From a virus (lineage: Duplodnaviria; Caudoviricetes), in the IMG/VR virus record IMGVR_UViG_2889049205_000001, positions 1 through 64,000 of that record: a DNA stretch of 64,000 bases; one strand, 5' to 3'. Positions 1 to 64,000 of this stretch are shown one piece after another (positions within the stretch are counted from its first letter, which is position 1; each line of letters begins with the position of its first letter). Both the position numbers and the translations under genes were made by a program. The notes beneath the pieces are model-generated. The model searched no databases. It was not told the DNA's origin and was given only the letters and a program-made list of their open reading frames with translations.

Positions 1-22
1 ATTGTTTTCCATTCCATTCCGA

Positions 23-2092
23 TCACCTCGCTCTGACTTCGATCAGATTTATTTTCGGAGAGATATGCGGGACGTTCTCCTCCCGCTTCAACATCGCTCG
101 CAGCACCACTTGATTGTTCTGTGCCTCGCTGTCTTCGACTTCATAAGAAAGCTGGAAGATGCAGCTCTTGGGCAAATAATTTAACACGACCTGCTGCTCG
201 TAGATGGCGAAACAGTCCCGGCTGTTCGGAGAGATGTTGTAATACAGCGTGTGAGCATCCACGAGCTTGAGCGGCTCTTTATCAGCTCGCACCCTCTTCT
301 CCAGTGCAAGGTTGAACTTGCCGAGGTAGGTTTCATTCGGCAGCTCTGTCTCGATAAAATCCTGGCGCATCTGCATGTTGCCGAAATGATACAGCACCTG
401 GATCTCGTTCCAGCCTGGTTCTAGGGTAATTGTGACTTCCTCGTTGGAGGCGACAAGCCGTTTCTGATTGACGTATACGGCGAAGGCACCCATCCGCTTC
501 TTCGGTCCATTCTCCTGGCTCTTTAGAATGGCCAATGACATCGGCACGACTCGTGTCTCGTCGCTTTGAATACACGTCGTGAACCGATAAAAGTTGTCCG
601 TGCTGCCGCCGCCGTCCCGCTTGAGACTTAGTGTATTGCTGATCGCCAAGTAATCGATCCGCACCGCCTCTGGCCGGTTATCGTACTGATCCTTCCACGA
701 ACCATTCAACGGCATCGTGCCGTCAAACTTCACATACGTCCTCTCCCGGCGCCACTGATTGATTCCTCGCATCAGCACTTGGTTGCGCATCTCCTCGAAG
801 TCATGCGGCAACGTGCCGTCGCCATCGTCTTTGATCAGGCGGAACACCTGCATACCGTTCTTGATCTCGAGCGTCGGCTCCGCTTTGGCCATCTCCACGA
901 ACTTGGTCGGCCGAGCCGAGAACTCCACGACCTTGGCATACTTCGGCGTGGTCTCATCCAGCGAGCTGATCGGAAACCAGAGCAGCGTGTCCAGATCCTT
1001 GCTCTCGTCATAGGAGGCTACTTCGTAATCGACCTCCGTACCATGCGGGATCTCATGGCCGGCCTTGATGGACACCTGATTAATGTTGGGCGTATCGAAT
1101 ACGATCGGTGTCGTGTAGAGGATACCCTCGCTCACATAATCCTTCTTGCTGGCTGTAATATTCTTGGCTCCGAAATAATACTGGTACACACCGCCGCTGT
1201 AATCGTCGTGATCCTTTTTCTCGAAGCTAAAGCGAATACCCTTTACTGTAATCTTGGAGAAGCTCCATACCGATTTATCAACGACTTTCCGTTTGTCCTT
1301 CTCGCCTGGGATTGGGGAGAACGTGAGACCGTCATACGTATATTCCAGCTGCATGAAGACTGGCTTCACGCTGTGGGCGACATACACCACCTCGTTGATC
1401 TCTTCTTCTTGTGGGAACACCACAATCAGCTCTGCCTGGATCGTTGTTGGCGCATCGACTTTGACGACCTGCCACCAGGCAGAATTGATGTCATCATCAA
1501 ACGCATTGTTAATAGTCTCGAGGGCGGCATGAACCACGTTTGCCGTAAGCGAATTAAACTTGGCTTGGGATCCATTCAGAAGAACTTTATTACTGTTGCG
1601 TTCATTCTCCCGCAGCGTCACTTGACGATCCTTCAAGTTGATATAAGCTGTTGTACGTTGGCCATTTACGGAGGACATGTCATAGAAATTCAGAATGTTG
1701 GCGTCCACATACCCCGCTCCGTTTTGGGAAACAAGCAGGAGTTGATCAACCTTTTTTGAGATACCAGCTAGGAGGTTCCACATCTTCTGCCGCTCCGTAT
1801 CCGCAAAGGTGAAGTCGGACATAATTCGGGTGGTCTGCTGAATCGTCGCTTCATAGGCGTCGGAGATGTCTTGATGAATGAGCCTAATATCGCTGTTATA
1901 CAAATCGGTGTCGGACTTTTGCCTGCGAAACAATTTCGTAGCTTTGAAACCGGGAGCTCCAGGGACATTGCCCCGGAGCCATTGGCCAAAGTGATACGTA
2001 ATGGTTTGCAGCGTCGGATATTTGCCTTCCAGCAAATAATATTTCACGATCTTTTCGATCGCCCGTGTAACTTGGATCTGCCTGATTCCCAT
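23..2092 (-). CDS. Virion structural protein (689 aa), paralog of the 817-aa protein and of the split protein starting at 6807
   Basis: Long ORF. Shares the N-terminal motif (SDTDLYNSDIRLIHQDI) and the C-terminal motif (LRAMLKR...SPKINLIEVR) with its neighbours. Confidence 0.8.
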   Translation of the reverse strand: MGIRQIQVTRAIEKIVKYYLLEGKYPTLQTITYHFGQWLRGNVPGAPGFKATKLFRRQKSDTDLYNSDIRLIHQDISDAYEATIQQTTRIMSDFTFADTERQKMWNLLAGISKKVDQLLLVSQNGAGYVDANILNFYDMSSVNGQRTTAYINLKDRQVTLRENERNSNKVLLNGSQAKFNSLTANVVHAALETINNAFDDDINSAWWQVVKVDAPTTIQAELIVVFPQEEEINEVVYVAHSVKPVFMQLEYTYDGLTFSPIPGEKDKRKVVDKSVWSFSKITVKGIRFSFEKKDHDDYSGGVYQYYFGAKNITASKKDYVSEGILYTTPIVFDTPNINQVSIKAGHEIPHGTEVDYEVASYDESKDLDTLLWFPISSLDETTPKYAKVVEFSARPTKFVEMAKAEPTLEIKNGMQVFRLIKDDGDGTLPHDFEEMRNQVLMRGINQWRRERTYVKFDGTMPLNGSWKDQYDNRPEAVRIDYLAISNTLSLKRDGGGSTDNFYRFTTCIQSDETRVVPMSLAILKSQENGPKKRMGAFAVYVNQKRLVASNEEVTITLEPGWNEIQVLYHFGNMQMRQDFIETELPNETYLGKFNLALEKRVRADKEPLKLVDAHTLYYNISPNSRDCFAIYEQQVVLNYLPKSCIFQLSYEVEDSEAQNNQVVLRAMLKREENVPHISPKINLIEVRAR

Positions 2093-2111
2093 TGAATATC
2101 ACCCGCTTCTT

Positions 2112-4994
2112 TTATACTGGACAGAGAACTTTATAGCTCCATGCTGTTGAGCCTGAACCGATGACAACGACTTTAATGAAATCGACGCCGTTATACGGAT
2201 TGTAGTAGAATGACAAACTATTTGTTCCGGATACCGGTCCACCGGTTTGCGCCACTAGCATATCTTGATAGTACACTTGCATTTCATCTGGAACTGTTTG
2301 CATGTTGTAGTCGATCACGACATTGCCTGGCGTACCTCCAAGCTTATGGAAGTTGGTTGTCGTACCAGCGCCCCCGGATTGCGATTGTACACCGCATGCG
2401 TATACATTGCCGTCGCTGGAGCACGTAATAATGTTGACCTGCTTTGTGGTGCTCGCCGTCGTTCCGCCAACCATTGTCACTTCAAAAATGAAGGTGTACA
2501 TGCCCGGAGAGAGCGTGTCCTTGGAGATGGTAGTCGAGAATGACCTTACCCCGAATGCACCATTGCCGGTGTACCAAACATGCCCAGTAGTATCGCTGAT
2601 CTTCACGGTGCTAACACCTCGGCTATCCCCACCGATAACATTCATACCAACAGCCAAATCCTTATTGCTGCACTCTATGCCAGAGACAACAGCATCTATG
2701 GTTGGTGGCGGCGTGCATTGACGGATGAAGATGGTCGTCGTCGCCATATCCGTTCGCCCCTCCATGTCCTCAACAGTAGCCGTCAGCGTGATCGTTTGAC
2801 CGCCCGTATAGGTATTGGCTGGCACAGTGATACTGTAGCTGCCGGTCGTTGTTGAACCATTGACGTTTTGCTGCGTCCATGTCCGGCCAAGATTATCTAC
2901 GACCTTATAAGATTTAATGCGACGCTGCGCACTGACTGATCCGCTAAACGTCCAACTGACGTCATTACACGTATCGATTAAAGTGCTGATCGTAATATCC
3001 GGCGAACAATTCATGAGCGTAAATTCCATAATTGGTTTGTTCGGTGTCGATACGACAGTTGGACTCACCTGATCGCTGTTGTTCGTTGCCCATCCCGTTA
3101 CACGATAGTCGCCCGGCTGCAGAGAGCTCGTGTTGATCGTAAAGTTGAAATCAATCCGTTTTTGGCCAGTGCCTATGATACGGTACGGCGACATATCGAT
3201 TAGATCGCCGGTGAAGAAGAACTTCACTTCTTTTAGGCCATCAAAGTCCTCTGCGTATCCCTTCACTTGAATAGCGTCCATGATGCAGGCCTGAATATGG
3301 CTGAACGGGAATGGCTCGATGTAAACGTGGGGCACATTCGGCGGATTGGCCGGATCAATACCGATGTCGTCATCGTTTTGTTTGGAGTCATCAATCGGAC
3401 AATGGTTGTTCGTGAACTCCTCCATGAACTTGAAGGCCACGTAATCGTTGACGTTCATCATGCTTGGCGCATTCGCATAGTTTCCGGCTTTGATCTCGCT
3501 GATCCATGGGCAGTTCACGATTTCCTTTGGCTCACCAACCATGAGCTCGTAATGACGAGTACCCTCTGTTGCAAAGGCTACTTCTTGGGACCATGCCTCT
3601 TTTGAATTGCCATAGTAATCGGAGAACTTGATCGCCACGCCGGTGACGTGTGCGTTATAAGAGCCGGCGCCTTCTTTTAACTGCTTTACCATAACAGTTA
3701 CACCATTGAACATATCCGACCAGCCAATCATCATCTTCACGTCGCCCATCATGACGGGCGTGCTGCCGAGCCCATCCATAGGAATTACAGCCCGCTCCAG
3801 CTTGTCGGTATTCGGATCATAAAATTGTACGATGATTCCGTCCCATAGAAGACAATCTCGCTGCGGGCCATTATCCGGATCGTATGGTTCGACTGGAGGG
3901 TCTGTTAGATCCAAATCCTTCGTGTGATCTCCGGGCTTGAAATCATGCGAGATTAGACAATGTTTGCTCGTAAAGTCAGCATCGAATGTGAAGATCACGT
4001 AGTCGTTCTGTGCGCCGATCGCCGGTGCAGTGGAGAAGTCTCCATTCTGTGCTGCCGTAATCCAGACACTTGGGTTTTTCGAAGATGGCTCGCCGAGCAT
4101 CGCCCCGACGTTTTTGGCGCCATTAGACTTGCTAGCCACGGCGGCGGCCCACGTCGTGATCTCCTTATCGTAATTGTCCTTGTACACCACGCCAATCGAG
4201 GAGAGCTGAAATGCAGTGCCGCTGGAATCATAGCTTTCAGTCATCATGACAATGACGCCGTTGTTTGCTGCGTTCCATCCGAAGGTGACTTTATCCCCGT
4301 TCCCGTTATCCAATTCGTAAGGAAGCCAGTCATACGGAATGTCGATGGATTCCAGTGTTTTGGTGTCACGATGGTAATATTGCACCAGCAGGGTGTCGAA
4401 CAACATGCAGTCACGGACTTTGACCGGCGGCGGCGGTATCGTGCAGTCCTTCAGAGAAAGCACGTAGCTGTCAGTATCGACATTGCCTTTGCTGTCGTAT
4501 CCTTTCACCTCAATGGAGATGGTTCCGCCCATCAGGTATTTATCGGTAGGGACCTTGAAGTTATAGGCCATCTCCGTTCTGTCGCCGACTCCCTTTTTCT
4601 CTTCGACCACTTCTCCGTTGATCAGAAGCACGACTTTGGTGATTCCAAATGGCCCGTCAACAACACCGGACACGGGTAATTGATCGCCATGACAAAGGGA
4701 CGCCAGTTTGTTTGTGATCCTCACGTTTAATTCCGGATGATCCGGATCTGGCTCATCTCCGTCATCATCGACGGGTGGTGGCGTCTGCGGATGTTCATCT
4801 GGATCCGGCGGTGGCGGTGGATCTCCAGCCGACGGTGGTGATGGTGGGAAGTACGGTGGGTCGATCACCTCGTCGCCGTCTCCTGCGTCCTCGTATGCTC
4901 TGCGGCTGGAGGCCTGGCTGTCCGATGCCTCGCCCTGCAGATACGCCTTAATAGTGAATCCCTTTAAGATGGGTGATGTATATTTCTCACTCAC
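2112..4994 (-). CDS. C-terminal part of a large virion protein: Pro-rich linker, Ig-like domains and two ~170-aa repeats; probably fused to 4991-6577 across a frameshift
   Basis: 960-aa ORF with PPPPDPD linker, Ig-like beta-strand patterns and RDC(M/L)L(F/W)D...NDYV.F.F...HC.I repeats. It begins with SPILKGFTIKAY, the motif that ends the paralogs. Confidence 0.75.
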   Translation of the reverse strand: MSEKYTSPILKGFTIKAYLQGEASDSQASSRRAYEDAGDGDEVIDPPYFPPSPPSAGDPPPPPDPDEHPQTPPPVDDDGDEPDPDHPELNVRITNKLASLCHGDQLPVSGVVDGPFGITKVVLLINGEVVEEKKGVGDRTEMAYNFKVPTDKYLMGGTISIEVKGYDSKGNVDTDSYVLSLKDCTIPPPPVKVRDCMLFDTLLVQYYHRDTKTLESIDIPYDWLPYELDNGNGDKVTFGWNAANNGVIVMMTESYDSSGTAFQLSSIGVVYKDNYDKEITTWAAAVASKSNGAKNVGAMLGEPSSKNPSVWITAAQNGDFSTAPAIGAQNDYVIFTFDADFTSKHCLISHDFKPGDHTKDLDLTDPPVEPYDPDNGPQRDCLLWDGIIVQFYDPNTDKLERAVIPMDGLGSTPVMMGDVKMMIGWSDMFNGVTVMVKQLKEGAGSYNAHVTGVAIKFSDYYGNSKEAWSQEVAFATEGTRHYELMVGEPKEIVNCPWISEIKAGNYANAPSMMNVNDYVAFKFMEEFTNNHCPIDDSKQNDDDIGIDPANPPNVPHVYIEPFPFSHIQACIMDAIQVKGYAEDFDGLKEVKFFFTGDLIDMSPYRIIGTGQKRIDFNFTINTSSLQPGDYRVTGWATNNSDQVSPTVVSTPNKPIMEFTLMNCSPDITISTLIDTCNDVSWTFSGSVSAQRRIKSYKVVDNLGRTWTQQNVNGSTTTGSYSITVPANTYTGGQTITLTATVEDMEGRTDMATTTIFIRQCTPPPTIDAVVSGIECSNKDLAVGMNVIGGDSRGVSTVKISDTTGHVWYTGNGAFGVRSFSTTISKDTLSPGMYTFIFEVTMVGGTTASTTKQVNIITCSSDGNVYACGVQSQSGGAGTTTNFHKLGGTPGNVVIDYNMQTVPDEMQVYYQDMLVAQTGGPVSGTNSLSFYYNPYNGVDFIKVVVIGSGSTAWSYKVLCPV

Positions 4995-6577
4995 GCCTCT
5001 CCCCCCGTTTCCGCCGGCCGTTCAAATAGCATTCGCATCCGGATACTGTACACCGGATATTCTGTTTCCAGATACCCCGGCCGTGGGTTCGCCTGTTGCG
5101 ACTGCTTCTCTACTTGCTGAATCGTGTAGATCTTTGGCGCCATCGCCTCGTCAGAGCTGCTCGCCATTTGCCGGCCCATTGGCGTAATGTCGTGCCAGGT
5201 CGCTCCATCATCAATTGATACCTGGTACTTGATGTACTGCGGCATTTCTTCTCTGACGTCGAGTGTGATTTTCTCGAGCGGCTGCTCAAAGTAGTACGGC
5301 TCCGTGACGATTTCACCAGTAGCTTCGTATTCGGTTGAGAAGATCTCGATGTCCCGGATCCCAATACAATACCGCCATCCCTCAAATCGTTCGATGCCCA
5401 TTTCGATGTTCTCGTCGTTCAAACTGTATTGCACGTTGGAGATGATGTTCTCCATTGATTGCGTCGTGCCGTCCGGCGTCTGCGGGCCATATGTAGCGTC
5501 TACAGAGGTGGGCGTCGCTTTAACCTGAACACCCAGATCCTGCAGCGCAATCTGCGGACCCTCGACTCGTGGCAAATGCGTCGGTGAATATTCCTTATTG
5601 ATCGTGTCGAATACATAGTCCGGGCCGTTTTCGATCTGCCGCTTGGCCTCATAATAGATGTGGCCAATGTCCGTAAAGTATTTCTCCGGCTGCTCAAACA
5701 GGATCGTGATGACCTTCGCCGTGCGTGGCGAGAAATGGAACGTGTAGTCGGAATCGAGCTTGGCGCTGGTCATCACTGATAATGGTGCGCTCGTGCCGTC
5801 CGAAACCAGGATATCTTTGACGATCGCCGTTTTGGCGCCATGGTTGGGCGGCGTGTACATATTCACATTGATTTGGTTGATCAGCGATTCTTCAGCCAGG
5901 ATAACCTGCAGATTCAGCTTCAGCACTCCGCCGTCAGGATCTCGGGCGAATCGAAGTGTCTGGTTCCCATTCACTTGATAATCCCATCCGAGATTCTTGG
6001 CCACCGCTTGTTTGTCTTGCTCTCGCACATTGACGAGCTCGTATTCGAACCATGTGTTTGCGTCGCCATCCAGCACAACGCCATATGCACCATGGTTGTT
6101 CTTCTCGCCCACGAACCGGTATGTGTAATCGTTGTTCGTTAAGGAGCTGCCCGGTGACACGGTGATCTCATGATTATTACCAGGGAAGCCATTGGACTCG
6201 CTGCCGATAATGAAATTCTTGTAGGTCTTGTTGCCGGGAACAATCGTAATCGTGGCTTCTTTGCCGACGCTTGACTGGCTTGTCTGGCCCAGTGTGACGG
6301 TGCCGTTCTCGATATGCGCTGGCGTCCCGCTGATCCGATCAAAATCAATCTTATCGTTATTGGCGAAGTCGTTACGGCAGAAAACGATCTGGCCGTTGAC
6401 ATTCAGGTTGGACGAGAGTAGCTCCAAATCCTTGAGCTTGTCGGCGATCTGGTCGAACTCGGCCTGGAGCATGCTTTGCTGCACGACGTTATGATTGAAA
6501 TCCGCATACAGTGCCCGGCCGATGATATCGACTTCTTGAAAGAGCAGATCCATATCCTGTTTAATCTCGCCCATCAT
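4991..6577 (-). CDS. Middle fragment of a virion structural protein (paralog family of the 689/817-aa proteins)
   Basis: 528-aa ORF. The frame continues upstream as PWSADFNN-MMGEIKQD, matching SSESYNANMQEIEFD of the 817-aa paralog. Confidence 0.75.
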   Translation of the reverse strand: MMGEIKQDMDLLFQEVDIIGRALYADFNHNVVQQSMLQAEFDQIADKLKDLELLSSNLNVNGQIVFCRNDFANNDKIDFDRISGTPAHIENGTVTLGQTSQSSVGKEATITIVPGNKTYKNFIIGSESNGFPGNNHEITVSPGSSLTNNDYTYRFVGEKNNHGAYGVVLDGDANTWFEYELVNVREQDKQAVAKNLGWDYQVNGNQTLRFARDPDGGVLKLNLQVILAEESLINQINVNMYTPPNHGAKTAIVKDILVSDGTSAPLSVMTSAKLDSDYTFHFSPRTAKVITILFEQPEKYFTDIGHIYYEAKRQIENGPDYVFDTINKEYSPTHLPRVEGPQIALQDLGVQVKATPTSVDATYGPQTPDGTTQSMENIISNVQYSLNDENIEMGIERFEGWRYCIGIRDIEIFSTEYEATGEIVTEPYYFEQPLEKITLDVREEMPQYIKYQVSIDDGATWHDITPMGRQMASSSDEAMAPKIYTIQQVEKQSQQANPRPGYLETEYPVYSIRMRMLFERPAETGGEA

Positions 6578-6807
6578 ATTGTTGAAGTCGGCACTCCATG
6601 GGGGCCGCCATCGACCGCATATCGAGGAATCATCATTGGCTGGCCGGCTGATACGAAGAAGTCCTGAAACGCCTTGAAGACTGTTTGAATCAGCTTGGTA
6701 TCCGACTTGATCGTGCCATCATCGAACTTGGCCTTTGCCTGCTCGAACTGGAAACGGGCCTGCAGATAAAGCATCTGCGAGTTATTTTTAATCGGCTCAT
6801 TAGACAT
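6574..6807 (-). CDS. N-terminal fragment (MSNEPIK...) of the same virion protein, frameshifted at ~6600
   Basis: Strong SD AGGAGG before ATG at 6807. Adding one base in the G5 run at 6600-6604 joins it to the 528-aa ORF. Confidence 0.7.
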   Translation of the reverse strand: MSNEPIKNNSQMLYLQARFQFEQAKAKFDDGTIKSDTKLIQTVFKAFQDFFVSAGQPMMIPRYAVDGGPHGVPTSTI

Positions 6808-9253
6808 TGCGTACCTCCTGGTCATAGCTTTGGCAGCGGAGCGTGTAATTGTAAAGGGCCGGCGTAATGCTCTCATAACCGGCATGATTGCGGCGCAGGA
6901 TGGCTTTAAGCCGAACGTCGGTTGTTAGGTAGTAATAGTCAACCGTTATATCTTTGAGCTCATCAACGGTCGGCGTGGTTGGGAAATAAATCTTGCTACC
7001 GATCTGAGCGAATACCTTCTCGCCGCTTGTCGCTTGTAACCGCTCCTTGTCATAAGTCCCGTTCGTGTAATTGGTGATGTTCGTATACTCTACTCCGCCG
7101 ACCCGCACGATGATCGGGTAGTACATGTCGGCAGCATTGAACTGGCTGCTGTCTTGGTTGTAGCGCTCGTTCTCCCCGTCGTAGCTGAAAACTTGCTCCC
7201 GGAAAATGTAAGGCGTATGCTTCAGCGTGACCGTGTAATTGGCATCGACCGCATCGAACGTTTCACCCGTCTCCCCATTGTCATTGATGTATTGCAACGG
7301 CTCAATGAGCGCCTGATCGATATCTACGAAGTAGGCGTCGTCGGATGGCTTGTAGCTTGCGGTATATGTGCTGGCCGGTGAATAGAAGTCTCTCAAAATG
7401 CCGATCTTCTTGCCGTCAACTGAGAGCTTATACATGAATGCTGGGAGTGGCTCGCCATTTCTCCGAATCGTTACTGTGTCGTTCGAGATAGCCTGGAAGC
7501 GGAAGCTAAATTGGATCGTGTCTTTCAGCTCTTCATACTCCTCACCCACGGTGTTGCCCATCAAGAGTTCGCCTTCGACATAGGCTTTGTTGGATGGCAG
7601 GATCGGTTTCCAGGATCCCGGATCCGGATTCTTGGTGTACCCCAGGTAGAATTCGATGTCCGTGATCGGCGCCTTGTCGCCCTGATCCATGTCAATTGTC
7701 TGATGCTTCTCCACTGTAGTCAGTGTGACTGTTTTCAGGTTGCTGGCCAGCGGCAGCGGCTTCGACACATAAATCGACTGCTGGTTGTAGCGGCGGCCGA
7801 CGATGCTGATGTTGTAGGCGCCATATAGATAGGTGTATTTGGATACCGGCTGCCACTCGCTCGCCAACGTCCCTTCTGTCTCTGCCTGAGTCTTCTTCTG
7901 ATTCGGCGCAATGGCTCGCAGTGCTAGCTGCATTGGGTTGGTATACTGGCCGGTCTTCACGACCTCCATGGCCTGCTTGGCGGCATCGAGCACGCCTTTT
8001 GCCTGTTCTCCCTTTTCCTTTGCCCAGTCCTGAAGAGCGGTGAGGTACCGACTCCATCCAGAGATTTCGTTTTTCTTGTCGAACTCAGCGATGGACTCGC
8101 CCGGCTGTTTGAAGTCCTGTGTCAGCTGCCGGTTGCCGGCGATCTTATCCCAGAGCTCAGCTTGATTGGCTTCATCCTTATTGACGATAAAGTTCTCTTT
8201 CGCATAGTTCTCTTGGCGAATCAACACTCGGAGCTTGGATATTTCTACAGAAGGAAATTGGAAGCTCATCTGTGTGTTGGACGTTTGGCTGCGCTGATAT
8301 GGACTCTCGTGAACTGGTGTGACGAGCTCATACACGTTGCCGTCGTACACCGATGATTCGTAGCCGTGAATACTAACGATTTGCATCGGGAATCCACAGT
8401 ATGGATCGAAGGTGATTTCTGAGACAGGCGTAACACCGTTCAGGGTAATTTCTAATTCACAAAGCGCTCCAGTGGTCGGTGTGTTCTTGTAGTCATGATT
8501 CCAGATATCGTCAATGTTGTGCTCAAGCGGTGCATCCGCCAAAATGACCTCCGCCCAGAAGCTTTCCTGCGAGCTGTCGATCGCATAATCAATCGTGTAC
8601 TTCGGATTGCCGGCAACCATGCCGGTCCGGTTTTTCACTTCAATGCGAGCCAGCTTGGCGCCATAGGGATTCTTGAGCTGATCAATCGTCTGTGCTGAAG
8701 AGAGCTGCAACCGGTCCACCACCGTTTCGGCCATGTACTCCGGAGGTAAATAGTTGCCCTGGCGTTCTTTCTGCAGAAGCAGCAGCGCATCGCTGGACGT
8801 TTCTGTATACTGCGGCGCCTTGAACTGTTCATGAACACCGGATAGGAATCCATCCGTGTTGGACATGACCAGCTTGTGCCGCTCTAACCTGGAGTCCAGG
8901 GCAGCGATCTTCTTTTGAATATCGGCCAGCATGGAGCGAGTGAGCTGCTGGTTATCGGTCAAAAGACGGTCGAGCTGATCTGAAACATCAAAGAGTGTGG
9001 CCAGATCGAACTCAATCTCCTGCATATTGGCGTTATAGGATTCGGAGCTGGTCAGCTCGGATTGATTGCGGGGCGTGAACGTCGGTTTTCCGTCCCGCCG
9101 GTCCAGGCCCTTGAGCAGCCGCTCGAGTTCTGCAGCCAGCTCGGTTTCCGACTTGATAATACCTTGACGCTGGCGGCTTTCCAGTAGCTCCATCAATTTC
9201 TTTCGCTGCGTCTCCGGCATGGTTAAGAGAAAATCATTAAGGAACTTACCCAC
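6800..9253 (-). CDS. Virion structural protein (817 aa)
   Basis: Long ORF with SD; paralogous N- and C-terminal motifs shared with the downstream genes. Confidence 0.82.
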   Translation of the reverse strand: MGKFLNDFLLTMPETQRKKLMELLESRQRQGIIKSETELAAELERLLKGLDRRDGKPTFTPRNQSELTSSESYNANMQEIEFDLATLFDVSDQLDRLLTDNQQLTRSMLADIQKKIAALDSRLERHKLVMSNTDGFLSGVHEQFKAPQYTETSSDALLLLQKERQGNYLPPEYMAETVVDRLQLSSAQTIDQLKNPYGAKLARIEVKNRTGMVAGNPKYTIDYAIDSSQESFWAEVILADAPLEHNIDDIWNHDYKNTPTTGALCELEITLNGVTPVSEITFDPYCGFPMQIVSIHGYESSVYDGNVYELVTPVHESPYQRSQTSNTQMSFQFPSVEISKLRVLIRQENYAKENFIVNKDEANQAELWDKIAGNRQLTQDFKQPGESIAEFDKKNEISGWSRYLTALQDWAKEKGEQAKGVLDAAKQAMEVVKTGQYTNPMQLALRAIAPNQKKTQAETEGTLASEWQPVSKYTYLYGAYNISIVGRRYNQQSIYVSKPLPLASNLKTVTLTTVEKHQTIDMDQGDKAPITDIEFYLGYTKNPDPGSWKPILPSNKAYVEGELLMGNTVGEEYEELKDTIQFSFRFQAISNDTVTIRRNGEPLPAFMYKLSVDGKKIGILRDFYSPASTYTASYKPSDDAYFVDIDQALIEPLQYINDNGETGETFDAVDANYTVTLKHTPYIFREQVFSYDGENERYNQDSSQFNAADMYYPIIVRVGGVEYTNITNYTNGTYDKERLQATSGEKVFAQIGSKIYFPTTPTVDELKDITVDYYYLTTDVRLKAILRRNHAGYESITPALYNYTLRCQSYDQEVRNV

Positions 9254-9257
9254 GATG

Positions 9258-9554
9258 TCACCTGCTTTCTGTTCGTAATGATGCCGGCTTTGGCGGCGTC
9301 AGGCCTGGTGGCCAGCCATAATTCTGTTCTTCTTTCTCGTACTCGTTATAGCAAGACCCGCAGCAAGTATATGTCCAGTCGCCGTTTCGCCGCTTTTGTG
9401 TGAACACATTTTTCCTGGTATTCACCCGAAACCAAACCTTGCACTTATCACATTTCCAATCACCGATCAGCCACCGAGCAATGTGATATAAAATCCAAGC
9501 AGGGATAATAATCCACCCGAACAAGATCCAAAATATTGGCATCCTAAAAATCAT
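9258..9554 (-). CDS. Small membrane protein with a putative zinc ribbon (98 aa)
   Basis: SD AGGAGG; hydrophobic N-terminus; CDKC and CGSC pairs. Confidence 0.7.
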   Translation of the reverse strand: MIFRMPIFWILFGWIIIPAWILYHIARWLIGDWKCDKCKVWFRVNTRKNVFTQKRRNGDWTYTCCGSCYNEYEKEEQNYGWPPGLTPPKPASLRTESR

Positions 9555-9575
9555 GAGAACCCCTCCTATGTAGAG

Positions 9576-9593
9576 AGGCAGCCGAAGCTGCCT
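9576..9593 (-). terminator. Hairpin with cUUCGg tetraloop (weak terminator or RNA-stabilising element)
   Basis: AGGCAGC-TTCG-GCTGCCT immediately after the stop of the upstream gene; poor U-tract. Confidence 0.5.
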
Positions 9594-9597
9594 GTGG

Positions 9598-10653
9598 TCA
9601 TTTCGTTATGAGTCCCTGATCGCCATCAAACGGCAACCATGATTTGCTGAGCTCGTCCCATTTTTCAGCGATGAAGTGCGATAGATGTGGGTGATCATTG
9701 TACGACCACGTTGCATGCACAATGCCATCGACTGCACTGATGTTGAGTCCCTTCGGCGTAATGCCTTCTTGGACGATCTCCTTCTGGTTCCGCATTATGG
9801 AGAAGTCGGCCGTCCAGTCCGTTCCCTTCATGGCCGTAATATCGGTTACGATATCCATCAAGAGCTTCTCGAATTTAAGCAGGCTCTCCATGATCGGGCT
9901 CGATTTGGAGATGACGGTTTCAAGCAGCAGCATTAGGAAGTCTTCCGGCACATCCTTAAATGACAGGCGCACCGGATAGTAAAGGCGAACCGAAACCATC
10001 GGGGCATCGCTCAGAAGAACATTACCGTCCGCATCGATCGTGCCCTCTATCATCTTGCCGCTGTCATTAAGGATGCCTTGATTTCCTGTTACATCAAGGA
10101 CCGTAACTCGGCCGGAAACGAACTCCACGTTTTCCTCTTTCGGAATGGTAAGTCGATCCGACACCAAGCGATCCGACACTTCAAAGCGATATGGCATCAC
10201 GACATCCCGGTTGCTAAAGTCGGCTCCAGCTTGTCCAAGCTCTTGGATTTTCCGCAACCGATAATCCAGCTTGACGCCATCTGCAAGCGTGCTGTCCACC
10301 GAGGAGATGGCGTTATTAATTTCCATGCTCAGGTAATCAGGGACACTTGCCCCGCCCGTGGCATTTTCTGCGATCTGAATAACCTGCTTTTTGAGATCGT
10401 CCAGCAATTTACGCAGACGTTGACCCTTCGCTGCAACGACGCCATAGGTTGCCGTGTTCAGCTCAGCAAGCGCATCTTCGGCTTTTACGATTGCAGAAGT
10501 CGCTTGCACCCGTATGCTGCTGACCTGCGGAATAGCAGCCAGGATCGTTGCCTTGTTTTGTAGCCACGATTCCATACCGTCCTCTACCTCATTGAGCTTA
10601 GACTCAAGTCCGTTGACGAAAGGCACTATATCTCGTGTATCTTTAATCGGCAT
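9598..10653 (-). CDS. Hypothetical protein, probably structural, with coiled-coil N-terminus (~351 aa)
   Basis: ORF track 9598-10719; start moved to the ATG at 10653 that follows SD AAAGGAG. Confidence 0.75.
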   Translation of the reverse strand: MPIKDTRDIVPFVNGLESKLNEVEDGMESWLQNKATILAAIPQVSSIRVQATSAIVKAEDALAELNTATYGVVAAKGQRLRKLLDDLKKQVIQIAENATGGASVPDYLSMEINNAISSVDSTLADGVKLDYRLRKIQELGQAGADFSNRDVVMPYRFEVSDRLVSDRLTIPKEENVEFVSGRVTVLDVTGNQGILNDSGKMIEGTIDADGNVLLSDAPMVSVRLYYPVRLSFKDVPEDFLMLLLETVISKSSPIMESLLKFEKLLMDIVTDITAMKGTDWTADFSIMRNQKEIVQEGITPKGLNISAVDGIVHATWSYNDHPHLSHFIAEKWDELSKSWLPFDGDQGLITK

Positions 10654-10717
10654 CTCGTTCACTCCTTTAACAAGATAATGGGCCGCCCCAATGGGCGGCA
10701 CCTCGTCAGCCATTACC

Positions 10718-10750
10718 ATTATAATATCATGTAATGCGTTACACGGAAAC
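10718..10750 (-). promoter_or_regulatory. Putative internal promoter (TG-n-TATTAT / TATAAT) overlapped by the palindrome TGTAATGCGTTACA
   Basis: Minus strand reads TTTCCG-TGTAACGCATTACATGA-TATTATAAT. Confidence 0.5.
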
Positions 10751-13700
10751 TATATTTCTGTCACTTCAAGACTGTCGTCTTCATCATGATACTCGATGAT
10801 CGGCAAGAGCCCGTATGCCTTGTGCTTGGCAATCGATGCTTGGATCTGCGATTCAGTGAATGTCTCCAGCAGCTTGCGTGGCAAATGAATGATCATGACG
10901 CCATTCTCTTGGTATGCCTCGCCGTCGAAATAACCAATATCCCAGTGGTGTAAGCTCTCCTTGTTCACTCGGGCGATGATTTCCCGACTGAGCTGCTCGT
11001 CGAGCCCCCCACCTCGGGAGCGGGTGTCCAGAATTACCATGTCCTTGTAAATGTCCGAGTTGGCCTGAACAAAGACTCGGCCAAGCCGAAGCATTGTCGA
11101 ATCGAACATGCCGTCTTTCGGATTAAACCAGTAGTCCTCGTCCGTATGGTAGATTGATGCTGTTTTGAGCGTGCCGGCAATCAGATCTGTGCTTGTTTCC
11201 GTTGCGAGCCAGATGCCTGTTGGTTTCAGGTACACGTTGATCTGGCGGACCAGCAGCTCGCTGCCTGGCGCCTCTATGATCGCATATTCTTCTACCTTTT
11301 CATTCACCGGCACCCAGCGGTGGAAGCTGTTCTTTCCGAGCGTGAAGCTGTGCCCTGGCGTCGGATTAAAATCCATGTGGAAGAAACGAAGCAGCTTGTT
11401 CTGATCCTTCATGACCACCGGTACGGTGACAGTCACGTAAATATCAATTACGTCGTTAAAGGAGGCTTCCCTTTGCCCGATCGCTTTCCCGTCGGATTGA
11501 TACAGGAACTCGGACTTTACAATCACAAGCGTTGCTCCTTCAATAGCCGCCATCGGCGTCAACGTAAGCTTTGTTGCCGCCTTATACTTATCGATGAACT
11601 GCTTCATCTCGTTTCCAAAATCCGTATACAGTGCAATGCTCGCCACCTTGATCCGCTGATCAAATGCCGTCTCTTTGGACGGAATCGTCGTCGTGAACTT
11701 ATTCGAGACGTAGGCATCCTTCGTTTCTTTCGTATCGTTGTACACCGGCGAAGACGTCCAGCTGAGGATGTTCTCGATCATCCGTCGGTTTCCAGGATTC
11801 TGGAAACCACGCTCATCATCCATGGCGTTGCAGTCCGTCATAAACACGATCCGCTGCTTGTCGTTTTCATAAGCAGCCACAACCGGAAGTCCATTCGAGT
11901 AAGCAACGGGCTGAATACGACTGCCGCTAATTCTGTAGTAGGAGGCTGCCTGCATTGTAAAGCTCGTACATCCTTGAGCAAGCGGGTGGCTCGTGTTAAA
12001 CGTGCCGCTTGTGGTTACGATAGCGTCCGGAACGAGTGTCAGATCCGGAAAGTCCTGAGAAACGATGCTTAGAAAGTTTGCGTTCCAGTCCGTTAATCCG
12101 GAGTGCTCGGCGGTGATGATAGCAGATCCTCCCGCTGCGATAAAACTCCGGATTCCTGCCACGCATTCAGCAGGCACAGGATTCATCATATAAGCCACAA
12201 TGATCAGATCGTAATCTTTGTAGTTCGCCACCTTGCTTATTGTCCATTTGTCCTGGTCAACCGCCAGTCCTTTGGATAGCAGCAAATGGTACATCTGAGA
12301 GAAGATGCCTGTGATGGTATACTCGCTTTCGTTATCAGTCAAGATCAAGGCTTTCGTAAAAGTTCCTGACCCGCCGCCGGTCTGTTCCGTAATGATGCCC
12401 TCGGCATGCAGATCGGCATGGTACCGGACTTCCAAGTCAACTGGACTTCCGACATCAATGACTTCAGTATTGTCACTGCTGTAGAATCCACGGTACGTGT
12501 ACCAGTCTTCACGATACGCATAGCGTACGGTGATCTCGTCTTGGTCCCGGATCCGATCGTGCAGATAAATAATGCCTTTCTCTGCATCCACATCCGAGAC
12601 ACGGAGGCGGCGGTTGTTGTTAATCCGACTCGCATTGACTTCCAGATAGCTGACTCCTTCCTCTGAAGCAAGTACGATTGGCCGGAACTGAACCTGAATC
12701 ATCTGCTCGTTGAGGACGACTGGATACTCTTTCTCCACTACGATTGTTGGGAGATTCGTGAACTCCTGATTTTCGTACTCTGGAATGGAATAGTCAAGCA
12801 CGACCTCTACGGAATCTCCGGCACTCTGAGGCCGATAGGCGACCAACTCCGGGTTGGAGAGGTATAATTGCGGCACACGCTCTTCTGGCTCGTAATACGG
12901 CAGCCGGATGCGCCGCTTGAATCGGCCGTTTTTTACCCGCAGGTACCAGTTCTCCCGCTCCGAGGATCTCTTTTCTACCCGTGGCTTCTCGATATCAATT
13001 TTATGCCGCTCGTCAATTTTGATGGCAAGCACCGGCACAGCCGAGAGAACTTCGAAGTTCGTCCAGGCGACCAGGTTCACCTTCAGTGCATCCAGAAATT
13101 CATCCGTTCCTTTTTTCAGGACATTGCGGAGGCGGATCCGGTTTACCCCGTGCTTGATCTGGTCAACTTCAAATCGTTTGTTCCCATTCAGGTTGTACAG
13201 GAATCGGTAGTTGACCCGGTACTCGGCGTTCAATCCACTCTCGTTCTCCCCACGCTCAATGCGGAGCAGAACTTCATGCAGCGGCGTGTCGCCGAGGTTT
13301 AGTTTCGTCAGCAGCCCACCATCGCCCAAGAGAGTGCCTAGTGTTTTGACTCCCTCGTGCTTGTAGATTTCATCCTCATCGATTGTGTATGGCGAACCGA
13401 GCGGATAGATCGGCGGCACCGGTGCGCTGGCCATCGGCTTATTGCCGGAACCGAGCGATACGGTTACGCTGCTGTCTCCCCCGGTTTTGCGGATGCTCCA
13501 GGCAAAGTTCTTCACTTTCTCTGGAATCTCGGCATCAATCTCGGCCGGCTTGAACTCGTACCCCATTGTGCCATCGGGAGATAAGAATGCAATACCTGTT
13601 CCATTGATGTCCATGCCGTTATCGCTCGTGCGCCAAGGAGTGATCTTGGTGCCGCCAGCCTGCGGGTCATTCGTGTAGCCATACACATAACCGTCACTCT

Positions 13701-14244
13701 TGATACGGCCTTGTACCGGTCCGGTGGAAACGAACTGGATTGGATCAACGGGCTGGAAGATCGGCTTGCCTGCAGTCAGCGCATCAAGTTTCGGCTTGAG
13801 AATGTCCTCTGCTTTTGTATCGTTCAACTTCATCTCCGAATTGGATGTGAACTCGACCGGATACATCTCACTCGCTGCTTCCTTCCCCTCAAGCTCAGTG
13901 AAGGTCAACTTCGACCAATAGCACTCTTGCTGGGAGATGTTAAATATTCCATAGGATCCATCGGTATGTTTCGGCAAGTTCTTTGTTCCGTTGTCAGGGA
14001 TATCGTGGCTCCCGGTGTCCTCTCCGATACAAACAAGCTCACCCAACTCCGTGCTGCCAGGCTGACCAATGTAAATCCGGAACTCATCTTCCTGTACGAC
14101 GACGGTGATCTTATATTTGCTGCTAGTCGCCCAGCCAGACGGGTTATACGTTTTGTTGTAGGCTGTGACATCGATGTAAGATACGCCGGTCTTATCAGAC
14201 TGAAATCTAGTGTGTGGCTCGTCTGCACTATTGTACGAAGGCAA
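10750..14244 (-). CDS. C-terminal part of a ~1800-aa virion/fibre protein; contains a class I glutamine amidotransferase-like (DUF4350-type) alpha/beta domain
   Basis: 1164-aa ORF whose frame stays open upstream to ~14406. Motifs DYDLIIV...IRSFIAAGGSAIITAEH...RIVFMTD...NRRMIENILSW. Confidence 0.72.
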   Translation of the reverse strand: MPSYNSADEPHTRFQSDKTGVSYIDVTAYNKTYNPSGWATSSKYKITVVVQEDEFRIYIGQPGSTELGELVCIGEDTGSHDIPDNGTKNLPKHTDGSYGIFNISQQECYWSKLTFTELEGKEAASEMYPVEFTSNSEMKLNDTKAEDILKPKLDALTAGKPIFQPVDPIQFVSTGPVQGRIKSDGYVYGYTNDPQAGGTKITPWRTSDNGMDINGTGIAFLSPDGTMGYEFKPAEIDAEIPEKVKNFAWSIRKTGGDSSVTVSLGSGNKPMASAPVPPIYPLGSPYTIDEDEIYKHEGVKTLGTLLGDGGLLTKLNLGDTPLHEVLLRIERGENESGLNAEYRVNYRFLYNLNGNKRFEVDQIKHGVNRIRLRNVLKKGTDEFLDALKVNLVAWTNFEVLSAVPVLAIKIDERHKIDIEKPRVEKRSSERENWYLRVKNGRFKRRIRLPYYEPEERVPQLYLSNPELVAYRPQSAGDSVEVVLDYSIPEYENQEFTNLPTIVVEKEYPVVLNEQMIQVQFRPIVLASEEGVSYLEVNASRINNNRRLRVSDVDAEKGIIYLHDRIRDQDEITVRYAYREDWYTYRGFYSSDNTEVIDVGSPVDLEVRYHADLHAEGIITEQTGGGSGTFTKALILTDNESEYTITGIFSQMYHLLLSKGLAVDQDKWTISKVANYKDYDLIIVAYMMNPVPAECVAGIRSFIAAGGSAIITAEHSGLTDWNANFLSIVSQDFPDLTLVPDAIVTTSGTFNTSHPLAQGCTSFTMQAASYYRISGSRIQPVAYSNGLPVVAAYENDKQRIVFMTDCNAMDDERGFQNPGNRRMIENILSWTSSPVYNDTKETKDAYVSNKFTTTIPSKETAFDQRIKVASIALYTDFGNEMKQFIDKYKAATKLTLTPMAAIEGATLVIVKSEFLYQSDGKAIGQREASFNDVIDIYVTVTVPVVMKDQNKLLRFFHMDFNPTPGHSFTLGKNSFHRWVPVNEKVEEYAIIEAPGSELLVRQINVYLKPTGIWLATETSTDLIAGTLKTASIYHTDEDYWFNPKDGMFDSTMLRLGRVFVQANSDIYKDMVILDTRSRGGGLDEQLSREIIARVNKESLHHWDIGYFDGEAYQENGVMIIHLPRKLLETFTESQIQASIAKHKAYGLLPIIEYHDEDDSLEVTEI

Positions 14245-15617
14245 GATGTTTGGAACGGCTTTGAATACTTTCTTCTTCTTGTTCGTAAAGCTTTGATTGT
14301 ATTGAAGGTAGCTGCTCCAGTTTGGCTCATACGCATAGCCTGGAATCGATGACGTGTTGACGACAGCTGATGCCCACGATGACTCATCAGAATCCGTCCT
14401 GCCCCGTTATTGTCAGCGGCAACCGAGTTGTTCAACTGGTTGCGCTCCCAAGCGAACACGTAGTAGTTCTTCGAGTCTCGCACACGGAACATGATGCCGA
14501 TAACGTCATCATCGTAGCCACGATCTTCGACATGAACCTCGGCCGAGAACATATAGTCTTTCTTGCCGGTCGCCGCCGGATTGTAGAATCCACCTAAATC
14601 GATCTCATTTCGAGTCAAATAGATTTCCTCAACGCCGCTGTTGCGCACCACTTTCCAGTCAGACCGGTTGGTCACTTGTCCGATATTGTTCCAGCTGCTC
14701 AGAGTCGTACCAGTTTCCGTCGTAGCTTGATGGATAATATAGATCTGCTGCTTGATCCCCCATGTCGCCTGCAGGGTTGTGCTCTCGATGATCTGGCCCT
14801 CGCCGCTCGCCGTCCAGGTGAAGGGCAGCTCTTGTTTTTGCTGCTCTGGAATAATTGTGCAACGATGTTTTATTGCATCGTTCTTGATCCGGACGTTGCT
14901 CTCCTCGGCCCCCTCCCAATTTCCGGTGGCCACATTGGACTTAGCCTTGGCCGGCTCTCCGCCGCTCTGCAGCACGGCGCTGGTGACGCTTGAATTATCT
15001 GCTGCCTGCTCAGTCGTGTAGAGCAGATTTCCATTGGCATCTTCTACCGTGTAGATCGTCTCTGCCGGCAGCGATGGCATGTCGATTGGAATCATCATGC
15101 CCATGGTGCTGCGAGCATCCATGACGGCTGATCCAGACTTTAACCCGAGCATCTTCCACTCGTTTGCGTAATCCAACATCTCATGCTCAAGGAGTGCTTC
15201 TTTGGGCAGAACGGAATCCGTAATGTAGCCTGTCGTGATGACCCGCTCCTTGCCGTTCTCGTCCTTGTATTTAGCATTAACCCTGTAGCTGAACATGGGT
15301 GCTTCTCGTGGATCACTCTTGGATTTTTGCGGAACATAAATGCGGTACCCATCCACATCCGGCCGCTCCTCGAACGCATAGATTTCTTTGAGCTCTCCAG
15401 CCGACTCCACCTGCGCTAGTGTCGCTTCAGTAAAGGCGCTAACCCCGTTGATGATCCGAAGCTTCCCGCCTTCAATTGCATTCCCGTTGACTTGATTCGA
15501 GTACAGCTCAATGGTTTTCTTAACCGCCCGTGCGTTGGCGTCGATCGCAGGTGTATCCACATGGTTGTACCTTACTTTGAAGGTCTTCTCCTCATCGGTA
15601 TTGAATTGCAGATACAA
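13905..15617 (-). CDS. Middle fragment of the same ~1800-aa protein; begins a thrombospondin-C-like lectin domain
   Basis: YDDDVIGIMFRVRDSKNYYVFAWER motif. The translation looks non-native after ~14400, where the next frame takes over. Confidence 0.68.
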   Translation of the reverse strand: MYLQFNTDEEKTFKVRYNHVDTPAIDANARAVKKTIELYSNQVNGNAIEGGKLRIINGVSAFTEATLAQVESAGELKEIYAFEERPDVDGYRIYVPQKSKSDPREAPMFSYRVNAKYKDENGKERVITTGYITDSVLPKEALLEHEMLDYANEWKMLGLKSGSAVMDARSTMGMMIPIDMPSLPAETIYTVEDANGNLLYTTEQAADNSSVTSAVLQSGGEPAKAKSNVATGNWEGAEESNVRIKNDAIKHRCTIIPEQQKQELPFTWTASGEGQIIESTTLQATWGIKQQIYIIHQATTETGTTLSSWNNIGQVTNRSDWKVVRNSGVEEIYLTRNEIDLGGFYNPAATGKKDYMFSAEVHVEDRGYDDDVIGIMFRVRDSKNYYVFAWERNQLNNSVAADNNGAGRILMSHRGHQLSSTRHRFQAMRMSQTGAATFNTIKALRTRRRKYSKPFQTSCLRTIVQTSHTLDFSLIRPAYLTSMSQPTTKRITRLAGRLAANIRSPSSYRKMSSGFTLVSLAARSWVSLFVSERTPGATISLTTEQRTCRNIPMDPMEYLTSPSKSAIGRS

Positions 15618-16159
15618 CCAGGCCGGTATACATTGGACTTGGTTTCCGGTGGCACCGCAGCCTGAGCCTGCACGAAGATGATGTATTTGAACGTCGAATC
15701 CAGTAGATTACCGTTCTCGTCGGTGATCTGAATTTGGTTTCCTGTATAGCGGATCACCTTCTCCGGCTCGCCCGGTTCGCTGTCGTAATGATAGAAAATC
15801 TCGAAACGATAATACAGCGCAGCGGCGACCGTGTGCTCGTTTCGGATGAAACGTTTGGTAATGTTCACTTCCTTGGATGGGAACATGTCATACGGCGCCC
15901 GCAGCACGATCGGCTGGTCTTCGGAAAGAACTGTGGCATACTGCAGCTTTCCATTTTCGTCCGGCACGACCATTGATTCAATCTGGTCGATTGGGATTAG
16001 ATTGTCAGGCGTAGATGAGGTATGGATCAGGGAAATGTTCTGATCAGAATCTACTCGTGGTGTATGAACAAAAGCCAGATTCACGTCGCCTTCTGGCACT
16101 TTCTCTCCAACCCGCAAAGCATAGGTGCTGTTAGGCAGCATCTTGTTGAACTCTTTCAT
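15572..16159 (-). CDS. N-terminal fragment (MKEFNK...) of the same ~1800-aa protein
   Basis: SD before ATG at 16159. One extra base at ~15622-15626 gives a continuous VYR-AWLYLQFN junction. Confidence 0.68.
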   Translation of the reverse strand: MKEFNKMLPNSTYALRVGEKVPEGDVNLAFVHTPRVDSDQNISLIHTSSTPDNLIPIDQIESMVVPDENGKLQYATVLSEDQPIVLRAPYDMFPSKEVNITKRFIRNEHTVAAALYYRFEIFYHYDSEPGEPEKVIRYTGNQIQITDENGNLLDSTFKYIIFVQAQAAVPPETKSNVYRPGCICNSIPMRRRPSK

Positions 16160-16203
16160 GTGCTTCTCACCTTCCCCTTCAAGGAGCAAAGCGACTGGCG
16201 GGG

Positions 16204-19200
16204 TTAACCGCCAATCACCTTGATATAAATGAAGTTGCTTGCTGTTTCGCCACCTATGTCAAAATTGGCATGAACTGCAATCTGCCCCTGGATTTCATTG
16301 ATCCCGTTCAAGGCAATCTTGGCGTCTCCGCTGCTGTTTGTCAAAATGACTTCGCTTCGTGTAACGCCCTTCGTGTCCTTATAGGAGATTGTGATAGACT
16401 TGTCGCCAAGTCCGATCCAGTTTTCGTTCTTGAGCGAAACTGTAATGATCGTTTGCTCATTTTGGCCCGAGCGAATAGCTGTCTTGCTCGGATTCAGTAC
16501 GATGTGGTAGCGGTCGGCGACGGCAGGCTCATAATAATTCAGCAATCCGGTCGAGCTTTTACCCTCACAGATTGCCTCGTATTTCGAGATCCGACTGGCC
16601 GGTGCAATCGGCTGATCCAACTTATACACCTCGCCGGCCTGGTTTGTCATCCCGGTATAGATGATTTCGCCATCCCGGTAGATTTCGATCCGCTTATTCT
16701 CGATCGGATTATTGTTCAAGTCCTTGATTTGTGCGGTGATCGTCGCTTTACTTAGACCGTCTGCCGGCAGCGTCTTTGGTGACACGGTGATCAGTATGCG
16801 GTCTACAGCGTCCTCTGTCCGCTCTGTCATATACAAGAACCCCCGATGGTTATGATTCAAAAGCGGATTGAATACGATCTCCTCGGCTCGGTAGAACGGC
16901 GTATTCTTGGCGCCTTCGTAGAGGATCTCCATGTTCTTCATACTTTCAGCTACATAGTTCGAGTGGAGCGTGAGCATTGCGACATCTCCGCTCACATCAT
17001 AATTGTAATCGAGCATGTAACTGTAATTCAGTTTGTACTTAACCTCAATTATATCAGAAAATTCCAAGGCGTTCATGAACTGAATTGAAGATTTCGTAAG
17101 ATCGAATACTGGTTTTACCGTAATGCCGTTCACCTTCACCTTGAGCGTCGCAGGATCAATGTCTGAATAGGAAAGATAATACGCTGCATATCCGTTCCCA
17201 CTGAAAGACTCTGTGTTTTCGAGCGTCATGTTCCAGTTCGAATCATAGAACGTTACCTTCCGCAAGGCCCCTCCGGTATTGTCTCTCACAATGACTGGTG
17301 ATCCTTGCTGCGGCCGGGGCTGCACAAGCACTCGGTTATCGACCGGCGTCTTAATGTGCTTCACCGGCTGTGCATACAGGAAGAACTCTCTGTCCTGGAA
17401 ATAGTAGTGACCCGAATGAATCATTGGGCTCCACGGCAACGGTGTGGCCTCTTTAATGATGGCTTTAACCGTGTAGCCAAGATACGGCGTAAGATATTCG
17501 CTGCCGACTACCTGCCGTTCCTGCCCCGGAATTGTCCATTCCAGTTTTACCATGGCGGCGCCGGTATTCTCATAGTAGTTGGCATTGACCGGATATGTCT
17601 TGCCTGCCTCCATGAAAATCGAGCCACCATACTCAACGCTTGCGTTATCCGACCAGGCATCGATTACGATCTTATTGTCAATCCACAACCGGAAGCCATC
17701 GTCCACTTGTACATTGAACTGATAATAGCCATCCAGTGGCGGGCAAATGTAGCCACGCCAGTTAATGGCGAACCCGTCGTTTGGCGTGTCGTCTTCAGGC
17801 GGTGTCATCGGCGGGATGTACGGCTCCGGCTGCTGCGGCACATAAACACCGGTCGGCAGATCCGGCTCCAAATAATCTCGATCCACCTCTGTATAGTCGC
17901 CATATTGAGGCTTAGCCGGTGCGGTGTTCGGCTCTGCTGCGACATCGGATATCACGGTCAGACTTCCGTCAGATGTCTGCTTCTCCCGCTCCGTGCCAGT
18001 TACTGATCCGACATAGACCGGGTAAGAGCTGCTGTCCTGACTGATGATATATGACAGTGCCAGCTGGTCTTGCTGCAGGTCAGTGTGTTCGGCCAAGAAC
18101 CTCTGCAGATCGGACGTAAACTCCTCAGTCAGGGTCTTTGCCAGCACTTCAAGCGTTTCTACTCTCTTGTCGCTGATTGGCCGGGCAAATGAAGCCTGCA
18201 GCGAATGACGCAGTGTGGCATCGTCCAGGTATGAGTATTTGATATATCTCGTAATGTCGAAGTCCCAGAAGTACGTCTTCGGTTGAGATGCGGTCAACGG
18301 CCCCCATGCACCCATCATCAACGCTGCTGGATCTTCATCCACAAAGTCAATCTTCTGAACATCGTCAGTTGACACCGTGATACGTTTGCCCATGAGCTCC
18401 ACTTTAATCGTGTGTGTTTCACTGGCTCCGAATGTCCAAGGCTCCGGCACATAGGCCAACTGGTCTTTCGTGTAGGTGAGCGATCCCGCCGACGCTGGAT
18501 TCGTGCAGATGTTACGATACACGGCCATACCATTGATTGAGAGCCCTCTTGCATCCCATTCGAACGAGTAAAAGTTTTTCGTGGCAGGGTCAAATCGAAA
18601 GATCGCCCCATACATATCGTCGTCACCGGAGTTGCGCTCTTGAACTTTGAAGCTGAAGGTGTAATCTGAGAAGCTTACATGGTTCGGATTATACCAGCCG
18701 GAGCGGGATGACTGATTTTTCAGGTTCGTCACCTCGGTGTATCCGGCTTCCGGAGGGCCATGCCAATCACCGGCGTCGCTGGGGTTCTCATTCCAGATCA
18801 TCCACTCATTCGTGAAATTACTCAGATCAATCGGATCCGTGGAAGGATAAACGATTTCCAGATCCAGATCGTAGTTGTAATCCATTTCCGGCTCAATTGC
18901 CTCCATGATGGTGAAGCCAGATGCCTGGACATCAAACGGAGAAGATGCTCCCCAGTCGAAATTAATAGCCTGATCGATTTGAGAGAAGGCGAACTCGCCC
19001 AAATAGTTGTCCTTCGTTGGGTCAAACTCCGAAAGAACCACATAGGATTGGATATTGATCCAATCGTTCATGGCAAGAATCTCCCGCTGCACTATCAGCT
19101 GATTGCCAGTTATGCTGAATTTCGTGTCATCCAGTTCGGCGCCGTTTTTGAATACTTGGATTTCCAGTCCGACTTGATGGTTGAGCGTAAAGGTATTGCT

Positions 19201-22200
19201 CACCTCGCCAATCGAATAGATTACAATCACATCGCCAGGCATAATTGCCGACCCGTGGAGCTCAAAATCTTTACCGTTTACCGTGTAGCCATTGCTGGCA
19301 TCTTGCGGGATATCTGCTCCGTCATGCTTCACTGATTCAATTTTGATCGGATCAGATTCTGTAAATGAGAAAGCGCTGCGCATTGGTAATTCTTCGACTT
19401 TCCGGCCGCCGGCTTTGTACTCAATCCGGACCACATCTGTGCGCTGCAGAGCAGATGTTAATGTAATCGTCTTCTGATTTGTCGTGAGATCTGTCGTGAC
19501 CGTGCCGTTGATTTTAACAATTACCGTGCCTGGATCCGGCAGATAATCCATGGTGAATGATTGAGTTGGCGCCCCCATGTTATGCGTTACAAGATAGGCG
19601 GTATCTTGTGGTCCGGCATTTCTCACGATGACAGTCCATTCGCCTGGATCCGGATCAGTGAAAGTCATCAACTCCTGTCCATCTTGATCGCCACCGAACG
19701 CATATTTCGAGCATGAGCTGCGGTCCATTAGTTCAAGTGCATGTTCGCTCCATGTGCCGTTCATGAAGTTCAGCCCGAACGATTCGCCGCTCGGCGCCAC
19801 CACGTTCAGATCCGGATACTCTTCGCCAGCATCACTCATGAAGCTACCTGAGATCGACAGAATCGGCTGGCCAGCTGCAACTTCTATGACGGCTACCGTC
19901 TGAAACTCCTTGGCTTTAATTGTCCCTCTGATCGGCTCGCTGCCAGCCATATAGGATTGGATCGCCTGTTCGCCAGGGAAGTATGCTTCTACATCCTCCG
20001 TGTTTACATTGAAGATCTGCTGCTTACGCTTGTAGTCACCGCCTACCTTGAAAGCCTGGCTCCGAACCTCGGTGATCTGTGGGAACTTGTAATAGGTGCC
20101 GAAGAGTCCACCTTGATCGCCAGGGATCTGTTCGACCCAAGTCGAGATGAATGGGTTTCCACTTGTCACCTCAATGTGATCGACGATCACATTGTGATCG
20201 TAATTTGGATCATCCGTGGGCTGCACCTGCACTGGCTCTGTAATGATTGTGAAGGCGTCTCGCTTTGCTTCAAACGTTCTTGTGTCTTCCTTCCACGGCG
20301 TGAACCAATCCGTGTACCAGATATATTTGTCCATGTAGCTTGAAGAGAAGGTGATCGCTTTCTTGTATTCGTTGTAGATAAATGTCACCCTGGGGTCATC
20401 TACTTCAATGAAAGGCCCTTGGATATGTGTCAGGTTTTCCGGAAGGAACACAACCTCGGCCGGCACGTCTACCAGATCTGCTTTGCCCAGCTGCTGGGTC
20501 ATGTACGGTCGCTTGCCGTTCACTTTTCCGTAACCAAGGTACTGGCCAGAAGTCCATGGAATATAACGTGGATCCGGGTCACAGACAACGACAACACGAT
20601 CGGCCATGATGGTAGTTTTTATAATTGGCGTACTCGTCATTGGATTGTTCTGTGTGGCATTCCGTGTTGTGAGACTCGGATTGCTCTCCCAGTACATCCA
20701 GACATGCGGCTTGCCGATTGGGGACTTCTGCAGCAGGAAATGAACGTCCTCATAAAAGTAAGGCATCGGCGTATTCTTGTAGGGCTCGACGTAATGCTCC
20801 GGCATCGGCGGGATCTGGATATAGAGCTTCTTGCTGCTCGTGACCGTGCCCTCGTTATGGATGTCGGCCGGGAAGATTCCCTTATACCACTCCGTCGTTT
20901 TAAGCATAAGAATGTCATTGCCGTTTGTCGTGATCTTGCTTCCGCCGCCGCCGGCCCATTGGATCTTATCGTAGTCCGGATTCACGGTCCCGCTATTGTT
21001 GAACGTCTCAAGTGCATACTCGACCCAGCTCCCGCCGCCAAAGTCAGCAACGAGTGGCTTCATTACCCAATCTTGATAAGCATAGATCGTCTCCACAAAC
21101 GACTTCTCCGTTACCTTCTCCTCCGCCTGCGTCATCCACATCGTGAGCTTTTGATTATCGTCCCACGCATATTGGTTGTCGTCTTTGCCCGGCTTAATTA
21201 GCGTGAACACCGGCACGACATTCGATAGGTCCGGATGATCTTGCCTGAATTTGGCGATCTCGACTTGGAACAGGCGATTGCAATCCTCAATGACTACATT
21301 GCCTTTTTCCTTGCCGATATTGTCCGGCGTAATCATGGCTTTGCCGTTCTTGGTTGCAGTGCTCGATATGACTTCACCAGCATTGCCAGGATTAAACGAT
21401 TTGACCTTCACTGGGCCGCCGATGGAGGCCGTGATAGATCCAGTTGTAGGATTCTGCACTTCGCCCTGAATCGATATGACTTTATAATTTTGCGGCGTCG
21501 ATCCAATCTTGGCGATTAGGCTGGGCTTGATGTACTGGTCGGCGTTAGTAGATACCGTCTTCTCCCCGGTGCCTGTGTAGCTATCCCACTCGGTCGAGCC
21601 GGTTACGGTTTTGTAGTCAGCAAAATCGATCTTATAGAACTGCACGGCCTGCGAGAAGTTCGCAATGCCGAAGCTGCCATTTGTCCATGCCGTCTTGCAT
21701 TCGAACATTTTCTGAAGCGTGTAATTCGGTGATGCCAGATACACTTCCACGGTATCACCAATACAGCGCACCTCGATGCTGTTGGTCTGCTCCATCACCC
21801 ACCCGAAGGTGTTCTGATCATTAGCCTGCGTGATTTGCGTCAGCTTGCCGTCCACAACTTTGTAGACCCTGAAGTGGTTCTGCTTCCAGCCCGTTTCGTT
21901 CTCGTAGACATCCATACGGTCAGCATAGTCTCGTGATTTGATCATGTACTGATCCCATTCGCCGTTGTCGTTTCCAGTGAACACATCGGCGCCGTCCAAA
22001 TGCCCTGCCATCCGCCAGGACCCCGGTGTACGATCATGTCGCTCCCACATGGCCATATAGAAGTTACGAGCGTCTTTTGCCCGGAAGATCAGAGCAACTA
22101 CATCATCATCCTGTCCTCCGGTTGATGCATCAACGGTTGAGAGGATCGGCTTGAAGTCGGTCGATACGGAATAGTCCGTCTTGGAATAATGCTCCTTGGA

Positions 22201-22737
22201 GATAGCCCCGCTCCAGTGTGTCCGGTTCACAGTCTCGTAAACATACTCTCCGTTGGGCGCCAGTTTCCACACATTATTGGCTCCTGCACCCACATAAGCG
22301 CTTTTACCAGAAGAGAAATCAAACAGCGACTTGGCGGAAACGGATCCGCCTACCTGGTAGCTCACGCCCCAATTGACACGATACTTCATGGCGTCAACGC
22401 CAACGACGCCGCCGATGTCTAACTTCACTTCCCAATCTCGCTCTACAGGCAATTTTCGCCGCTCCGTGATCTTGTATTCAAACTTCTTGCCGGGGTAAGC
22501 ATCAATCGATGCCTTGTAGGGAGATTCATTGTCATTGACGAATAGGTCTCCCTTGTACTGGATGCCGTATTGGAACGACAGCTCCGGATAAATCATTGCT
22601 TCATGCTTTCGTCTTCCCCGCATACGAGCGGCGTATTGGAACGGAAGCGTCTGGTTTTCGGATGATGGCTGCTTGACCTGCAGATCGTCATTGTCCCCGA
22701 TCCCGGAATGAAACGCATGCTTCTGCTCTTTGCTCAT
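16204..22737 (-). CDS. Very large virion adhesin/fibre protein (~2177 aa): two thrombospondin-C-like lectin domains, a PA14 domain and C-terminal Big-1 Ig-like domains
   Basis: DDDVVALIFR...NFYMAMWER and DDDMYGAIFR...NFYSFEWD; PA14 motif FAINWRGYI...VDDGFRLWID; Big-1 motif VSPKTLPADGLSKATITAQIKD. Start moved to the SD-supported ATG at 22737. Confidence 0.82.
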   Translation of the reverse strand: MSKEQKHAFHSGIGDNDDLQVKQPSSENQTLPFQYAARMRGRRKHEAMIYPELSFQYGIQYKGDLFVNDNESPYKASIDAYPGKKFEYKITERRKLPVERDWEVKLDIGGVVGVDAMKYRVNWGVSYQVGGSVSAKSLFDFSSGKSAYVGAGANNVWKLAPNGEYVYETVNRTHWSGAISKEHYSKTDYSVSTDFKPILSTVDASTGGQDDDVVALIFRAKDARNFYMAMWERHDRTPGSWRMAGHLDGADVFTGNDNGEWDQYMIKSRDYADRMDVYENETGWKQNHFRVYKVVDGKLTQITQANDQNTFGWVMEQTNSIEVRCIGDTVEVYLASPNYTLQKMFECKTAWTNGSFGIANFSQAVQFYKIDFADYKTVTGSTEWDSYTGTGEKTVSTNADQYIKPSLIAKIGSTPQNYKVISIQGEVQNPTTGSITASIGGPVKVKSFNPGNAGEVISSTATKNGKAMITPDNIGKEKGNVVIEDCNRLFQVEIAKFRQDHPDLSNVVPVFTLIKPGKDDNQYAWDDNQKLTMWMTQAEEKVTEKSFVETIYAYQDWVMKPLVADFGGGSWVEYALETFNNSGTVNPDYDKIQWAGGGGSKITTNGNDILMLKTTEWYKGIFPADIHNEGTVTSSKKLYIQIPPMPEHYVEPYKNTPMPYFYEDVHFLLQKSPIGKPHVWMYWESNPSLTTRNATQNNPMTSTPIIKTTIMADRVVVVCDPDPRYIPWTSGQYLGYGKVNGKRPYMTQQLGKADLVDVPAEVVFLPENLTHIQGPFIEVDDPRVTFIYNEYKKAITFSSSYMDKYIWYTDWFTPWKEDTRTFEAKRDAFTIITEPVQVQPTDDPNYDHNVIVDHIEVTSGNPFISTWVEQIPGDQGGLFGTYYKFPQITEVRSQAFKVGGDYKRKQQIFNVNTEDVEAYFPGEQAIQSYMAGSEPIRGTIKAKEFQTVAVIEVAAGQPILSISGSFMSDAGEEYPDLNVVAPSGESFGLNFMNGTWSEHALELMDRSSCSKYAFGGDQDGQELMTFTDPDPGEWTVIVRNAGPQDTAYLVTHNMGAPTQSFTMDYLPDPGTVIVKINGTVTTDLTTNQKTITLTSALQRTDVVRIEYKAGGRKVEELPMRSAFSFTESDPIKIESVKHDGADIPQDASNGYTVNGKDFELHGSAIMPGDVIVIYSIGEVSNTFTLNHQVGLEIQVFKNGAELDDTKFSITGNQLIVQREILAMNDWINIQSYVVLSEFDPTKDNYLGEFAFSQIDQAINFDWGASSPFDVQASGFTIMEAIEPEMDYNYDLDLEIVYPSTDPIDLSNFTNEWMIWNENPSDAGDWHGPPEAGYTEVTNLKNQSSRSGWYNPNHVSFSDYTFSFKVQERNSGDDDMYGAIFRFDPATKNFYSFEWDARGLSINGMAVYRNICTNPASAGSLTYTKDQLAYVPEPWTFGASETHTIKVELMGKRITVSTDDVQKIDFVDEDPAALMMGAWGPLTASQPKTYFWDFDITRYIKYSYLDDATLRHSLQASFARPISDKRVETLEVLAKTLTEEFTSDLQRFLAEHTDLQQDQLALSYIISQDSSSYPVYVGSVTGTEREKQTSDGSLTVISDVAAEPNTAPAKPQYGDYTEVDRDYLEPDLPTGVYVPQQPEPYIPPMTPPEDDTPNDGFAINWRGYICPPLDGYYQFNVQVDDGFRLWIDNKIVIDAWSDNASVEYGGSIFMEAGKTYPVNANYYENTGAAMVKLEWTIPGQERQVVGSEYLTPYLGYTVKAIIKEATPLPWSPMIHSGHYYFQDREFFLYAQPVKHIKTPVDNRVLVQPRPQQGSPVIVRDNTGGALRKVTFYDSNWNMTLENTESFSGNGYAAYYLSYSDIDPATLKVKVNGITVKPVFDLTKSSIQFMNALEFSDIIEVKYKLNYSYMLDYNYDVSGDVAMLTLHSNYVAESMKNMEILYEGAKNTPFYRAEEIVFNPLLNHNHRGFLYMTERTEDAVDRILITVSPKTLPADGLSKATITAQIKDLNNNPIENKRIEIYRDGEIIYTGMTNQAGEVYKLDQPIAPASRISKYEAICEGKSSTGLLNYYEPAVADRYHIVLNPSKTAIRSGQNEQTIITVSLKNENWIGLGDKSITISYKDTKGVTRSEVILTNSSGDAKIALNGINEIQGQIAVHANFDIGGETASNFIYIKVIGG

Positions 22738-22761
22738 GTGGCTCACCCCTTCGTAAGAGTA

Positions 22762-22783
22762 GCCAGCACCCGAAGGTGCTGGC
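22762..22783 (-). terminator. Hairpin with cUUCGg tetraloop downstream of the secreted-protein gene
   Basis: GCCAGCACC-TTCG-GGTGCTGGC, perfect 9-bp stem, followed by TACTCTT. Confidence 0.6.
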
Positions 22784-22791
22784 ATGATTGT

Positions 22792-23778
22792 TTATACCTG
22801 TGGTGTCTCTTGTTTGCTCCCACCGGAGTTTGCGTCCTTGCCCGCATTCAGGGAAACCCGATTCTTGTAATCCTGTAAAGCGAAATGGGCTTCTCTAAAG
22901 CTTGTCCAATCGGACTCCGGAATTTTGTCGAAGCTGGTCGCATACAAAATCATGTAGGCTTTGTCGTAGAAGTTATCGACCAGATACACGTAAGATTCAG
23001 CGTCGATCTCGTTTTGATCATACTTGAGCAGCCCCGCCTTTTCCCGATCCCAGATTTCTCTCCAAGATTTAGCTACACGTATTGCCTCCTGTAAACCCGT
23101 CGGATTATCCCTCAACTTCTCGATCATATCCGTTAAGTCGTTAGACTGCTGGACATAACCGGTCAGGAAGTAATCAAGCTCTGCATCCGGCAGTGTAGTT
23201 TTGTCATCCTCTTTGATCGGAGCGGCCGGCTGATCTGCTACGATCAAAGCGTGGAGCTCTTTCCAGTGCTGTTTCACAATCGTTTTGCGATGCCCGAATT
23301 GTGCCTCGGAAAGCACAGCATCAAGAGTTGTCCATTCCTTTGCGGAAACCTGCTTCGTTTCTTTGCTCAAAACGGAGAAGCCAACTCTATACATTCGATC
23401 GATGTGGTAGATAATATTGTTGATATCCGTATTGTACTTTTTAATCAGAACGGGCCGGTCCTTGTTCCATTTGGCGAGCCACTGCTTTCCGAGTTTGTTC
23501 AGGTTGGCTCTGGTGTTCGATCCGTCCTTCGTTGTCCTTACATAATCCCCAAAAGCTGTCGCTGAGCTAAAGTTGGTTTCTGCCAAAGCGTTTATCTTCT
23601 TGTCGCCGAAGTTTAGGTTTGGCGTCTTAATCATGCTGTATAGCTCGTCGATCTCGGCCTTCGTGAGCTGAGCAACAGTGGTCTTTGTTGGATCAACGTC
23701 TGCGAAGCTGACTCCCGGTACGATGATCGTAAAGATCATAGCCAAGAGGATAAAGCTGCTTAAAATTCTTCTCTTCAT
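22792..23778 (-). CDS. Secreted alpha-helical protein with an internal duplication (moron-like, 328 aa)
   Basis: Sec signal peptide MKRRILSSFILLAMIFTIIVPGVSFA-D; its own promoter and downstream hairpin. Confidence 0.85.
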   Translation of the reverse strand: MKRRILSSFILLAMIFTIIVPGVSFADVDPTKTTVAQLTKAEIDELYSMIKTPNLNFGDKKINALAETNFSSATAFGDYVRTTKDGSNTRANLNKLGKQWLAKWNKDRPVLIKKYNTDINNIIYHIDRMYRVGFSVLSKETKQVSAKEWTTLDAVLSEAQFGHRKTIVKQHWKELHALIVADQPAAPIKEDDKTTLPDAELDYFLTGYVQQSNDLTDMIEKLRDNPTGLQEAIRVAKSWREIWDREKAGLLKYDQNEIDAESYVYLVDNFYDKAYMILYATSFDKIPESDWTSFREAHFALQDYKNRVSLNAGKDANSGGSKQETPQV

Positions 23779-23818
23779 TCTGTCATCTCCTAGTCTTTGG
23801 TAGTGGGCCTATAGATCC

Positions 23819-23848
23819 ATTATAGACGCATTACCAAAATCATGTAAA
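23819..23848 (-). promoter_or_regulatory. sigmaA-like promoter for the secreted-protein gene
   Basis: TTTACA-N18-TATAAT about 40 nt upstream of the ATG; GTAATGCGT half-site in the spacer. Confidence 0.6.
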
Positions 23849-23875
23849 TGAGAGAATATCAGATTTTAAGAGATA

Positions 23876-25267
23876 TTAAGAGAAAACAGGAGATTTTGGC
23901 TCAAACATATAGTTTTTCCAGACTTCAATGTCGGAATCCCACATATTCGGTAAATAACCAAGTCCAGTGAGCGAGGCATCGATAGTATCCCAGAAACCTT
24001 CGTCCCAGTTGAATTTGCCCCACATGATCGGCGCAACCTGATTGATATAGGCAACCCAGTTTTCCAATGTCGCCGTTGCCTGGCCGTCTTGCTGATACAT
24101 CAAAAGATGCAGCTCTTCATCCTCCTGATCGTGAAGCTCATGCTTCTTGATTCCTTGGATAAAGGATACGACATGCTTGTTACCCTGATTGACGGCTTGA
24201 ATAATGATCGTGCCGTCGGCATCCACGGTGTAGGTGTTCAACTGCAGCGGCCGTCCATCCAGGCGCAGTGTTCGCTCATCAATCCCTTTTCCCTTGATGA
24301 CGAGGTTCTTCAGGTCATTATTCCAAGTGATCCGCTTAATCAGGTTCAGTTCACGACCAAGCGCATGGGTAAGTCCTAGATCACTGCTGTTTGCCGGGTA
24401 CCGGAATGCATCGAGGATCCGCTCTTTGTAATCGACGTTCTTCTCCTGATGGAGCCGCTCGACGCCGGTCAGCAGGCCGAACTCATCAAATGGATTCCAG
24501 ATTTGATGCGGGATCGGCGTGGCCGTGATCGAGCTGCCGTTGATGACGATTTCTAGCGGATTGTACTTGAACTGCGAATACATCCGACGCTTGGTATAAT
24601 CAACGATCGCTCCTTCTCCCAGCTTATTGAAGAAGAAGCTCTTGAGATCCGGAAGCAGCGGTATGACGATGCCGGCAGATCGAAATACAGCTGTATCTTC
24701 GGCATTAATGATCGGCAGCTCATAGATAAACACCCAATCGATCATGCGAGTATTTAGGAGCGGAATGAACTTTTGGCTCTTGATATCGTCGATGTCATCT
24801 TCGGCCACTTCGATCTGCATGGCAAGATAGTTCATGAATCGCTGCGCATTGCTTTCCTTAGACTGTCGAATGAAAGTCCAAAGCGGGAACTCGTCTCCCG
24901 TGGTCTCTTGAGTTTTGTCTGAATACCAATACTCGTTCATAAATATGGCGATCGTTCCAGACACATTGATCCGGCAGATGAGCTGCTTCTGCGTGGCATC
25001 GACTGTTGTAGCCATCTTTGTCCATTTCCCGGCTTGGTGCAGGCAGATCACTGCATACTTCGCTTCTGTCTCCGTCAGCCGGTTTGCATAATCAAAAGCG
25101 ATAGTAATCGCTTGGCTGGCCGCTTTGGATTCGATCTCATATTGAAAGGGTGTCGGCCGGTAAGCTTCGTACATCGGGTCATCGACAATGACCGGGTGCT
25201 GCTGCCATTCGGCGACAATGTTTTTCTTGAATGTCGCCCCTTTTTCGCTGGTTAGGATTATATCCAT
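23876..25267 (-). CDS. Baseplate wedge-like protein (P2 gpI / T4 gp7-like core), ~463 aa
   Basis: Motif FDEFGLLTGVERLHQEKNVDYKERILDAF...GLTHAL resembles gpI-type wedge proteins; start moved to ATG 25267. Confidence 0.6.
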   Translation of the reverse strand: MDIILTSEKGATFKKNIVAEWQQHPVIVDDPMYEAYRPTPFQYEIESKAASQAITIAFDYANRLTETEAKYAVICLHQAGKWTKMATTVDATQKQLICRINVSGTIAIFMNEYWYSDKTQETTGDEFPLWTFIRQSKESNAQRFMNYLAMQIEVAEDDIDDIKSQKFIPLLNTRMIDWVFIYELPIINAEDTAVFRSAGIVIPLLPDLKSFFFNKLGEGAIVDYTKRRMYSQFKYNPLEIVINGSSITATPIPHQIWNPFDEFGLLTGVERLHQEKNVDYKERILDAFRYPANSSDLGLTHALGRELNLIKRITWNNDLKNLVIKGKGIDERTLRLDGRPLQLNTYTVDADGTIIIQAVNQGNKHVVSFIQGIKKHELHDQEDEELHLLMYQQDGQATATLENWVAYINQVAPIMWGKFNWDEGFWDTIDASLTGLGYLPNMWDSDIEVWKNYMFEPKSPVFS

Positions 25268-25320
25268 ATCATCACGTCCTATGCAAGACATTACACACTT
25301 ATTATATCAGAACCTGAACA

Positions 25321-25362
25321 TAAAGAAAGAGCATTTCCACACGAGGCAGAAATGCTCTTTCT
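25321..25362 (-). terminator. Intrinsic terminator after the FN3 gene
   Basis: 14-bp inverted repeat AGAAAGAGCATTTC...GAAATGCTCTTTCT with a U-rich 3' end. Confidence 0.7.
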
Positions 25363-25373
25363 GGTCCGGACGA

Positions 25374-26012
25374 TTACAGAGAGTCGTCGATGGCCGATAC
25401 AACATAGCTGTATTGGACACCGTTCTCGACCGTGCTATCGTCATGCAGCGTAACGCCAGCGCCGAGCTGCAGAAGGAACTGATGCTCTCCAGCGTCTGTA
25501 GCGACCTTACGGTACAGGCGGTAGCCTGCGAGGTTTTCGTTCTTCTTGGGCGCTGCGCCGTCGGTAACAGCATCCCAAGTGAGTCGGATGATTCCGTCGC
25601 CGGAAGTTGCAACCAGGTTCACAGGGATCGATGGGATCGTCTTCACAGCCAAGTCGTCGGAAGTTTCGCCTTCGTTTGGAGTCAGCTCATCATCAATTGC
25701 GGAAACCGCATAGATGTAAGATGCTCCGTCCAATGCAGTCGTGTCATCGTAAGTCGTAACTTGCGAAGAAGTCGTTGCTGCAACGGTGCCGATGGATGCG
25801 AACGAATCGCCTGCAGAATCCTTACGGTAGATGCGGTAGCCAGCCAAGTCGTCAATCGCCGTCTCATCCGAGTTCAAGGTAACTGGATCCCAGTTAAGGG
25901 TCACTTTGCCTTGGGCTACGGAATAGATGAGGTTTAAGACTTTGGCAGGCGATAGCGTATCACCGGCTGTAGCCAGGACTGCTGCGGATCTTAGAGATTC
26001 CAAGAATGCCAT
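25374..26012 (-). CDS. Tandem fibronectin type III domain protein (212 aa), probable virion decoration/fibre protein
   Basis: Two FN3 repeats: VTLNWD...LAGYRIYRK...YIYAVSAIDD and IRLTWD...LAGYRLYRK...YSYVVSAIDD; strong SD. Confidence 0.85.
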   Translation of the reverse strand: MAFLESLRSAAVLATAGDTLSPAKVLNLIYSVAQGKVTLNWDPVTLNSDETAIDDLAGYRIYRKDSAGDSFASIGTVAATTSSQVTTYDDTTALDGASYIYAVSAIDDELTPNEGETSDDLAVKTIPSIPVNLVATSGDGIIRLTWDAVTDGAAPKKNENLAGYRLYRKVATDAGEHQFLLQLGAGVTLHDDSTVENGVQYSYVVSAIDDSL

Positions 26013-26128
26013 TTGCCCTCACACTCCTTTTTTTTATTTAATCCCAGCAAGGGGGATTAGTAGGAAAATATTACTATATTATCGTAACCCTTTAGTTCGA
26101 TAAACTCAAAGTCCTACATTGCAATGCA

Positions 26129-26575
26129 TTACGCTTCTCCAATGGTGTTGATCTTTCTTTCGATATGTTCCTTTCGATTTTGCAGGAATTCTTCCGATTT
26201 CTTGTAGGCGTATCCCATATAGTCGAAGAGCCAGTCGCTGTTCATGGTTTTGCCATCTGTAATTTGGTGAATGCTCAAGATTGCATTGAGTTTACTTTCA
26301 ACTTCCTGGTCGTCAGCATTCAAACTAACGCCATTCATCTTCTTCGTCATGATCCGCATGAACCCGAACAAAATGAATTCTAGTGCCGATGTGCCTTGGT
26401 TTGGCTCAATCTTTTCAGATGCCATTTTGAACAGGACATTATTGACGTATACTTTGTCATCTTCTGGGAGTCCAGCGAAAACCTCTGGAGTCATTTCGCC
26501 GTCAAGTATCTGCGCTCTCAGGGCTGCCTCTCGTTTCACCGCATCGTCTACCAAGCTGATTCGTTCTCTAGCCAT
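26129..26575 (-). CDS. Hypothetical helical protein (148 aa), possible fibre assembly chaperone
   Basis: ORF with SD AAGGAGG; position directly after the fibre genes. Confidence 0.7.
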   Translation of the reverse strand: MARERISLVDDAVKREAALRAQILDGEMTPEVFAGLPEDDKVYVNNVLFKMASEKIEPNQGTSALEFILFGFMRIMTKKMNGVSLNADDQEVESKLNAILSIHQITDGKTMNSDWLFDYMGYAYKKSEEFLQNRKEHIERKINTIGEA

Positions 26576-26588
26576 CGTATATTCCTCC

Positions 26589-26804
26589 TTATAGTTGTTG
26601 GATCCGATTCGGATCTGTATGAATCAGCCATGTGAATTTTTGATTGTCCCAGGCTTGGCACCGGTCTCCATGGTCCACAGATAGTAGGCATTGCTTCTTT
26701 CCAGGGATAGTCTCCAGCCCATGTTCTGTTTTGCATTTTTCTGCAAGCGAGCATTGGTAAACCATGCCGCCGCCTGTCTGCGTTACTACTCCAACTTGTG
26801 CCAT
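26589..26804 (-). CDS. Small Cys/His-containing hypothetical protein (71 aa)
   Basis: SD GAGGAGG; fills the gap between genes; four Cys. Confidence 0.65.
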   Translation of the reverse strand: MAQVGVVTQTGGGMVYQCSLAEKCKTEHGLETIPGKKQCLLSVDHGDRCQAWDNQKFTWLIHTDPNRIQQL

Positions 26805-26823
26805 GATGATACCCTCCTCTTAT

Positions 26824-28089
26824 TTAGGACCAGGTGATTCCATAATTATTCAATGTAACACCTGGCTCCAATACCACTTTAATTCTCAGCTTCTTGTCTT
26901 TAGGCGAGACCCGATCCGTAAAATAAAACAACGTCTCTGGAACAATTCTCTCCCAGGTTGTACCATCATCACGAGAAATACTATATTTGCCAAGATACAT
27001 GCCTGTCTGACCCGAAAACGGCGCTGGCACCCTAGTATTCGGCCAACCTGGCGTAGATATTGCAGTAACATATTCATCATAGTGCGCAGAATCTTTATAC
27101 GAACCAGAGCCAACCGGATCGTCAAGCTTATAATAGCGCTCAAGCTTTGTTTCGTTTCCGGTCAATCTTTTGCTCATATTATCGGCAATTTCGGCATCCG
27201 TGCGAACGCCATTCCAGATCCTTACATCACTAATTGCACCGGAAAAATAATCGCTAGAATTGAAGCTTCCAATCTCTGTATAGCCTGTTGAAAAAACAGA
27301 CATGACTGCAGTCTGCTTTTTTTGTGCATCTAGCACGCCATTGATATAAAATTTCATCCGTTCCTGCTCATCGATGCTAATGGCAAGGTGTGTCCACACT
27401 CCACCAGGAATATTGGTGGCATTGCCAATATCGTAATTACTACTGTCCGCCCGCAGCGCCAATTTTCCCGATACAAGTGAAAGCGCCCCAGACTGGCCCG
27501 AGCTATCGTGCCCAAATCGCACAATCGTGCCCGATGCGCTGTTGCTATTTGGTTTTACCCATGCCTCCAGTGTGAAGGCGGCATATGGCCCAGACGGTAG
27601 CCCCCTAACGCTGGAATTCTTTATATAATCATTTCCGTCAAAGTAGGTAGCAGTTTCAGGCACAACATACTCTTCAACAACAAGCACTGCTTTTTCTGGG
27701 GCGCTATCGGCGATTTCAGTCGTGGTTATGATTGTTCCGCCAGTTACTTTTCCCTCAGTTGTATTAAGTGTGTATCCACTGCTTTTTGCAATATCAATAC
27801 CACTGCCGTCAAGGAAATCTTCAAACAACATATTTTGATGCTTGTACCGCAATGTCTTGGCAACTGCGTTGAGCTTGGCATTAGCCTTAATAATATTAAT
27901 CGTGTCATTAATGATTAGCTTATTTGCTTTGGCAACGACATGATCAAGAGACTGATCGAAATGGTCGATCCTGGCTTTGACGTTGGGGTATGAGCCCTCA
28001 ACGCCTGTGCTCAGGATGTCTTCTCTTGTTTTCTTTTGCTCCTTTGCCGCCTTATTGGCAGCCCCGTAGCTGATTACGTCCAGTCCCAT
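26824..28089 (-). CDS. Tail fibre/receptor-binding protein with a LamG (concanavalin A-like) domain
   Basis: FTLEAWVKP...WTHLAI...FYINGVL...FSGAISDVRIWN motifs; shared DVIS-type N-terminal module. Confidence 0.85.
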   Translation of the reverse strand: MGLDVISYGAANKAAKEQKKTREDILSTGVEGSYPNVKARIDHFDQSLDHVVAKANKLIINDTINIIKANAKLNAVAKTLRYKHQNMLFEDFLDGSGIDIAKSSGYTLNTTEGKVTGGTIITTTEIADSAPEKAVLVVEEYVVPETATYFDGNDYIKNSSVRGLPSGPYAAFTLEAWVKPNSNSASGTIVRFGHDSSGQSGALSLVSGKLALRADSSNYDIGNATNIPGGVWTHLAISIDEQERMKFYINGVLDAQKKQTAVMSVFSTGYTEIGSFNSSDYFSGAISDVRIWNGVRTDAEIADNMSKRLTGNETKLERYYKLDDPVGSGSYKDSAHYDEYVTAISTPGWPNTRVPAPFSGQTGMYLGKYSISRDDGTTWERIVPETLFYFTDRVSPKDKKLRIKVVLEPGVTLNNYGITWS

Positions 28090-28100
28090 ATAGACTCCTC

Positions 28101-30395
28101 CTAGATCCAGGAATACGAAATGCCTTGAAGTTCCTGCCCGTTTTTTAAGACAGCTTTGACCCTTAGACTCTTCCCTGTAGGCAAGCTGTCCAGTTTGCTT
28201 AGCACGTCAGTCGTGGCCTTCAGCCAAGTAGACCCGTCATCTCTTGATATGAAAAGTTCCGGCTCTCGCACCTCTACAAGGTCATACCCAATTGCGAGCC
28301 CTTCAAGCATAGGGTTCAAAAGGTAACGGTTGTAGGCTGCTGTAACGCCGTCAGCCGATGCCACGTCGGTTAATGCCGACTGTTCGAGGTAAACACCGAC
28401 ACGAATCTTCCGGCTTATAAACGCTTCCCAGTTTGCTTGGGTGAAGGCAGTTATTTCCGAGGCAGCCAGGGCTTTGCTTTTCACATCACTCATATCTGAG
28501 ATGTTTACCGATGTGCCGCCAAGGCCGATCCAAGTTGCTCCGCCGTCTGCGCTCAAGATGAACTTTGCGATGCCGGCCCCCGATTGCACCGTGGTCACAT
28601 TCATGCCCTTCATCTGATCAAGATCAATATCATTTAGGGCAAGCACAAGAACTGGCTTCGGAACAGCGGTGGTTGACATGCTGCGAGTCGGCTCGCCTTC
28701 TTCGTCCGTCCAAACAAGTAGCTCTGGTAAGGTAGAACTCAGCAGCCGGAGCGTTTCGCTGTTGATGGCAGAAAGATCGGCCATCCCATCGGTATCGAAC
28801 ATGGCCTTGGTTGCCGGCGAGGTGCCGATCGTAGTCCAGGAACCTTTTGCCTCTATCAGTTCCATTTCTCCAATGGCGACATGGCCAGTGGATGAATAGT
28901 TTGCCGAAATAAGGATCCTGAAGTACCGATACAGGTTGGGATTAGAAGAGAATTCATAAACACTTCGAAGATTGCTTGTCGATACGGCCCCCGAAACGGT
29001 ATGAAGATTATCCCACGCCGATTCGTCATTGCTGCCCTGTAAAATCCAGTTTTTTGGCGACTGAGGGAACGAAGGATGGTTCCTTGTTGTTATCGCATAA
29101 CTCCCTATCCTTTTTTGCACGCCTGCGCCTAAATCAATCTGGAGCCACTGTGCTCCGGTGTCTGTATTAGAGGAGTGCCAGCAGTCATCGGCATCGGCAT
29201 TTGTGTTATTGAATGCCTTCCAGGCATCATTTGTGGCCACGTAGATGGATGATGCCTTAATCAGATAGGGGCTTGGATTGTTATTGGCGGTCATTGCCGG
29301 CAATACATCATTCGGATAACTACTAGCTGCATACTTCTTTATATCTAATCCGTCCTGAAAGAGGTACTTATTCACGCTCACTTTGACCTGAGTGATCGAG
29401 TACGTTCCGCTGCCTCCACTCCCCCCATCACCGGATTCATCTCCACGGGTCCCGACTCCACGGGTTCCCCCAGCAACTGTAATTGTTCCTGCCTTTGTTG
29501 GAGTTGCTTTCGATGTCGCTAGTTCAACATGGCCACCGCCGCTCCCTCCACCACCGGCTCGGTATCCGTTCCCTCCTGCAGATCCGTTCGCCGAAATGGT
29601 CCCATTATTAATTACGTCAAATCCATAAATGATCAGAAGCCCGCCAGTCCCGGCACCACCTGGCCCCGCATCCCCTCGGTTTCCAGCAGCTGCAGCGCCA
29701 CCAGGATTTCCCGCTCCACCTCCAGCACTGTGTGAGTAACTCGAGCTAGAATATCCTGCGCCGCCAGCTCCACCATTGGCGGCGGCTGACCCGGCAGTGC
29801 CGTTGTTGGATCCGCCGCCGCCAGAACCGCCTGAAAAAGATGTTGCGGCTGCTCCGGTTCCACCAGCTGCCCCACGAGCAGCGCCTGGTCCTCCTCCGCC
29901 TAGCTGCCGCCCTGTGCCGTTGTTGCCCGCTGCAGCTGATGTGTGTCCGCCAGTCTCAGATGTTTGGTATGGCTGCGCCTTAGCCGCAGCTCCATCTGCC
30001 GGAATGTAACAAAGGCTACCAGAAACATCATTGAACATATAGACGTTCTGGCCAGCTGCAGCAGCCCCACGAGCTGTCATCGTAATCGTACCATTGTTGG
30101 TCAGAACGCCCCTTACAAAAATAAGCATGCCACGCTTTCTGACTTGAGGAGTAATGGTGACGCCTGTACCTACCGTTAAGTTTTTATGATACTTTACAAT
30201 TAGCATCCGTTGATCGGTCGTCGTATTCCCCAGCACAGGAGATGCTGTGTATTCAACATCTCCTGTGAAGTTTATCATCTCGACGTTAATGTCTACCGTT
30301 TCGCCGTTTGCAGTGGTGCTGAACACATGATCGCCATCAGGGATACTCCCCTGTAAGTAATCGAAGACGGTTTTCTTCCCAGTGTATGTGGCCAA
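28101..30395 (-). CDS. Tail fibre protein with a glycine-rich domain and a discoidin (F5/8 type C) domain
   Basis: Long Gly/Ala-rich segment; AWKAFN...WLQIDLG...PKNWILQGSND...YRYFRI. Confidence 0.82.
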   Translation of the reverse strand: MATYTGKKTVFDYLQGSIPDGDHVFSTTANGETVDINVEMINFTGDVEYTASPVLGNTTTDQRMLIVKYHKNLTVGTGVTITPQVRKRGMLIFVRGVLTNNGTITMTARGAAAAGQNVYMFNDVSGSLCYIPADGAAAKAQPYQTSETGGHTSAAAGNNGTGRQLGGGGPGAARGAAGGTGAAATSFSGGSGGGGSNNGTAGSAAANGGAGGAGYSSSSYSHSAGGGAGNPGGAAAAGNRGDAGPGGAGTGGLLIIYGFDVINNGTISANGSAGGNGYRAGGGGSGGGHVELATSKATPTKAGTITVAGGTRGVGTRGDESGDGGSGGSGTYSITQVKVSVNKYLFQDGLDIKKYAASSYPNDVLPAMTANNNPSPYLIKASSIYVATNDAWKAFNNTNADADDCWHSSNTDTGAQWLQIDLGAGVQKRIGSYAITTRNHPSFPQSPKNWILQGSNDESAWDNLHTVSGAVSTSNLRSVYEFSSNPNLYRYFRILISANYSSTGHVAIGEMELIEAKGSWTTIGTSPATKAMFDTDGMADLSAINSETLRLLSSTLPELLVWTDEEGEPTRSMSTTAVPKPVLVLALNDIDLDQMKGMNVTTVQSGAGIAKFILSADGGATWIGLGGTSVNISDMSDVKSKALAASEITAFTQANWEAFISRKIRVGVYLEQSALTDVASADGVTAAYNRYLLNPMLEGLAIGYDLVEVREPELFISRDDGSTWLKATTDVLSKLDSLPTGKSLRVKAVLKNGQELQGISYSWI

Positions 30396-30396
30396 A

Positions 30397-32400
30397 TCAA
30401 GTCACCTCTATCTTTTCGATTGTCTTGAACTCGCCGACATCGATTACTTTTCGAAGCAGGTTTCCTGCCTGCGATGCGCTCTTAAATGCGGTATCGATAA
30501 CCATGGCGCCCAGGTATATATTCTTTGGCTTCATGGACCCGTCGAATTGAATATACTTGTTGGTCTGAAATTGAGTCCCTTCGCTTTCGACAAAGTCATA
30601 GATGACCTTATTTGCGACTTCCGAAGGACCGGACAACTCTGCCTTTACTTTTACATACCGGCCATATGGGGATGCGACGGATCCATCTGCATTCAAAGGA
30701 GCATAGGACGTGAACGCACTGCCATCTATTGAAGTGGCAGTGTAATACTTTAGGATCGTATCTGTGCCAAGCATCTCGAGGTTTCCAATGATAACAGCTG
30801 GATCCGTTCCATTATTGTTTGCCGTAACGTAGACTCTGTACTTCTTGAAGGTCTTCTTATTTTTAAATCGGAACGTCTTTGATGAATAGTCGCTCCATAT
30901 GACTCCAGATTGTGTGTCCAATGTAAGCCACGTCAATGTGCCTTCATCGTAAGCTTGGAACATGAAATTCTTTGGCATTTGTGCTAGGCGAGCGGCTATA
31001 TCAATTGCCGGCGCCATCCGGTACCCCGTGATGGCTGTTGCTGTCAAGAACTCGTATCCAAGCCAATGTGGAAGTGCCACTCCGCTTGCGGAGCACCATC
31101 CATATCGGATTTGGTTGTCAAATGCCATCCACCCTGCCCACGCTGTTGCATCCCACTGTGAGCTGCAGGTTGCAGTACCATTCGATGTGGCACTGGTTAG
31201 CATTGGAACGCTATCTATAATTGATCCATGCGTTACAAGATCACTCAACGTCAACGGCCCCTTCGCATTGACTCCCAGATCCATAATTGGCGATTCGTAA
31301 GTTCCGATGGCCGGGTACTCGTTAACTTGAATGTGATTGTAACGCACTTCATTATACTTAGATACGAGACTGGCCCCAAGAATGCGAAGTCCGCTTCGAC
31401 CTGATCCTGTGATTGAGGCGTCAGTCACACTGAGTTTCTCAACTCCGTTCAGATACGCCTTCAGCACATTCCCAGTGACCGTGAAACGTATTGTCGTTTT
31501 GACTCCTCTTGTGAAAGCAGGCTCAGTTGTATTGGCCAGAGAGGTCCAGGTACCAGATACCCTCTTATAAATCTGTAAACCAAATGAGCCTGTTCGATCT
31601 GAGATAGCCAACATGTAGGTGTTATTAAGATCTTTGAGTCTGGCGAGGATGCCTCCGTTAGCCTGCTCATCGGTTACGATCTCGATGTCAGCATCTTCAC
31701 TTTGGAAATCACGGACTAGAAAATCATTATTTTCTCCGCCCGTTCCTGAAAGGACACCTAGAGTCGTATTAATGATCCAGTATGGCTTGGTCGTATTCGC
31801 CGGATCTGGAACAGGTGTGTAAAGGCCGAGGATATCCTTCGAGAAATTATCAATCAATGTGAAGGTTTTCTTTGCGGCCAGCTGAATCTTTCCGCCCGAT
31901 CTCACGGTATTCATTAAGCTGCCGGCACTCATATCATTTGCCTTCATATCACTGGATGTGTTGCTCGACTGCTGAGAAATAACGACTGCTGTGGGGCTCT
32001 CTAATAATACTTCAGCTGTCGTTACAACTTCCGCAACACTTTTCGAAGGATCGATCTTGACTTTTTTCCCTGTTGCGTCGTAAACGTATCCGAATGACTT
32101 TGTTGCATCGATCCCGGTTTCATCGCCGAAGTCATCCAATGCCAAGTCAGTCATATGGTATTTGTTTTTGTTAATAAGTGCGTTCACCCGAAGATTATGC
32201 TTATTGATATTGGCCGCAGTTGCAGCTTCCATGGCGGATACACGATTCAGCAGAGCTACACCTGGATCTTTCTTTTCCAGTTCTGCCAATCTAGTTTTGA
32301 CATCGGCATGAATATCCTCGACCCCGCTTCCAAGACGATTGTTAACTTCGGCAATCTTTTTCTTGGCCTTCGTAGCTTTGGACAATGAGATGATTTCCAT
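30397..32400 (-). CDS. Tail fibre protein with a lectin-like beta-sandwich and a discoidin domain
   Basis: EIISL N-terminal module; GILARLKDLNNTYML...LKAYLNG...GRSGL; WMAFD...PKNFMFQA...KKYRVYV. Confidence 0.8.
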   Translation of the reverse strand: MEIISLSKATKAKKKIAEVNNRLGSGVEDIHADVKTRLAELEKKDPGVALLNRVSAMEAATAANINKHNLRVNALINKNKYHMTDLALDDFGDETGIDATKSFGYVYDATGKKVKIDPSKSVAEVVTTAEVLLESPTAVVISQQSSNTSSDMKANDMSAGSLMNTVRSGGKIQLAAKKTFTLIDNFSKDILGLYTPVPDPANTTKPYWIINTTLGVLSGTGGENNDFLVRDFQSEDADIEIVTDEQANGGILARLKDLNNTYMLAISDRTGSFGLQIYKRVSGTWTSLANTTEPAFTRGVKTTIRFTVTGNVLKAYLNGVEKLSVTDASITGSGRSGLRILGASLVSKYNEVRYNHIQVNEYPAIGTYESPIMDLGVNAKGPLTLSDLVTHGSIIDSVPMLTSATSNGTATCSSQWDATAWAGWMAFDNQIRYGWCSASGVALPHWLGYEFLTATAITGYRMAPAIDIAARLAQMPKNFMFQAYDEGTLTWLTLDTQSGVIWSDYSSKTFRFKNKKTFKKYRVYVTANNNGTDPAVIIGNLEMLGTDTILKYYTATSIDGSAFTSYAPLNADGSVASPYGRYVKVKAELSGPSEVANKVIYDFVESEGTQFQTNKYIQFDGSMKPKNIYLGAMVIDTAFKSASQAGNLLRKVIDVGEFKTIEKIEVT

Positions 32401-32427
32401 ATCCTCACTCCTTTGAAATGCGTGGGG

Positions 32428-33423
32428 CTACGCCCACGCATAAGAGATTGCCTTCAATTTTGCCGTGTCGCTCGGCAGTGTGATCTGAATTTTTAAGTCA
32501 TTGCCTTGACTTCCTGTAATGTCTATCATAACTCCAATATTAAGAGGCGTCCAGGATACACCATCATTAAGAGAATATTTGAATGTACATAGCTCATGCT
32601 CCGCATTGACCATCAAGACTGTTCGGCCGGCCGGCAGTTCCTCGGCCTCTGTCTCCAGTATACCAGTTCCATGATACATCTTGGAACTGGAATCATAGAG
32701 ATTATGCGTTGTGATCGTGGCTGAAAAGCTATTGCCCGTGGTTGTGTACAGCAGCGCTTTTGAGTTTGCTGGAATATTGGCCCATTGGTCAACTGTTACT
32801 GCATCCAAGGAGGGCAGCCCATACGTCTTAAACAAATTCTCAGTGGCCGGCGCTTGCCCAACCACTGTCCAGACATCGCCAACAAGACTGTATAAAGATG
32901 CGCCTGACTGTAGCAGTAGAAAAGGGTTTGGCTCTACAGAGATCGTATATTTCTGAACGGTTCTGTTAGAAGAAGTGAATGGCAGTGTTCCAAGCAACGT
33001 TAGCCCTGAATTACTTCTTGCATTCAAATTGCTTGCCACCGTGTAAGCAGAGGCACCATAGATTCGAATAGCTACTGGGATTCGCCCCTCTGGTGAACCG
33101 GCCCACACATTAATTTCTTTTACGGCGACGTCCTTTTTCAAATCAAGGGCAAATCGTGCCCATCCGTTGGCGGCAGCTTTATAGAGCATAATTGTAGAAC
33201 TGGTAGATCCTGAAGTGTTATTCGTGTAGGTAAGGTTTCCATCGTTTAAATGGTTTGGGCCCCAAACACTCGCATCGGTCCAATACATATTATCGCCAGC
33301 ACCGAATAGCTCTTTCGGCGTATAAGAGACCACTTGACCCAGGTTATCAATAACCTGGATCTCCGTGATCGTAGCGGCTTCTCCTGACGCAAGAGAATCA
33401 GCTTCCACAATCAGATAACGCAT
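32428..33423 (-). CDS. Tail fibre-associated protein with a galactose-binding-like N-terminal domain
   Basis: 331-aa ORF; shares the C-terminal S.DDG.TW...L.I...L...I.Y.W module with 26824 and 28101. Confidence 0.75.
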   Translation of the reverse strand: MRYLIVEADSLASGEAATITEIQVIDNLGQVVSYTPKELFGAGDNMYWTDASVWGPNHLNDGNLTYTNNTSGSTSSTIMLYKAAANGWARFALDLKKDVAVKEINVWAGSPEGRIPVAIRIYGASAYTVASNLNARSNSGLTLLGTLPFTSSNRTVQKYTISVEPNPFLLLQSGASLYSLVGDVWTVVGQAPATENLFKTYGLPSLDAVTVDQWANIPANSKALLYTTTGNSFSATITTHNLYDSSSKMYHGTGILETEAEELPAGRTVLMVNAEHELCTFKYSLNDGVSWTPLNIGVMIDITGSQGNDLKIQITLPSDTAKLKAISYAWA

Positions 33424-33424
33424 A

Positions 33425-36400
33425 CTACCTCACCTGCACCTTCTTGATTTTTTGGATCGCCGCAAGATTTAGCTCCAACATTTTGCCGCTGCCGAGTACG
33501 ACGGGGTTGACGAATGCACTTTCTGTTGAAGTCGTTTCCCCTGCTCCCGATGAAGAGATGCTTTTCATCTCTTCTGCTTGACACGTATCAATTACCATAT
33601 CATGCAAAGTGTATTTCTCGCTCATAAGAAGCGCATTACTCTTGAAGTTGAGCTTAGCCAGATTGATTGCGTTGATCCTTTCGAGGTCCTGCAATCTACC
33701 TTCAATCGTTAGCTCATCGTATATGATCTTGATCGATTGGATTGTCGGGGTTTTATCCGACACCGGTTTCGGCGTGATGGTGATTAGATCAGCAAATGCG
33801 TTGTCTGTGATCTCTTCGATCTCCAGGTAGAAGGCGAATCGAATCTTGTTTGAGCCGCCCAGAAGCTCTTTCCATTGATCAATTGCAATACTATTGAACA
33901 CTGCTGGCGACAGGCCATTTGCCTTGACGTCGGCCAAATTCGACGGCTCAACTGTGATCCATTGGGAGGAAATAGACTTCCATGTCGCTCCCTGATTGAC
34001 ACTGGCAATGATCCTTACGTTGCCAGCACCTTCGGCTTTTGCTGTTAGAGTCAAACTGTCAATCCCTTGTGCTGGAAGGATAATGTCCCCTGTTGGAAAT
34101 ACGAGGCGCCCCTTTGGAACAGCAGTCAAGGCAGCTTGCTTTGATTGGGCTTGAGTGTCACTTGTCCACACAAGAAGCTCTGGTGTCAACGAGACTAGCT
34201 GCTGAAGCATGGTATTGTTAATGAGAGACAAATCATCCATCCCATCGGAGTCGAACATTTCTCTTGTCACCGGGGCCTCGCCTACTTTGATCCAACCACT
34301 TGCGGTTGGTGGCGTTGTTGGCAAGATGCGCACTTCCGACAATTGAACCCAGTTGCCCCCCACACCATAAAACTCGAACTTATAGTATTTAAAAGCTGTG
34401 TCGTTTCCGAAGGTAAATGGCAGCTTGGTTGTCGCAGCCCCATTAAACCCAGTGCTGGCAATGCTGGCGACGAGCAAATAGTCAGACCCATTATTGCTAC
34501 CATAAATATTAAAGCTCGCCGGCGCATCGGCCCCCCTATCACCAGAAGTCAGATCAACGCTTGAGATTGCGATCGCCGATGATAGTTCAAAGATTACGGA
34601 TTGCGGACCACTTCCGTTCGACCACCAGATCGTGTTGGTTGCACCATCTACGAGATTAGAAGGCGGCCCTTGGTATGAAGTAGTCGCCGACACAGATGTA
34701 ATGGTTGGCAGCACTCCTGTTGTCAAGACGCACTTTTTAATATCTGTTCCATCTTGAAACAGATATTTTGCACTGAACAGCAATTCAATTATAAAAACAG
34801 GACGGTAGCAGTTATTCGTTGGTCCTGCTTCGCTGGATAAAACACCACTGAATCCGGAAGCAGAACTATTACCTCTCACTACCCTTGACCCTGCCCCAGA
34901 TGAATTACTGTTACTGCCGGCCGGGGCAGTCGTACTTGTTAATGACCATTTTCCAGTCCAGTTCCAGGTATTGTTATCTCCAGCTGTTATAGTGCCTCCG
35001 AGCGTCGAGCCACCGATATATTTATCCCACTCATTGTCTTTATCAGCTGAACCTATCCCGCCTGAGAGTAGCCGTGCAGACACGACAAATTGGTCAGCAA
35101 TTGATAGCGAAGGTAAATCAACTCCTGTTGCATAGCCCGCTCGATTAAGTGCATCCCATGAGATTGAGCTCTGGATATTTCGGTCTGCAATTAATTTAAT
35201 GCGTTCATCCCCTCTCTCTGCACCAACGCAGATCAGATAGAAGGCACCGCTAGGCGTTGATGCCGGACTGGCCGGAAGCAGATCAAGTGTGTTATTCCCC
35301 AGCGACCTAAAAGCACCAGGCGATCCAGCAACAGGAGCCTCGTAGTAACAGCGAATCCTTTTGCCAACAGTGAGCTCTTTGGGATTAGTGACTTCATCTG
35401 GATGAATAAGGTACCCGGTAGCATCGATATCAATAGCATCAATGGAAAAAATATTACTAGTGCTATCGGTAGTTATGACTACCTCATGCGTTGACAAAGG
35501 CAGATTCAGTGCCTCGAATACGATGAGTTGATAACTATTTAAGGCGTTGTTGGGGTTATATGAGTATCGCACTCCATCGACGCTAACTTTTACATTACTT
35601 ACCCTGTTCGTATAATATAAGTCGATGATTCGCAAATTCTTTCCATAAAATTTAAAACTAATGGAATTGGTAGTGGCTCCGGAAAGTGTCATGTAGTGGC
35701 CTGTCCCTGCATAAGTATTGGGGTCATTTGTAACTGTCGCCCAACCTCCGCCTGCGTATTTGATTGAAGGATGAATATCATCATATCTCCGCCATCCAGG
35801 CTCCGGAGCAGTTAGCCTCTGCCCCACTTGGGCGACCATATAGCCGGTTGCATCGATATCGATTGCATCAACGCCAATGTAGCCCGTTCCTGCTAGAGAC
35901 AGCTCAACAGTATGAACGCCCAGAGCCAACCCCACAATTTCATAGACGAGTGTTTGGTACTGGTATGGACTTCCTTGGGGATTGTAAGTTCCCGCATCCG
36001 ACCCATCTATCTTGATATTAATCGTCGTTCTATTGGTTTCTTTCAGCTCAATAATGCGGAACTTCGTACCGTAAAATCGAAATACGACTTTTGCATCAGA
36101 GTTACTACTCGCAGAGGTTGATCCGCCTTCATAGTTGGTATGACTGTAGCTCGCCCATCCCGATCCGAGGTATGCAATATGCGAGTCCGTGTTGCTTACA
36201 CGCAGCCAGGTTGGCTCGGGAGCGGTTAGCTGCTGTCCAACTTGGGCAAGCATCCATCCTGTTGAGTCAATATCTATAGCATCCAGGCCAATGTATCCAG
36301 ATGTTTCCAGTGTAATTTCAACGGTGTGTATGCCGATCGTAAGTCCTTTCTTCTCATAAACAAGCCGCTGAAACAAAGAGCTTGCTGCAAGCGTGGAGTA

Positions 36401-37075
36401 AGTCTCCGCAGCTCCGCCGTCTATAGAAACGGAGGCTGTTCCTCGGTCTACATCCATGAGATCTATGATTCGAAGCATAGACCCGTAGAAGCTGAACTTA
36501 ATCTTATCGCCGATGGTATTGCTTGCTACACAGGCTCCCTTATAGTAAGAGGCATTTGTATAGGTATTCCAGCCGGCTCCGACATAAGAGATTTGTGCAG
36601 CACTATCAACACGCTGCCATCCCGTCTCTGGGGAAGTCAGTTGTTGACCTATTAAAGTAAGGCTTCCAATTAAATCGATGGCGTCAAACTCAAAGATCGA
36701 AAAGAATCCGGAATTCGTAGCCGAAATCGTAACGTCATGCGTGCCGTTTGATAGTCCCTTTTTTTCGAATAATAGAACCTGGCCTGCCGCTACGCCGTTT
36801 GCTGAATAGCTATCTGACTGCCCGTCAATGACTACCGAAACATTGGACTGCCGATCAGAGTCCCGATACGATATGATTCGAAGAGCAGTGCCATTGAACT
36901 TAAAAGTGACAGAATGCAAATCTGGCGAAAACGTATATCTGGCCGTGCCGCCCGAATAGTTTGAGCCAGGGTTATCCGACCACGATCCGCCTTGATATTT
37001 AAATCGAGAATCACTTTGTTCATACCTTGTCCAGCCTGACTCAGGCGCCGTTAATGCTTGTCCTACTGTGGCCAT
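33425..37075 (-). CDS. Large fibre protein: four ~137-aa beta-sandwich repeats, a C-type-lectin/FGE-like domain and a discoidin domain
   Basis: GQ.LT.PE..W.R repeats; LIADRNI...SW..LN...NEWD...RVVRG...YRPV; SNLVDG...W...PASFNIYGSNNG. Confidence 0.82.
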   Translation of the reverse strand: MATVGQALTAPESGWTRYEQSDSRFKYQGGSWSDNPGSNYSGGTARYTFSPDLHSVTFKFNGTALRIISYRDSDRQSNVSVVIDGQSDSYSANGVAAGQVLLFEKKGLSNGTHDVTISATNSGFFSIFEFDAIDLIGSLTLIGQQLTSPETGWQRVDSAAQISYVGAGWNTYTNASYYKGACVASNTIGDKIKFSFYGSMLRIIDLMDVDRGTASVSIDGGAAETYSTLAASSLFQRLVYEKKGLTIGIHTVEITLETSGYIGLDAIDIDSTGWMLAQVGQQLTAPEPTWLRVSNTDSHIAYLGSGWASYSHTNYEGGSTSASSNSDAKVVFRFYGTKFRIIELKETNRTTINIKIDGSDAGTYNPQGSPYQYQTLVYEIVGLALGVHTVELSLAGTGYIGVDAIDIDATGYMVAQVGQRLTAPEPGWRRYDDIHPSIKYAGGGWATVTNDPNTYAGTGHYMTLSGATTNSISFKFYGKNLRIIDLYYTNRVSNVKVSVDGVRYSYNPNNALNSYQLIVFEALNLPLSTHEVVITTDSTSNIFSIDAIDIDATGYLIHPDEVTNPKELTVGKRIRCYYEAPVAGSPGAFRSLGNNTLDLLPASPASTPSGAFYLICVGAERGDERIKLIADRNIQSSISWDALNRAGYATGVDLPSLSIADQFVVSARLLSGGIGSADKDNEWDKYIGGSTLGGTITAGDNNTWNWTGKWSLTSTTAPAGSNSNSSGAGSRVVRGNSSASGFSGVLSSEAGPTNNCYRPVFIIELLFSAKYLFQDGTDIKKCVLTTGVLPTITSVSATTSYQGPPSNLVDGATNTIWWSNGSGPQSVIFELSSAIAISSVDLTSGDRGADAPASFNIYGSNNGSDYLLVASIASTGFNGAATTKLPFTFGNDTAFKYYKFEFYGVGGNWVQLSEVRILPTTPPTASGWIKVGEAPVTREMFDSDGMDDLSLINNTMLQQLVSLTPELLVWTSDTQAQSKQAALTAVPKGRLVFPTGDIILPAQGIDSLTLTAKAEGAGNVRIIASVNQGATWKSISSQWITVEPSNLADVKANGLSPAVFNSIAIDQWKELLGGSNKIRFAFYLEIEEITDNAFADLITITPKPVSDKTPTIQSIKIIYDELTIEGRLQDLERINAINLAKLNFKSNALLMSEKYTLHDMVIDTCQAEEMKSISSSGAGETTSTESAFVNPVVLGSGKMLELNLAAIQKIKKVQVR
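35400..37072 (-). repeat. Four tandem protein-level repeats (~137 aa each)
   Basis: VGQALTAPESGWTR, IGQQLTSPETGWQR, VGQQLTAPEPTWLR and VGQRLTAPEPGWRR; each unit ends in DAID. Confidence 0.85.
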
Positions 37076-37088
37076 ACTTGCTCACCTC

Positions 37089-38210
37089 TTATTCGTGATA
37101 TTCAAAGACTGGCCGAAATCCGACATTCGACCACGTTCCATTGGATGCACCCATCCCCCAAAATACTTTTGGGACACCTCCTGATAGACCTCGCTGCACT
37201 CTATTCGTTGATGATAATGCCGGCGTATCCTGCGTAAGAGTGGCGGAAAGGGAATAGTGGAAAACGTCATCCAATGTTTTACCTGTCTGGATTTTATCTT
37301 TTGGAAAACTGACTATACATTGATCCCACTCATTATTGTTAGGCCATGCCCCAAGACCTTGATCCGTGGTCGAAAAAGTTCTTAATAATGGATTCTCCTG
37401 TATGGACCAGTTATCAATGTTAAGCTCTGTTCCTCCATTGTTGCTTGTGATATTTAGACGGTAGTATTGATATGGCGTGTTATTTGCTAAGCTGAAAAAT
37501 TTCGCTTCGCCATATGCCCAGCTAACTCCTTTTTGAGTGTCTAATACTGTCCATTCCAGTCCATCGTCTGATGCTTCAAATGTCCAATCTTTTGGCGCTC
37601 TTGTGATCCCTTCCTGAGCCTCCAGTGTGGTAATTGAGTAAGCTCTTATATACTTAGCGGATGTAAACTTATAGCAAATCCACCCAGTTGTTAGCCCGGA
37701 TGCAGCACTCCAATAGCGAGAATTGGAACTATACCTTGCTCCGTCCAGTGCCCGCCACGCACCATAGTCCGCACTCCATTCACTACTTGCAAGGGCTACT
37801 CCGCTGGGAGAAGTATTGCTTGTCATAGTCGGAATATCAGATTTAAGGGCTGCATAGGTTATACCACCTGTTAGCGATCGGATAAGACCTGGCTCTTCTA
37901 CGCCATCGTCCCAAGGAAGCCCTTGGATAAGCTTGCTACCATTAAGGACATCCCATGAAATCTTGTTTCTGACAACCCTATCGCAAATCAATAGTCCTTT
38001 TTTACACTTCACAAAATAAACCAGGCCTGTTGCGGAAGCATTGTCAGAGCCACCAGCCAAAGGAAGCTCTGTTCCTGTTGCATTTCCAAAATTGGTCAGG
38101 TAGTTTGCCAGACCCATACTGCTTCCATTAATTTGAACAGCAATGTAGTCCCCGATCTCCATATCGCTGATTTTGGTTCTTTGTATTCCGGTTGTTGCTG
38201 GTTTTCCCAT
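37089..38210 (-). CDS. Fibre/receptor-binding protein: C-type-lectin/FGE-like domain with an inserted discoidin domain
   Basis: LICDRVV...ISWDVLN...NEWD...RVQRG...GFRPVF flanking WRALDG...PKDWTFEAS...YQYYRL. Confidence 0.78.
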   Translation of the reverse strand: MGKPATTGIQRTKISDMEIGDYIAVQINGSSMGLANYLTNFGNATGTELPLAGGSDNASATGLVYFVKCKKGLLICDRVVRNKISWDVLNGSKLIQGLPWDDGVEEPGLIRSLTGGITYAALKSDIPTMTSNTSPSGVALASSEWSADYGAWRALDGARYSSNSRYWSAASGLTTGWICYKFTSAKYIRAYSITTLEAQEGITRAPKDWTFEASDDGLEWTVLDTQKGVSWAYGEAKFFSLANNTPYQYYRLNITSNNGGTELNIDNWSIQENPLLRTFSTTDQGLGAWPNNNEWDQCIVSFPKDKIQTGKTLDDVFHYSLSATLTQDTPALSSTNRVQRGLSGGVPKVFWGMGASNGTWSNVGFRPVFEYHE

Positions 38211-38211
38211 G

Positions 38212-39375
38212 TTATCTCACCTCGATTTGAGTGATTTTTTTGAACAGGCTCCTATCTATTGGGCACGAGAACAATTTACCGGAATTAATTGATGTACCCT
38301 CGGTCATCGTATTAAAGTACGATGTGCGTAATTGGAGTTTTCCGTCCGCCGTAACAAATTGATCGAGCGCATATTGATTCATACTGTCTAATTGATTAAA
38401 ATCCAGATTTACGTTTGAGACAGCACTCGACGACGCCGACATAGAAACCTTGATTTTAATATACCTTGTGTCCGGCGGGGAAGCGGGATCCAGTTGAGAG
38501 AAACCAGTAAAAGTGACTCCATCGGACGATGAAGCAGCCTCGAGTGAAACACGAGTTGAAGGCGGAGATTCCTGGTTTATGATTTCAATCAGAGTTGTGT
38601 CAATCCAGCCCTGGCTCAGATCGATAACAGGAGATTCCCAGGTTCCGGATGTGGCGTATAATGTGAGAGCTGTTTCTTTTAACATTTGCAAGAAGGACAA
38701 TCTCACGCCAGCTGTACTGTTGGAGTCTGTGATATACAACCGGTATCGCTGATACATGCCAATTTTACTGCAAGTAAATGCTCTGATTTCTGACGCCAGC
38801 CAATCGGATACATTGGACCTAGAATCGAGGACCGTCCAACCAGAGCCATCCCATGCTTGAAATTGCCATGACTTGGGCATCCAACCTAAGTTAGATCCAC
38901 CAGCTTCACACCCAAGATTGTATTGAACTATCTTTGTTGGTGTTGAAAATTCATACTGTAGCCATACGTTAGATGGAATGCTCGTTTTCCAAGTGCCAAT
39001 GCCCGTCCCGCTTGAGGCTTGGGATCCATCTAAAGCCCTCCACGCTTCGTAGGATGAGAGCTGATCGTTTGTGGTCACTGCTGAATCACTGCCCGATAAA
39101 GGCGAAATAGCATTTTCAGGGCTTCCAGCAATTAATCCTACAGCTCTTAATTGGATTTTACCTCCACTCAGCTCCGTATCAGTAAATGTGCCTTGAGATA
39201 AATCTAATTGATTACTGCCAGCTGCTTTGATCTTGCTCGCCTGACCTTCTAGCCAGTCCAACCGTGAGTCAACAGTTGGGAATCGACCTTCTGCGGACGG
39301 AGCAATGACATTCTGATCCAGATCGGTGCTTCGTCTAAGGGCTGACGATGCCAGCCCGAGAGAAATAACATCCAT
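38212..39375 (-). CDS. Tail fibre protein with a discoidin domain
   Basis: DVISL N-terminal module; AWRALDG...WLQYEF...PKSWQFQAW...YQRYRLYI. Confidence 0.8.
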   Translation of the reverse strand: MDVISLGLASSALRRSTDLDQNVIAPSAEGRFPTVDSRLDWLEGQASKIKAAGSNQLDLSQGTFTDTELSGGKIQLRAVGLIAGSPENAISPLSGSDSAVTTNDQLSSYEAWRALDGSQASSGTGIGTWKTSIPSNVWLQYEFSTPTKIVQYNLGCEAGGSNLGWMPKSWQFQAWDGSGWTVLDSRSNVSDWLASEIRAFTCSKIGMYQRYRLYITDSNSTAGVRLSFLQMLKETALTLYATSGTWESPVIDLSQGWIDTTLIEIINQESPPSTRVSLEAASSSDGVTFTGFSQLDPASPPDTRYIKIKVSMSASSSAVSNVNLDFNQLDSMNQYALDQFVTADGKLQLRTSYFNTMTEGTSINSGKLFSCPIDRSLFKKITQIEVR

Positions 39376-39390
39376 CTCTGTTCACCGTCC

Positions 39391-39831
39391 TTATACGATC
39401 GTAGTGGTGGTTGCCACGTTTTCGATATTGCCGGTCGTGACATTGTAGGTATAGACTTTTTTGATGGTGATGCTTTGTCCATTTTCCGTGTATTTCTTAT
39501 TTGAATAGTCCAGCGTCCCATTCACGGCGTCGGCGTATACATAATCGATCGTGTATATGATGTCGCCTGTGACCTCATGTTTAATTACGTTTCCGTTGTC
39601 GTCGTAGGTGAACTTCTCATTGAAGTTCCCAACCTCACCGAGAGCGCCGATCCTTTTCCGAAGCTCGTCGATTAGTTGCTCAAGCCCCGTCTTCGTAGCT
39701 TCAATTTTTGTATCAACGCCGCCGAGTCTTATCGACAAAGACTGGCTCGTTCCTTTTGCGCTTTCGAGATCCGAAAGCAGCTGCTGCAGCTCAAGTCCTA
39801 AATCTTGTTTGAGGATTTTAGTGGTGGACAT
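39391..39831 (-). CDS. Coiled-coil plus beta-meander baseplate/fibre attachment protein (~146 aa)
   Basis: SD AGGAGG before ATG 39831; heptad N-terminal half and YD-like C-terminal half. Confidence 0.7.
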   Translation of the reverse strand: MSTTKILKQDLGLELQQLLSDLESAKGTSQSLSIRLGGVDTKIEATKTGLEQLIDELRKRIGALGEVGNFNEKFTYDDNGNVIKHEVTGDIIYTIDYVYADAVNGTLDYSNKKYTENGQSITIKKVYTYNVTTGNIENVATTTTIV

Positions 39832-39880
39832 ATCAGTTCGACCTCCTTGATATACGTGCAAAATATTTTCCAGCAGCGGG

Positions 39881-40741
39881 TTACAGAATGTCGATCACTT
39901 TGGCGACAATCATCTCATCATTGAGAATCGCCTGATTGGTAAGCAGTACCGGCTGGTTATTCAAGTAGAATCTTGTGATGGTAAAATCCAAGATGTTTTT
40001 GTCGGCATCCATAATCTGTTGAACCAGGTCGTTATAGATGAACCCTTGGCCCATGTTAAAATTGGCGAAGTAGGTGTAGAGAGCTGACTTGCAATCAAAT
40101 CGGATACGGTCCCGATCGGATGCGGTGGTGGATTCGTGGAACACGAGCTGCACCTGTAGCTCCATTGGAATCTCTCTTGGGAGCATGACGTTCCGCTTGA
40201 CTCCATATGCTTTAATGTCCTGGAACACTTTGAATACATTTGCTTTTACGTCTGCTGGCGTAAACCCGAAGGATGGCACAATCATAAAGCTGAAGCTCCC
40301 TGTACCATGTGTGAACTCCATGCCGACTACATCGTCAACGCCAGGCACAGCCAAGGCTGCAAGTCGCAGCGCCTGGTAATTGGCGTTGGCTGCCGTCAGG
40401 ACCCGCTGCGAGATTTCGTATCGGTATGTCTTGTCGTCGATTAGCTGCTGCGTGATCAGCCCTGTCTTCTCGTCGTAGATCGTTTGGATCCGGCGAGGGT
40501 AGCTGAAGAGCTGGCCGATCATATCCAGATATTGGTCTACAGCCTTACTGAGAAACCCCATATTCAGCACTTCTTCTGCATAGTCATACAGGCTCGGGAA
40601 CTCGTCTTTCATGGCCTCGACCAGTGCCCTAGCGATCGCTCCGGGCTTGAAGTTAGTGATCGGCGTATTGTTCTTGATCTTCTCCATAGCATCCCGCAGG
40701 ACCTGATCCGCCGTTCGTTTTAATAGAGCCATTCCGCTCAC
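39881..40741 (-). CDS. Baseplate J-like (T4 gp6-like) wedge protein
   Basis: GAIARALVEA...YLDMIG...R...DDKTYRYEI...ALAVPGVDDV...GTGSFSFMIVP motifs. Confidence 0.85.
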   Translation of the reverse strand: MSGMALLKRTADQVLRDAMEKIKNNTPITNFKPGAIARALVEAMKDEFPSLYDYAEEVLNMGFLSKAVDQYLDMIGQLFSYPRRIQTIYDEKTGLITQQLIDDKTYRYEISQRVLTAANANYQALRLAALAVPGVDDVVGMEFTHGTGSFSFMIVPSFGFTPADVKANVFKVFQDIKAYGVKRNVMLPREIPMELQVQLVFHESTTASDRDRIRFDCKSALYTYFANFNMGQGFIYNDLVQQIMDADKNILDFTITRFYLNNQPVLLTNQAILNDEMIVAKVIDIL

Positions 40742-40747
40742 CTGCCT

Positions 40748-41158
40748 TTACAGATCTAAGCTTTGCTTGATGGCCAGCGGCTTTTCTTCGCCGGCATCCA
40801 GCAGCATATAAAAATCAATTTGTTCGATACTGATGGGAACCGGCCGGATATACAAGTCAGCCTGCAAGAAGCGGCCATCCGCCATTAAAGTATCGTAAAT
40901 CTGTGTAACGCCTTTCGCTGCCGTTTCTCTCGTGTTCGGTTCTCCTTCGAGAAGCTCCAGATCTCCACCGATCTGATTGTGGTGCCGCCAGTCACCCCGC
41001 TGCGTTCGGACACGATTGATGATGTCTTGCCTTGCGCAGTCGTAGGGGCCGGTAAGTGCGAAGTCCACCAGCCCATCTGCATCTGGCTTGCCAAGGATCA
41101 CGTCACCCTCCACGCCATCAGCGTAAAAGGCCATGTCCACCTCGTTATACCTCTTCAT
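40748..41158 (-). CDS. gp25/gpW-like baseplate (sheath initiator) protein
   Basis: ARQDIINRVRTQRGDWRHHNQIGGDL motif; directly precedes baseplate J. Confidence 0.75.
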   Translation of the reverse strand: MKRYNEVDMAFYADGVEGDVILGKPDADGLVDFALTGPYDCARQDIINRVRTQRGDWRHHNQIGGDLELLEGEPNTRETAAKGVTQIYDTLMADGRFLQADLYIRPVPISIEQIDFYMLLDAGEEKPLAIKQSLDL

Positions 41159-41501
41159 CCGCCTTCCCTCCAATCAGCCCCAAGATCTCCTCTTGCTCCG
41201 TATCGATGATCGTAAACTCGTGATCGCCAGAAAACACTTTGAACTGGGAGCAGAACAGATTCACTCGGGCAGCGTAAATGGAGAACGTCTTGCTTTCCGG
41301 ATCCATCCGGAAACCCAACCCATAATCTGAGAATCCTTCGAGCACACCACTGGATCGGGCAAGCAGTCCGGCGCCTGACAGGGGGTTAACGAAGCCGACA
41401 TCCTCGCTGCTGGCCATTGTCGATTCCTCGGCCAGTGTGTTCAAATTCGTTTCTTGTGGAAACATTATGCTGTTGAGCGTATCCATCCAGGAGTCAGCCA
41501 T
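41145..41501 (-). CDS. Small baseplate protein, possibly a short spike beta-helix (118 aa)
   Basis: Lies between the OB-fold gene and the gp25-like gene; rich in beta-strand patterns. Confidence 0.6.
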   Translation of the reverse strand: MADSWMDTLNSIMFPQETNLNTLAEESTMASSEDVGFVNPLSGAGLLARSSGVLEGFSDYGLGFRMDPESKTFSIYAARVNLFCSQFKVFSGDHEFTIIDTEQEEILGLIGGKADEEV

Positions 41502-41507
41502 GAACTA

Positions 41508-41924
41508 TCACCCCAATCCGAAGGTATCGCCGACGGCGTAGAAGAGATTCCGGAAGAACCTTGATTCTACCGACGGTTCTCTGTAGTAGGCCGTGACGAT
41601 CGGAGTGCTGGCATCACCATTAATAAACTGCACCCATACCCTGTCGTTTTCTTTTAAGCCTTTGTCAATGATGCCTGTCGAATAAACAAAACAAGGGACA
41701 TCATGAAATTCCTTAACACGATTTCCCTGATTCACATGAATATCCACCGTATGTTGCGTACTCTTTTCTATGGAGGCCCCTTGATGTCTCTTGCAGCTGC
41801 AGGTATCAGCCTGCCGGTGGTAATTCACCACATAGCCGATCAGGCCGGAGGTGCGTGTATCCAGCGCACCCTCCGTTCCTGCCTTTGCGAGTTTCTGACG
41901 AAGCGGGGTTTGATCTAATGCCAT
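41508..41924 (-). CDS. Baseplate spike OB-fold protein (gp5/gpV N-terminal-like)
   Basis: GYVVNY...TVDI...DVP...NDRVWVQFINGDASTPIV motif. Confidence 0.7.
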   Translation of the reverse strand: MALDQTPLRQKLAKAGTEGALDTRTSGLIGYVVNYHRQADTCSCKRHQGASIEKSTQHTVDIHVNQGNRVKEFHDVPCFVYSTGIIDKGLKENDRVWVQFINGDASTPIVTAYYREPSVESRFFRNLFYAVGDTFGLG

Positions 41925-41930
41925 AATGCA

Positions 41931-44900
41931 TCATCCCCTGATATATGATAAGTGCAGATGATTGAAGTGATCGTTCCGCTGCGTAATCACGGTACCAGGA
42001 TACTTGGTTTTGCACGTTGCAATGACGTCTACATCCCCATGTATGATTCCGCCAAACCCGGTCTCGACTGCACAATCAATCAAGATTTCCAAATTTCTTT
42101 TTTCCTTGCTCCCTTTCGGGAACCGGTATGCTCCGGAGATGTAAGGTGCATTTGGAGTATCGACATCGCACCCGTACCCCGTTCCGTGCCAGTTTGGATC
42201 CCCAGGGCGGTAAGCACTCGTGATGGCCATTGTTTCTCCGGTGCGACTCTTATACAGCGACCCCATGCGTTCAAGCGCATTGTAGGAAGCCTGCCGGATA
42301 AGCGAAGACTCAGAAACCAATGTGAGCCTAATATTGGTCAACGGCTGCGTCTTCAGATCAATTAAGACGCTTTTGGCTTCCGCCGGCTGCACTCGGTATT
42401 TCGTGCTGCCTTGAGTTCCGAGTACCGTGACGCCATCTGCGCTCGAAGCGCTGATCGGCGGCTTGTAGTTCGGGTCCAACATGGCAATCTTCCGCATGAT
42501 TCCGGCTATACCATTCGCCCAGTTTTTGTCTGTGGCATACTTCTTGTTCATGCCGACCAGGGTTGCCCCGCCAAAATACTTTCCGTCCGGCAGAAGATAA
42601 TCCCTCTTGATCTGCTGCGCTGCGAAGTTGATGCAATGCTGCTTGCTATCGAACGTCCAGGCAGACTCATAGGGGCTTGAATCGTAGGCGCCGTATCCAA
42701 ACATGTTGTTTTTGTCCCGGAAGATCCTAGAGTCCCCCCAGCCCGTCTCCCAGGCGGCGTGAGCTGCCAGATATAAGCCGTTGATGACCCCGGCAATCTG
42801 TACCGTCTGACCCGTCTTCGGGTTTCGCACAGGCGGGATAGAAGTCTCTACAGCTACAAACGCTTGTCCTAGACCGGCCAGCGGCGTTCCGGAAAATGCC
42901 TTGTTAATCGCCTCTGCCGAGATTCCGCTCGGCGTGTTCAGATCCATGTTGGCATATCCGGTTCCTGATTGACCCGGAACAGCTACCGGATCGACCGTGT
43001 AGATTGAGTCTCGATTATTTTCCTCGTCGAGTGAATCTACTCGTTTCAGGTAGGCTTCCTGCGCTTCGATAACCTCTTGCTCATATCTTGCTTTGAACTT
43101 CTCATCGTAAGGCACTACACGACGGTGAGCTTGAATGAAGTTGGCCACAACTACATTGGGGTCATACGGCAGATTATCCGTACTCGTTTCTCCTGCAGTC
43201 TGCACCTTCGGAATGTCAAACGCATCGGTCGCCTGCTGATTGGCAGCGTACTTGGAGACGTCTGCCCCCAGGAACGAGAAGAATACCGATTGCCACTTGC
43301 CAGTGAATATACGCTGGATCAAGTCGGGCGAGTCCGTGATAACCGAGCCTTTGTGACCATTGATGCCGGCCGAGAACTCATATCCGTCCTTCTGCAGCGT
43401 CGCAATCATGCAAGCTTGCCTCGTAAAGAGGAATCGTTCCAAATACTCCGCCACGCCCGCCAAGGCCACCTCTGTGACCAGTGTTTCAATCAGCACCGGA
43501 ATGATGCCGACTCCCGTCGCAGACACAGCTCCTCGGACCGCCCAGCGACCTGCCCGCAAGCTTTTTCCGGCGATCTTTGCACCAGTGAAAGCTAGCTTTG
43601 ACGTAATGCGACGCATCTTCGCTATTTTAGTTATATTGATTTTATCATAACCCAGAATACGGTTATCACTCAAAATGTCGTCAGCCTTGTCAAAGAGATC
43701 TTCCATCTTTGAGAGCTCGAGATTGTCCAATGTCTTGATGATATCGTCCAATAGCCCACTGGCTTTCCATTTCTTTCTCGTTTCTTCCGAGATGGGATTA
43801 TATTCCCGCCACTTGCCCGTAACCTCGTCATATTCCCATATGTTCGTGCCGGCAGCCGGCTTCGGATTTACATTGAGCATTTCTTTCAGCTTATCAATGC
43901 CCTTGTCGATTTTGAATGTCTGCGTCATTTTCTTGTATTGCCGTTTGATCAAGCCCCATGCCGCATTCATGATCGGGAATGCACCCTTGTAATTCGGGTT
44001 CGCCAGAATCCCACGGAGCACCAGTGTCATGGTGAGTGCCGTGCCGATCGAGTAGCAGCTGTGCATGAAGTTCATTTGAGTCTGGTCGGAATTGACGACT
44101 ACCGCATCCGGCTTGACCATCGTTATAAAACCGAACTCCATGTTCATCATCTGCGTGACTTCCCGCACCTCTGCCGGGCCTGTGATGCTGTTCCAAGTGT
44201 CATTGATTAGCATTTGGTCGAACGGCTTGACGGCCGGTTCTCCTACGAGAGTCAGGTATCCGTCGTACATCTCTTTGACATGATCTTTGAGTCCGCTCGC
44301 TGCGATCTTAATCGCAACGCCCTCATCGTAATACCATTTAAACGGCTTGTTCAGCCATCCACCGATGAGCGGAATGTTTTGGACCAGCCGGATGCCCTGG
44401 GCGTTCAGAGTCGTGTCCAGGTTCACCGTGCGCAGCTTCTCCGGCCAGATGTTTGTATCCACGTAGATCGGCTCCGTCGTGTCCAGCTTTCCCTCGTTGT
44501 AATACGTGCCGATCGCTACGTTGTACATGTTCTGCTCGGTGGCCGTGATGCTGTTATCCATGATGTTGGTCCAGCTATCAAAGACGTGGAACTGACGGAA
44601 TGTCTTTCGGTACAGCGAGATGTTGTCATCCTCGTCCACATGATACCCAAAGGCAATCGGCATGGTTGGCTTACCGCTGAATATTGTGCTTCTGAAATCG
44701 AACGGATGCACAGCCACAACATGATCTTGCCCGATTGCTGCCGTGATGTTCAGGACGTCCCACACCGTCTTGTCATACAAGTTAATGTTGATGCCAGGCT
44801 CGTCAGCATCCCCTACCCCAAAGAAGTCTCCCATCCGGCTCCAGAACCCGACCTCCGAATTGAGTTTGCCTGTCACCTCGTAGACATTCATGTTGATCTC

Positions 44901-47900
44901 GTTCATGATCCGGCTGGTTAACTCGCCGAACAGATTATCTGCCGGCCGCCCCGGAGCTCCGAAGTGGATGATTCCGAGCGAGTGCTTGGCGTAATCGGCG
45001 TTGCTGAAAGCCTGCTTTAGGTTTCCGAAGAAGCCCTGGTCATCCCGCAGCAATGCATCGACAATCTCCGTAGGCTCTTTCTTGCTGAAGATAAAACCGC
45101 TCGTTGTGTCATCCGGATTGGCTTTGATTTTGTTGGTCAGTTCGATGCCATCGTCTTGCACGACCACGGACACGCTTTCGCCGTTGTTCTGCAATTCTGT
45201 AATGGTGCCATTCATCAGCGTCGGCATGCTCATCGGATTCGATCCATACCCCATACGGAAGTGGACCCTGGCGCCAGTGCGGAGCATAATTGACTTGTAG
45301 AAGCTGGCATCTCGATTGCGGCTGCGCTCTGCCTCTTTAGCGGCGAAGCCCGGTGCGAGCAGCGATTGAACCAGATCCCATGCGCCATGATGTGTTAGAT
45401 CCATCGCCTTGACGCCATCAGATAGGCTGCCGTACACGTTGCTCATTTCGAGGGATAAGGTGCTTGAGGCCACCTTCCGGCTGTTCGTATACATGATGTC
45501 CGTAACAGCCTGATACCCAAAGTAACGGTCTGACATTTTGATCGTGCCCATGTATTGCCCTTCATCGACGAACATTAGGAAGAAAGACGGAAACGCCCGC
45601 ACAAGACGGCCACGTCGGTCGTATTTCTCCAGATCATGGAACATCTCACGCAGCGTCGTTTCCTCATCCTCAAAATCGGATTCTTCATGAACCGAGTCCG
45701 ATTTGGCATAGACGGTCGCATTCTGCAGGCTGGCTGTTTTGTAATCCGGCACCGGCAGCTCACTGACTTTCTTTTGAATGGTTGCCTCATCCCATTCTTT
45801 CGTTTGGCCGATGATCGTCAGCATCTTCTTGATTTGGACGACTAGTGCATAGGAGAGCTTCTTGTTGGATTTGTACAGCCGGCCATACTCTGTCTCAAAG
45901 CCAAGGTACAGGCAGACAGCAGCGGCAAAATAGCATCTCTCCGTATCCGTCGCCTTATCGGCGTTTAAGCCGAATGCATCGTAAACATACGAGCTGATCA
46001 TGTTCGAGGTCTTCACCTTGTTGAAATAATACTGTAGGTGTGCGACACCCGTCTCGATGTTGTACTCGTAGTTCATGCCAAGCGAATTCGGCTCCCCCAT
46101 GATAGGACTAACCCGCATAATGCCAATATGCGCCGCTTCCCGGATAAAGCTGGTATCGGCAAAGAACTTCATCTCTGCAGTCTGCATAATTGGCACGTTC
46201 GATTTCTCCACATAAACGTTGCCGAGCGACGTATTGGCGCCGTATCCTGTCGCATAGAAGTGACGAAGCTTTTCGTCAAAGGATTTTGCAAAGGCCACGG
46301 CCCATGATTGCTTAATGACATTCGTCTGCGGGTTCGGATTCAATGGGGTCTGCTGCTGAGCAACGGCAGCAGTAAGATCCTTCATTTTCTGAAAGGTCTT
46401 CTGCCGGATCAAGGACTCGAACTCCGTTGCCGTCAGATTGGTTTCATTCGTTTCTTCCGGTGCCTCCTGAGCAACGCTTGGCTTTTTGCTCGCCGCTCGC
46501 TCGGTCTGCAGCTTGGCCGTATAATCTTTCGATTTCTCATCCGGCTTGAAACTGGCTTTGTCAACCACTGCCGTGCCGCCTATTGTGTCCCTGGCTTCCG
46601 ATTTGAAGGCGCTGTTTAGGTGATCCACCGCCTCCTGACCCACCGTCACAAAGTCATCATAGATCAGGAAGAAATCCGGCTCGACGTAAAACCCATCGTT
46701 GTTGTTAATGATCTGAAAGCCCGCTTCAGCCACTTCCGTGTAGGTTGGTAACTCCAAATCCGGATAGATTTCCACCGCTGTGAAGTTCTTCTTGATCTTG
46801 GCCTCATACAAGACTTTTTGCTTCACGTCGAGATCCATGTACCCTTTGACAGCAAGATCTCTGAATACCGGTCGATCCTTCAGCCAGGATGCCCATCCGA
46901 AGAAAGGGATCAGCAGTTTGGCGTTTGAGTTTCGCCATCCATCGATCTCCCATACCGCATCGTCCCCGTTCATCAGCCTTGTTTCAGCCAGCTTCTTCTG
47001 CGCCCGGTTAAAAGCGATCAGCGTGAGCTGGATATCAAATACGCCTGGCTGCCCCTCGACTGTCGTGGATTGTACGTCTTGGACGACCACGAATTTGACA
47101 CCAAAGAGGTTGGCCAGCGGATGATCAAACTGGATGAAACCGTTAGAGATTTCCTTGTGGTATTCCCGCACCAGATAGTTTGCTCGGCGAACCATGCCAT
47201 CGAACTGCGCCAGTGTTTCCGAGTCATCCGTGCGGAAGCGGGCCACGATCACCGTATCTTGGGATCCCAAGTATTGATGTGTCGGTGTTTCATGCGCCTG
47301 GATCTGCAGCGACGTGATGACGTTCTGGAAGCTTATGCTGAGATCTGTCAGATGCAGATCATCAAACATCCAGTCTTCCATCGTAATGTCATACTCGAAG
47401 ATGGCTTTTTTGTAATGCTCGTCGAAGTTTTGGTTAAACAGATCCTCGTCGAGCTCATCGAACGGAAGTGTCTCTCCATCGAAATCCTCGATGTCCACGT
47501 ATTTCTTATCGGCCATGTCGTCCTGCCATGCCTTTATCATTTTATCCCGGTCCACCCGCCAGCGGCGGATCGCATCAAGGTCGCCCTCAAAGGCTGTCTT
47601 AAACTTGAACTGATCCGTCATCTCCTGGCGCATGGGTTCGAAATACGTATAACGTCCTTCGCTCGGCTCCAGGCTTCGACGATAGTACCAGCGGAATAAC
47701 GGCCAGTTGAAAAGATCGTCAAAGGTGCGGTCATTCTCGTTGAAAATGTAGACGAATGGATTAAATGAATAGAGCTGCAGATTTGCCGTAATCGCCTGCG
47801 GAAATCCTGGCACTGTGGAAACTGTGATTCCGGCAACGCTCACTGCCTGAATATCGTAGACGTCATTCAGGTGCATACTTTGGACCGGAAGAAATGGGCA

Positions 47901-48173
47901 CTTTTTGACCTGGGCCAGTAGCGGCCGCAACTCATTGTTGATTGACTCCATATCCGGGAAAAACAGCGACAAATCGACCACGAGATCGAAATAGCCGCTG
48001 CCCTTAATAAAACTGCCCCGGCTCCGGAGCATATTAACTGTTTCATTTTTCATACGCTTGGTGACGGTGATGGCCGTGGGAGGCACGTAAAACTGCGTAT
48101 CGCCAATGCGCAAATGATGAGGGAGAAGACTCCCATAGAGGGAGTCCCGATCATCTATTCCTTTTGAGGCCAT
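41931..48173 (-). CDS. Baseplate hub / tail-associated lysin mega-fusion (~2080 aa): tube-initiator-like domains, degenerate lytic transglycosylase, gp27-like hub, GH73 glucosaminidase and M15-family metallopeptidase
   Basis: Hub-like RVHFRMGYG...MNGTITEL; GH73 LAAHAAWETGWG...NNMFGYGAYD...YATDKNWA; M15 ITSAYRP...WHGTGYGCD...HLHLS; SLT-like GIMRV...NIETGVAHL. Confidence 0.85.
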   Translation of the reverse strand: MASKGIDDRDSLYGSLLPHHLRIGDTQFYVPPTAITVTKRMKNETVNMLRSRGSFIKGSGYFDLVVDLSLFFPDMESINNELRPLLAQVKKCPFLPVQSMHLNDVYDIQAVSVAGITVSTVPGFPQAITANLQLYSFNPFVYIFNENDRTFDDLFNWPLFRWYYRRSLEPSEGRYTYFEPMRQEMTDQFKFKTAFEGDLDAIRRWRVDRDKMIKAWQDDMADKKYVDIEDFDGETLPFDELDEDLFNQNFDEHYKKAIFEYDITMEDWMFDDLHLTDLSISFQNVITSLQIQAHETPTHQYLGSQDTVIVARFRTDDSETLAQFDGMVRRANYLVREYHKEISNGFIQFDHPLANLFGVKFVVVQDVQSTTVEGQPGVFDIQLTLIAFNRAQKKLAETRLMNGDDAVWEIDGWRNSNAKLLIPFFGWASWLKDRPVFRDLAVKGYMDLDVKQKVLYEAKIKKNFTAVEIYPDLELPTYTEVAEAGFQIINNNDGFYVEPDFFLIYDDFVTVGQEAVDHLNSAFKSEARDTIGGTAVVDKASFKPDEKSKDYTAKLQTERAASKKPSVAQEAPEETNETNLTATEFESLIRQKTFQKMKDLTAAVAQQQTPLNPNPQTNVIKQSWAVAFAKSFDEKLRHFYATGYGANTSLGNVYVEKSNVPIMQTAEMKFFADTSFIREAAHIGIMRVSPIMGEPNSLGMNYEYNIETGVAHLQYYFNKVKTSNMISSYVYDAFGLNADKATDTERCYFAAAVCLYLGFETEYGRLYKSNKKLSYALVVQIKKMLTIIGQTKEWDEATIQKKVSELPVPDYKTASLQNATVYAKSDSVHEESDFEDEETTLREMFHDLEKYDRRGRLVRAFPSFFLMFVDEGQYMGTIKMSDRYFGYQAVTDIMYTNSRKVASSTLSLEMSNVYGSLSDGVKAMDLTHHGAWDLVQSLLAPGFAAKEAERSRNRDASFYKSIMLRTGARVHFRMGYGSNPMSMPTLMNGTITELQNNGESVSVVVQDDGIELTNKIKANPDDTTSGFIFSKKEPTEIVDALLRDDQGFFGNLKQAFSNADYAKHSLGIIHFGAPGRPADNLFGELTSRIMNEINMNVYEVTGKLNSEVGFWSRMGDFFGVGDADEPGININLYDKTVWDVLNITAAIGQDHVVAVHPFDFRSTIFSGKPTMPIAFGYHVDEDDNISLYRKTFRQFHVFDSWTNIMDNSITATEQNMYNVAIGTYYNEGKLDTTEPIYVDTNIWPEKLRTVNLDTTLNAQGIRLVQNIPLIGGWLNKPFKWYYDEGVAIKIAASGLKDHVKEMYDGYLTLVGEPAVKPFDQMLINDTWNSITGPAEVREVTQMMNMEFGFITMVKPDAVVVNSDQTQMNFMHSCYSIGTALTMTLVLRGILANPNYKGAFPIMNAAWGLIKRQYKKMTQTFKIDKGIDKLKEMLNVNPKPAAGTNIWEYDEVTGKWREYNPISEETRKKWKASGLLDDIIKTLDNLELSKMEDLFDKADDILSDNRILGYDKINITKIAKMRRITSKLAFTGAKIAGKSLRAGRWAVRGAVSATGVGIIPVLIETLVTEVALAGVAEYLERFLFTRQACMIATLQKDGYEFSAGINGHKGSVITDSPDLIQRIFTGKWQSVFFSFLGADVSKYAANQQATDAFDIPKVQTAGETSTDNLPYDPNVVVANFIQAHRRVVPYDEKFKARYEQEVIEAQEAYLKRVDSLDEENNRDSIYTVDPVAVPGQSGTGYANMDLNTPSGISAEAINKAFSGTPLAGLGQAFVAVETSIPPVRNPKTGQTVQIAGVINGLYLAAHAAWETGWGDSRIFRDKNNMFGYGAYDSSPYESAWTFDSKQHCINFAAQQIKRDYLLPDGKYFGGATLVGMNKKYATDKNWANGIAGIMRKIAMLDPNYKPPISASSADGVTVLGTQGSTKYRVQPAEAKSVLIDLKTQPLTNIRLTLVSESSLIRQASYNALERMGSLYKSRTGETMAITSAYRPGDPNWHGTGYGCDVDTPNAPYISGAYRFPKGSKEKRNLEILIDCAVETGFGGIIHGDVDVIATCKTKYPGTVITQRNDHFNHLHLSYIRG

Positions 48174-48185
48174 ATATAACACCCC

Positions 48186-51100
48186 TTACATGTGCTGCTC
48201 AACTTTATCCCGGTACCAGAGCCTCGAAAGGTTATTGGTGTTATCGGAATAGTTTACGGTCATGTTGGACTGACCTTGATATCCGCTCCGGCGCATCCCT
48301 TCTTGAACTAGGGATGACAGCCCTTGTTGCTGGTTTCCTTGCCCTCTAGCGCTAATCGAGACGTGCGCTCCGGAGCTGGGACCGCCGATCGGCGGTAAAG
48401 GTGATTGCGGCACTGGCGCTGCCTGTGGCGGCGGAGGCGGTGGAACCGGCCCAGTGTCATTACTAAGAATATTGTAACCCATTACACCACCTAAAGCTAG
48501 ACCGCCAAGCAAGGCAATTTTCTTGTTTCTTGAACCATTCGGTCCATTGAAGATGTTCTCTGGGATCCAACCGCCGGTCAGGTCGTGCATCATCTCCGGA
48601 ATAGCGCCAGCACGCTTCCCTCGAGCTTCGGATCCCATTACATTCGTTGGGTCCAGTTCGGGTTCGACATTTGGGATAGTCGGATCAATATCAGGCTCCG
48701 GAGCGGCGCCTACACCTCTTTTCATCCTGCCGAACATCCGTGTGAACTCATTAGAGGAAACCCGGTCGCCCTCTTCAAGATTACCGAAAATGGTGTCATG
48801 CACTCTTCGAAGACCTTCATTCTCCACATTAATTCCGGAGCTAGTACCAACACGGAAGCCGGAGTTGGCCAGATTGCCATTCAGGTTACGTGGCTTATCC
48901 AGTAGTCCTATCGCTTCATCGAGCCCGTGTTCTCTGGACCACATGCCGCCATAGCTCTCTTGATCGATCCGGCGCACCTTATTCCAGTCTGAAGCCAGGA
49001 AAGCGGATCGGAACTCGGACACCGGAGACTTCATATCTTCCGTGATCACTACACCGTCCTTTGCGGCGTCGATACCCTTCTGCTCCAAGGTGCTCCCGAA
49101 TTTCGAAAGGAACTTGTACTCATTCGATCCTGTTCCATACGTATGCTCAGCAAAATCTTGGATGGCCGAGTTTAAGTTTGAGATCGTACCGATCTGCGTC
49201 TTACCGATTTTGTTAGCCATTTCATTCGGCAAGTTCGGCTCCATCGGACGGATGACGGTTGTGTCCTGACCACTATACGATTTCACCGCTTCCCGCAGGT
49301 CATAATTCCGGCCGGATGTAGAGAGCTTCTTATTCCCCTCTTGCGTCAAGTAATCTCCCCAGCTGCTGTATCCGCCCATAAACTCGGCAGCCCGCTTATC
49401 TTTCAGAGCAGCCCATTCTTTCTGCACGTTGTCTTCGTCCACGTAAACCATGTGTAACTGGTCTCCGTCGGCATCCCCTTCGAGCTGGTCGCCCGTAAAG
49501 GCTGTCGTCAGCACGTTACCTGTCTTCAGCTTAGGATCGATAGCGATCCGTGTGAACTGGACGGCCGATTCGTGTTTGGATGGGTAACGGATCGTGAGCA
49601 CGTTCTTGTTCTGCTGCCGGTTCCAATCGGAGAGAATATCACTCTCTGCCGCTGTGCCAACATGCTGCTGGCCGATGATGTGCTCGTAGATGCCCATGTC
49701 CTTAGCCTGCTGCGTGGAGATGAACGTCATTTCTTCGCCGAGCATCGCCGAAGCTTCCGGACCCAGGAGCTTTAATGTGCCTGTACCCGATGACGGCATT
49801 TGCGCCTTCAGAGCTCTCTCTCCGGCCATCCCTTTAGAAGTCAGCGTGTCGGTGCCGAGTTGATTCACGTAGCTGTTGACGTTCCGCTGGATGTCTCGCA
49901 TATGCTTCAAGGCGCTGTCACGGCCGGTCTTGGATTTCGCTTCGCCATATTTCTTTATGCTGTCATTAATATTGGCGATCTGCCGCTGCAGCTTATTCAG
50001 GTGGACCAGGTCGCTCTGCCCGTCTCCCTGTAACTGCATGAACGGCACGAAAATCTTGTTGGTTTTGACTGCCGGGCTGTTCTTTCCGTTGATGTTGATA
50101 TCGACTTCTTCCGGAAGCCCCAGCCAGAATCCGTGTCCCAAATCCCGTTGATCTATACCAAGATTGTGGGCAACTGCCTGACGATCCATGATCGTATGTT
50201 TGACCGTGTTCTGGTCGAGCTCCACTTCTGGCATAAATGCGAACTCATGACCTTGAAGAATGCGGTCCTTATAGGGCTGCATTTCCGGAGCATCCGGATC
50301 TACTAGCGCTTTGATGGTGTGCGCCAAATTCTTAACGTCGCTCTGCTCAAAACGATTCTGCTTCTCCATTACGTTCCAGATATGCTCATAAGTCTGTGTG
50401 GCTCCCGATCTGCGAAGGTACCGCATCTCACGATGACCAATCGAAGTGCCATCTAAACCGTTTGCGTAAACTTTTGAGCCATCATTTGCGTTGCCGATTA
50501 CCGACCGTCCTGTTCCATCAACCGACTTGTAATACTGCCGATTGTGCATCATGCGGGTTTCCAGAATACCCGTGAATAATCCGGTGTTGGTTTGTAGCTT
50601 AGCGCCGACTTGATTGGCAATCTTGTGGAAGTCCTCAATATCAATCGGCGCCTGTCTGCTCACATCCATGAATGAACCGTTCTTGAACTCCAAGCCAATG
50701 CGGCCGAAGTCTATTTGCTCCAGCAGCTGATCCCGCTTCTTCCGATCCTGGTTCATGACATGATCGATAATCGTCTTGGCGTAGCCTTCCATCATCATCC
50801 CAAAGTCAGCACGCTTAGCTGGGTTCGGACTGATCATAGCACTGATCCCTTTGTCGCCCGTGATAGCTTCGATGAACCGAAGGCTTGGTGTAATAGCATC
50901 TGTCCCCTTCTCACCGGCAAATGAGAGCTTGAATGGTTTCTCCGACCACTCTACGCCAAATACCTGCGATCCGGTCCCCACAAGTTTGCCTGCATATCGG
51001 TTGTCGTGGCGAACATCTTCCCAAGCGCCATCGACCCATTTGCGCCCAATTACATCACCCGGCCTAACAGCCGCACCTTCGAGCCCCTGGCCACCGACAA

Positions 51101-54100
51101 CAAAATCGCTCCCCCTCGCTGCGGCACCATTGCTAGCGAAGTCTTTGTGCCACTGAAATGTTCCGTTTCCCTTATCATAGAAGTCCTGGTCCGTAACTGA
51201 CATTGAATCCATGAGTTCCTTAGCGATGACTGCTTGCTGCTCATAAACAGTCGGTATCCGGCGTGGATCGACCACTTCCTTGCCGCCTCGGTTTACGAGG
51301 ATGCCTTCTGACCGAAGCAGCCCACGGCCCTGTTCTGTATTCTGTAGATCCGTCACCCGTTTGTGAAGCTCCTCGTTAGTGATGTAGGCTACCTTGAGGT
51401 TTACTCCGGTCCGGGTCGGTCTTCCTTTTCCCTCTTGTTCTGATCGGTAGGCGGCGTTTATCTCTGTCTCGACCATTGGATTGAAGTTGGCGTAAGCGTC
51501 AATCTTCGAGAGACGGCCAGCCACCTCATCAGAGATCATGTACATATTTTGGGACTGAATAGCATTCGGCCGCCCCATGTTAGTGTAATGTCCGTACAGC
51601 GTCATGTCCCGCATGTCCATGGTGGACATTGAGCCCTGTTGAACTCGTCCGTCTTTTACTGACGATACGTACAGGTTGGGGGTGCCCCCATCCCAGCGAA
51701 CTCGGTTGTTCCAATCGCTCATGCCCATTCGTATCTGAAATTGCTTGCTCATGTTTACGTCATCGATCGTCAGGAGCTGCTTCACCTTGCGACTGCGATC
51801 CTTCGAGTCGTAATAGAAAGCAGAATCGTTCAGGTCCCCTTCGGACAACTCTTTGGATTCCAGCATGCTGTGCAACATGGCCGGCATGACGTTGATGTGC
51901 GATTGCTTCATGAAGTCGGATTTGTTGCCTGACCAATCGTAGGTGTCGTTGAAATTATAGATATCTCGCTGCCCGCCAGCCAGGTTTGAGATTGAATCTC
52001 GTAATGTCCGATTGCTCCGGTAGGACGCCTTTTCGTAATCATCTTCGTCCAGCGCTGACAAGATGCCGTCCATACCATGGGCGTATCGCATGCCAATGAT
52101 TTCGGCTGTGGACTTACGAACAGCAGAACCTTTGCCGTCCTGCTCCTTTTCCCATACCGCCACCGTGTGAGCGATCATCCGCTGCTTATTGAGCACCTGC
52201 ATACCATCCTGGTTGATCAGTGGGATCAAAATCTCAACAGCCCTCGGGTGTGTCTTTCCTTCGAGCAGCGCTTCTCGGACGCTTGTGCTGTATTGCGGCT
52301 TGTATACTGTGATCTTCGCCATAGGCGAGTTAATATCTTGATTTACGCTGAGGTCGTACATGATGTTGCGGCCGGAGTTATTCAGTGACTGCAGTACGCT
52401 CTCGACGGCGCCTCGGTTGTTTGCCTTTAGCCCCGACAGGTGATTTGTTTCCAAGGACTCGAAGAACATTTCGGCGTCCGCATGCAGATTAACTTTGCCA
52501 CCCATCGTAAAGGCCTGGCCTTGATAGCTCAGGGTTTTGCGAATCGCCTCTCCTACGATGCTTTGGTTTCTTGCCCCGGTGATTCTCGACATATCACGAG
52601 CTTCAAGCGATGTTGTTTCCGGCGACTCCAGCGGAATGTTCTTGCTGTGCAGGTCCATAGCGATGCGAACCACGGTATCATTGATTTGGCCATTGCTTTG
52701 TGCAATAATGCCGTACCGCTTCTGAAGCTCGGAACCAATTAGGCCATTTTCATGCAGTCCATTTATGAACTGTGTCATCCGGTGCTGCTGTGTCAGCGGG
52801 TTATTGGAATCGTCCTGCTGAATATATCTGCGGATCGCACGTTCTGTTTGCTGCACGGACTGCATGCTGAAGAATCGCTCATCCCCATCTACATTTAAAC
52901 GGAATCCTCGATTCTCCCATGATGCCATCTCACGAGCGCCTACGTGCCGGCCTGCAGCATCATCTCGGCTTACCCCTTGTGTGTACAGGCGCCATGCAAT
53001 ATCTCGCTGCTGCCGAGCAGCTGCTCGCTCTGATGACGTCATGCTGTCCAGGATCGGAATCTGTTGTTCAATAGTGCGGATCGCCTCCTGGAACACAGGC
53101 CGCTCGCTGCGCAGACGAGGCGCCATCCGGTAGAACAGCTTCTCTTCGTCAATATTGTGGCCCCACTGCAGCTGGCCGTTAGCAAAGCCCACCGGCTTAC
53201 TGTTGAAGTCGAGCATGCTGCGATAACTATCGTTGCTGCGGTACGGCTCGACCTCTGCTCGGATCTGAGCCTCATACTTAGAGTAGAGGCTATTCAATAC
53301 GTTAGGATCTGTAGATCCCATAGAGCTGTATTCGGCGAGCGCAAGCGCTTGTGCTTTGGCTGCGATATTCTTCTGCTTGGCGCCCAGACGCTTTTCGTAA
53401 TGCTCCGTGTTCTCGTACATCCGCTTGGCAGCATCGAATCCAGCAGTACGACTCTCGCCGCCGGCACCTGATAAACTGGACATCCGTTCGTATCTGCGGC
53501 GAGCAAGGTCGGTTTCTCGGATCCGTCGGATTTCTGCCTGCTCGTCCTTGCTCATGCCGTTTACGTTATGGAAGCGGCTTTGCACGAACTGGGCAATCTG
53601 ATGCATGGAGTTCGGGCCCTGCCGGGTCACGTAACTGTATCGGTCATTATCGGAATCGAAGAGTTCCAGCACATGGCCATTTATTACGCCCTTATCATCT
53701 GTCAGCTCACGGACGCCATTGACGGTGTACAAAGTGCGAGCATTGATGACCGTGCGATTCCAGGAGACATCGTGCATCGCCATCTTGCCATCTTCAAGCC
53801 TGGCTTGAAAATCGAGATTGTCATCTCCGTAGGCTGCGTAACCGTTTGAGGCGAACAGCTTATCGCCTTTCTTGAGCACTTCTTTCTTGTTCCAAGTGAA
53901 TTCGGATGGCCGGATATTCATGCCTTCCATGGCACCACGGTTTTTGGCCGCATTGATTTTGTTATGAACCTTTGGCAGCGTTTTGTTGATTACTCCACCG
54001 AGACCCCGCTCATCAACGTCGGCGATCGCCGCATGCGCATCATCGCCGTCAATCCCCAGTGTTCGTCTAACCTCATGCATGGACAGGTAGCCCTGCTGGA

Positions 54101-55109
54101 AATATCGCCCCTTCATAACACCTTTGCCGCCGAACTCTTGATGGAAGTCAACCGGGTTGGCGTAAGCTGTCTGCAGTACCCGGAAATAGTCCACATGATT
54201 TTGAGGGCGGGCAATGGTCTGGCCAGTCTTCTTGCCGAACCGGTCCAGTGTCTCCAAGTCGAAGTTCTCCCCGTTGTAGGAGAAGAATGTCTGATCGGCG
54301 TGGCCTTGAACGAAGGTACGGTATTTACGCATCTGGTTGGCGACGGAATGCTTGTCACTCAGGCCGACAAGGTTGTTATAGCCGGACTGGATATGATCCC
54401 GATACATGTCGAAATTGAGAATGAATTTCTGATAACTGTACCGACCATTCATATCCTCAAGGCTCTTGATGATCGTATTATGCGAAAGCGTAGACTCGTT
54501 TAGGTTCGCTGCCTGCAGACCGGCTCCCGAGAGTGTCGAGTAGCGCATAAGGTTAACGATGGATCGGCGCTCAGCGTCGCTCATGTTGTTGAAAGCGAAT
54601 TTGTCCATTTTGATCCGGCGGATCAGAGAATCCAGATAGAGCTGGCTTTCTTTGTCCGGCTTGACTAGGAGGCTCAATTGCCGCCGGTTGTCGGCTTTGA
54701 AAAGTCCATCTTTGGTCTTTTGGAAACCCTGAATCGCAATCTCTGGAACGTGCAGGCCTTTTCCTGATGCTTCATCCCCGAGAGACTCGATATCGAAGGC
54801 GTAAAATACGTTGCTCTGCCCGCTCATGAACTTCTGGAATGCCTCAACCTGCTTTTGTCCCAGCTGCTGATGTGGGCTGCTGAAGTTCTTCAAAATAACA
54901 CTACCGCTCGACTTGATCGTTTTCTGATCCAAGATCGGAGTGTCGTTGATGGCACTTAGTACCCGACTGACCCGATCCTCTCGAGTCGGGTCGTTATCGT
55001 ATGATGCCTTTCGGGTTGCATGGAATGACGATAGCAGCGACCATTGCTGTGAAGCAGGGGTGGCCATCGGAATCCCTGTATTGTCAAAACCGTTTATTTT
55101 GTCATTCAT
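48186..55109 (-). CDS. Single-polypeptide two-barrel (beta/beta'-like) DNA-dependent RNA polymerase fused to an N-terminal DEDDh exonuclease, with a C-terminal hydrophobic segment (2307 aa); putative virion RNAP
   Basis: Colinear beta motifs (GRPNAIQSQ, GVNLKVAY, KLSFAGEKG, ISPNPAKRADFG, GHREMRYL) followed by beta' motifs (SKGMAGERAL, VLTIRYPSKH, EGDADGDQL). Exonuclease motifs FDIES, YNGENFD and HAAIAD. Confidence 0.85.
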   Translation of the reverse strand: MNDKINGFDNTGIPMATPASQQWSLLSSFHATRKASYDNDPTREDRVSRVLSAINDTPILDQKTIKSSGSVILKNFSSPHQQLGQKQVEAFQKFMSGQSNVFYAFDIESLGDEASGKGLHVPEIAIQGFQKTKDGLFKADNRRQLSLLVKPDKESQLYLDSLIRRIKMDKFAFNNMSDAERRSIVNLMRYSTLSGAGLQAANLNESTLSHNTIIKSLEDMNGRYSYQKFILNFDMYRDHIQSGYNNLVGLSDKHSVANQMRKYRTFVQGHADQTFFSYNGENFDLETLDRFGKKTGQTIARPQNHVDYFRVLQTAYANPVDFHQEFGGKGVMKGRYFQQGYLSMHEVRRTLGIDGDDAHAAIADVDERGLGGVINKTLPKVHNKINAAKNRGAMEGMNIRPSEFTWNKKEVLKKGDKLFASNGYAAYGDDNLDFQARLEDGKMAMHDVSWNRTVINARTLYTVNGVRELTDDKGVINGHVLELFDSDNDRYSYVTRQGPNSMHQIAQFVQSRFHNVNGMSKDEQAEIRRIRETDLARRRYERMSSLSGAGGESRTAGFDAAKRMYENTEHYEKRLGAKQKNIAAKAQALALAEYSSMGSTDPNVLNSLYSKYEAQIRAEVEPYRSNDSYRSMLDFNSKPVGFANGQLQWGHNIDEEKLFYRMAPRLRSERPVFQEAIRTIEQQIPILDSMTSSERAAARQQRDIAWRLYTQGVSRDDAAGRHVGAREMASWENRGFRLNVDGDERFFSMQSVQQTERAIRRYIQQDDSNNPLTQQHRMTQFINGLHENGLIGSELQKRYGIIAQSNGQINDTVVRIAMDLHSKNIPLESPETTSLEARDMSRITGARNQSIVGEAIRKTLSYQGQAFTMGGKVNLHADAEMFFESLETNHLSGLKANNRGAVESVLQSLNNSGRNIMYDLSVNQDINSPMAKITVYKPQYSTSVREALLEGKTHPRAVEILIPLINQDGMQVLNKQRMIAHTVAVWEKEQDGKGSAVRKSTAEIIGMRYAHGMDGILSALDEDDYEKASYRSNRTLRDSISNLAGGQRDIYNFNDTYDWSGNKSDFMKQSHINVMPAMLHSMLESKELSEGDLNDSAFYYDSKDRSRKVKQLLTIDDVNMSKQFQIRMGMSDWNNRVRWDGGTPNLYVSSVKDGRVQQGSMSTMDMRDMTLYGHYTNMGRPNAIQSQNMYMISDEVAGRLSKIDAYANFNPMVETEINAAYRSEQEGKGRPTRTGVNLKVAYITNEELHKRVTDLQNTEQGRGLLRSEGILVNRGGKEVVDPRRIPTVYEQQAVIAKELMDSMSVTDQDFYDKGNGTFQWHKDFASNGAAARGSDFVVGGQGLEGAAVRPGDVIGRKWVDGAWEDVRHDNRYAGKLVGTGSQVFGVEWSEKPFKLSFAGEKGTDAITPSLRFIEAITGDKGISAMISPNPAKRADFGMMMEGYAKTIIDHVMNQDRKKRDQLLEQIDFGRIGLEFKNGSFMDVSRQAPIDIEDFHKIANQVGAKLQTNTGLFTGILETRMMHNRQYYKSVDGTGRSVIGNANDGSKVYANGLDGTSIGHREMRYLRRSGATQTYEHIWNVMEKQNRFEQSDVKNLAHTIKALVDPDAPEMQPYKDRILQGHEFAFMPEVELDQNTVKHTIMDRQAVAHNLGIDQRDLGHGFWLGLPEEVDININGKNSPAVKTNKIFVPFMQLQGDGQSDLVHLNKLQRQIANINDSIKKYGEAKSKTGRDSALKHMRDIQRNVNSYVNQLGTDTLTSKGMAGERALKAQMPSSGTGTLKLLGPEASAMLGEEMTFISTQQAKDMGIYEHIIGQQHVGTAAESDILSDWNRQQNKNVLTIRYPSKHESAVQFTRIAIDPKLKTGNVLTTAFTGDQLEGDADGDQLHMVYVDEDNVQKEWAALKDKRAAEFMGGYSSWGDYLTQEGNKKLSTSGRNYDLREAVKSYSGQDTTVIRPMEPNLPNEMANKIGKTQIGTISNLNSAIQDFAEHTYGTGSNEYKFLSKFGSTLEQKGIDAAKDGVVITEDMKSPVSEFRSAFLASDWNKVRRIDQESYGGMWSREHGLDEAIGLLDKPRNLNGNLANSGFRVGTSSGINVENEGLRRVHDTIFGNLEEGDRVSSNEFTRMFGRMKRGVGAAPEPDIDPTIPNVEPELDPTNVMGSEARGKRAGAIPEMMHDLTGGWIPENIFNGPNGSRNKKIALLGGLALGGVMGYNILSNDTGPVPPPPPPQAAPVPQSPLPPIGGPSSGAHVSISARGQGNQQQGLSSLVQEGMRRSGYQGQSNMTVNYSDNTNNLSRLWYRDKVEQHM

Positions 55110-55120
55110 ATCCCCACATC

Positions 55121-58100
55121 CTAAACAATGGAATCCATATTGTACTTCAGGTACGAGTCGATCTCACGGCTCCGGTCTTCTTGATAGTCCATATTGATTC
55201 GGGATCCACCGTCACTGGCCGGAGTCACGGTCACTTGCACGTCCCATAGACCCTGACCATTCAGAACTTCTCGGATGTTGCGCTGCATGTCCCTGTATCC
55301 TCTAAAGTTGCTTTTGCCCGGACCGTTTCCACCTTCGTACATGTCCGGCAGCATGGCAGCCGACTGGACATCATCATCCCAGAAGTTGTAGTCGCTCAAA
55401 TCGATGCCTGCATCTTGAACAGCTTTTACCTGGTAATCTTCCAGGTTTACGTCCGGCTGCCAGCCGACCCAATTCTCATCAGGCAAGAACTTATCCTTGA
55501 AGTATTCTTCCAGTGGAACTTGATCCTCCAGCTCGTAACCCCAAAGGGCTTTGAGGACCCGTCCTTCGTTGTCCGGAACCAGATCCAAAATCCGCTGCTG
55601 ATCTTGAAGTCTGGCTTCTGCGAACTCATTGAAGAACCATTTATCCTTATATGGCATGGACCGCATGACCTTCATCCGGTCTTCGTAAGGATCGACGGCG
55701 TAGAGAGTCGTTTCAGCCTGTTCCTTATAGTTCAGTGCTTGAAGCACGGCATTAGGCAGGTACATCTCGTCCCTATCTTCCGTGATTAAGTTGAGCTGTG
55801 CATTGATCTCAGCTTTTCGATCTTCCCATCCTGCAGGTTGGTTCAAGTAAAGGTTTCGTTTCTCGTCCTGCAGCTCTTGCCGCTTGGCCTTGTTCATTTC
55901 TTTTTTCATGTCCCGGTCGTTAGCGATCGCCTCAACATCAATTCCCTGCTGATGCAGCTCCTCCTTCGCCCTTTCGTACAGGCCGGAGAATTTCATATAT
56001 TTCAGAACATCGAAATACTCGTTGATGTCTTGCTCTTTACGGCGTCGTTCTGGAATCCAGGTTTCACCGGTCTGTGCCTCATGAGCTGATCGCCAAATAC
56101 TGCCGGCAGCGAAAGCGGCCGATGTGGCTCCCATGATCTTGAGATGCCGGAACCCGCTTTTTCCTCGTCCAAACATAAAAATGGCTGGAAGAGCTGAAAA
56201 CATGAGTCCCGCTCCAGCGGCGAACAACACATTACCACGGATACCGGATTGATAGGCTGGGACAACGTAGTCATCAACCATGAAGTTGTCCCACGTCGCC
56301 CAGTCCTTTCCATAGATGTGATCCCGCTCGTATTCTTCCAAAGCTGTTCGGACCGGGAGGAACTTGGAGTTGAGAAAGGTATCGGCGTGCGCCATGGTTT
56401 CCCACCGGCGTCCTTGCGCAATCTCGCCTTTTGTGAATCGGGCATGGACGCCTGCAGCCGTGAAATCCGTCTCATTCTCTCTCATCTGCCCGTTTCGAAT
56501 AATCGTTTGGTTAACATTTTCAAGCCCTTTGAAGACGACAGCTCGCATCGTATTATATGAATCGTCGGAGCTGCGTCTGGATGGATCAGCGCTGATCCCG
56601 ATCGTCACCTTGTCGCCAACCTTAAAGTAAGATTGGAGAACACCCTCAGCTTTGGCTTGATATTTCATGCCGGCAAGTCGAATCGGCGTATCCGGCATCT
56701 CCTCGGTAAGGAAGGTGTAATCATCAAGGAACTTAGACACCGTGACCTTTTGCTTCTCAATATCGTTGTCCTTGAACCGGTAATCCGTAAATTCATATTT
56801 CGCTTTTCGCTTGGATACCTGGTCCTTTATGATTGCAGCTTGTCGGCGCAGCTCTGTGTCCTTGTTGTTGTCCTCGACATAATCCTTCCAGTAGCGATAC
56901 TCGTCGCTCCACGGCGCCACGTCAGCCAGGATCTTGAACTTATCGAAAGCGCCATAGTTCCCTGTCTCATCCGGATGAAGTTGGTTTACTCGCTCATAGG
57001 CTTCGCCTGGGAGTCTGTACTCACCATGTGCAATCTTCTGGTACGGATCACCCGTCTGGAAGTTGATGAAATACCCGCCACCGGGCATCCAGTCTGGCAT
57101 CGTATTTCGGATCGGATTAAACGTATCGAGCTGGCCACTGTCTCTTCTGATAAAACGACGCATAATCTCGGATACATCGCCGCCAGCGCCGCCCAGGTTT
57201 GATTCCCAAAACGCATTGGAAATGTTGGTGGCCGCATCGGCTTTTTGAATGATCATCTTATTCTTGTAAGGATCTCCGCCAATCAGCTCTTCAGCTGCGT
57301 ATTTATAAATACCGAGCGGCTCTGTCCAGTTTTCAAAGGCTTCTTGACTCTGCCATTCGAGGCTCGTCGGGTCTTGCAGGTTCCGCAGTTTACGGTTGAC
57401 GACTTCCTGGCGATATACAAAATCTTGATCAAACATAGCCCGTGGCTTGGTGTCTACCGTTGGAACGGGCTCCGCAGCCATGGCGAACATTTTGTTGATT
57501 GGCATGTTTTGTTTGGCCACATTCGAAGGCACGTAGATGGTGCTACTCGTCGCCGCATCTTGCATGACATAGGCGCCGGTAGCCGATCCGTTATTATCCA
57601 GCTCATTGCTGATGAAGTACCTTGTCGGGTAGCTGCCGGCTTTAGATTCAGCGAGGCGGGCCTTGCCATCCTCAATGTTTGCCATGGCCTGACTGCTCAC
57701 AGTCTGCTGCGGCCGACTGCTGTCGAAATAGGCACCGTATTGGTCCGGGGTCGCTTGAACGACATGCTCCATTCGACCACCCGGCGACACCTTGGTTAAG
57801 ATCGGATCTGCCGGCCGTTCGGCCAATTGATCAGCCTGCTCCTGCACCAACACTGGATCACTCCAGTATTCAGTGTGCATCTGTCTAACTGGCTTCACGA
57901 CTTGGCCAAGCGCAGCGTTTCCGAGATCCCCAAAGACCATTGTGTTTGGGTTGAATAGCGATCCGGTAAGCATGTACGGCCGATCGTAATAGTGCTTGTT
58001 TTCCCACCAATATTTGTCCTCTTCGGAGTTGAACAAGTTGCGGGCAACGCCCAGCGGGTTCTCTAGTGTCGGGAACGCCGAGTGCTCCCAGCGCTCTTGC

Positions 58101-61057
58101 ATCGTAGAGGTCACGCTTGTGTACTCCCAGTCACTCATCGCAAGACGGTACGAGTTTGGTCTGAACTCAGTGATCCGCTCGCCCCGGTAAGCGCCCTTGG
58201 AGCCGAACAACCACCAGCGGCCTTTACGCACTTCGTCAGATCCGTTTTGGTAGTAATCGTACATTTCCTCTTGCGAATAGGCGTCTCGTTCATCTACCGG
58301 AGACCCGCCAGTTGCGATAAAGCCGGCAAGTCGGGTTGCGCTGGCTCGGCCAAACCCTGGAAGATATACTTCCGGACCGCCGCTGAAATGCTCTGCTCCT
58401 GGGTGGAGCATCATGCGTCGCTTGAGCACCTCGGTCTGACCAGTTGCATCACGGGCCGCCGCCTTGTTGAGCTCGGTTGTTGCCTTATATATTTCCCAGC
58501 GGTCTGAGATGCTCTGACCAGTTAACTGCTCGGACTTATCATCGATATAATCCGCATAGGTCGGGATCGCTACGACCGGCAGGAACCGCTTCAGCAGCAG
58601 TGAAGACCACATTTGCAGCCTATTCCCCATTGAAGCATCGGACAATCCCAGCCCTACGCTGCCAAGCGCATCTTGCAGACGGTATGGAATATAGGACATG
58701 TAAGCCGAGAACGTCGTATAATCTTCCATGTTGCGTCGCCCTGTTCTCGGGTCCCATTGTTTTGCGAAGTCCTTGATGCCGCTCCATGAGGAGAATTGAT
58801 TCATAAAACCATTTTCGAATGACATGTTAACGGCCAGGTAATCGTCACCGAACTCATTCACCGGCCGGCTGCCGGAGAACCGCTCCCACATTGGATTCGT
58901 CTTCTTGGTCATCCCAATGACGTGGGATCTAAATGCGGTGTCTCCTGTAAACAGGTTATTGACCCGCTCTAGTGCATCGTCGGTTGCCGAGTAGATCGTT
59001 CGACCTTCTCGAAGGAACTCATAATGCGCATAGAGGTCATTGGCTTCACGCATGTCTTTTCCACGGATGTCTCCACTTTTCTCGAGAGATCTCATAAGAT
59101 CACGGAAACCTTGCTTCGGCCCGGACTTCACTTCCATCATCTGACGGATGAGTTCCAAACTGACCTGCTGATTGATCTGATCCATACCGGTTTGAACCCT
59201 GGTATATTCGCCTGCCAGAAGGTTCGCCTCGCCGATCGGATTGATCCGGCCAAGCACGCCCTCTCGGTTCTGATCGAATTGCCGCCAGAGGTTCCGTATG
59301 CCTTCATTCGCACCTTTGGCCGCCGAATTGGATGATGAGAACGCACCGTTCCCTTGTGGAACTTTCATCTTCGGATTACCCAGGTACTCGAAGAGCTTGA
59401 GCATGTCATCGTCTCGGTTGAAGTTGATGTTGTTATCCTTGACGAATTTTTGGATATGCTGCGGCATATGGCTCTGGATCTGATTGAGCACACGAGGCGA
59501 AAAGCCGGATGTGTATTTCTCGAAATAACCACGGGCCTTGAAGAAGCCTTTGTAATCGACACCCTCTCGCACAGCCTTATCAATCATGTTCCGCTCCCAC
59601 TCCGGGTTGAAGAACTTGCCGGCGACACTGAACCATGCCTGCGCAGTGGTATCTTTGTTCTGATCGCCAAGGTCGAAGATCCGCTTAAACAGGTTTCGAT
59701 CTTTTCCTTCACTGCCCATGCCCGCTGTAGCACGAACCATCCGTGCCTGCGTGCCGAATTGTGATGAGGTCAGTCGGACCTTACGCTTCTTGTTAAGAAT
59801 TTCAAGGGGCTCATCTGCAGCTCCATTGTCGAAGAGGTTGTAGAAGCGGCCATTGAAATACATAGCTTCTTCCTTGAGCGTCTCATTGTTAGCCAGCCCC
59901 CTTTGCGCATTGAGGATTGGCTGGATGCCGCCTCGGTTAAACATCCGGAAAGGAGTATCTCGTCTAGCCTTCCTCGCATTCAGCACATCCCGCACATGGC
60001 CAATCCCGCCGAATATGGTCGGCGACCACCACTCCATCGTCCGTTCCTTAATGTCGTCAAAGGTTTTGTAGTCGAAGAAGTCATGTGCTTTGCCATCAGC
60101 ATTGATGCGGACATACAAATGCTCGTCGAATACGGCTTGTCCGAACTTCTGGTTGTTCGATCGGATACGCTCCAGGTTGATCTTCGTATCCGTGTCGATT
60201 TTCATGCGTCCGGAGCTGTTAAGCTCCAGGATATCATCGATTGTCGCTTGACGGTGGCCACGAATGGCCTCTTTAATGCCGCCTTGTTTGCGAGTGAGCT
60301 CATGCATTTCGCTCATGGCCAGGTCACGGAATTTACGCTGCATCCGATCAACACGAGCCTGCATCTGCTGTCCCTGCTGGTTGACGTTAAAGTTCCGGTG
60401 TGCTGCTCTTGCTTGGATTACCGCATCCTGAATGCTCTTATCCTCAATGCCTCCATGCTTTGCTAACGTCGCCCGGATCTCCCGGTCATGCGCATACTTC
60501 AATGAGAAATTGCCTTTGCTGATGTTACTGCGCTTGTGGAAGGCGGTGGTCACTTTATTAACGGTGTCTTCCGATAGTCCATGCTTACTACGCAAGTCAT
60601 CCATGATGGCATTGAACCGCATGCCTTCTTCGATATGCGAAGGAATCTCCCGGTCCACGAAGTTGTTCATTTGGCGGACGATCCGCTGCATATCGTATTC
60701 CCGATGAGTGCCCTGACGCATGGCTTCTGCCCGCTCCTGCACATTTGTACGGTAACGCTCACGGAACTCTCCATTTCGATGGACCACGTTCATCATGCCC
60801 CGGCCGTCCATCATGGCGACTTCCTCTGCAGCCTGCCGGGCAGCCTTGCCTTGCACCTCGATAAATTGTGCCATTCTGCGCATACCGCCCGTCCGGTGAG
60901 CAAGCGTCATAGCAATAGCACCAATTCCTACGCCAATTCCAACTTTGGCCAGCATCGGCATCTCCTGGCGTTCATCTTCAGATGCCAGGAATCGAGACAT
61001 CGGCCTAGTGTCTCGATCCAAGTATGCGGAAAACTGATTCTCTTGATCTTCTGGCAT
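55121..61057 (-). CDS. Tape-measure-like / ejected protein (~1978 aa) with hydrophobic segments and a degenerate thermonuclease (SNase)-like domain
   Basis: Follows the tail chaperones; largely helical; TM-like stretches at the N-terminus and near aa 1610-1660; VSKFLDDYTF...IRLAG...DSYNTMRAVVF...NVNQTIIRNG. Confidence 0.72.
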   Translation of the reverse strand: MPEDQENQFSAYLDRDTRPMSRFLASEDERQEMPMLAKVGIGVGIGAIAMTLAHRTGGMRRMAQFIEVQGKAARQAAEEVAMMDGRGMMNVVHRNGEFRERYRTNVQERAEAMRQGTHREYDMQRIVRQMNNFVDREIPSHIEEGMRFNAIMDDLRSKHGLSEDTVNKVTTAFHKRSNISKGNFSLKYAHDREIRATLAKHGGIEDKSIQDAVIQARAAHRNFNVNQQGQQMQARVDRMQRKFRDLAMSEMHELTRKQGGIKEAIRGHRQATIDDILELNSSGRMKIDTDTKINLERIRSNNQKFGQAVFDEHLYVRINADGKAHDFFDYKTFDDIKERTMEWWSPTIFGGIGHVRDVLNARKARRDTPFRMFNRGGIQPILNAQRGLANNETLKEEAMYFNGRFYNLFDNGAADEPLEILNKKRKVRLTSSQFGTQARMVRATAGMGSEGKDRNLFKRIFDLGDQNKDTTAQAWFSVAGKFFNPEWERNMIDKAVREGVDYKGFFKARGYFEKYTSGFSPRVLNQIQSHMPQHIQKFVKDNNINFNRDDDMLKLFEYLGNPKMKVPQGNGAFSSSNSAAKGANEGIRNLWRQFDQNREGVLGRINPIGEANLLAGEYTRVQTGMDQINQQVSLELIRQMMEVKSGPKQGFRDLMRSLEKSGDIRGKDMREANDLYAHYEFLREGRTIYSATDDALERVNNLFTGDTAFRSHVIGMTKKTNPMWERFSGSRPVNEFGDDYLAVNMSFENGFMNQFSSWSGIKDFAKQWDPRTGRRNMEDYTTFSAYMSYIPYRLQDALGSVGLGLSDASMGNRLQMWSSLLLKRFLPVVAIPTYADYIDDKSEQLTGQSISDRWEIYKATTELNKAAARDATGQTEVLKRRMMLHPGAEHFSGGPEVYLPGFGRASATRLAGFIATGGSPVDERDAYSQEEMYDYYQNGSDEVRKGRWWLFGSKGAYRGERITEFRPNSYRLAMSDWEYTSVTSTMQERWEHSAFPTLENPLGVARNLFNSEEDKYWWENKHYYDRPYMLTGSLFNPNTMVFGDLGNAALGQVVKPVRQMHTEYWSDPVLVQEQADQLAERPADPILTKVSPGGRMEHVVQATPDQYGAYFDSSRPQQTVSSQAMANIEDGKARLAESKAGSYPTRYFISNELDNNGSATGAYVMQDAATSSTIYVPSNVAKQNMPINKMFAMAAEPVPTVDTKPRAMFDQDFVYRQEVVNRKLRNLQDPTSLEWQSQEAFENWTEPLGIYKYAAEELIGGDPYKNKMIIQKADAATNISNAFWESNLGGAGGDVSEIMRRFIRRDSGQLDTFNPIRNTMPDWMPGGGYFINFQTGDPYQKIAHGEYRLPGEAYERVNQLHPDETGNYGAFDKFKILADVAPWSDEYRYWKDYVEDNNKDTELRRQAAIIKDQVSKRKAKYEFTDYRFKDNDIEKQKVTVSKFLDDYTFLTEEMPDTPIRLAGMKYQAKAEGVLQSYFKVGDKVTIGISADPSRRSSDDSYNTMRAVVFKGLENVNQTIIRNGQMRENETDFTAAGVHARFTKGEIAQGRRWETMAHADTFLNSKFLPVRTALEEYERDHIYGKDWATWDNFMVDDYVVPAYQSGIRGNVLFAAGAGLMFSALPAIFMFGRGKSGFRHLKIMGATSAAFAAGSIWRSAHEAQTGETWIPERRRKEQDINEYFDVLKYMKFSGLYERAKEELHQQGIDVEAIANDRDMKKEMNKAKRQELQDEKRNLYLNQPAGWEDRKAEINAQLNLITEDRDEMYLPNAVLQALNYKEQAETTLYAVDPYEDRMKVMRSMPYKDKWFFNEFAEARLQDQQRILDLVPDNEGRVLKALWGYELEDQVPLEEYFKDKFLPDENWVGWQPDVNLEDYQVKAVQDAGIDLSDYNFWDDDVQSAAMLPDMYEGGNGPGKSNFRGYRDMQRNIREVLNGQGLWDVQVTVTPASDGGSRINMDYQEDRSREIDSYLKYNMDSIV

Positions 61058-61216
61058 CTGTTGCACCTCGCTTATGGCAATGGGCAGCCGGCTTTTTCAT
61101 ACCAGATCTGGAAGAAGATCTCCCAGGCATCTTGAATGCACCATCTGCCCTCTCCGTATTTTCGATTCACCCTGGGGTCCTTATAGATCAGCGATATCTG
61201 CTCATGTAACTGCATA

Positions 61217-61357
61217 TTAAACTTTGTCCGTCAAAACCCATAGTTCACCTTTTTCGTTTAGTTCTTTCATAAGTGGTTCAGCTTCTTGACGGGTATCAAA
61301 AACTTGCTCCTTACGTTTACCGCCAGTTAACCAAATTACCTTAACTTTTTTCGACAA
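61217..61357 (-). CDS. Small hypothetical protein (46 aa), below the ORF-track cutoff
   Basis: SD GAGGTG plus TTG start; MSKKVKVIWLTGGKRKEQVFDTRQEAEPLMKELNEKGELWVLTDKV. Confidence 0.6.
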   Translation of the reverse strand: MSKKVKVIWLTGGKRKEQVFDTRQEAEPLMKELNEKGELWVLTDKV

Positions 61358-61383
61358 GACCATCACCTCATATCCTTCGTTAT

Positions 61384-62205
61384 TCAATCAAATTCCCCTT
61401 TCAGCTGCTCTTCGGATGTGAACCACGACAGCTCAGGGAACATGTCGCCTGCGGGATTATTCTCTCTGGCCGGGTCAATCTGCTGCCCGCCTTGCGGGTG
61501 ACTGGCCATGGATTGCGTTAGCATGCGCATGGTTTCTTCCTCGGAGAGCTGGCTGCGCTGCGGTCCATTTCCCCGTTCTACTGGCCGACGTGGTGCGGGA
61601 GGTTCCTCCGGACGTGCCAGCGGCGAGTTCATTGCTCGCTCTTGTGGCGACATCATCGGCTGCTTTTGTGGCTGTGGCTGTTGTGGCGGCTGCTGCCCTT
61701 TTTGCTGAGCCAAAATAGCTTGTGCCTGCTGGTCAATTGGAATGATAGGGATCCCTCTTAACACCTGCAGCACATACTCGGCTCTGGCCGCATGCCACAT
61801 CGTTTTTGGAACAGTCCAATTTCCGATGTCCTCGATCTTGTATTCTGGGAAGGCTTCTTTGATGAGGCAATCTACTTGATTGTCGAATACCATCATCTCT
61901 TCTCGGAACTCATTTAGGATCTGCTGCGCCTGACCCATATGTAGACCCGATGCATCCAGGATCAAGTCGCATAGTGTTTCTGCGAAGCCGGCCCTGCCAT
62001 GTCCGAAATCAAAGTCAGCTGGCTCGAGCATGGCTGCTGCACAGATCGCTTCCTGAAAGTCTCCGATCGGCAAATCCTGAATAATAACCTGGCGATACTC
62101 TTCCCGGCCCAGCGGGCGAAAATAGAACTCGAACTCCAGCACAGGAACTTTATAGACGTCGTCATATTTATTCTTCCATTTTTGAATCTGCCGACTAGTA
62201 GCCAT
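61384..62205 (-). CDS. Tail assembly chaperone-like protein, long paralog (273 aa)
   Basis: IQKWKNKYDDVY...FYFRPLGREEY...AGFAETLCDLILDASG, plus a C-terminal extension; lies before the TMP-like gene. Confidence 0.7.
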   Translation of the reverse strand: MATSRQIQKWKNKYDDVYKVPVLEFEFYFRPLGREEYRQVIIQDLPIGDFQEAICAAAMLEPADFDFGHGRAGFAETLCDLILDASGLHMGQAQQILNEFREEMMVFDNQVDCLIKEAFPEYKIEDIGNWTVPKTMWHAARAEYVLQVLRGIPIIPIDQQAQAILAQQKGQQPPQQPQPQKQPMMSPQERAMNSPLARPEEPPAPRRPVERGNGPQRSQLSEEETMRMLTQSMASHPQGGQQIDPARENNPAGDMFPELSWFTSEEQLKGEFD

Positions 62206-62231
62206 GGATACACCTCTTTACATAGACAACA

Positions 62232-62252
62232 AGCAGGACGTAATGCCCTGCT
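62232..62252 (-). terminator. Hairpin between the two chaperone genes (possible partial terminator)
   Basis: AGCAGGGC-ATTAC-GTCCTGCT followed by TGTTGT. Confidence 0.45.
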
Positions 62253-62263
62253 CGCTGTGGTTC

Positions 62264-62758
62264 TTATAATTTAATTGGAGCCGCCTGCGCCACGAATCCG
62301 GATTTATCCATGATCATTTCGGCGAGCAAGCTTGGAATGCCGGCTTTGTCATTGCGCATCTTTTCACGAGAATAGTTTCTCGGGAAGAGAACGCATTTCT
62401 CCGTGTAGATTTCCTCACGGTCAAGCTGCGTTAAGGTGCGGTCAGCAATACATTCCTTGTATTCCGGACGTTCCAGTGTACGCCAGACGAAGACCTCATC
62501 ATCAAATGGTGTGAAATAAACACCACGATATTTCTCTTTCCATTGCTCCACTTCAAGTCGTGTCGGACCTTCTGGGAAGATTTCTGTTTCCAGTTCTTCC
62601 TGCGTGTACCCGTAGGCCACTACAATACGTTCGGCTTCCTGCTCATCCCCGGACGGCCCTGCTGCCGGTGCCTTATCCCCGCTCATGATCCCGTCTTCAC
62701 CTTCGGTGCGAGCACCATCGAAGAGGTCCGGTTGCTTTGGTCCCTGATTATCATTCAT
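62264..62758 (-). CDS. Tail assembly chaperone-like protein, short paralog (~164 aa)
   Basis: VEQWKEKYRGVY...FVWRTLERPEY...AGIPSLLAEMIMDKSG; start moved to ATG 62758. Confidence 0.72.
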   Translation of the reverse strand: MNDNQGPKQPDLFDGARTEGEDGIMSGDKAPAAGPSGDEQEAERIVVAYGYTQEELETEIFPEGPTRLEVEQWKEKYRGVYFTPFDDEVFVWRTLERPEYKECIADRTLTQLDREEIYTEKCVLFPRNYSREKMRNDKAGIPSLLAEMIMDKSGFVAQAAPIKL

Positions 62759-62776
62759 TGCTTTTATCCCCCTAAC

Positions 62777-62798
62777 GTAATGCATTACACTATAACAA
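62777..62798 (-). promoter_or_regulatory. Extended -10 element (TG-T-TATAGT) followed by the perfect palindrome GTAATGCATTAC
   Basis: Read directly in the intergenic region upstream of the chaperone gene. Confidence 0.5.
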
Positions 62799-63575
62799 TT
62801 ATATACGCTTTTGATTCATATATAAAGGGCCATTTAAGTCTCTAGCTATGAAACTGTATGTTTCCGTAATTGGTGCACCATCCGAACTCGTTCCGATGCC
62901 GTCTTTTCTCATACTTGTCAATTGAACGCCGTTGATGGTTTCTACCGTCAACATGGGCGCCTTTGCATTGGCGTAGCTGGATGTTGAGTAATTCTTAATC
63001 TGTGGTGACATGGATTCCGATACTGCCCCATAGTTGATTTTGATGTCGAAGCCGTATTGGGTCTGCGGAAAATACGGTCGATTACCATAAGAGAGAATTG
63101 AATTTGTATCGTCTGTCACGCCCCAGAGCGCCTTTTCATATTCGTCGGCGATTTGATCGAAGCCACTCTTTCCAGCCATCTTGAGAATATCGTCCAGCTT
63201 GTAATTTTTGAAATCGTCGGGCGTGACAAGCCCGCTTTGCTGTGCTTCTGATACTGCCATTTCAATGGCGTTGGCATTTTGCAGCACGGTCATCAAGTAG
63301 CCCACAGACTTGAAGTTGATCGTGAACATACCATTAATCATTCGCTGCCCTCTGGCGACTGCATCGAAGGTGAATGAGTTATAACCGTAGATTGGCATCA
63401 CTCGCTCCTCGAGCTGAAACGCAACAGCCACGGCCTCATCTACCCAGATGTTTCCGAAATACAGATGCACATCTGCGCCGGAGAAGTAGTCTTCGTTGAA
63501 GATTTGATACTCTACCCTGCCGTTTGGCCGGACATACGGGTTTCCTTGTGGAGCGGGTGCTCTGTACATCATCAT
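62799..63575 (-). CDS. Tail tube-like virion structural protein (258 aa)
   Basis: YFSGADV.LYF...MPIYGY...ARGQRMINGMFTINF...ITETYSFIARD pattern; paralog of the upstream gene. Confidence 0.65.
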   Translation of the reverse strand: MMMYRAPAPQGNPYVRPNGRVEYQIFNEDYFSGADVHLYFGNIWVDEAVAVAFQLEERVMPIYGYNSFTFDAVARGQRMINGMFTINFKSVGYLMTVLQNANAIEMAVSEAQQSGLVTPDDFKNYKLDDILKMAGKSGFDQIADEYEKALWGVTDDTNSILSYGNRPYFPQTQYGFDIKINYGAVSESMSPQIKNYSTSSYANAKAPMLTVETINGVQLTSMRKDGIGTSSDGAPITETYSFIARDLNGPLYMNQKRI

Positions 63576-64000
63576 CAGCCTCCTAGCCGTTTTACTTTTG
63601 AAAGTGGATCGATATCGAGTGCATAGAACTCATAGACGTTTTCAGTAAACATATTGTTGACACCCATGACTTTGCCCTCTGTGAAGGTCGTAATGCCATA
63701 GATCGTCATGACGCTCTTGCTGCCAAACTCGTTGGCCATAGAGATTGTCACGTCGAACATTGGCATTTCATCCATCAGCACCTTGTATCCTTGCTCCCTG
63801 ATCTCTTCCAGACATCGGTAGACAATCGTCTCGTCGAAGTCGGTAAACTGCAATATGCCGGTCACGGTACGCATCCCTCTGGTAAAGCCTTTTGGTGTCA
63901 CCCGGCCCAGTGCAAGAACTGGAAACTTGGCTCGATAAATCGAGTAGGATATTTGCGACAGGTTTCCGAAGACAATTGGGCCTTTTCCTGGAATATTCAG
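63575..64000 (-). CDS. Tail tube-like virion structural protein, 5'-truncated by the window edge
   Basis: Frame is open to position 64000: ISYSIYRAKFPVLALGRVTPKGFTRGMRTVTGILQF...DEMPMFDVTISMANEFG...YEFYALDI. Confidence 0.68.
   Translation of the reverse strand: MNIPGKGPIVFGNLSQISYSIYRAKFPVLALGRVTPKGFTRGMRTVTGILQFTDFDETIVYRCLEEIREQGYKVLMDEMPMFDVTISMANEFGSKSVMTIYGITTFTEGKVMGVNNMFTENVYEFYALDIDPLSKVKRLGG

What the first reader, a model, noticed from the sequence alone, without database searches (positions are those of the whole stretch)
41931..61057. Three-giant entry cassette: RNAP encoded between the tape-measure-like gene and the hub/lysin
Seen: three closely spaced ~2000-aa genes occupy the slot between the tail chaperones and the spike/gp25/J genes, with gaps of about a dozen nt and no promoter or terminator between them. 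The RNAP is therefore co-expressed with late structural proteins. Established: this slot normally holds the tape measure and hub proteins, and virion-packaged RNAPs (N4, crAss-like, phiKZ-like) are made late and injected. Inference: the RNAP is loaded into the tail lumen or head and ejected with the TMP-like protein after the lysin domains open the peptidoglycan. That would give host-independent early transcription and possibly transcription-driven genome uptake. An RNAP in the tape-measure position of a contractile tail would be an unusual system.
Basis: inference. Interest (0 to 1): 0.88.

Follow-up and report, generated by a model that had tools for sequence, protein, structure and literature searches.

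The report
Tail-operon giant exonuclease–RNA polymerase protein
In the tail genes of a ~212-kb contractile-tailed phage, the middle of three giant genes encodes a 2,307-residue protein that joins a proofreading-type exonuclease to a single-chain cell-type RNA polymerase, so the phage probably carries its own transcription enzyme into the host, which has been shown only in a few very different phages.

Summary
Three minus-strand genes (55121-61057, 48186-55109, 41931-48173; 1978, 2307 and 2080 aa) lie 11 and 12 nt apart. They sit between the tail-chaperone pair and the spike/baseplate genes of a 0305phi8-36-like jumbo myophage (contig C3).

The middle giant is a real two-barrel RNA polymerase:
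- Residues 1150-2150 fold confidently (pLDDT 89).
- The first half matches RNAP beta/Rpb2 subunits (Z 15) and the second half matches beta'/Rpb1 (Z 10-11).
- K1394, K1401, R1841, P1843 and D1879-x-D-G-D1883 are invariant in 39 divergent relatives.

- An invariant DEDDh 3'-5' exonuclease at residues ~95-390 (Z 14.5).
- A C-terminal module shared with 0305phi8-36 gp146, which its GenBank record lists as a virion protein found by mass spectrometry.
- A second, YonO-like RNAP at C3:99362-103045.

The three-giant order is conserved in all four distant metagenomic relatives examined and in cultured Bacillus phages KLEB27-3 and WH1; phage Edson also carries the middle giant, though I did not check its flanking genes. 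None of these proteins is annotated as an RNAP.

Virion packaging and ejection remain inferred. The idea is not unprecedented: Thermus siphovirus P23-45 has a tape-measure-fused virion RNAP (PMC10770324). This scan has already reported the same family on other DNA.

Verdict: a new variant of a known kind, and directly testable.

The parts
62264..62785 (-). Tail-chaperone-like gene A (173 aa), gp143-like
   Evidence: phrog_29362 E 1e-18. It is a paralogue of the next gene, like the gp143/gp144 pair of 0305phi8-36 (PMC2147016).
61384..62205 (-). Tail-chaperone-like gene B (273 aa), gp144-like
   Evidence: phrog_29368 and phrog_29362, E ~4e-9.
61072..61387 (-). Two small ORFs (56 and 47 aa) that fill the apparent gap upstream of giant 1
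   Evidence: function unknown
55121..61057 (-). Giant 1 (1978 aa from the ATG), orthologue of 0305phi8-36 gp145, a virion protein. It has hydrophobic segments at residues 36-58 and 1611-1634. It is a candidate tape measure or ejection protein by position only.
   Evidence: BLASTP against gp145: E 4e-116 and 8e-67. gp145 is annotated as found in virions by MS. Hydropathy. No Pfam or PHROG hit.
48186..55109 (-). Giant 2 (2307 aa): exonuclease, middle region of unknown fold, beta-beta' RNAP core, C-terminal anchor module
53940..54827 (-). DEDDh 3'-5' exonuclease domain of giant 2 (residues ~95-390). D106, E108, N279, D284, H359 and D364 are invariant.
   Evidence: Alignment A3, 37 sequences. AF2 pLDDT 86. 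VIA Z 14.5 to E. coli Exo I and 14.4 to Pol III epsilon. A family member passes Pfam RNase_H_2 and nearly passes RNase_T.
48660..51662 (-). Two-barrel RNAP core of giant 2 (residues 1150-2150). The beta-like half is ~1150-1585 and the beta'-like half is ~1603-2150.
   Evidence: AF2 pLDDT 89.1, pTM 0.88. Foldseek gave at least 500 PDB matches; every listed row is an RNAP entry, mostly beta'/Rpb1 chains. VIA Z 15 to beta/Rpb2-type chains and Z 10-11 to beta'/Rpb1 chains.
50907..50930 (-). Beta-type basic pair K1394...K1401 (motif FK-LSFAGE-KGT)
   Evidence: Invariant in 39 sequences.
49461..49475 (-). Catalytic metal-binding loop D1879-A-D-G-D1883, preceded by R1841-x-P1843
   Evidence: Invariant in all 39 aligned sequences; every full-length family member carries one (P0029 two) D-x-D-G-D match at the equivalent C-terminal position. 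The family profile also hits the NADFDGD region of host RpoC in related genomes.
48189..48662 (-). C-terminal module of giant 2 (residues 2150-2307): hydrophobic helix at 2198-2217, Pro-rich linker and a conserved tail. It is shared with RNAP-less middle giants.
   Evidence: HMM match to the gp146 C-terminus (E 4e-14) and to Moorella CDS0031 (E 6e-14). Hydropathy. Alignment A4.
41931..48173 (-). Giant 3 (2080 aa): baseplate hub with lysin, orthologue of 0305phi8-36 gp147
   Evidence: phrog_20474 1226 bits. tblastn hits to MTATph1, KLEB27-3, WH1 and 0305phi8-36 hub genes.
42486..42788 (-). Glucosaminidase domain of giant 3 (residues 1799-1899)
   Evidence: Pfam PF01832, E 2.7e-13, above the curated cut-off.
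39881..41924 (-). Four small baseplate and spike-region genes that follow the giants, including gp25-like and J-like proteins
   Evidence: phrog_975 baseplate protein; phrog_6 baseplate wedge, E 8e-16; weak Baseplate_J hit. Same order as 0305phi8-36 gp148-151.

Best explanation
Giant 2 is a single polypeptide with three parts. First comes an active DEDDh 3'-5' exonuclease. Then comes a complete beta-then-beta' two-barrel RNA polymerase core of the cellular type. Last is a short C-terminal hydrophobic and Pro-rich module, which it shares with the RNAP-less giants at the same position in related phages. It is translated from the tail operon together with giant 1 (gp145-like) and giant 3 (hub with lysin). 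I infer that it is built into the virion, most likely at or inside the tail/baseplate through the shared C-terminal module, and is ejected when the tail contracts and the hub lysin opens the wall. It would then transcribe the first phage genes without host RNAP. A second, YonO-like RNAP encoded at C3:99362-103045 would take over later, as in the virion/non-virion RNAP pairs of P23-45, phiKZ and N4. Shown here: the domain identities, intact catalytic residues, operon structure and conserved synteny. Inferred: virion packaging, ejection, the early-transcription role and the role of the exonuclease.
For: RNAP identity:
- AF2 model of residues 1150-2150 has pLDDT 89 and pTM 0.88.
- Foldseek gave at least 500 PDB matches; all listed are RNAP entries, mostly beta'/Rpb1 chains, with E ~1e-6.
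- VIA scores: Z 15.0 to phiKZ nvRNAP and Pol IV second-largest subunits over model 1-435; Z 10-11 to Rpb1/beta' over 454-1001; Z 10.4 to QDE-1; Z 9.0 to P23-45 gp96.
- Invariant K1394, K1401, R1841, P1843, D1879, D1881, G1882 and D1883 in 39 sequences of 17-60% identity.
- The family profile hits the host RpoC catalytic loop.

Exonuclease: all six DEDDh residues are invariant, with Z 14.5 to Exo I and Pol III epsilon.

Tail-module membership: gaps of 11 and 12 nt. The G1-G2-G3-baseplate order is the same in all four distant relatives examined and in phages KLEB27-3 and WH1.

Virion link: the C-terminal module matches gp146 at E 4e-14. GenBank records gp145 and gp146 as found in virions by MS. 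The orthologues are deposited as '(virion) structural protein'.

Second RNAP: a 1227-aa protein with the motif GGADNDGD matches 0305phi8-36 gp99 (YonO-like) at E 4e-10. Atlas clusters carrying PF05183 score 0.97.

Precedent for the logic: P23-45 gp96 and gp64 (PMC10770324).
Against: - No direct evidence that this protein, or any RNAP-bearing orthologue, is in virions. The 'structural protein' labels may be annotation by position or homology, and I could not read the phage papers.
- The MS evidence concerns gp146, which shares only the exonuclease and the C-terminal module and has no RNAP motif.
- Residues ~20-2140 are predicted as compact folded domains. It is not obvious how these fit a tail lumen, so a head location or non-packaging remains possible.
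- 0305phi8-36 and MTATph1 do without the RNAP module, so it is not essential to this tail architecture.
- No promoter set for this enzyme has been identified.
Confidence: 0.6

Rival explanations
1. Giant 2 is itself the tape measure, as assumed for gp146 since 2007, with the exonuclease and RNAP as embedded cargo. This would be the P23-45 arrangement transplanted to a contractile tail. The protein would sit extended or metastable in the tube and refold after ejection.
For: It occupies the gp146 position and shares the gp146 C-terminus. It has a C-terminal hydrophobic segment. P23-45 gp96 shows that an RNAP can be part of a tape measure. Hardies et al. assigned the tape-measure role to orf146 from tail length.
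Against: Almost the whole chain is predicted as globular alpha/beta domains at pLDDT 86-89, with no long helical ruler segment. Giant 1, not giant 2, directly follows the chaperone genes. gp96 has ~3800 residues of tape-measure body, and giant 2 has nothing comparable.
Confidence: 0.15
2. Giant 2 is not packaged. It is a late-expressed intracellular enzyme, for example a late-gene transcriptase or a replication or primer-processing enzyme, that merely resides in the tail operon.
For: No direct virion evidence exists for any RNAP-bearing member. It is a large folded enzyme. A second RNAP exists, so the division of labour could be reversed.
Against: The position between two virion giants is strictly conserved across relatives with as little as 17-19% identity. 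The C-terminal module is shared with the MS-detected gp146. A late-made transcriptase that is not packaged would have little left to transcribe.
Confidence: 0.15
3. The two-barrel module is not a DNA-dependent transcriptase. Together with the proofreading-type exonuclease it may act as another kind of polymerase: RNA-templated, primer-making, or a PolD-like DNA polymerase.
For: DEDDh exonucleases usually accompany DNA polymerases. The two-barrel fold also includes RdRPs (QDE-1 Z 10.4). That archaeal PolD is also two-barrel is from my own knowledge.
Against: The best structural matches by a clear margin are DNA-dependent RNAP beta and beta' subunits (Z 15 and 10-11). No PolD chain is among the 50 best rows. 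The exonuclease also occurs without the polymerase in gp146 and MTATph1, so the two modules are separable.
Confidence: 0.06
4. The polymerase fold is a catalytically dead structural relic.
For: None specific.
Against: All catalytic-type residues are 100% conserved in sequences as low as 17% identical, and the DxDGD window is the best conserved 100-residue block.
Confidence: 0.02

Closest known systems
Thermus phage P23-45 gp96, tape-measure-fused virion two-barrel RNAP, with non-virion RNAP gp64 (Chaban et al. 2024, PMC10770324; PDB 8H2M/8H2N)
   Same: A single-chain two-barrel RNAP with DxDGD, encoded in the tail tape-measure region. It was hidden from sequence searches. It is paired with a second, non-virion two-barrel RNAP elsewhere in the genome. 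Related phages lack the RNAP module. The folds are related (Z 9.0).
   Different: P23-45 is a siphovirus; this is a contractile-tailed jumbo phage. The gp96 RNAP is N-terminal and followed by ~3800 residues of genuine tape measure. Here the RNAP is in the C-terminal half, preceded by a DEDDh exonuclease, with no ruler-like body. The core here resembles multisubunit beta and beta' chains more (Z 15 and 10-11) than gp96 (Z 9). The family profile gave no PDB sequence hit, which includes gp96.
0305phi8-36 gp146 ('hypothetical tape measure protein', virion protein by MS) and Moorella phage MTATph1 CDS0027-0031
   Same: Same genomic position between gp145-like and hub giants. Shared DEDDh exonuclease motifs and a shared C-terminal ~130-220 residues.
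   Different: They have no DxDGD or DxDxD motif and no match to the RNAP region. The exonuclease sits mid-protein in gp146. The Moorella gene is split, with a transposase gene in the gap.
crAss-like phage phi14:2 gp66 and N4 vRNAP (virion RNAPs within giant proteins)
   Same: Giant, late-made, packaged and injected RNAPs used for early transcription. gp66 is also two-barrel (and my own knowledge).
   Different: Both are podoviruses with capsid-borne cargo. N4 vRNAP is T7-like, not two-barrel. gp66 is not among the 50 best VIA rows for the RNAP-core model. Neither has a fused exonuclease.
YonO (SPbeta) and 0305phi8-36 gp99 RdRP-like single-chain RNAPs
   Same: Single-chain two-barrel RNAPs of Bacillota phages with DxDGD.
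   Different: They are ~840-1220 aa, non-structural, and related to PF05183. This replicon has its own gp99 homologue at C3:99362-103045. Giant 2 gives no PF05183 signal and is structurally closer to beta and beta' subunits.
Multisubunit RNAP beta and beta' (including phiKZ and AR9 non-virion RNAPs)
   Same: Best structural matches. Beta-then-beta' order. Shared motifs: K...K, the GxRxxEME-like block (R1560, E1561), RxP...DxDGDQ.
   Different: Giant 2 is fused into one chain and much reduced, with no alpha, omega or sigma partners evident. It is embedded in a tail-operon giant with an exonuclease.

Membership tests
Two-barrel (DPBB) RNA polymerase superfamily | Beta'-type DPBB carrying the D-x-D-x-D metal-binding loop | tested here: met
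   D1879-A-D-G-D1883 is invariant in 39 of 39 sequences. The DPBB fold at model residues 622-754 matches DPBB domains at Z 7-8 and beta'/Rpb1 chains at Z 10-11.
Two-barrel (DPBB) RNA polymerase superfamily | Beta-type DPBB supplying two basic residues | tested here: met
   K1394 and K1401 are invariant. Model residues 1-435 match beta/Rpb2-type subunits at Z 14-15.
Two-barrel (DPBB) RNA polymerase superfamily | Invariant R-x-P upstream of the Asp triad (Rpb1 R446/P448; PMC2919709) | tested here: met
   R1841 and P1843 are invariant. They align to the host RpoC motif NRAPTLHR.
Two-barrel (DPBB) RNA polymerase superfamily | Fourth acidic residue of the beta-type barrel (Rpb2 D837 equivalent) | tested here: inconclusive
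   E1290 is always acidic (97% E) and E1400 is 92% acidic.
Two-barrel (DPBB) RNA polymerase superfamily | Templated RNA synthesis | not testable with these tools
   Needs a biochemical assay.
Tape-measure-fused virion RNAP (P23-45 gp96 type) | RNAP covalently joined to a long tape-measure body | tested here: not met
   Residues ~20-2140 are predicted as compact domains. Only ~150 C-terminal residues remain: a hydrophobic helix, a Pro-rich linker and a conserved tail.
Tape-measure-fused virion RNAP (P23-45 gp96 type) | Presence in virions and transcription of pre-early genes | not testable with these tools
   Only indirect evidence: gp146 MS annotation, shared C-terminus, and 'structural protein' labels.
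Tape-measure-fused virion RNAP (P23-45 gp96 type) | Companion non-virion two-barrel RNAP | tested here: met
   A 1227-aa YonO/gp99-like protein lies at C3:99362-103045.
YonO / RdRP-like RNAPs (PF05183) | Sequence match to PF05183 or to YonO-type proteins | tested here: not met
   Giant 2 has no Pfam hit, whole or in segments. QDE-1 scores Z 10.4, below the beta subunits at Z 15.
DEDDh 3'-5' exonucleases (DnaQ/RNase T superfamily) | Exo I (DxE), Exo II (NxxxFD) and Exo III (HxxxxD) motifs on an RNase H-like fold | tested here: met
   D106, E108, N279, D284, H359 and D364 are invariant in 37 sequences. Z 14.5 to Exo I and 14.4 to Pol III epsilon.
Phage tail tape measure proteins | Gene directly after the chaperone pair; long, mostly helical, extended protein | tested here: not met
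   Giant 1 and two small ORFs lie between the chaperone genes and giant 2. Giant 2 is predicted as multidomain alpha/beta.

The most novel reading that the evidence does not exclude
None of the three giants is a simple ruler. Together they form a tail-delivered enzymatic entry machine. The hub lysin opens the wall. The DEDDh exonuclease resects the first DNA end to enter, exposing a single-stranded template or promoter. The tethered RNAP transcribes it and so helps draw in the 212-kb genome. This would be a nuclease-coupled transcription motor injected through a contractile tail.
Probability: 0.12. Interest if true: 0.9.

Novelty: new variant of a known kind. Interest (0 to 1): 0.7.

Why it matters
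- It would extend tail-module (tape-measure-slot) virion RNA polymerases from one Thermus siphovirus group to a deep lineage of contractile-tailed jumbo phages of Bacillota.
- It would reinterpret a protein class treated since 2007 as a 'hypothetical tape measure'.
- It would add an unrecognised single-chain beta-beta' RNAP family fused to a proofreading-type exonuclease.
- The family gets no Pfam hit, no PHROG hit and no PDB sequence hit, so it is missed in phage annotation. This matters for predicting which phages are independent of host RNAP.
- Three cultured Bacillus phages (KLEB27-3, WH1, Edson) carry it, so the packaging, ejection and transcription claims can be tested directly.

Tried and rejected
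- Pfam, PHROGs and PDB sequence searches with whole giant 2 or with family profile A1 gave nothing for the RNAP. The fold had to be predicted.
- tblastn of giant 2 and megablast of the cassette against INPHARED phages gave no match. The cultured relatives were found only through the hub gene and a family HMM.
- The search for related loci on species genomes: A2 was too divergent to seed and A1 found no relative.
- A sample of 200 genomes of the host family held no copy outside G000. The six marginal hits (E ~9e-4) fall at the profile's DxDGD region in ~1,000-1,250-aa frames; the one I translated is rpoC.
- PF05183 search of the window's own genome rang nowhere, controls included, so it is uninformative.
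- tblastn of the second RNAP against phages gave no match, and there was no PDB sequence hit. Its identity rests on pairwise BLASTP to gp99 and on Atlas features.
- Sequencing runs: none was listed and no RNA holder was listed.
- Literature: searches for KLEB27-3, WH1 and MTATph1 papers found nothing usable. The 0305phi8-36 proteomics paper PMC2171028 is not held. [quoted passage not shown]
- Giant 1 domains: no Pfam hit. An Atlas SNase lead scored only 0.76.
- The giant 3 C-terminal HxxxxxxD/HxH peptidase-like motif has no Pfam or PDB support.
- Residues ~500-1150 of giant 2 fold well, but the match lists were filled by exonuclease hits, so their fold was barely tested.
Full report
CONTEXT. 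The window is the first 64 kb of contig C3 (228,841 bp, 50% GC) of an assembly whose chromosome is 7.05 Mb at 55% GC. C3:1-17066 repeats at 211772-228837 with 99.94% identity. The unique genome is therefore about 212 kb, with either a long terminal repeat or an untrimmed assembly overlap. All long ORFs in the window are on the minus strand. Just beyond the window lie a tail sheath (phrog_16991, E 3.5e-174) and tube genes. The gene order is sheath, tube, tube paralogues, two paralogous chaperone-like genes, three giants, small spike and baseplate genes, and a J-like gene. This matches Bacillus phage 0305phi8-36 gp139-gp151. C3 is a 0305phi8-36-like jumbo myophage genome.

OBSERVATION. The three ORFs are at 55121-61057, 48186-55109 and 41931-48173 (1978, 2307 and 2080 aa from RBS-supported ATGs). 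They are separated by 11 and 12 nt that contain only Shine-Dalgarno sequences. Consensus promoter hits are at chance level. The ~318 nt upstream of giant 1 holds two small ORFs rather than a regulatory gap.

GIANTS 1 AND 3. Giant 1 is the orthologue of 0305phi8-36 gp145 (BLASTP E 4e-116 and 8e-67). The GenBank record marks gp145 as a virion protein found by mass spectrometry. Giant 3 is the hub-lysin: phrog_20474 scores 1226 bits, a Pfam glucosaminidase domain covers residues 1799-1899, and it has homology to gp147 and other hubs.

GIANT 2 IS AN RNA POLYMERASE. No sequence library recognises it. An exhaustive profile search of 1.84 billion representatives found 48 relatives, about 38 of them full-length at 1873-2729 aa. 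Every full-length relative carries a D-x-D-G-D match at the equivalent C-terminal position (one has a second, unrelated match), and most show an FDIETxG-type Exo I motif near the N-terminus.

In a 39-sequence alignment with 17-60% identity to the query, the invariant residues are Q1185, K1394, K1401, T1403, E1561, R1841, P1843, D1879, D1881, G1882, D1883, G1974 and K2017. [quoted passage not shown]

AlphaFold2 on this alignment gives pLDDT 89.1 and pTM 0.88 for residues 1150-2150. Foldseek returns at least 500 PDB matches; all the listed rows are RNAP entries, mostly beta'/Rpb1 chains. An exhaustive structural scan splits the model cleanly:
- Residues 1-435 of the model match second-largest subunits: phiKZ and AR9 non-virion RNAP, Pol IV, ASFV, Pol I and bacterial beta, at Z 14-15.
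- Residues 454-1001 match largest subunits, at Z 10-11.
- The single-chain enzymes QDE-1, P74 gp62 and P23-45 gp96 match across both halves at Z 9-10.4.

As a check by sequence alone, the family profile hits frames of about 1,000-1,250 aa in six genomes of the host's family (E ~9e-4). The one I translated is RpoC, and the match covers its NRAPTLHR...NADFDGDQ segment.

THE REST OF GIANT 2. Residues 1-1160 also fold confidently (pLDDT 85.8). Residues ~95-390 are a DEDDh exonuclease: Z 14.5 to E. coli Exo I and 14.4 to Pol III epsilon. All six motif residues (D106, E108, N279, D284, H359, D364) are invariant in 37 sequences. Residues ~500-1150 are folded, but their fold was barely tested. The last ~150 residues hold a hydrophobic helix (2198-2217), a proline-rich stretch and a conserved tail.

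RELATION TO THE 'TAPE MEASURE' OF 0305phi8-36. gp146 occupies the same position, is annotated as a hypothetical tape measure, and was found in virions by MS. It shares only two things with giant 2: an exonuclease segment that sits mid-protein, and the C-terminal ~220 residues (HMM E 4e-14). It has no DxDxD motif at all. Moorella phage MTATph1 is similar. Its exonuclease is in CDS0027, its C-terminal module is in CDS0031 (E 6e-14), and a transposase gene lies between them. Hardies et al. had already noted that only the last ~60 residues of orf146 align with its counterparts in the related elements BtI1 and BwK1. So the conserved parts of the middle giant are the exonuclease and the C-terminal module, and the RNAP is a module present in one large branch of the lineage. 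This mirrors the P23-45 group, where some relatives lack the RNAP part of the tape measure.

SYNTENY AND CULTURED MEMBERS. Four distant relatives (P0010 from Alicyclobacillus shizuokensis; P0041, P0043 and P0026 from metagenomes) all sit between a giant of up to ~2500 aa (cut by the contig end in P0043's locus) and a ~1900-2200-aa hub giant. The hub's lysin domain varies (glucosaminidase, Peptidase_M23, SLT). Small baseplate genes follow. A family HMM identifies KLEB27-3 gp034 (E 2.6e-192, ADYDGD) and WH1 gp095 (E 4.2e-141, ADHDGD) as full-length members, and phage Edson has one too. They are deposited as 'structural protein', 'virion structural protein' and 'hypothetical protein'. Database names for other members are 'hypothetical protein' or 'PolB exonuclease-like'. 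BFVD adds structural relatives labelled 'minor tail protein', plus uncharacterised proteins of Acinetobacter phage ME3 and Microcystis phage MaMV-DC.

A SECOND RNAP. C3:99362-103045 (+) encodes a 1227-aa protein with the motif GGADNDGD. It matches 0305phi8-36 gp99, the YonO/RdRP-like 'hypothetical DNA-directed RNA polymerase', at E 4e-10 across the catalytic region. It resembles Atlas clusters carrying PF05183 (score 0.97). gp99 in turn hits SPbeta-type phages. The phage thus has two unrelated two-barrel RNAPs, one in the tail operon and one among non-structural genes.

MECHANISM. Shown: the domain identities, intact active sites, tight operon and conserved position. Inferred: giant 2 is made late with the tail proteins, incorporated through the C-terminal module it shares with the virion protein gp146, ejected on contraction, and used for host-independent first transcription, with the YonO-like enzyme acting afterwards. 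The exonuclease occurs with or without the RNAP, so it probably has its own role at entry, such as end processing or attack on host nucleic acids. That role is speculative. Which giant measures the tail is open. Giant 2 lacks any ruler-like region, and giant 1 directly follows the chaperone genes.

COMPARISON AND NOVELTY. The closest known system is P23-45 gp96 with gp64 (PMC10770324), found by my literature search. Differences are tail type, domain order, the exonuclease fusion, the absence of a tape-measure body, and closer structural similarity to multisubunit beta and beta' chains. In the searchable library, only that work (paper and its preprint) combines 'two-barrel' with 'tape measure'. 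Earlier notes of this scan describe the same exonuclease-RNAP giants on other DNA, with the same closest-known system. They are AI notes and are not independent evidence. I class this as a new variant of a known kind.

Noticed in passing
window 1-17066 (= C3:211772-228837): The first 17,066 bp of the contig repeat at its end with 99.94% identity. The boundary falls inside the 2193-aa ORF at 16204-22785. This is either a long terminal repeat or an untrimmed overlap of a circular or permuted genome, so the unique length is about 211.8 kb.
   Followed up: partly
C3:99362-103045 (+), outside the window (L014:1363-5046): A second two-barrel RNAP of 1227 aa with motif GGADNDGD. It is a homologue of 0305phi8-36 gp99 (YonO/RdRP-like) and the likely non-virion partner of giant 2.
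   Followed up: partly
L002:11775-19131 (Moorella phage MTATph1): The middle giant of this phage is split. The exonuclease part is in CDS0027 and the C-terminal module is in CDS0031, with a transposase gene between them. It has no RNAP motif.
   Followed up: partly
window 55121-61057, giant 1 residues ~1430-1560: A stretch looks like a staphylococcal-nuclease/OB-type domain without the usual catalytic residues. The Atlas feature search gives an SNase cluster at only 0.76, and Pfam finds nothing. An earlier scan note on a related phage also mentions nuclease folds in this giant.
   Followed up: partly
window 41931-42230, giant 3 residues ~1985-2080: The C-terminal end carries H-x6-D and H-x-H spacing reminiscent of LAS-type (VanY/M15-like) peptidases. 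That would make a second lysin after the glucosaminidase. Pfam and PDB sequence searches give no support.
   Followed up: partly
window 10750-14244, 16204-22785, 33425-37075 (minus strand): Further very large structural-module ORFs (1164, 2193 and 1216 aa) lie downstream of the baseplate genes. They are probably fibre or decoration proteins, as in 0305phi8-36.
   Followed up: no
BFVD entries A0A172Q021, A0A172Q0S6 (Acinetobacter phage vB_AbaM_ME3) and A0A075BUT7 (Microcystis phage MaMV-DC): Uncharacterised proteins of unrelated large myophages match the giant 2 RNAP-core model (Foldseek E 1e-10, 2e-5 and 3e-8). Hidden single-chain two-barrel RNAPs may be more widespread among large phages.
   Followed up: no
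C3:93348-93429: An ~80-nt segment is 94-95% identical to four chromosomal sites. It is most likely a tRNA gene carried by the phage.
   Followed up: no

Follow-up and report, generated by a model that had tools for sequence, protein, structure and literature searches.

A giant gene between two tail-module genes

We analyzed a window of 64,000 nucleotides from a 0305phi8-36-like jumbo phage with a contractile tail. The phage forms a contig of its own, 228,841 bp long, assembled together with a Gram-positive host of 7 Mb. The ORF list and its translation place a gene for a protein of 2307 residues on the minus strand, between two other giant genes. The features of the locus are the following (minus strand, -).

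55121..61066 (-): upstream neighbour, 1981 aa, homologue of 0305phi8-36 gp145 (BLASTP E 3e-116)
48186..55109 (-): whole gene, encoding an exonuclease, a conserved middle region, a predicted single-chain RNA polymerase core, a membrane helix, and a conserved C-terminal tail
53985..54848 (-): DEDDh (DnaQ/RNase T/PolB-exo type) 3'-5' exonuclease domain, aa ~88-375 (invariant residues, family profile, Pfam)
51753..53984 (-): conserved middle region, aa 376-1119, no function assigned (family-wide conservation, KLEB27-3 gp034 and WH1 gp095 included)
50358..51752 (-): predicted beta-like module, aa 1120-1584 (AF2 model, VIA-align, invariant columns)
50907..50930 (-): K1394-x6-K1401, putative beta-type catalytic lysine pair, family consensus FK.....EK.T (K1394, K1401, E1400, and T1403 invariant in 29 sequences)
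48750..50357 (-): predicted beta'-like module, aa 1585-2120 (AF2 model, VIA search, ESM Atlas)
49401..49799 (-): predicted beta'-type double-psi beta-barrel, aa 1771-1903 (VIA matches to stand-alone barrel structures)
49581..49589 (-): R1841-Y-P1843, putative counterpart of beta' N-R-A-P (R and P invariant in 29 sequences; aligned to the R-x-P of phiKZ beta' and host RpoC)
49461..49475 (-): D1879-A-D1881-G-D1883, putative metal-binding loop, family consensus A-D-S-D-G-D (D, D, G, and D invariant in 29 sequences)
48462..48521 (-): single hydrophobic segment resembling a membrane helix, aa 2197-2216, then a proline-rich linker (Kyte-Doolittle, close homologues)
48189..48302 (-): conserved C-terminal tail, aa ~2270-2307 (near-identity in the three closest homologues)
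41931..48182 (-): downstream neighbour, 2083 aa, baseplate hub/tail lysin with a glucosaminidase domain, homologue of 0305phi8-36 gp147 (PF01832, 2.7e-13; phrog_20474, 1226 bits)

With gp145 and gp147 homologues on either side, the gene takes the place that the "tape measure" gene gp146 has in 0305phi8-36. In the annotation of 0305phi8-36, gp145 and gp146 are virion proteins verified by mass spectrometry, and gp147 is a lysin. The order of the three giant genes is kept in a 213-kb metagenomic relative, and in tblastn the downstream neighbour matches gp147 together with homologues from a Moorella phage, KLEB27-3, and WH1. Gp146 itself, annotated as a "hypothetical tape measure protein," gives a marginal match to an ExoI-type exonuclease motif and has a similar hydrophobic segment and C-terminal end (PMC2147016), with neither DxDGD nor any polymerase-profile match. 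It was reported to be alignable with its positional counterparts over the last 60 residues only (Hardies et al., PMC2147016).

The 2307-residue protein has 42 homologues among 1.8 billion representatives, the full-length members measuring 1873-2729 residues. KLEB27-3 gp034 and WH1 gp095, from published Bacillus phages, are full-length members that were previously unrecognised and are annotated as structural proteins; they are detected with HMMs of both the N-terminal half (E 2.8e-57 and 1.7e-35, respectively) and the polymerase core (4e-32 and 1.5e-26). As an earlier note on this DNA had anticipated in expecting pipelines to call the protein hypothetical or tape measure, the database labels are "hypothetical," "structural protein," and "DNA pol III epsilon-like."

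At the N-terminal end, computation shows an intact DEDDh 3'-5' exonuclease, which spans residues ~90-370. Its catalytic residues D106, E108, D284, H359, and D364 are invariant in 22 homologues, together with N279, G280, and F283. When compared with the PDB, the family profile of this domain matches the ExoII motif of PolB exonucleases (E 3.5e-5), while Pfam detects RNase_H_2 in 16 of the 22 members, PolB exo in eight, and RNase_T in six. The middle region has no match in Pfam, PHROG, or Atlas. The C-terminus consists of one membrane helix and a conserved tail, again by computation: residues 2197-2216, kept in close homologues, are the sole 19-residue window with a Kyte-Doolittle mean above 1.4, and residues ~2219-2304 match WH1 gp095 (1e-9), KLEB27-3 gp034 (8e-5), and CDS0031 of the Moorella phage (1e-3). 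Both the exonuclease and the membrane helix had been overlooked in the earlier note.

Predicted fold and invariant residues of the polymerase core

AlphaFold2 yielded a confident model of residues 1120-2120 from a 29-sequence alignment (pLDDT 89.5, pTM 0.87). Foldseek returned at least 500 matches with E ≤ 0.001, and all 50 of the PDB matches listed, with probabilities of 0.99-1.00, belong to beta' or beta/Rpb2 chains of RNA polymerases. Residues 1-465 of the model, which correspond to the beta-like module, align with residues ~541-1298 of E. coli beta with a VIA Z of 15.6 (372 residues, rmsd 4.6) and with chain 8que_C of the phiKZ non-virion polymerase with a Z of 15.7. This module contains a fork-like GR(P/D)N..Q..N motif, the invariant E1290, K1394/K1401, K1432, and R1560-E1561.

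The beta'-like module, which was also modeled separately (pLDDT 85), comprises a helical hairpin, a switch-2-like SSKG, a catalytic double-psi beta-barrel, and long helices carrying the invariant K1970/G1974 and Q2010/I2013/K2017. In an exhaustive VIA search of 48,161 PDB representatives, its first 13 matches are all largest subunits of RNA polymerases, with Z of 9.5-12.1 and alignments of up to 422 residues. In the ESM Atlas, 464 of its 536 residues align with a viral Rpb1 domain 2/3/5 cluster (TM 0.59). Stand-alone double-psi beta-barrels, namely the designed 7dww and the Cdc48/VAT N-domains, match model residues ~187-319 over 84-88 residues (Z 8-9, rmsd 2.0-2.3). The fusion of beta-like and beta'-like parts without a gene break, proposed in the earlier note, is thus borne out by the model.

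For both halves, the best structural matches are bacterial RpoB/RpoC, Rpb2/Rpb1, and the non-virion polymerases of phiKZ and AR9. The order of elements is that of cellular polymerases: fork-like motif, acidic residue, lysine pair, switch-3-like HRE, helical hairpin, switch-2-like motif, R-x-P, DxDGD, and long post-catalytic helices. However, cellular polymerases spread some 2500 residues over two subunits, whereas the predicted core is one chain of ~1000 that is, unlike them, fused to an exonuclease and putative virion-targeting parts. No alpha, omega, or sigma partner subunits were detected on the phage contig.

Single-chain two-barrel enzymes also include YonO of SPbeta, 0305phi8-36 gp99, and the QDE-1 type (PF05183), and such enzymes occur in phages of Bacillota. 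The earlier note had compared downstream motifs with those of QDE-1-like enzymes and named YonO as a single-chain example. The beta'-like module scores a Z of 6.4 with QDE-1 (170 residues) and 7.6 with gp96 of Thermus phage P23-45 (187 residues), against 11-12 for the largest subunits, which places the core with the cellular type and not with the YonO/QDE-1 type. PF05183 has no match in the protein or on the phage contig.

At the sequence level, each of the 13 motif strings listed in the earlier note occurs once in the ORF, in the order and with the residue numbers given there. The by-eye alignments of these strings to beta and beta' are at the border of noise and individually non-significant. 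Pfam finds no RdRP match and no detectable beta/beta' similarity in the protein. The best match of the family profile among all PDB sequences is phiKZ beta' at the R-P...DxDGD site (E 0.29), the same R-x-P/DxDGD site is picked by hhalign in the host's own RpoC (E 0.044), and host RpoB gives no significant alignment (E 0.59). Such values would suit motif resemblance by chance, with no polymerase at all, but this is contradicted by both confident models, which are independent of each other, by three structure libraries, and by the invariance across the family, and the Foldseek and VIA matches to RNA polymerase chains effectively refute it. The motif alignments are upheld because the key residues are invariant in the 29 homologues and the predicted structure agrees: K1394, K1401, R1841, P1843, D1879, D1881, G1882, D1883, E1290, R1560, and E1561 show no variation among sequences 23-60% identical, so the DxDGD, K..K, and RxP motifs are all conserved. 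Among the other residues named in the note, R1180 is an arginine in most members and a lysine in two, whereas R1433 varies and it is the adjacent K1432 that is invariant.

This invariance of the active site, despite a mean column identity of 27%, is a signature of selection on catalysis. It bears on the possibility that the protein is a structural tail-lumen or tape-measure protein, whose polymerase fold is a catalytically dead relic serving as bulk or scaffold only. Its gene indeed takes the place of gp146, the annotated tape measure of 0305phi8-36, which lacks a polymerase module, but with all residues that define the two-barrel active site invariant, we regard a relic as very unlikely.

Two positions depart from expectation. 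In cellular beta', the Asn preceding DFDGD helps ribose recognition; the corresponding residue is Ala in the family consensus and Gly in the 2307-residue protein. In a trigger-loop-like motif, the conserved His of the family is Asp in this protein. The missing Asn would fit a two-barrel polymerase of other chemistry, either a QDE-1-like RNA-dependent RNA polymerase or a DNA-synthesising enzyme or primase (cf. archaeal PolD) with a fused proofreading-type exonuclease. DEDDh exonucleases typically partner DNA polymerases, the best PDB matches of the domain are PolB exonucleases, and QDE-1 and plant RDR2 are among the structural matches (Z 6.4). Nevertheless, beta and beta' of DNA-dependent RNA polymerases are closest by a wide margin, the Pfam RdRP match is absent, and the phage contig encodes its own Pol III alpha (C3:187277-188077, E 3.7e-82), which makes another chemistry quite unlikely.

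Together, these computations show residues 1120-2120 to be a predicted single-chain two-barrel nucleotide polymerase of the cellular (beta/beta') type, with both modules intact and invariant across the family. We infer its catalytic activity, template, and product from the fold and the conserved residues.

Candidate virion location and role in early transcription

The explanation that we consider probable is that the protein is an active RNA polymerase carried in the virion, which would start phage transcription without the host polymerase. Its placement in the virion is suggested by the gene position and the database annotations of distant homologues. The top structural match in BFVD (E 6.6e-22, TM 0.56) carries the label "minor tail protein." An active enzyme that is not packaged, made late and working in the cell (e.g., on late or middle genes) with an incidental location among tail genes, would be consistent with this indirect placement, with the difficulty of accommodating so large a globular enzyme in a tail tube, and with the rest of the phage contig, which gave no match to a further RNA polymerase or to a sigma factor for middle or late genes (Pfam RdRP, Rpb1-domain-2, T7-type polymerase, and sigma-70 region 2). 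However, distant relatives strictly keep the gene between the homologues of gp145 and gp147, the neighbours and gp146 are recorded as virion proteins, and the KLEB27-3 and WH1 members carry structural annotations. Moreover, the membrane helix and C-terminal tail are found in positional counterparts lacking the polymerase, which points to a shared role in assembly or ejection. An unpackaged enzyme is thus unlikely.

Among known systems, the tape-measure-fused polymerase of P23-45 comes nearest. Gp96 is a virion two-barrel polymerase that transcribes pre-early genes (PDB 8H2M/8H2N; PMC10770324). The two share a DxDGD loop, a giant tail-module protein annotated as tape measure, and membrane segments in the same protein. 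However, the gp96 polymerase is N-terminal in a 5002-residue protein of a phage with a non-contractile tail, while here it would occupy the C-terminal half of 2307 residues in a jumbo myophage. The structural likeness is modest, the published description of gp96 has no exonuclease domain, and P23-45 has a second, non-virion polymerase, with none detected on the phage contig here. Virion-carried polymerases within giant multidomain proteins, ejected for early-gene transcription, are also found in crAss-like phage phi14:2 (gp66, PDB 6VR4) and N4, although both are podophages and the N4 enzyme is T7-like rather than two-barrel. Phi14:2 gp66 is absent among the structural matches listed. The related 0305phi8-36 combines a gp146 without polymerase module with the YonO-like gp99, a separate protein that is not part of the virion and whose gene lies far away from those of the tail (PMC2147016, PMC2919709). 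In KLEB27-3 and WH1, the fused polymerase is present and an RdRP-family gene gave no match. This distribution, like the lack of any further polymerase or sigma-factor match on the phage contig, speaks for a need for the fused enzyme.

By analogy with P23-45 gp96, crAss-like gp66, and the N4 enzyme, the virion polymerase would act early. The protein would be made late, alongside tail proteins, and built into the virion in or beside the tail lumen, its C-terminal tail docking on the hub protein of the adjacent gene. A globular polymerase of ~1000 residues plus a globular exonuclease is awkward in the lumen of a tail tube, and another route, such as packing in the head, may apply. Upon infection, the protein would be ejected to the cell envelope or cytoplasm, where the polymerase would transcribe the first phage genes from entering DNA independently of the host enzyme. 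Our best guess is that the exonuclease would trim the end of the incoming DNA, or nucleic acid of the host, giving a single-stranded template for the polymerase; alternatively, it might trim RNA 3' ends. A virion-polymerase strategy is known in a few other phages and is so far undescribed for the family of this protein.

A phage-specific hairpin motif

The plus-strand non-structural genes are preceded by a phage-specific hairpin motif, stem-CTRTCG-stem-ATTC. Speculatively, it may be a promoter set for the single-chain polymerase, with a possible parallel in N4, which uses hairpin promoters; it could equally be an RNA-level element. The phage contig has nine plus-strand copies, at 103-159 kb, and none on the minus strand, compared with seven in 14 Mb of host sequence (both strands counted). 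The motif was not found in KLEB27-3 and WH1, more distant phages that bear the family. A polymerase 43% identical is encoded by the phage of P0003, in which the motif occurs seven times on a single strand and never on the opposite one (control, two and two). In four of the eight copies inspected, from the P0003 phage and a P0002 fragment, a stem of 3-5 bp is kept while the stem sequence differs.

A two-barrel polymerase core in a giant tail-module protein

The gene under study, which is predicted to encode an exonuclease as well as a polymerase core, was identified from the ORF list and its translation:

48186..55109, minus strand, ORF of 2307 residues within the tail-gene module

The earlier note had read RNA polymerase motifs in the C-terminal half of this protein. 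All 13 motif strings that it listed are present once each, in the order and at the residue numbers that it gave, including D-A-D-G-D at aa 1879-1883 (nt 49461-49475). With the single protein as query, no significant match was found in Pfam, PHROG or PDB-sequence searches, and none of 50,697 phage records was matched at 1e-5 when the whole protein was used in tblastn. An exhaustive phmmer search with aa 1120-2120 against 1.8 billion representatives found 42 proteins. Full-length members of this family have 1873-2729 residues, many are encoded on contigs of about 200 kb, and their source labels are "hypothetical protein" or "DNA polymerase III epsilon subunit-like." A search for related loci with a narrow alignment found none in genome contigs and only two already known contigs in IMG/VR. 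Of 400 further species genomes from the same class, 2 carry the family, as expected of a sporadic phage gene.

The core alignment comprises 29 sequences, which are 23-60% identical to the target with a mean column identity of 27%. Residues E1290, K1394, E1400, K1401, T1403, K1432, R1560, E1561, R1841, P1843, D1879, D1881, G1882, and D1883 are invariant, as are K1970, G1974, Q2010, I2013, K2017, and a few structural Gly and Pro. R1433, which had been singled out from the sequence, is not invariant in these 29 sequences; the adjacent K1432 is. Eight residues have been described as universal for two-barrel polymerases, namely three Asp and a beta-side Asp, the R-x-P motif, and two Lys (PMC2919709). 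Seven of these (the three Asp, R-x-P, and the two Lys) are present and invariant in the target family. The eighth is plausibly represented by E1290, which lies in a Y-E-Q-Q motif and is invariant and in the right order, with Glu where Rpb2 D837 has Asp. The invariant R-x-P upstream of DxDxD corresponds to Rpb1 R446/P448 (PMC2919709), and R1841 and P1843 align with the R-x-P of both phiKZ beta' and host RpoC.

As for the fold, AlphaFold2 run on the 29-sequence alignment modeled all 1001 residues of aa 1120-2120 with a pLDDT of 89.5 and a pTM of 0.87. Foldseek returned at least 500 PDB matches at E <= 0.001, and all 50 of the PDB matches listed are RNA polymerase beta' or beta/Rpb2 chains, with a probability of 0.99-1.00. 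The beta-like module (aa 1120-1584, model residues 1-465) superposes with VIA-align on residues 540-1298 of E. coli beta, the part holding the beta barrel, with a Z of 15.6 over 372 residues and an rmsd of 4.6, and on phiKZ nvRNAP with a Z of 15.7. This barrel module carries two conserved basic residues, K1394 and K1401, which are putative counterparts of beta K1065/K1073.

The beta'-like module (aa 1585-2120) was also folded alone, with a pLDDT of 85. Searched against the full set of 48,161 PDB representatives, it found RNA polymerase largest subunits in each of the first 13 places (Z 9.5-12.1, 260-422 residues aligned). They include those of human Pol I (Z 12.1, 408 aligned) and M. tuberculosis (beta', Z 11.3, 421 aligned), along with archaeal, vaccinia, ASFV, AR9, and phiKZ subunits. 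The stretch aa 1771-1903 is matched at Z 8-9 by stand-alone double-psi barrel structures, and the modeled beta'-type barrel bears a DxDxD loop formed by D1879, D1881, and D1883, which are invariant in the 29 sequences. In the ESM Atlas, a viral cluster with Rpb1 domains 2, 3, and 5 matched at a TM of 0.59 over 464 of 536 residues. In BFVD, the whole core is matched best by an uncultured siphovirus protein annotated as "minor tail protein" (E 6.6e-22, TM 0.56); next come proteins from Acinetobacter phage ME3 and Microcystis phage MaMV-DC. Profile searches touched the same site without reaching significance: the family profile against PDB hit phiKZ beta' at R-P...DxDGD (E 0.29, not significant), and hhalign against host RpoC aligned the barrel only, at N-R-A-P...N-A-D-F-D-G-D (E 0.044, not significant). 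Nothing was found by hhalign against host RpoB.

The earlier note had likened the motifs downstream of the catalytic loop to those of QDE-1-like and related phage polymerases. The beta'-like module scores Z 9.5-12.1 with the cellular-type largest subunits, versus 6.4 with QDE-1 (170 aligned) and RDR2, and 7.6 with P23-45 gp96 (187 aligned, over the barrel and following helices only). Judged from the model, the core is thus predicted to be closer to cellular-type beta/beta' polymerases than to the QDE-1/YonO group or gp96. P23-45 gp96/gp64 gave no PDB sequence match to the target or its family profile. By eye, the family consensus of the downstream motifs resembles the beta' bridge helix and trigger loop. 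A sandwich-barrel-hybrid (flap) insert within the beta barrel marks the cellular-type clade (PMC7824862), and the model has about 100 beta-rich residues between E1290 and K1394. The RdRP profile PF05183 has no match in the target protein at E <= 1, nor any on the phage contig, KLEB27-3, or WH1, while the separate polymerase gp99 of Bacillus phage 0305phi8-36 was matched at 1.1e-20 by the same search. crAss gp66, YonO, and PolD DP2 were absent among the structural matches listed and may nonetheless be related.

Together, these computations show that the target contains an intact, single-chain two-barrel polymerase core of modeled beta/beta' type, which is predicted to be active. Two outcomes that the earlier note had named as refuting its proposal, a model lacking the pair of barrels and motifs lacking conservation, did not occur.

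An N-terminal exonuclease and a conserved C-terminal tail

In the N-terminal halves of 22 members, D106, E108, N279, G280, F283, D284, H359, and D364 are invariant. By sequence, these residues are the ExoI D-x-E, ExoII N-x3-(F/Y)-D, and ExoIII H-x4-D motifs of DEDDh exonucleases. The N-terminal profile matches the ExoII segment of archaeal PolB exonuclease domains in PDB (E 3.5e-5), and Pfam matches among the 22 members were to RNase_H_2 (16/22), PolB_exo (8/22), and RNase_T (6/22); the target protein by itself stays under the Pfam cut-off (E 0.03-0.07). Computation thus shows an intact predicted DEDDh 3'-5' exonuclease of the DnaQ/RNase T/PolB-exo superfamily in the target. Both this putative exonuclease and the polymerase core are shown computationally, from the aligned sequences, to be under purifying selection. 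The exonuclease domain had been overlooked in the earlier note.

The middle region, aa 376-1119, is conserved across the family, and an ESM Atlas feature search with aa 400-1119 gave no usable match. The C-terminus has one further feature, followed by a proline-rich linker and a conserved tail that is common to WH1 gp095, KLEB27-3 gp034, and CDS0031 of Moorella phage MTATph1:

aa 2197-2216, single C-terminal membrane-helix-like segment

Precedents exist both for single-chain two-barrel polymerases and for virion polymerases that are part of a giant tail protein, and virion-borne two-barrel polymerases have been documented for crAss-like phages and one Thermus siphophage lineage. The target family is distinct. 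Its architecture, which joins an exonuclease to a cellular-type core placed in the C-terminal half, is new, and so is the phage group that carries it. Literature searches for an account of the family turned up the P23-45 paper and general reviews but no description, and in the literature searched no RNA polymerase was described as fused to an intact exonuclease of the proofreading type. As a compact single-chain cellular polymerase core of about 1000 residues, the enzyme lends itself to structural and evolutionary studies.

A conserved cassette of giant genes in the 0305phi8-36 lineage

The phage contig, C3, is 228,841 bp long with 50% GC and is one of three contigs in the assembly, the chromosome having 7.05 Mb and 55% GC. 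Its sequence places it, as a jumbo myophage, in the lineage of Bacillus phage 0305phi8-36. PHROGs based on that phage are matched by its virion genes, tblastn matches were limited to 0305phi8-36, Moorella phage MTATph1, and Bacillus phages KLEB27-3, WH1, and Edson, and the target is flanked by homologues of 0305phi8-36 gp145 and gp147:

55121-61066, minus strand, upstream neighbor of 1981 aa, gp145 homologue (BLASTP E 3e-116)
Downstream neighbor of 2083 aa, gp147 homologue, a hub/lysin with a glucosaminidase domain (Pfam, PHROG, tblastn)

Being flanked by these homologues, the target occupies the slot of 0305phi8-36 gp146, which is annotated as "hypothetical tape measure protein" and was detected in virions by mass spectrometry (PMC2147016). 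The order of the three giant genes is kept in a 213-kb metagenomic relative. Computation places the target gene in a conserved cassette of giant tail-module genes.

The target may also measure the tail. Globular enzyme domains take up about 1300 of its 2307 residues, and the upstream 1981-aa protein, homologous to gp145, is just as good a candidate for the tape measure and perhaps the real one. The family brings the "tape measure" assignment for this slot in the 0305phi8-36 lineage into question. The gp145 homologue has no Pfam or PHROG match. It lies directly after putative tail chaperone genes, and its BLAST alignment to gp145 has hydrophobic segments around aa 1600-1660. Two more very large virion genes have partial PHROG matches only, to virion/tail proteins of the 0305phi8-36 group, their N-terminal parts being unmatched:

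16204-22785, minus strand, 2193 aa
33425-37075, minus strand, 1216 aa

KLEB27-3 gp034 (2434 aa, DYDGD at 1933, family HMM E 4e-32) and WH1 gp095 (2515 aa, DHDGD at 1996, E 1.5e-26) fill the same slot as the target. They are annotated as structural proteins and were recognized later, by the family HMM, despite the tblastn null; a gene labeled hypothetical or structural in these isolated phages would be re-annotated. Gp146 of 0305phi8-36 has no DxDGD and no polymerase-profile match, and BLASTP found no similarity between it and the target beyond a short ExoI-like patch; the same is true of Moorella CDS0027. 0305phi8-36 has a separate YonO-like polymerase, gp99 (PMC2147016, PMC7824862). Rpb1-domain-2, T7-type polymerase, and sigma-70 region 2 profiles have no match on the phage contig. 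Among these four phages, a small sample, the sequences suggest a complementary pattern, the polymerase being either fused within the tail module or free and YonO-like, which makes the related phages a natural comparison. In MTATph1, there is an exonuclease-type match in CDS0027 and the conserved tail in CDS0031, and no polymerase module was detected in CDS0027-0031. A transposase gene is present among these genes, which fill the target slot (L003:7775-15131).

Candidate promoters and a possible role in the virion

The phage contig contains a recurrent hairpin element, a variable 4-bp complementary stem around CTRTCG followed by ATTC-N5-GA. A search for a 4-bp stem, CTRTCG, the complementary stem, and ATTC within a few bases found nine copies, all beyond the window (contig positions):

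C3 103249, plus strand, hairpin copy
C3 108831, plus strand, hairpin copy
C3 110407, plus strand, hairpin copy
C3 110854, plus strand, hairpin copy
C3 112029, plus strand, hairpin copy
C3 116135, plus strand, hairpin copy
C3 120493, plus strand, hairpin copy
C3 146348, plus strand, hairpin copy
C3 158957, plus strand, hairpin copy
L028-L035, further sites, in relative phage G402 and not among the nine

The nine copies lie at 103-159 kb, upstream of plus-strand non-structural genes, six of them between called ORFs. The minus strand of the contig has none and the host chromosome has 7 in 14 Mb, both strands counted, which makes the hairpin about 80-fold enriched on the contig. In the 197-kb complete genome that encodes the homologue P0003, whose polymerase is 43% identical to the target, all seven occurrences of the pattern without the stem requirement fall on a single strand, versus counts of 2 and 2 on the two strands for the control. 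In four of eight copies inspected in this genome and in the fragment encoding the homologue P0002, there is a stem of 3-5 bp with a different sequence. No enrichment was found in KLEB27-3, WH1, 0305phi8-36, or the Moorella phage. The element is a candidate phage promoter or RNA element, and the counts are consistent with phage-specific promoters that have a putative link to the target enzyme.

With regard to presence in the virion, distant homologues carry structural-protein annotations. Drawing on the analogy with P23-45 gp96, a virion polymerase fused to a tape measure (PMC10770324), and with crAss-like gp66 and N4, we infer that the target protein would be assembled into the virion and then ejected, that its C-terminal tail and membrane helix would engage the hub and membrane, and that the polymerase would start phage transcription independently of the host. 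If true, this would extend the virion-polymerase strategy to Bacillota jumbo phages with contractile tails, as a lineage of its own with a cellular-type-looking core. A fuller reading, which we consider rather unlikely, is that the family is a self-contained ejected transcription starter in which the DEDDh exonuclease, working with the polymerase, would resect the end of the incoming genome, exposing a single-stranded template with hairpin promoters, or would trim RNA 3' ends; the hairpin-CTRTCG-ATTC elements would serve it as promoters in the manner of N4, and the enzyme would take the place of the YonO-like polymerase that the sister phage 0305phi8-36 uses. Should RNA 3' ends be trimmed, this would be the first case of an RNA polymerase having an exonuclease domain dedicated to proofreading.

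The phage contig is without terminal overlap and shares with the chromosome only one tRNA-sized stretch of about 80 nt (C3:93348-93429). A separate contig with near-absent chromosome overlap suggests either an extrachromosomal genome (carrier-state or phage-plasmid) or co-sequenced virions. A DNA Pol III alpha gene of the phage's own is present at C3:187277-188077.

Follow-up and report, generated by a model that had tools for sequence, protein, structure and literature searches.

The window analysed here, a stretch of 64,000 nucleotides (positions 1 to 64,000 of IMG/VR record IMGVR_UViG_2889049205_000001), belongs to a Bacillus-type jumbo phage of ~229 kb with a contractile tail, and contains part of its tail module. 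At the centre of the region of interest we find a single open frame on the minus strand, which translates without a stop to a protein of 2307 aa (hereafter P0001) and is preceded by a Shine-Dalgarno-like GGGGA located 4 nt upstream of the ATG, directly after the stop of the upstream gene. The features of this gene and its neighbours are as follows:

48186..55109, minus strand: whole 2307-aa ORF (P0001), with an N-terminal exonuclease, a ~750-aa region of unknown fold, an RNA polymerase core (two-barrel, the beta-type barrel by motif only), a TM helix and a conserved C-terminal tail
53925..54872, minus strand: predicted DEDDh (DnaQ-fold) 3'-5' exonuclease domain, aa ~80-395
54777..54797, minus strand: ExoI motif FDIESLG, aa 105-111 (D106, E108)
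54303..54653, minus strand: predicted helical insert between ExoI and ExoII, aa ~153-269, with near-invariant Y190 and G243
54258..54278, minus strand: ExoII motif YNGENFD, aa 278-284 (N279, D284)
54018..54035, minus strand: ExoIII motif HAAIAD, aa 359-364 (H359, D364), of the 'h' subtype
50400..51602, minus strand: beta-like module, aa ~1170-1570 (R1180-x-N1182, K1394...GEK1401GT, GHRE1561M), assigned by motif only
49050..50192, minus strand: beta'-like module, aa ~1640-2020, with RYPSKH (49572-49589) and the catalytic DADGD (49461-49475)
48189..48518, minus strand: C-terminal hydrophobic helix (aa 2198-2215), Pro-rich stretch and family-conserved tail (aa 2286-2307)
55121..61066, minus strand: upstream 1981-aa giant, homologue of gp145 of Bacillus phage 0305phi8-36
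41931..48182, minus strand: downstream 2083-aa giant with a C-terminal glucosaminidase, homologue of 0305phi8-36 gp147 (hub with lytic domains)
61384..62785, minus strand: two tail-chaperonin genes (273 and 173 aa), homologues of 0305phi8-36 gp144 and gp143

The initial annotation of this region had proposed, from the sequence alone, an intact DEDDh 3'-5' exonuclease with a long insert between ExoI and ExoII, fused to the N-terminus of an RNA polymerase, and our analysis confirms this observation, with the three motifs placed where it had put them. Searches with the single sequence of P0001 were, however, hardly informative: Pfam offered only RNase_H_2 (E 0.016, 16.6 bits against a cut-off of 22), PHROGs gave no match, a phmmer search of PDB resulted in a chance hit to arsenate reductase, and tblastn against 50,697 phage records found no match, whereas a profile of the whole protein built from 4 sequences gave nothing in PDB. 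In the same way, a first AF2 model based on 4 sequences was poor (pLDDT 58) and its fold matches were weak (Foldseek E ~5e-3, VIA Z 8.5). In 49 relatives with 17-64% identity, residues D106, E108, D284, H359 and D364, together with E123 and D307, are invariant, and in 52 full-length relatives aligned with FFT-NS-2 they are at least 90% conserved, on a par with the polymerase catalytic aspartates, N279 being also at least 90% conserved. The AF2 model obtained with the 49-sequence alignment (pLDDT 92.5, pTM 0.90) superseded the first one and aligns to the exonuclease domain of E. coli epsilon (1j53) with a Z of 14.9 and an rmsd of 2.5 A over 166 of 174 residues, followed by ExoI (14.6), 3'hExo (13.8) and DinG-N (13.5), and all the top 50 matches among 48,161 chains are DnaQ-fold exonucleases. 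Foldseek likewise gives TREX1/RNase T (E 4e-4, prob 1.0). Such an agreement is far beyond chance. The spacing between ExoI and ExoII is 176 residues, against what would be about 89 in E. coli epsilon, and the extra ~85-120 residues are helical in the model. Among 49 relatives, 20 hit the Pfam family RNase_H_2 (best 3.5e-7) and 13 hit RNase_T (best 3e-9), with PolB_exo hits also present, and the ExoII motif aligns to the YNGDxFD of archaeal PolB exonuclease domains. The nearest cellular sequences, through weak direct profile matches, are the exonuclease domains of PolC and DinG of Bacilli, although the family profile finds no cellular DnaQ-type protein among 1.8 billion representatives at E <= 1e-3.

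Regarding the C-terminal half, the premise that it corresponds to an RNA polymerase is supported for the beta'-type barrel. A family profile of the core matched 113 chains of RNA polymerase largest subunits in PDB, with NRPE1 as the best one (E 7e-6), followed by others such as ASFV RPB1 (3.5e-5) and the phiKZ and bacterial beta' subunits, the alignment covering RYPTFH...DSDGD. Residues R1841, P1843, D1879, D1881, G1882 and D1883 are invariant, and a DxDGD motif is found at ~80% of the length in 49 of 52 relatives. In the case of the beta-type barrel, the assignment rests on motifs only: the residues listed above are at least 90% conserved in 52 relatives, but a profile of aa 1150-1600 gave no meaningful hit in PDB. 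A feature search of the ESM Atlas with the intervening region (aa 395-1170) gave no usable hit either.

The fusion does not result from an assembly artefact, as the same N-terminal position of the exonuclease recurs in about 50 independent clusters. Moreover, both domains are part of one gene in all 63 full-length relatives examined (2045-2730 aa), including those of three cultured Bacillus jumbo phages, vB_BceM_WH1 (gp095; exonuclease E 2.7e-49, core E 5.6e-69), Edson and KLEB27-3. Even P0081, a relative with a shorter insert between ExoI and ExoII, was shown by unfiltered hmmsearch and Pfam to keep an intact but divergent DEDDh domain. A survey with the polymerase core as a query found none among proteins of 473-1507 aa and covered longer proteins only in part, which is weak evidence that stand-alone cores do not exist. 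The opposite situation seems to occur in the Moorella phage MTATph1, which keeps in this slot an intact exonuclease domain (CDS0027, also with a shorter insert) and the C-terminal tail (CDS0031) without any polymerase core, although this gene is interrupted by an IS21-like element and may be decaying.

The genomic context points to the tail module and not to the replication module. The order of genes is the chaperonins (phmmer E 1e-17 and 3e-29), the gp145-like giant (E 4e-183), the gene of P0001, the gp147-like hub (E 2.6e-87, with its glucosaminidase matching PF01832 at E 2.7e-13) and a gpJ-like baseplate protein, and the same order holds in Virgibacillus, WH1 and a Logan contig. This is the slot annotated as tape measure in phage 0305phi8-36, where the two flanking giants and the slot protein itself, gp146, were found in virions by mass spectrometry according to the record. 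Despite its similar size (2537 aa), gp146 is not detectably homologous to P0001, since it shows no DxDxD motif, no exonuclease match and no match to the family profile, and consequently the mass spectrometry evidence transfers by position only. In this regard, Hardies et al. noted that the slot gene in the related elements BtI1/BwK1 aligned with gp146 only over the last 60 residues (PMC2147016). WH1 gp095 is annotated as 'virion structural protein', without a stated basis.

Two-barrel RNA polymerases, from bacteria to Pol II, are thought to correct or rescue transcripts at their own active site with the help of Gre/TFIIS-type factors, whereas a covalently attached DnaQ-type exonuclease is the hallmark of DNA polymerases. 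In the literature searched, we found no description of a DnaQ-type nuclease fused to a two-barrel RNA polymerase, although an automatic IMG name given to a relative, 'predicted PolB exonuclease-like 3'-5' exonuclease', shows that annotation pipelines can see the domain. The closest precedents are virion polymerases. Gp96 of the Thermus phage P23-45 (PMC10770324) is a single-chain two-barrel RNA polymerase with DxDGD, embedded in a giant tape-measure protein, followed by a membrane segment, made late with structural proteins and responsible for the transcription of pre-early genes. It is, however, a 5002-aa protein with a metallopeptidase from a siphovirus, and no exonuclease domain is mentioned in that work. 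Gp66 of the crAss-like phage phi14:2 (bioRxiv 10.1101/2020.03.07.982082) is also a single-chain two-barrel enzyme of ~2200 aa, encoded by one of three adjacent giant genes and delivered with the virion, which transcribes single-stranded or denatured DNA well and double-stranded DNA poorly, a preference for ssDNA shared by the related QDE-1. Gp66 carries a DFDID motif (Ile/Val at position 4) and a cleft-blocking domain, its other ~1600 residues have no known homologues and no nuclease is described, whereas P0001 has DADGD and its relatives DxDGD, the host phyla differ (Bacteroidota against Bacillota), and no match to the gp66 chain in PDB was found by sequence or profile. With respect to the DnaQ-type domains of epsilon, PolC, DinG, ExoI, TREX1 and RNase T, P0001 has the same fold (Z 13-15) and motifs, with His as the general base, but it carries the helical insert with its own near-invariant residues and is attached to an RNA polymerase, not to a DNA polymerase or helicase. 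A DEDDh exonuclease serving an RNA-synthesising polymerase would be also known in the coronavirus nsp14 ExoN and nsp12 pair, but as separate mature proteins, with an RNA-dependent polymerase of right-hand fold and without any sequence relation.

Altogether, we are highly confident that a real, selected and probably active DEDDh exonuclease is fused to an RNA polymerase of the two-barrel type (the beta-type barrel by motif only), in a lineage of ~200-kb jumbo phages of Bacilli, which also revises the annotation of the 'tape measure' or 'structural protein' slot in this group. The functions suggested in the initial annotation (transcript editing, end resection, counter-defence) are not decided by these data, and no activity, substrate or virion presence has been measured for any member of the family. 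From its position, we infer that the protein is packed in the tail or virion and enters the cell with the leading DNA end, as shown for gp96, which we regard as somewhat more likely than not. More tentatively, in the reading we favour among those considered, the exonuclease, inferred to be Mg-dependent, might then digest the 3'-ended strand of the incoming linear DNA, or DNA at nicks, exposing a single-stranded template to be transcribed by its own polymerase into the first phage RNAs. If so, it would explain how an injected polymerase that prefers ssDNA can start on a freshly ejected duplex genome, a problem that is open for crAss-like virion polymerases and that phage N4 solves differently. 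The similarity to PolC, DinG and PolB exonucleases leans towards DNA as the substrate, although DEDDh fold neighbours include RNases as well as DNases at similar Z. The same replicon also contains 15 co-oriented hairpin-plus-ATTC motifs (65 per Mb against 1-4 per Mb elsewhere), and promoters of this kind appear to work in single-stranded form in phage N4. These motifs, however, span 56 kb, too far for plausible resection, and may belong to a second polymerase; a candidate one (C3 99362-103045) had no Pfam, PDB or phage match. Moreover, a 3'-5' exonuclease leaves the 5'-ended strand, on which transcription would run towards the resected end, so only genes pointing at that terminus would be served, and no terminal repeat was found in the contig to indicate the genome ends. 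The exonuclease of MTATph1 without polymerase argues as well that the nuclease can have a role of its own.

Among the alternatives, an unlikely but possible one is the editing of RNA 3' ends, where the exonuclease would remove misincorporated or backtracked nucleotides of the nascent transcript, or trim transcripts, standing in for the Gre/TFIIS-assisted cleavage that minimal single-chain polymerases lack, by analogy with the proofreading domains of DNA polymerases and coronavirus ExoN. A polymerase plus a DEDD exonuclease is the classic proofreading layout, its universal conservation in the family is what would be expected for two cooperating activities, several fold neighbours are RNases (3'hExo, ERI2, REXO2, RNase T), and some relatives hit the Pfam exoribonuclease family Rv2179c-like. 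On the other hand, about 750 residues of unknown fold separate both domains, the transcription of a few early genes gives little obvious selection for fidelity, MTATph1 keeps the exonuclease without the polymerase, and the nearest sequence relatives are DNA-polymerase-type exonucleases. Were editing the actual role, this would be the first dedicated proofreading nuclease on a DNA-dependent RNA polymerase. Taken more broadly, that a cellular-type polymerase uses its own nuclease in cis, either for making its template or for proofreading nascent RNA, seems about as likely as not, and either use would be a mode of transcription not described for any two-barrel RNA polymerase.

Equally unlikely appears a role in counter-defence or host takeover independent of transcription, through the destruction of host or defence nucleic acids (3'-ended DNA, small RNAs or oligonucleotide signals) or, alternatively, through the processing of the phage genome ends for annealing of terminal repeats. 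A tail-delivered protein would be among the first ones in the cell, MTATph1 indicates that the nuclease is a separable module, and DEDDh enzymes such as TREX1, Cap18, Orn and T4 DexA, which act in such roles, are found among the fold matches. This reading does not explain, however, why every full-length relative keeps the nuclease on the polymerase chain, and we considered it without a search of PADLOC, a set of anti-phage defence protein models. Very unlikely is the possibility of a DNA polymerase or primer-extending enzyme with its proofreader, because although exonuclease-polymerase fusions are otherwise a hallmark of DNA polymerases and archaeal PolD shows that the two-barrel fold can make DNA (PMC4996933), the core profile matched RNA polymerase largest subunits, the motif is the RNA polymerase-type RxP(S/T)xH ... 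DxDGD, and the gene is located in the tail module. Just as improbable is a structural or nucleic-acid-binding module without catalysis: inactive DnaQ-fold domains do exist, as in DNA polymerase alpha and ESRP1, which appear among the fold matches, but inactive homologues typically lose the catalytic residues that are invariant here in relatives sharing as little as 17% identity.

The fusion is encoded by a single ORF on the minus strand, whose ATG is preceded by a GGGGA Shine-Dalgarno-like sequence, 12 nt after the stop of the upstream 1981-aa gene. The initial annotation, which placed an intact exonuclease domain at 53980-54830, correctly described its three motifs, as FDIESLG (D106, E108), YNGENFD (D284) and HAAIAD (H359, D364) are all present at the residues it gave and are covered by that interval. 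The parts of the protein are as follows:

Window 48186-55109, minus strand: the whole 2307-aa ORF
Window 53925-54872, minus strand: DEDDh exonuclease domain as delimited by the structure model, aa ~80 to ~395
Window 48189-48518, minus strand: C-terminus with a hydrophobic helix (aa 2198-2215), a PPPPPP stretch and a 22-residue tail (aa 2286-2307)

On its own, the sequence is nearly invisible to the libraries: Pfam gave RNase_H_2 at E 0.016, whereas PHROGs and PDB gave nothing, and a word-indexed search found only three relatives. It was a profile of these, run against 1.84 billion cluster representatives, that found 66 proteins, about 50 of which are 2100-2730 aa long and carry the domain at aa ~70-430, while no ordinary cellular DnaQ protein reached E 1e-3. 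In an alignment of 49 of these domains (17-64% identity to the query), the invariant columns are D106, E108, E123, D284, D307, H359 and D364, and G111, Y190, G243 and N279 are at least 90% conserved. Moreover, across 52 full-length proteins, 11 of the 38 positions that are at least 90% conserved lie in this domain, which puts them on a par with the catalytic aspartates of the polymerase. When the 49 relatives were scanned one by one, 20 hit Pfam RNase_H_2 (best 3.5e-7), 13 hit RNase_T (best 3e-9) and others hit the PolB exonuclease families.

Structure prediction pointed in the same direction. A first AF2 model based on 4 sequences was poor (pLDDT 58), but the 49-sequence alignment gave pLDDT 92.5 and pTM 0.90. 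An exhaustive structural comparison of this model against 48,161 chains put the E. coli epsilon exonuclease domain first (Z 14.9, 2.5 A, 166 of 174 residues), followed by ExoI (14.6), 3'hExo (13.8) and the S. aureus DinG N-terminal nuclease (13.5), and all 50 top rows are DnaQ-fold. Foldseek agreed, with TREX1/RNase T at E 4e-4 and prob 1.0, and so did BFVD and the ESM Atlas, which gave PolC-type and RNase_T clusters. The long insert noticed in the initial annotation is real: ExoI and ExoII are 176 residues apart, and the extra stretch (aa ~153-269) is a confidently modelled helical bundle. In 400 sampled genomes of the host's class, the weak matches of the profile fall in open frames of ~1440 and ~900-950 aa, covering the ExoII-ExoIII half, which we take to be PolC and DinG, so the nearest cellular kin appear to be DNA-directed exonucleases.

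With regard to the rest of the protein, a DxDGD motif sits at ~80% of the length in 49 of 52 full-length relatives, some of which have the canonical DFDGD or DYDGD. A 49-sequence profile of aa 1279-2139 matched 113 PDB chains, among them RNAP largest subunits such as plant Pol V NRPE1 (E 7e-6), ASFV RPB1 (3.5e-5), the phiKZ non-virion RNAP (1.3e-4) and bacterial beta'. The alignment runs through RYPTFH...DSDGD, the counterpart of NRAPTLH...NADFDGD, and residues R1841, P1843, D1879, D1881, G1882 and D1883 are invariant. The beta-type half, however, is supported only by conserved motifs (R1180-x-N1182, K1394...GEK1401xT, GHRE1561M). The enzyme is not a crAss-type gp66, a family that has DFD(I/V)D and for which no exonuclease is described.

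The fusion is conserved in everything that could be examined. All 62 full-length proteins found through the exonuclease profile also match the RNAP-core profile, although the sample is biased, because most members were found through the exonuclease and the survey based on the core was crowded out. The one protein found through the core alone, P0081 (2045 aa), turned out to have a divergent but intact DEDDh domain (FDFETIG, AHNSRFD, THRAKDD), and the shorter hits are consistent with fragments from short contigs. Full-text literature searches found no description of a DnaQ-type nuclease on a two-barrel RNAP, and the jumbo-phage survey of Iyer et al. lists an HD-domain fusion and YonO-like enzymes but not this one, although the name given by an IMG pipeline shows that the domain has been flagged automatically in one relative. 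Both components are of known kinds, and polymerase-exonuclease fusions are classic for DNA polymerases; what differs here is the conserved attachment of such a nuclease to a phage RNAP.

The window is the first 64 kb of a separate 228.8-kb contig (C3, 50% GC) in a 7.5-Mb, 3-contig genome (G000), beside a 7.05-Mb chromosome (55% GC) and a 246-kb contig (47% GC). The contig encodes large terminase, portal, prohead protease, major head protein and two sheath paralogues, and the window holds a gpJ-like baseplate protein and many fibre-like proteins with carbohydrate-binding domains. It is therefore a jumbo myovirus genome, whose sheath is distantly related to those of Moorella phage MTATph1 and Bacillus phage 0305phi8-36. 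The local gene order matches that of 0305phi8-36: tail chaperonins (gp143/144 homologues), a gp145 homologue (E 4e-183), the exonuclease-RNAP gene, a gp147 hub/lysin homologue (E 2.6e-87) and then a gpJ homologue. In 0305phi8-36 the middle slot holds gp146, annotated as tape measure and detected in virions (PMC2147016), which has no exonuclease, no DxDxD motif and no match to the family profile.

Relatives of the exonuclease-RNAP protein sit in the same slot in a 198-kb Virgibacillus contig and in a Logan contig. They also occur in the cultured Bacillus phages vB_BceM_WH1 (gp095, 'virion structural protein'), Edson and vB_BauM_KLEB27-3, and for WH1 gp095 both domains and all catalytic residues were verified. 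Named sources are Oceanobacillus, Alicyclobacillus, Virgibacillus and Bacilli MAGs, with longest contigs that are repeatedly 194-213 kb, and strong matches were found in 3 of 401 sampled species genomes of the class, G000 included. Relatives are likewise ~195-213-kb contigs in isolate assemblies of Bacilli, which suggests extrachromosomal carriage (phage-plasmid or carrier state) rather than integration. A different situation is found in MTATph1 (OR602862.1, 12513-19869), where the slot gene CDS0027 has an 830-aa N-terminal extension followed by an intact version of the same DEDDh domain at aa 832-1065. The gene is then interrupted by an IS21-like element (a transposase/IstB pair), a downstream ORF (CDS0031) ends with the TM/Pro-rich/conserved tail of the family, and no RNAP core is present.

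How the protein works can only be inferred from an intact and strongly selected DEDDh domain and a beta'-type RNAP barrel joined in one polypeptide, the product of a tail-module gene. Its C-terminal tail, the most conserved 27-residue block of the whole protein across the family, may be a tail-tip or hub docking signal, or a membrane-insertion signal. By analogy with P23-45 gp96, a tape-measure-fused RNAP that transcribes pre-early genes, we infer that the protein is built into the tail or virion and enters with the DNA. The crAss virion RNAP and QDE-1 transcribe ssDNA far better than dsDNA, and the nearest sequence kin of the nuclease appear to be DNA exonucleases. We therefore favour, although only tentatively, a model in which the nuclease resects 3' ends of the entering DNA to give the attached polymerase a single-stranded template. 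In such a model, transcription on the surviving strand runs towards the resected end, so the earliest genes should point at the first-entering terminus. Less likely, but still possible, are RNA 3'-end proofreading or trimming and, to a similar degree, an independent counter-defence or end-processing nuclease, the latter favoured by the arrangement in MTATph1. A DNA-polymerase reading and an inactive fold are both very improbable.

Other features of the same replicon are as follows:

C3 103247-158955, plus strand: 15 co-oriented copies of a short hairpin (4-5 bp stem that co-varies, CTRTCG centre) followed by ATTC
C3 99362-103045, plus strand (locus L004:363-4046): a 1227-aa ORF with ADNDGD at aa ~703-708
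Window 41931-48182, minus strand: the 2083-aa hub-like giant, with a glucosaminidase domain at aa ~1799-1899
Window 23-39375, minus strand: a long run of tail-fibre-like genes, including a 2193-aa PA14/Big_1 protein at 16204-22785

The hairpin motifs, none of which occurs on the minus strand, reach a density of 65 per Mb against 1-4 per Mb on the other two contigs. They resemble N4-type single-strand promoters and are candidate promoters for a phage RNAP, but they span too much DNA for resection and may serve a second polymerase. The 1227-aa ORF lies just upstream of the hairpin-motif region and may be a second (non-virion) RNAP, although no Pfam, PDB or phage tblastn match was found for it. 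As for the hub-like giant, its counterpart in Virgibacillus has a lysozyme-like domain and that of the Logan contig has LysM, so lytic modules are swapped on a conserved scaffold. Finally, the run of tail-fibre-like genes is rich in F5/8 type C (discoidin), laminin-G, CBM35, Big and PA14 domains, so the host-recognition apparatus is unusually large.
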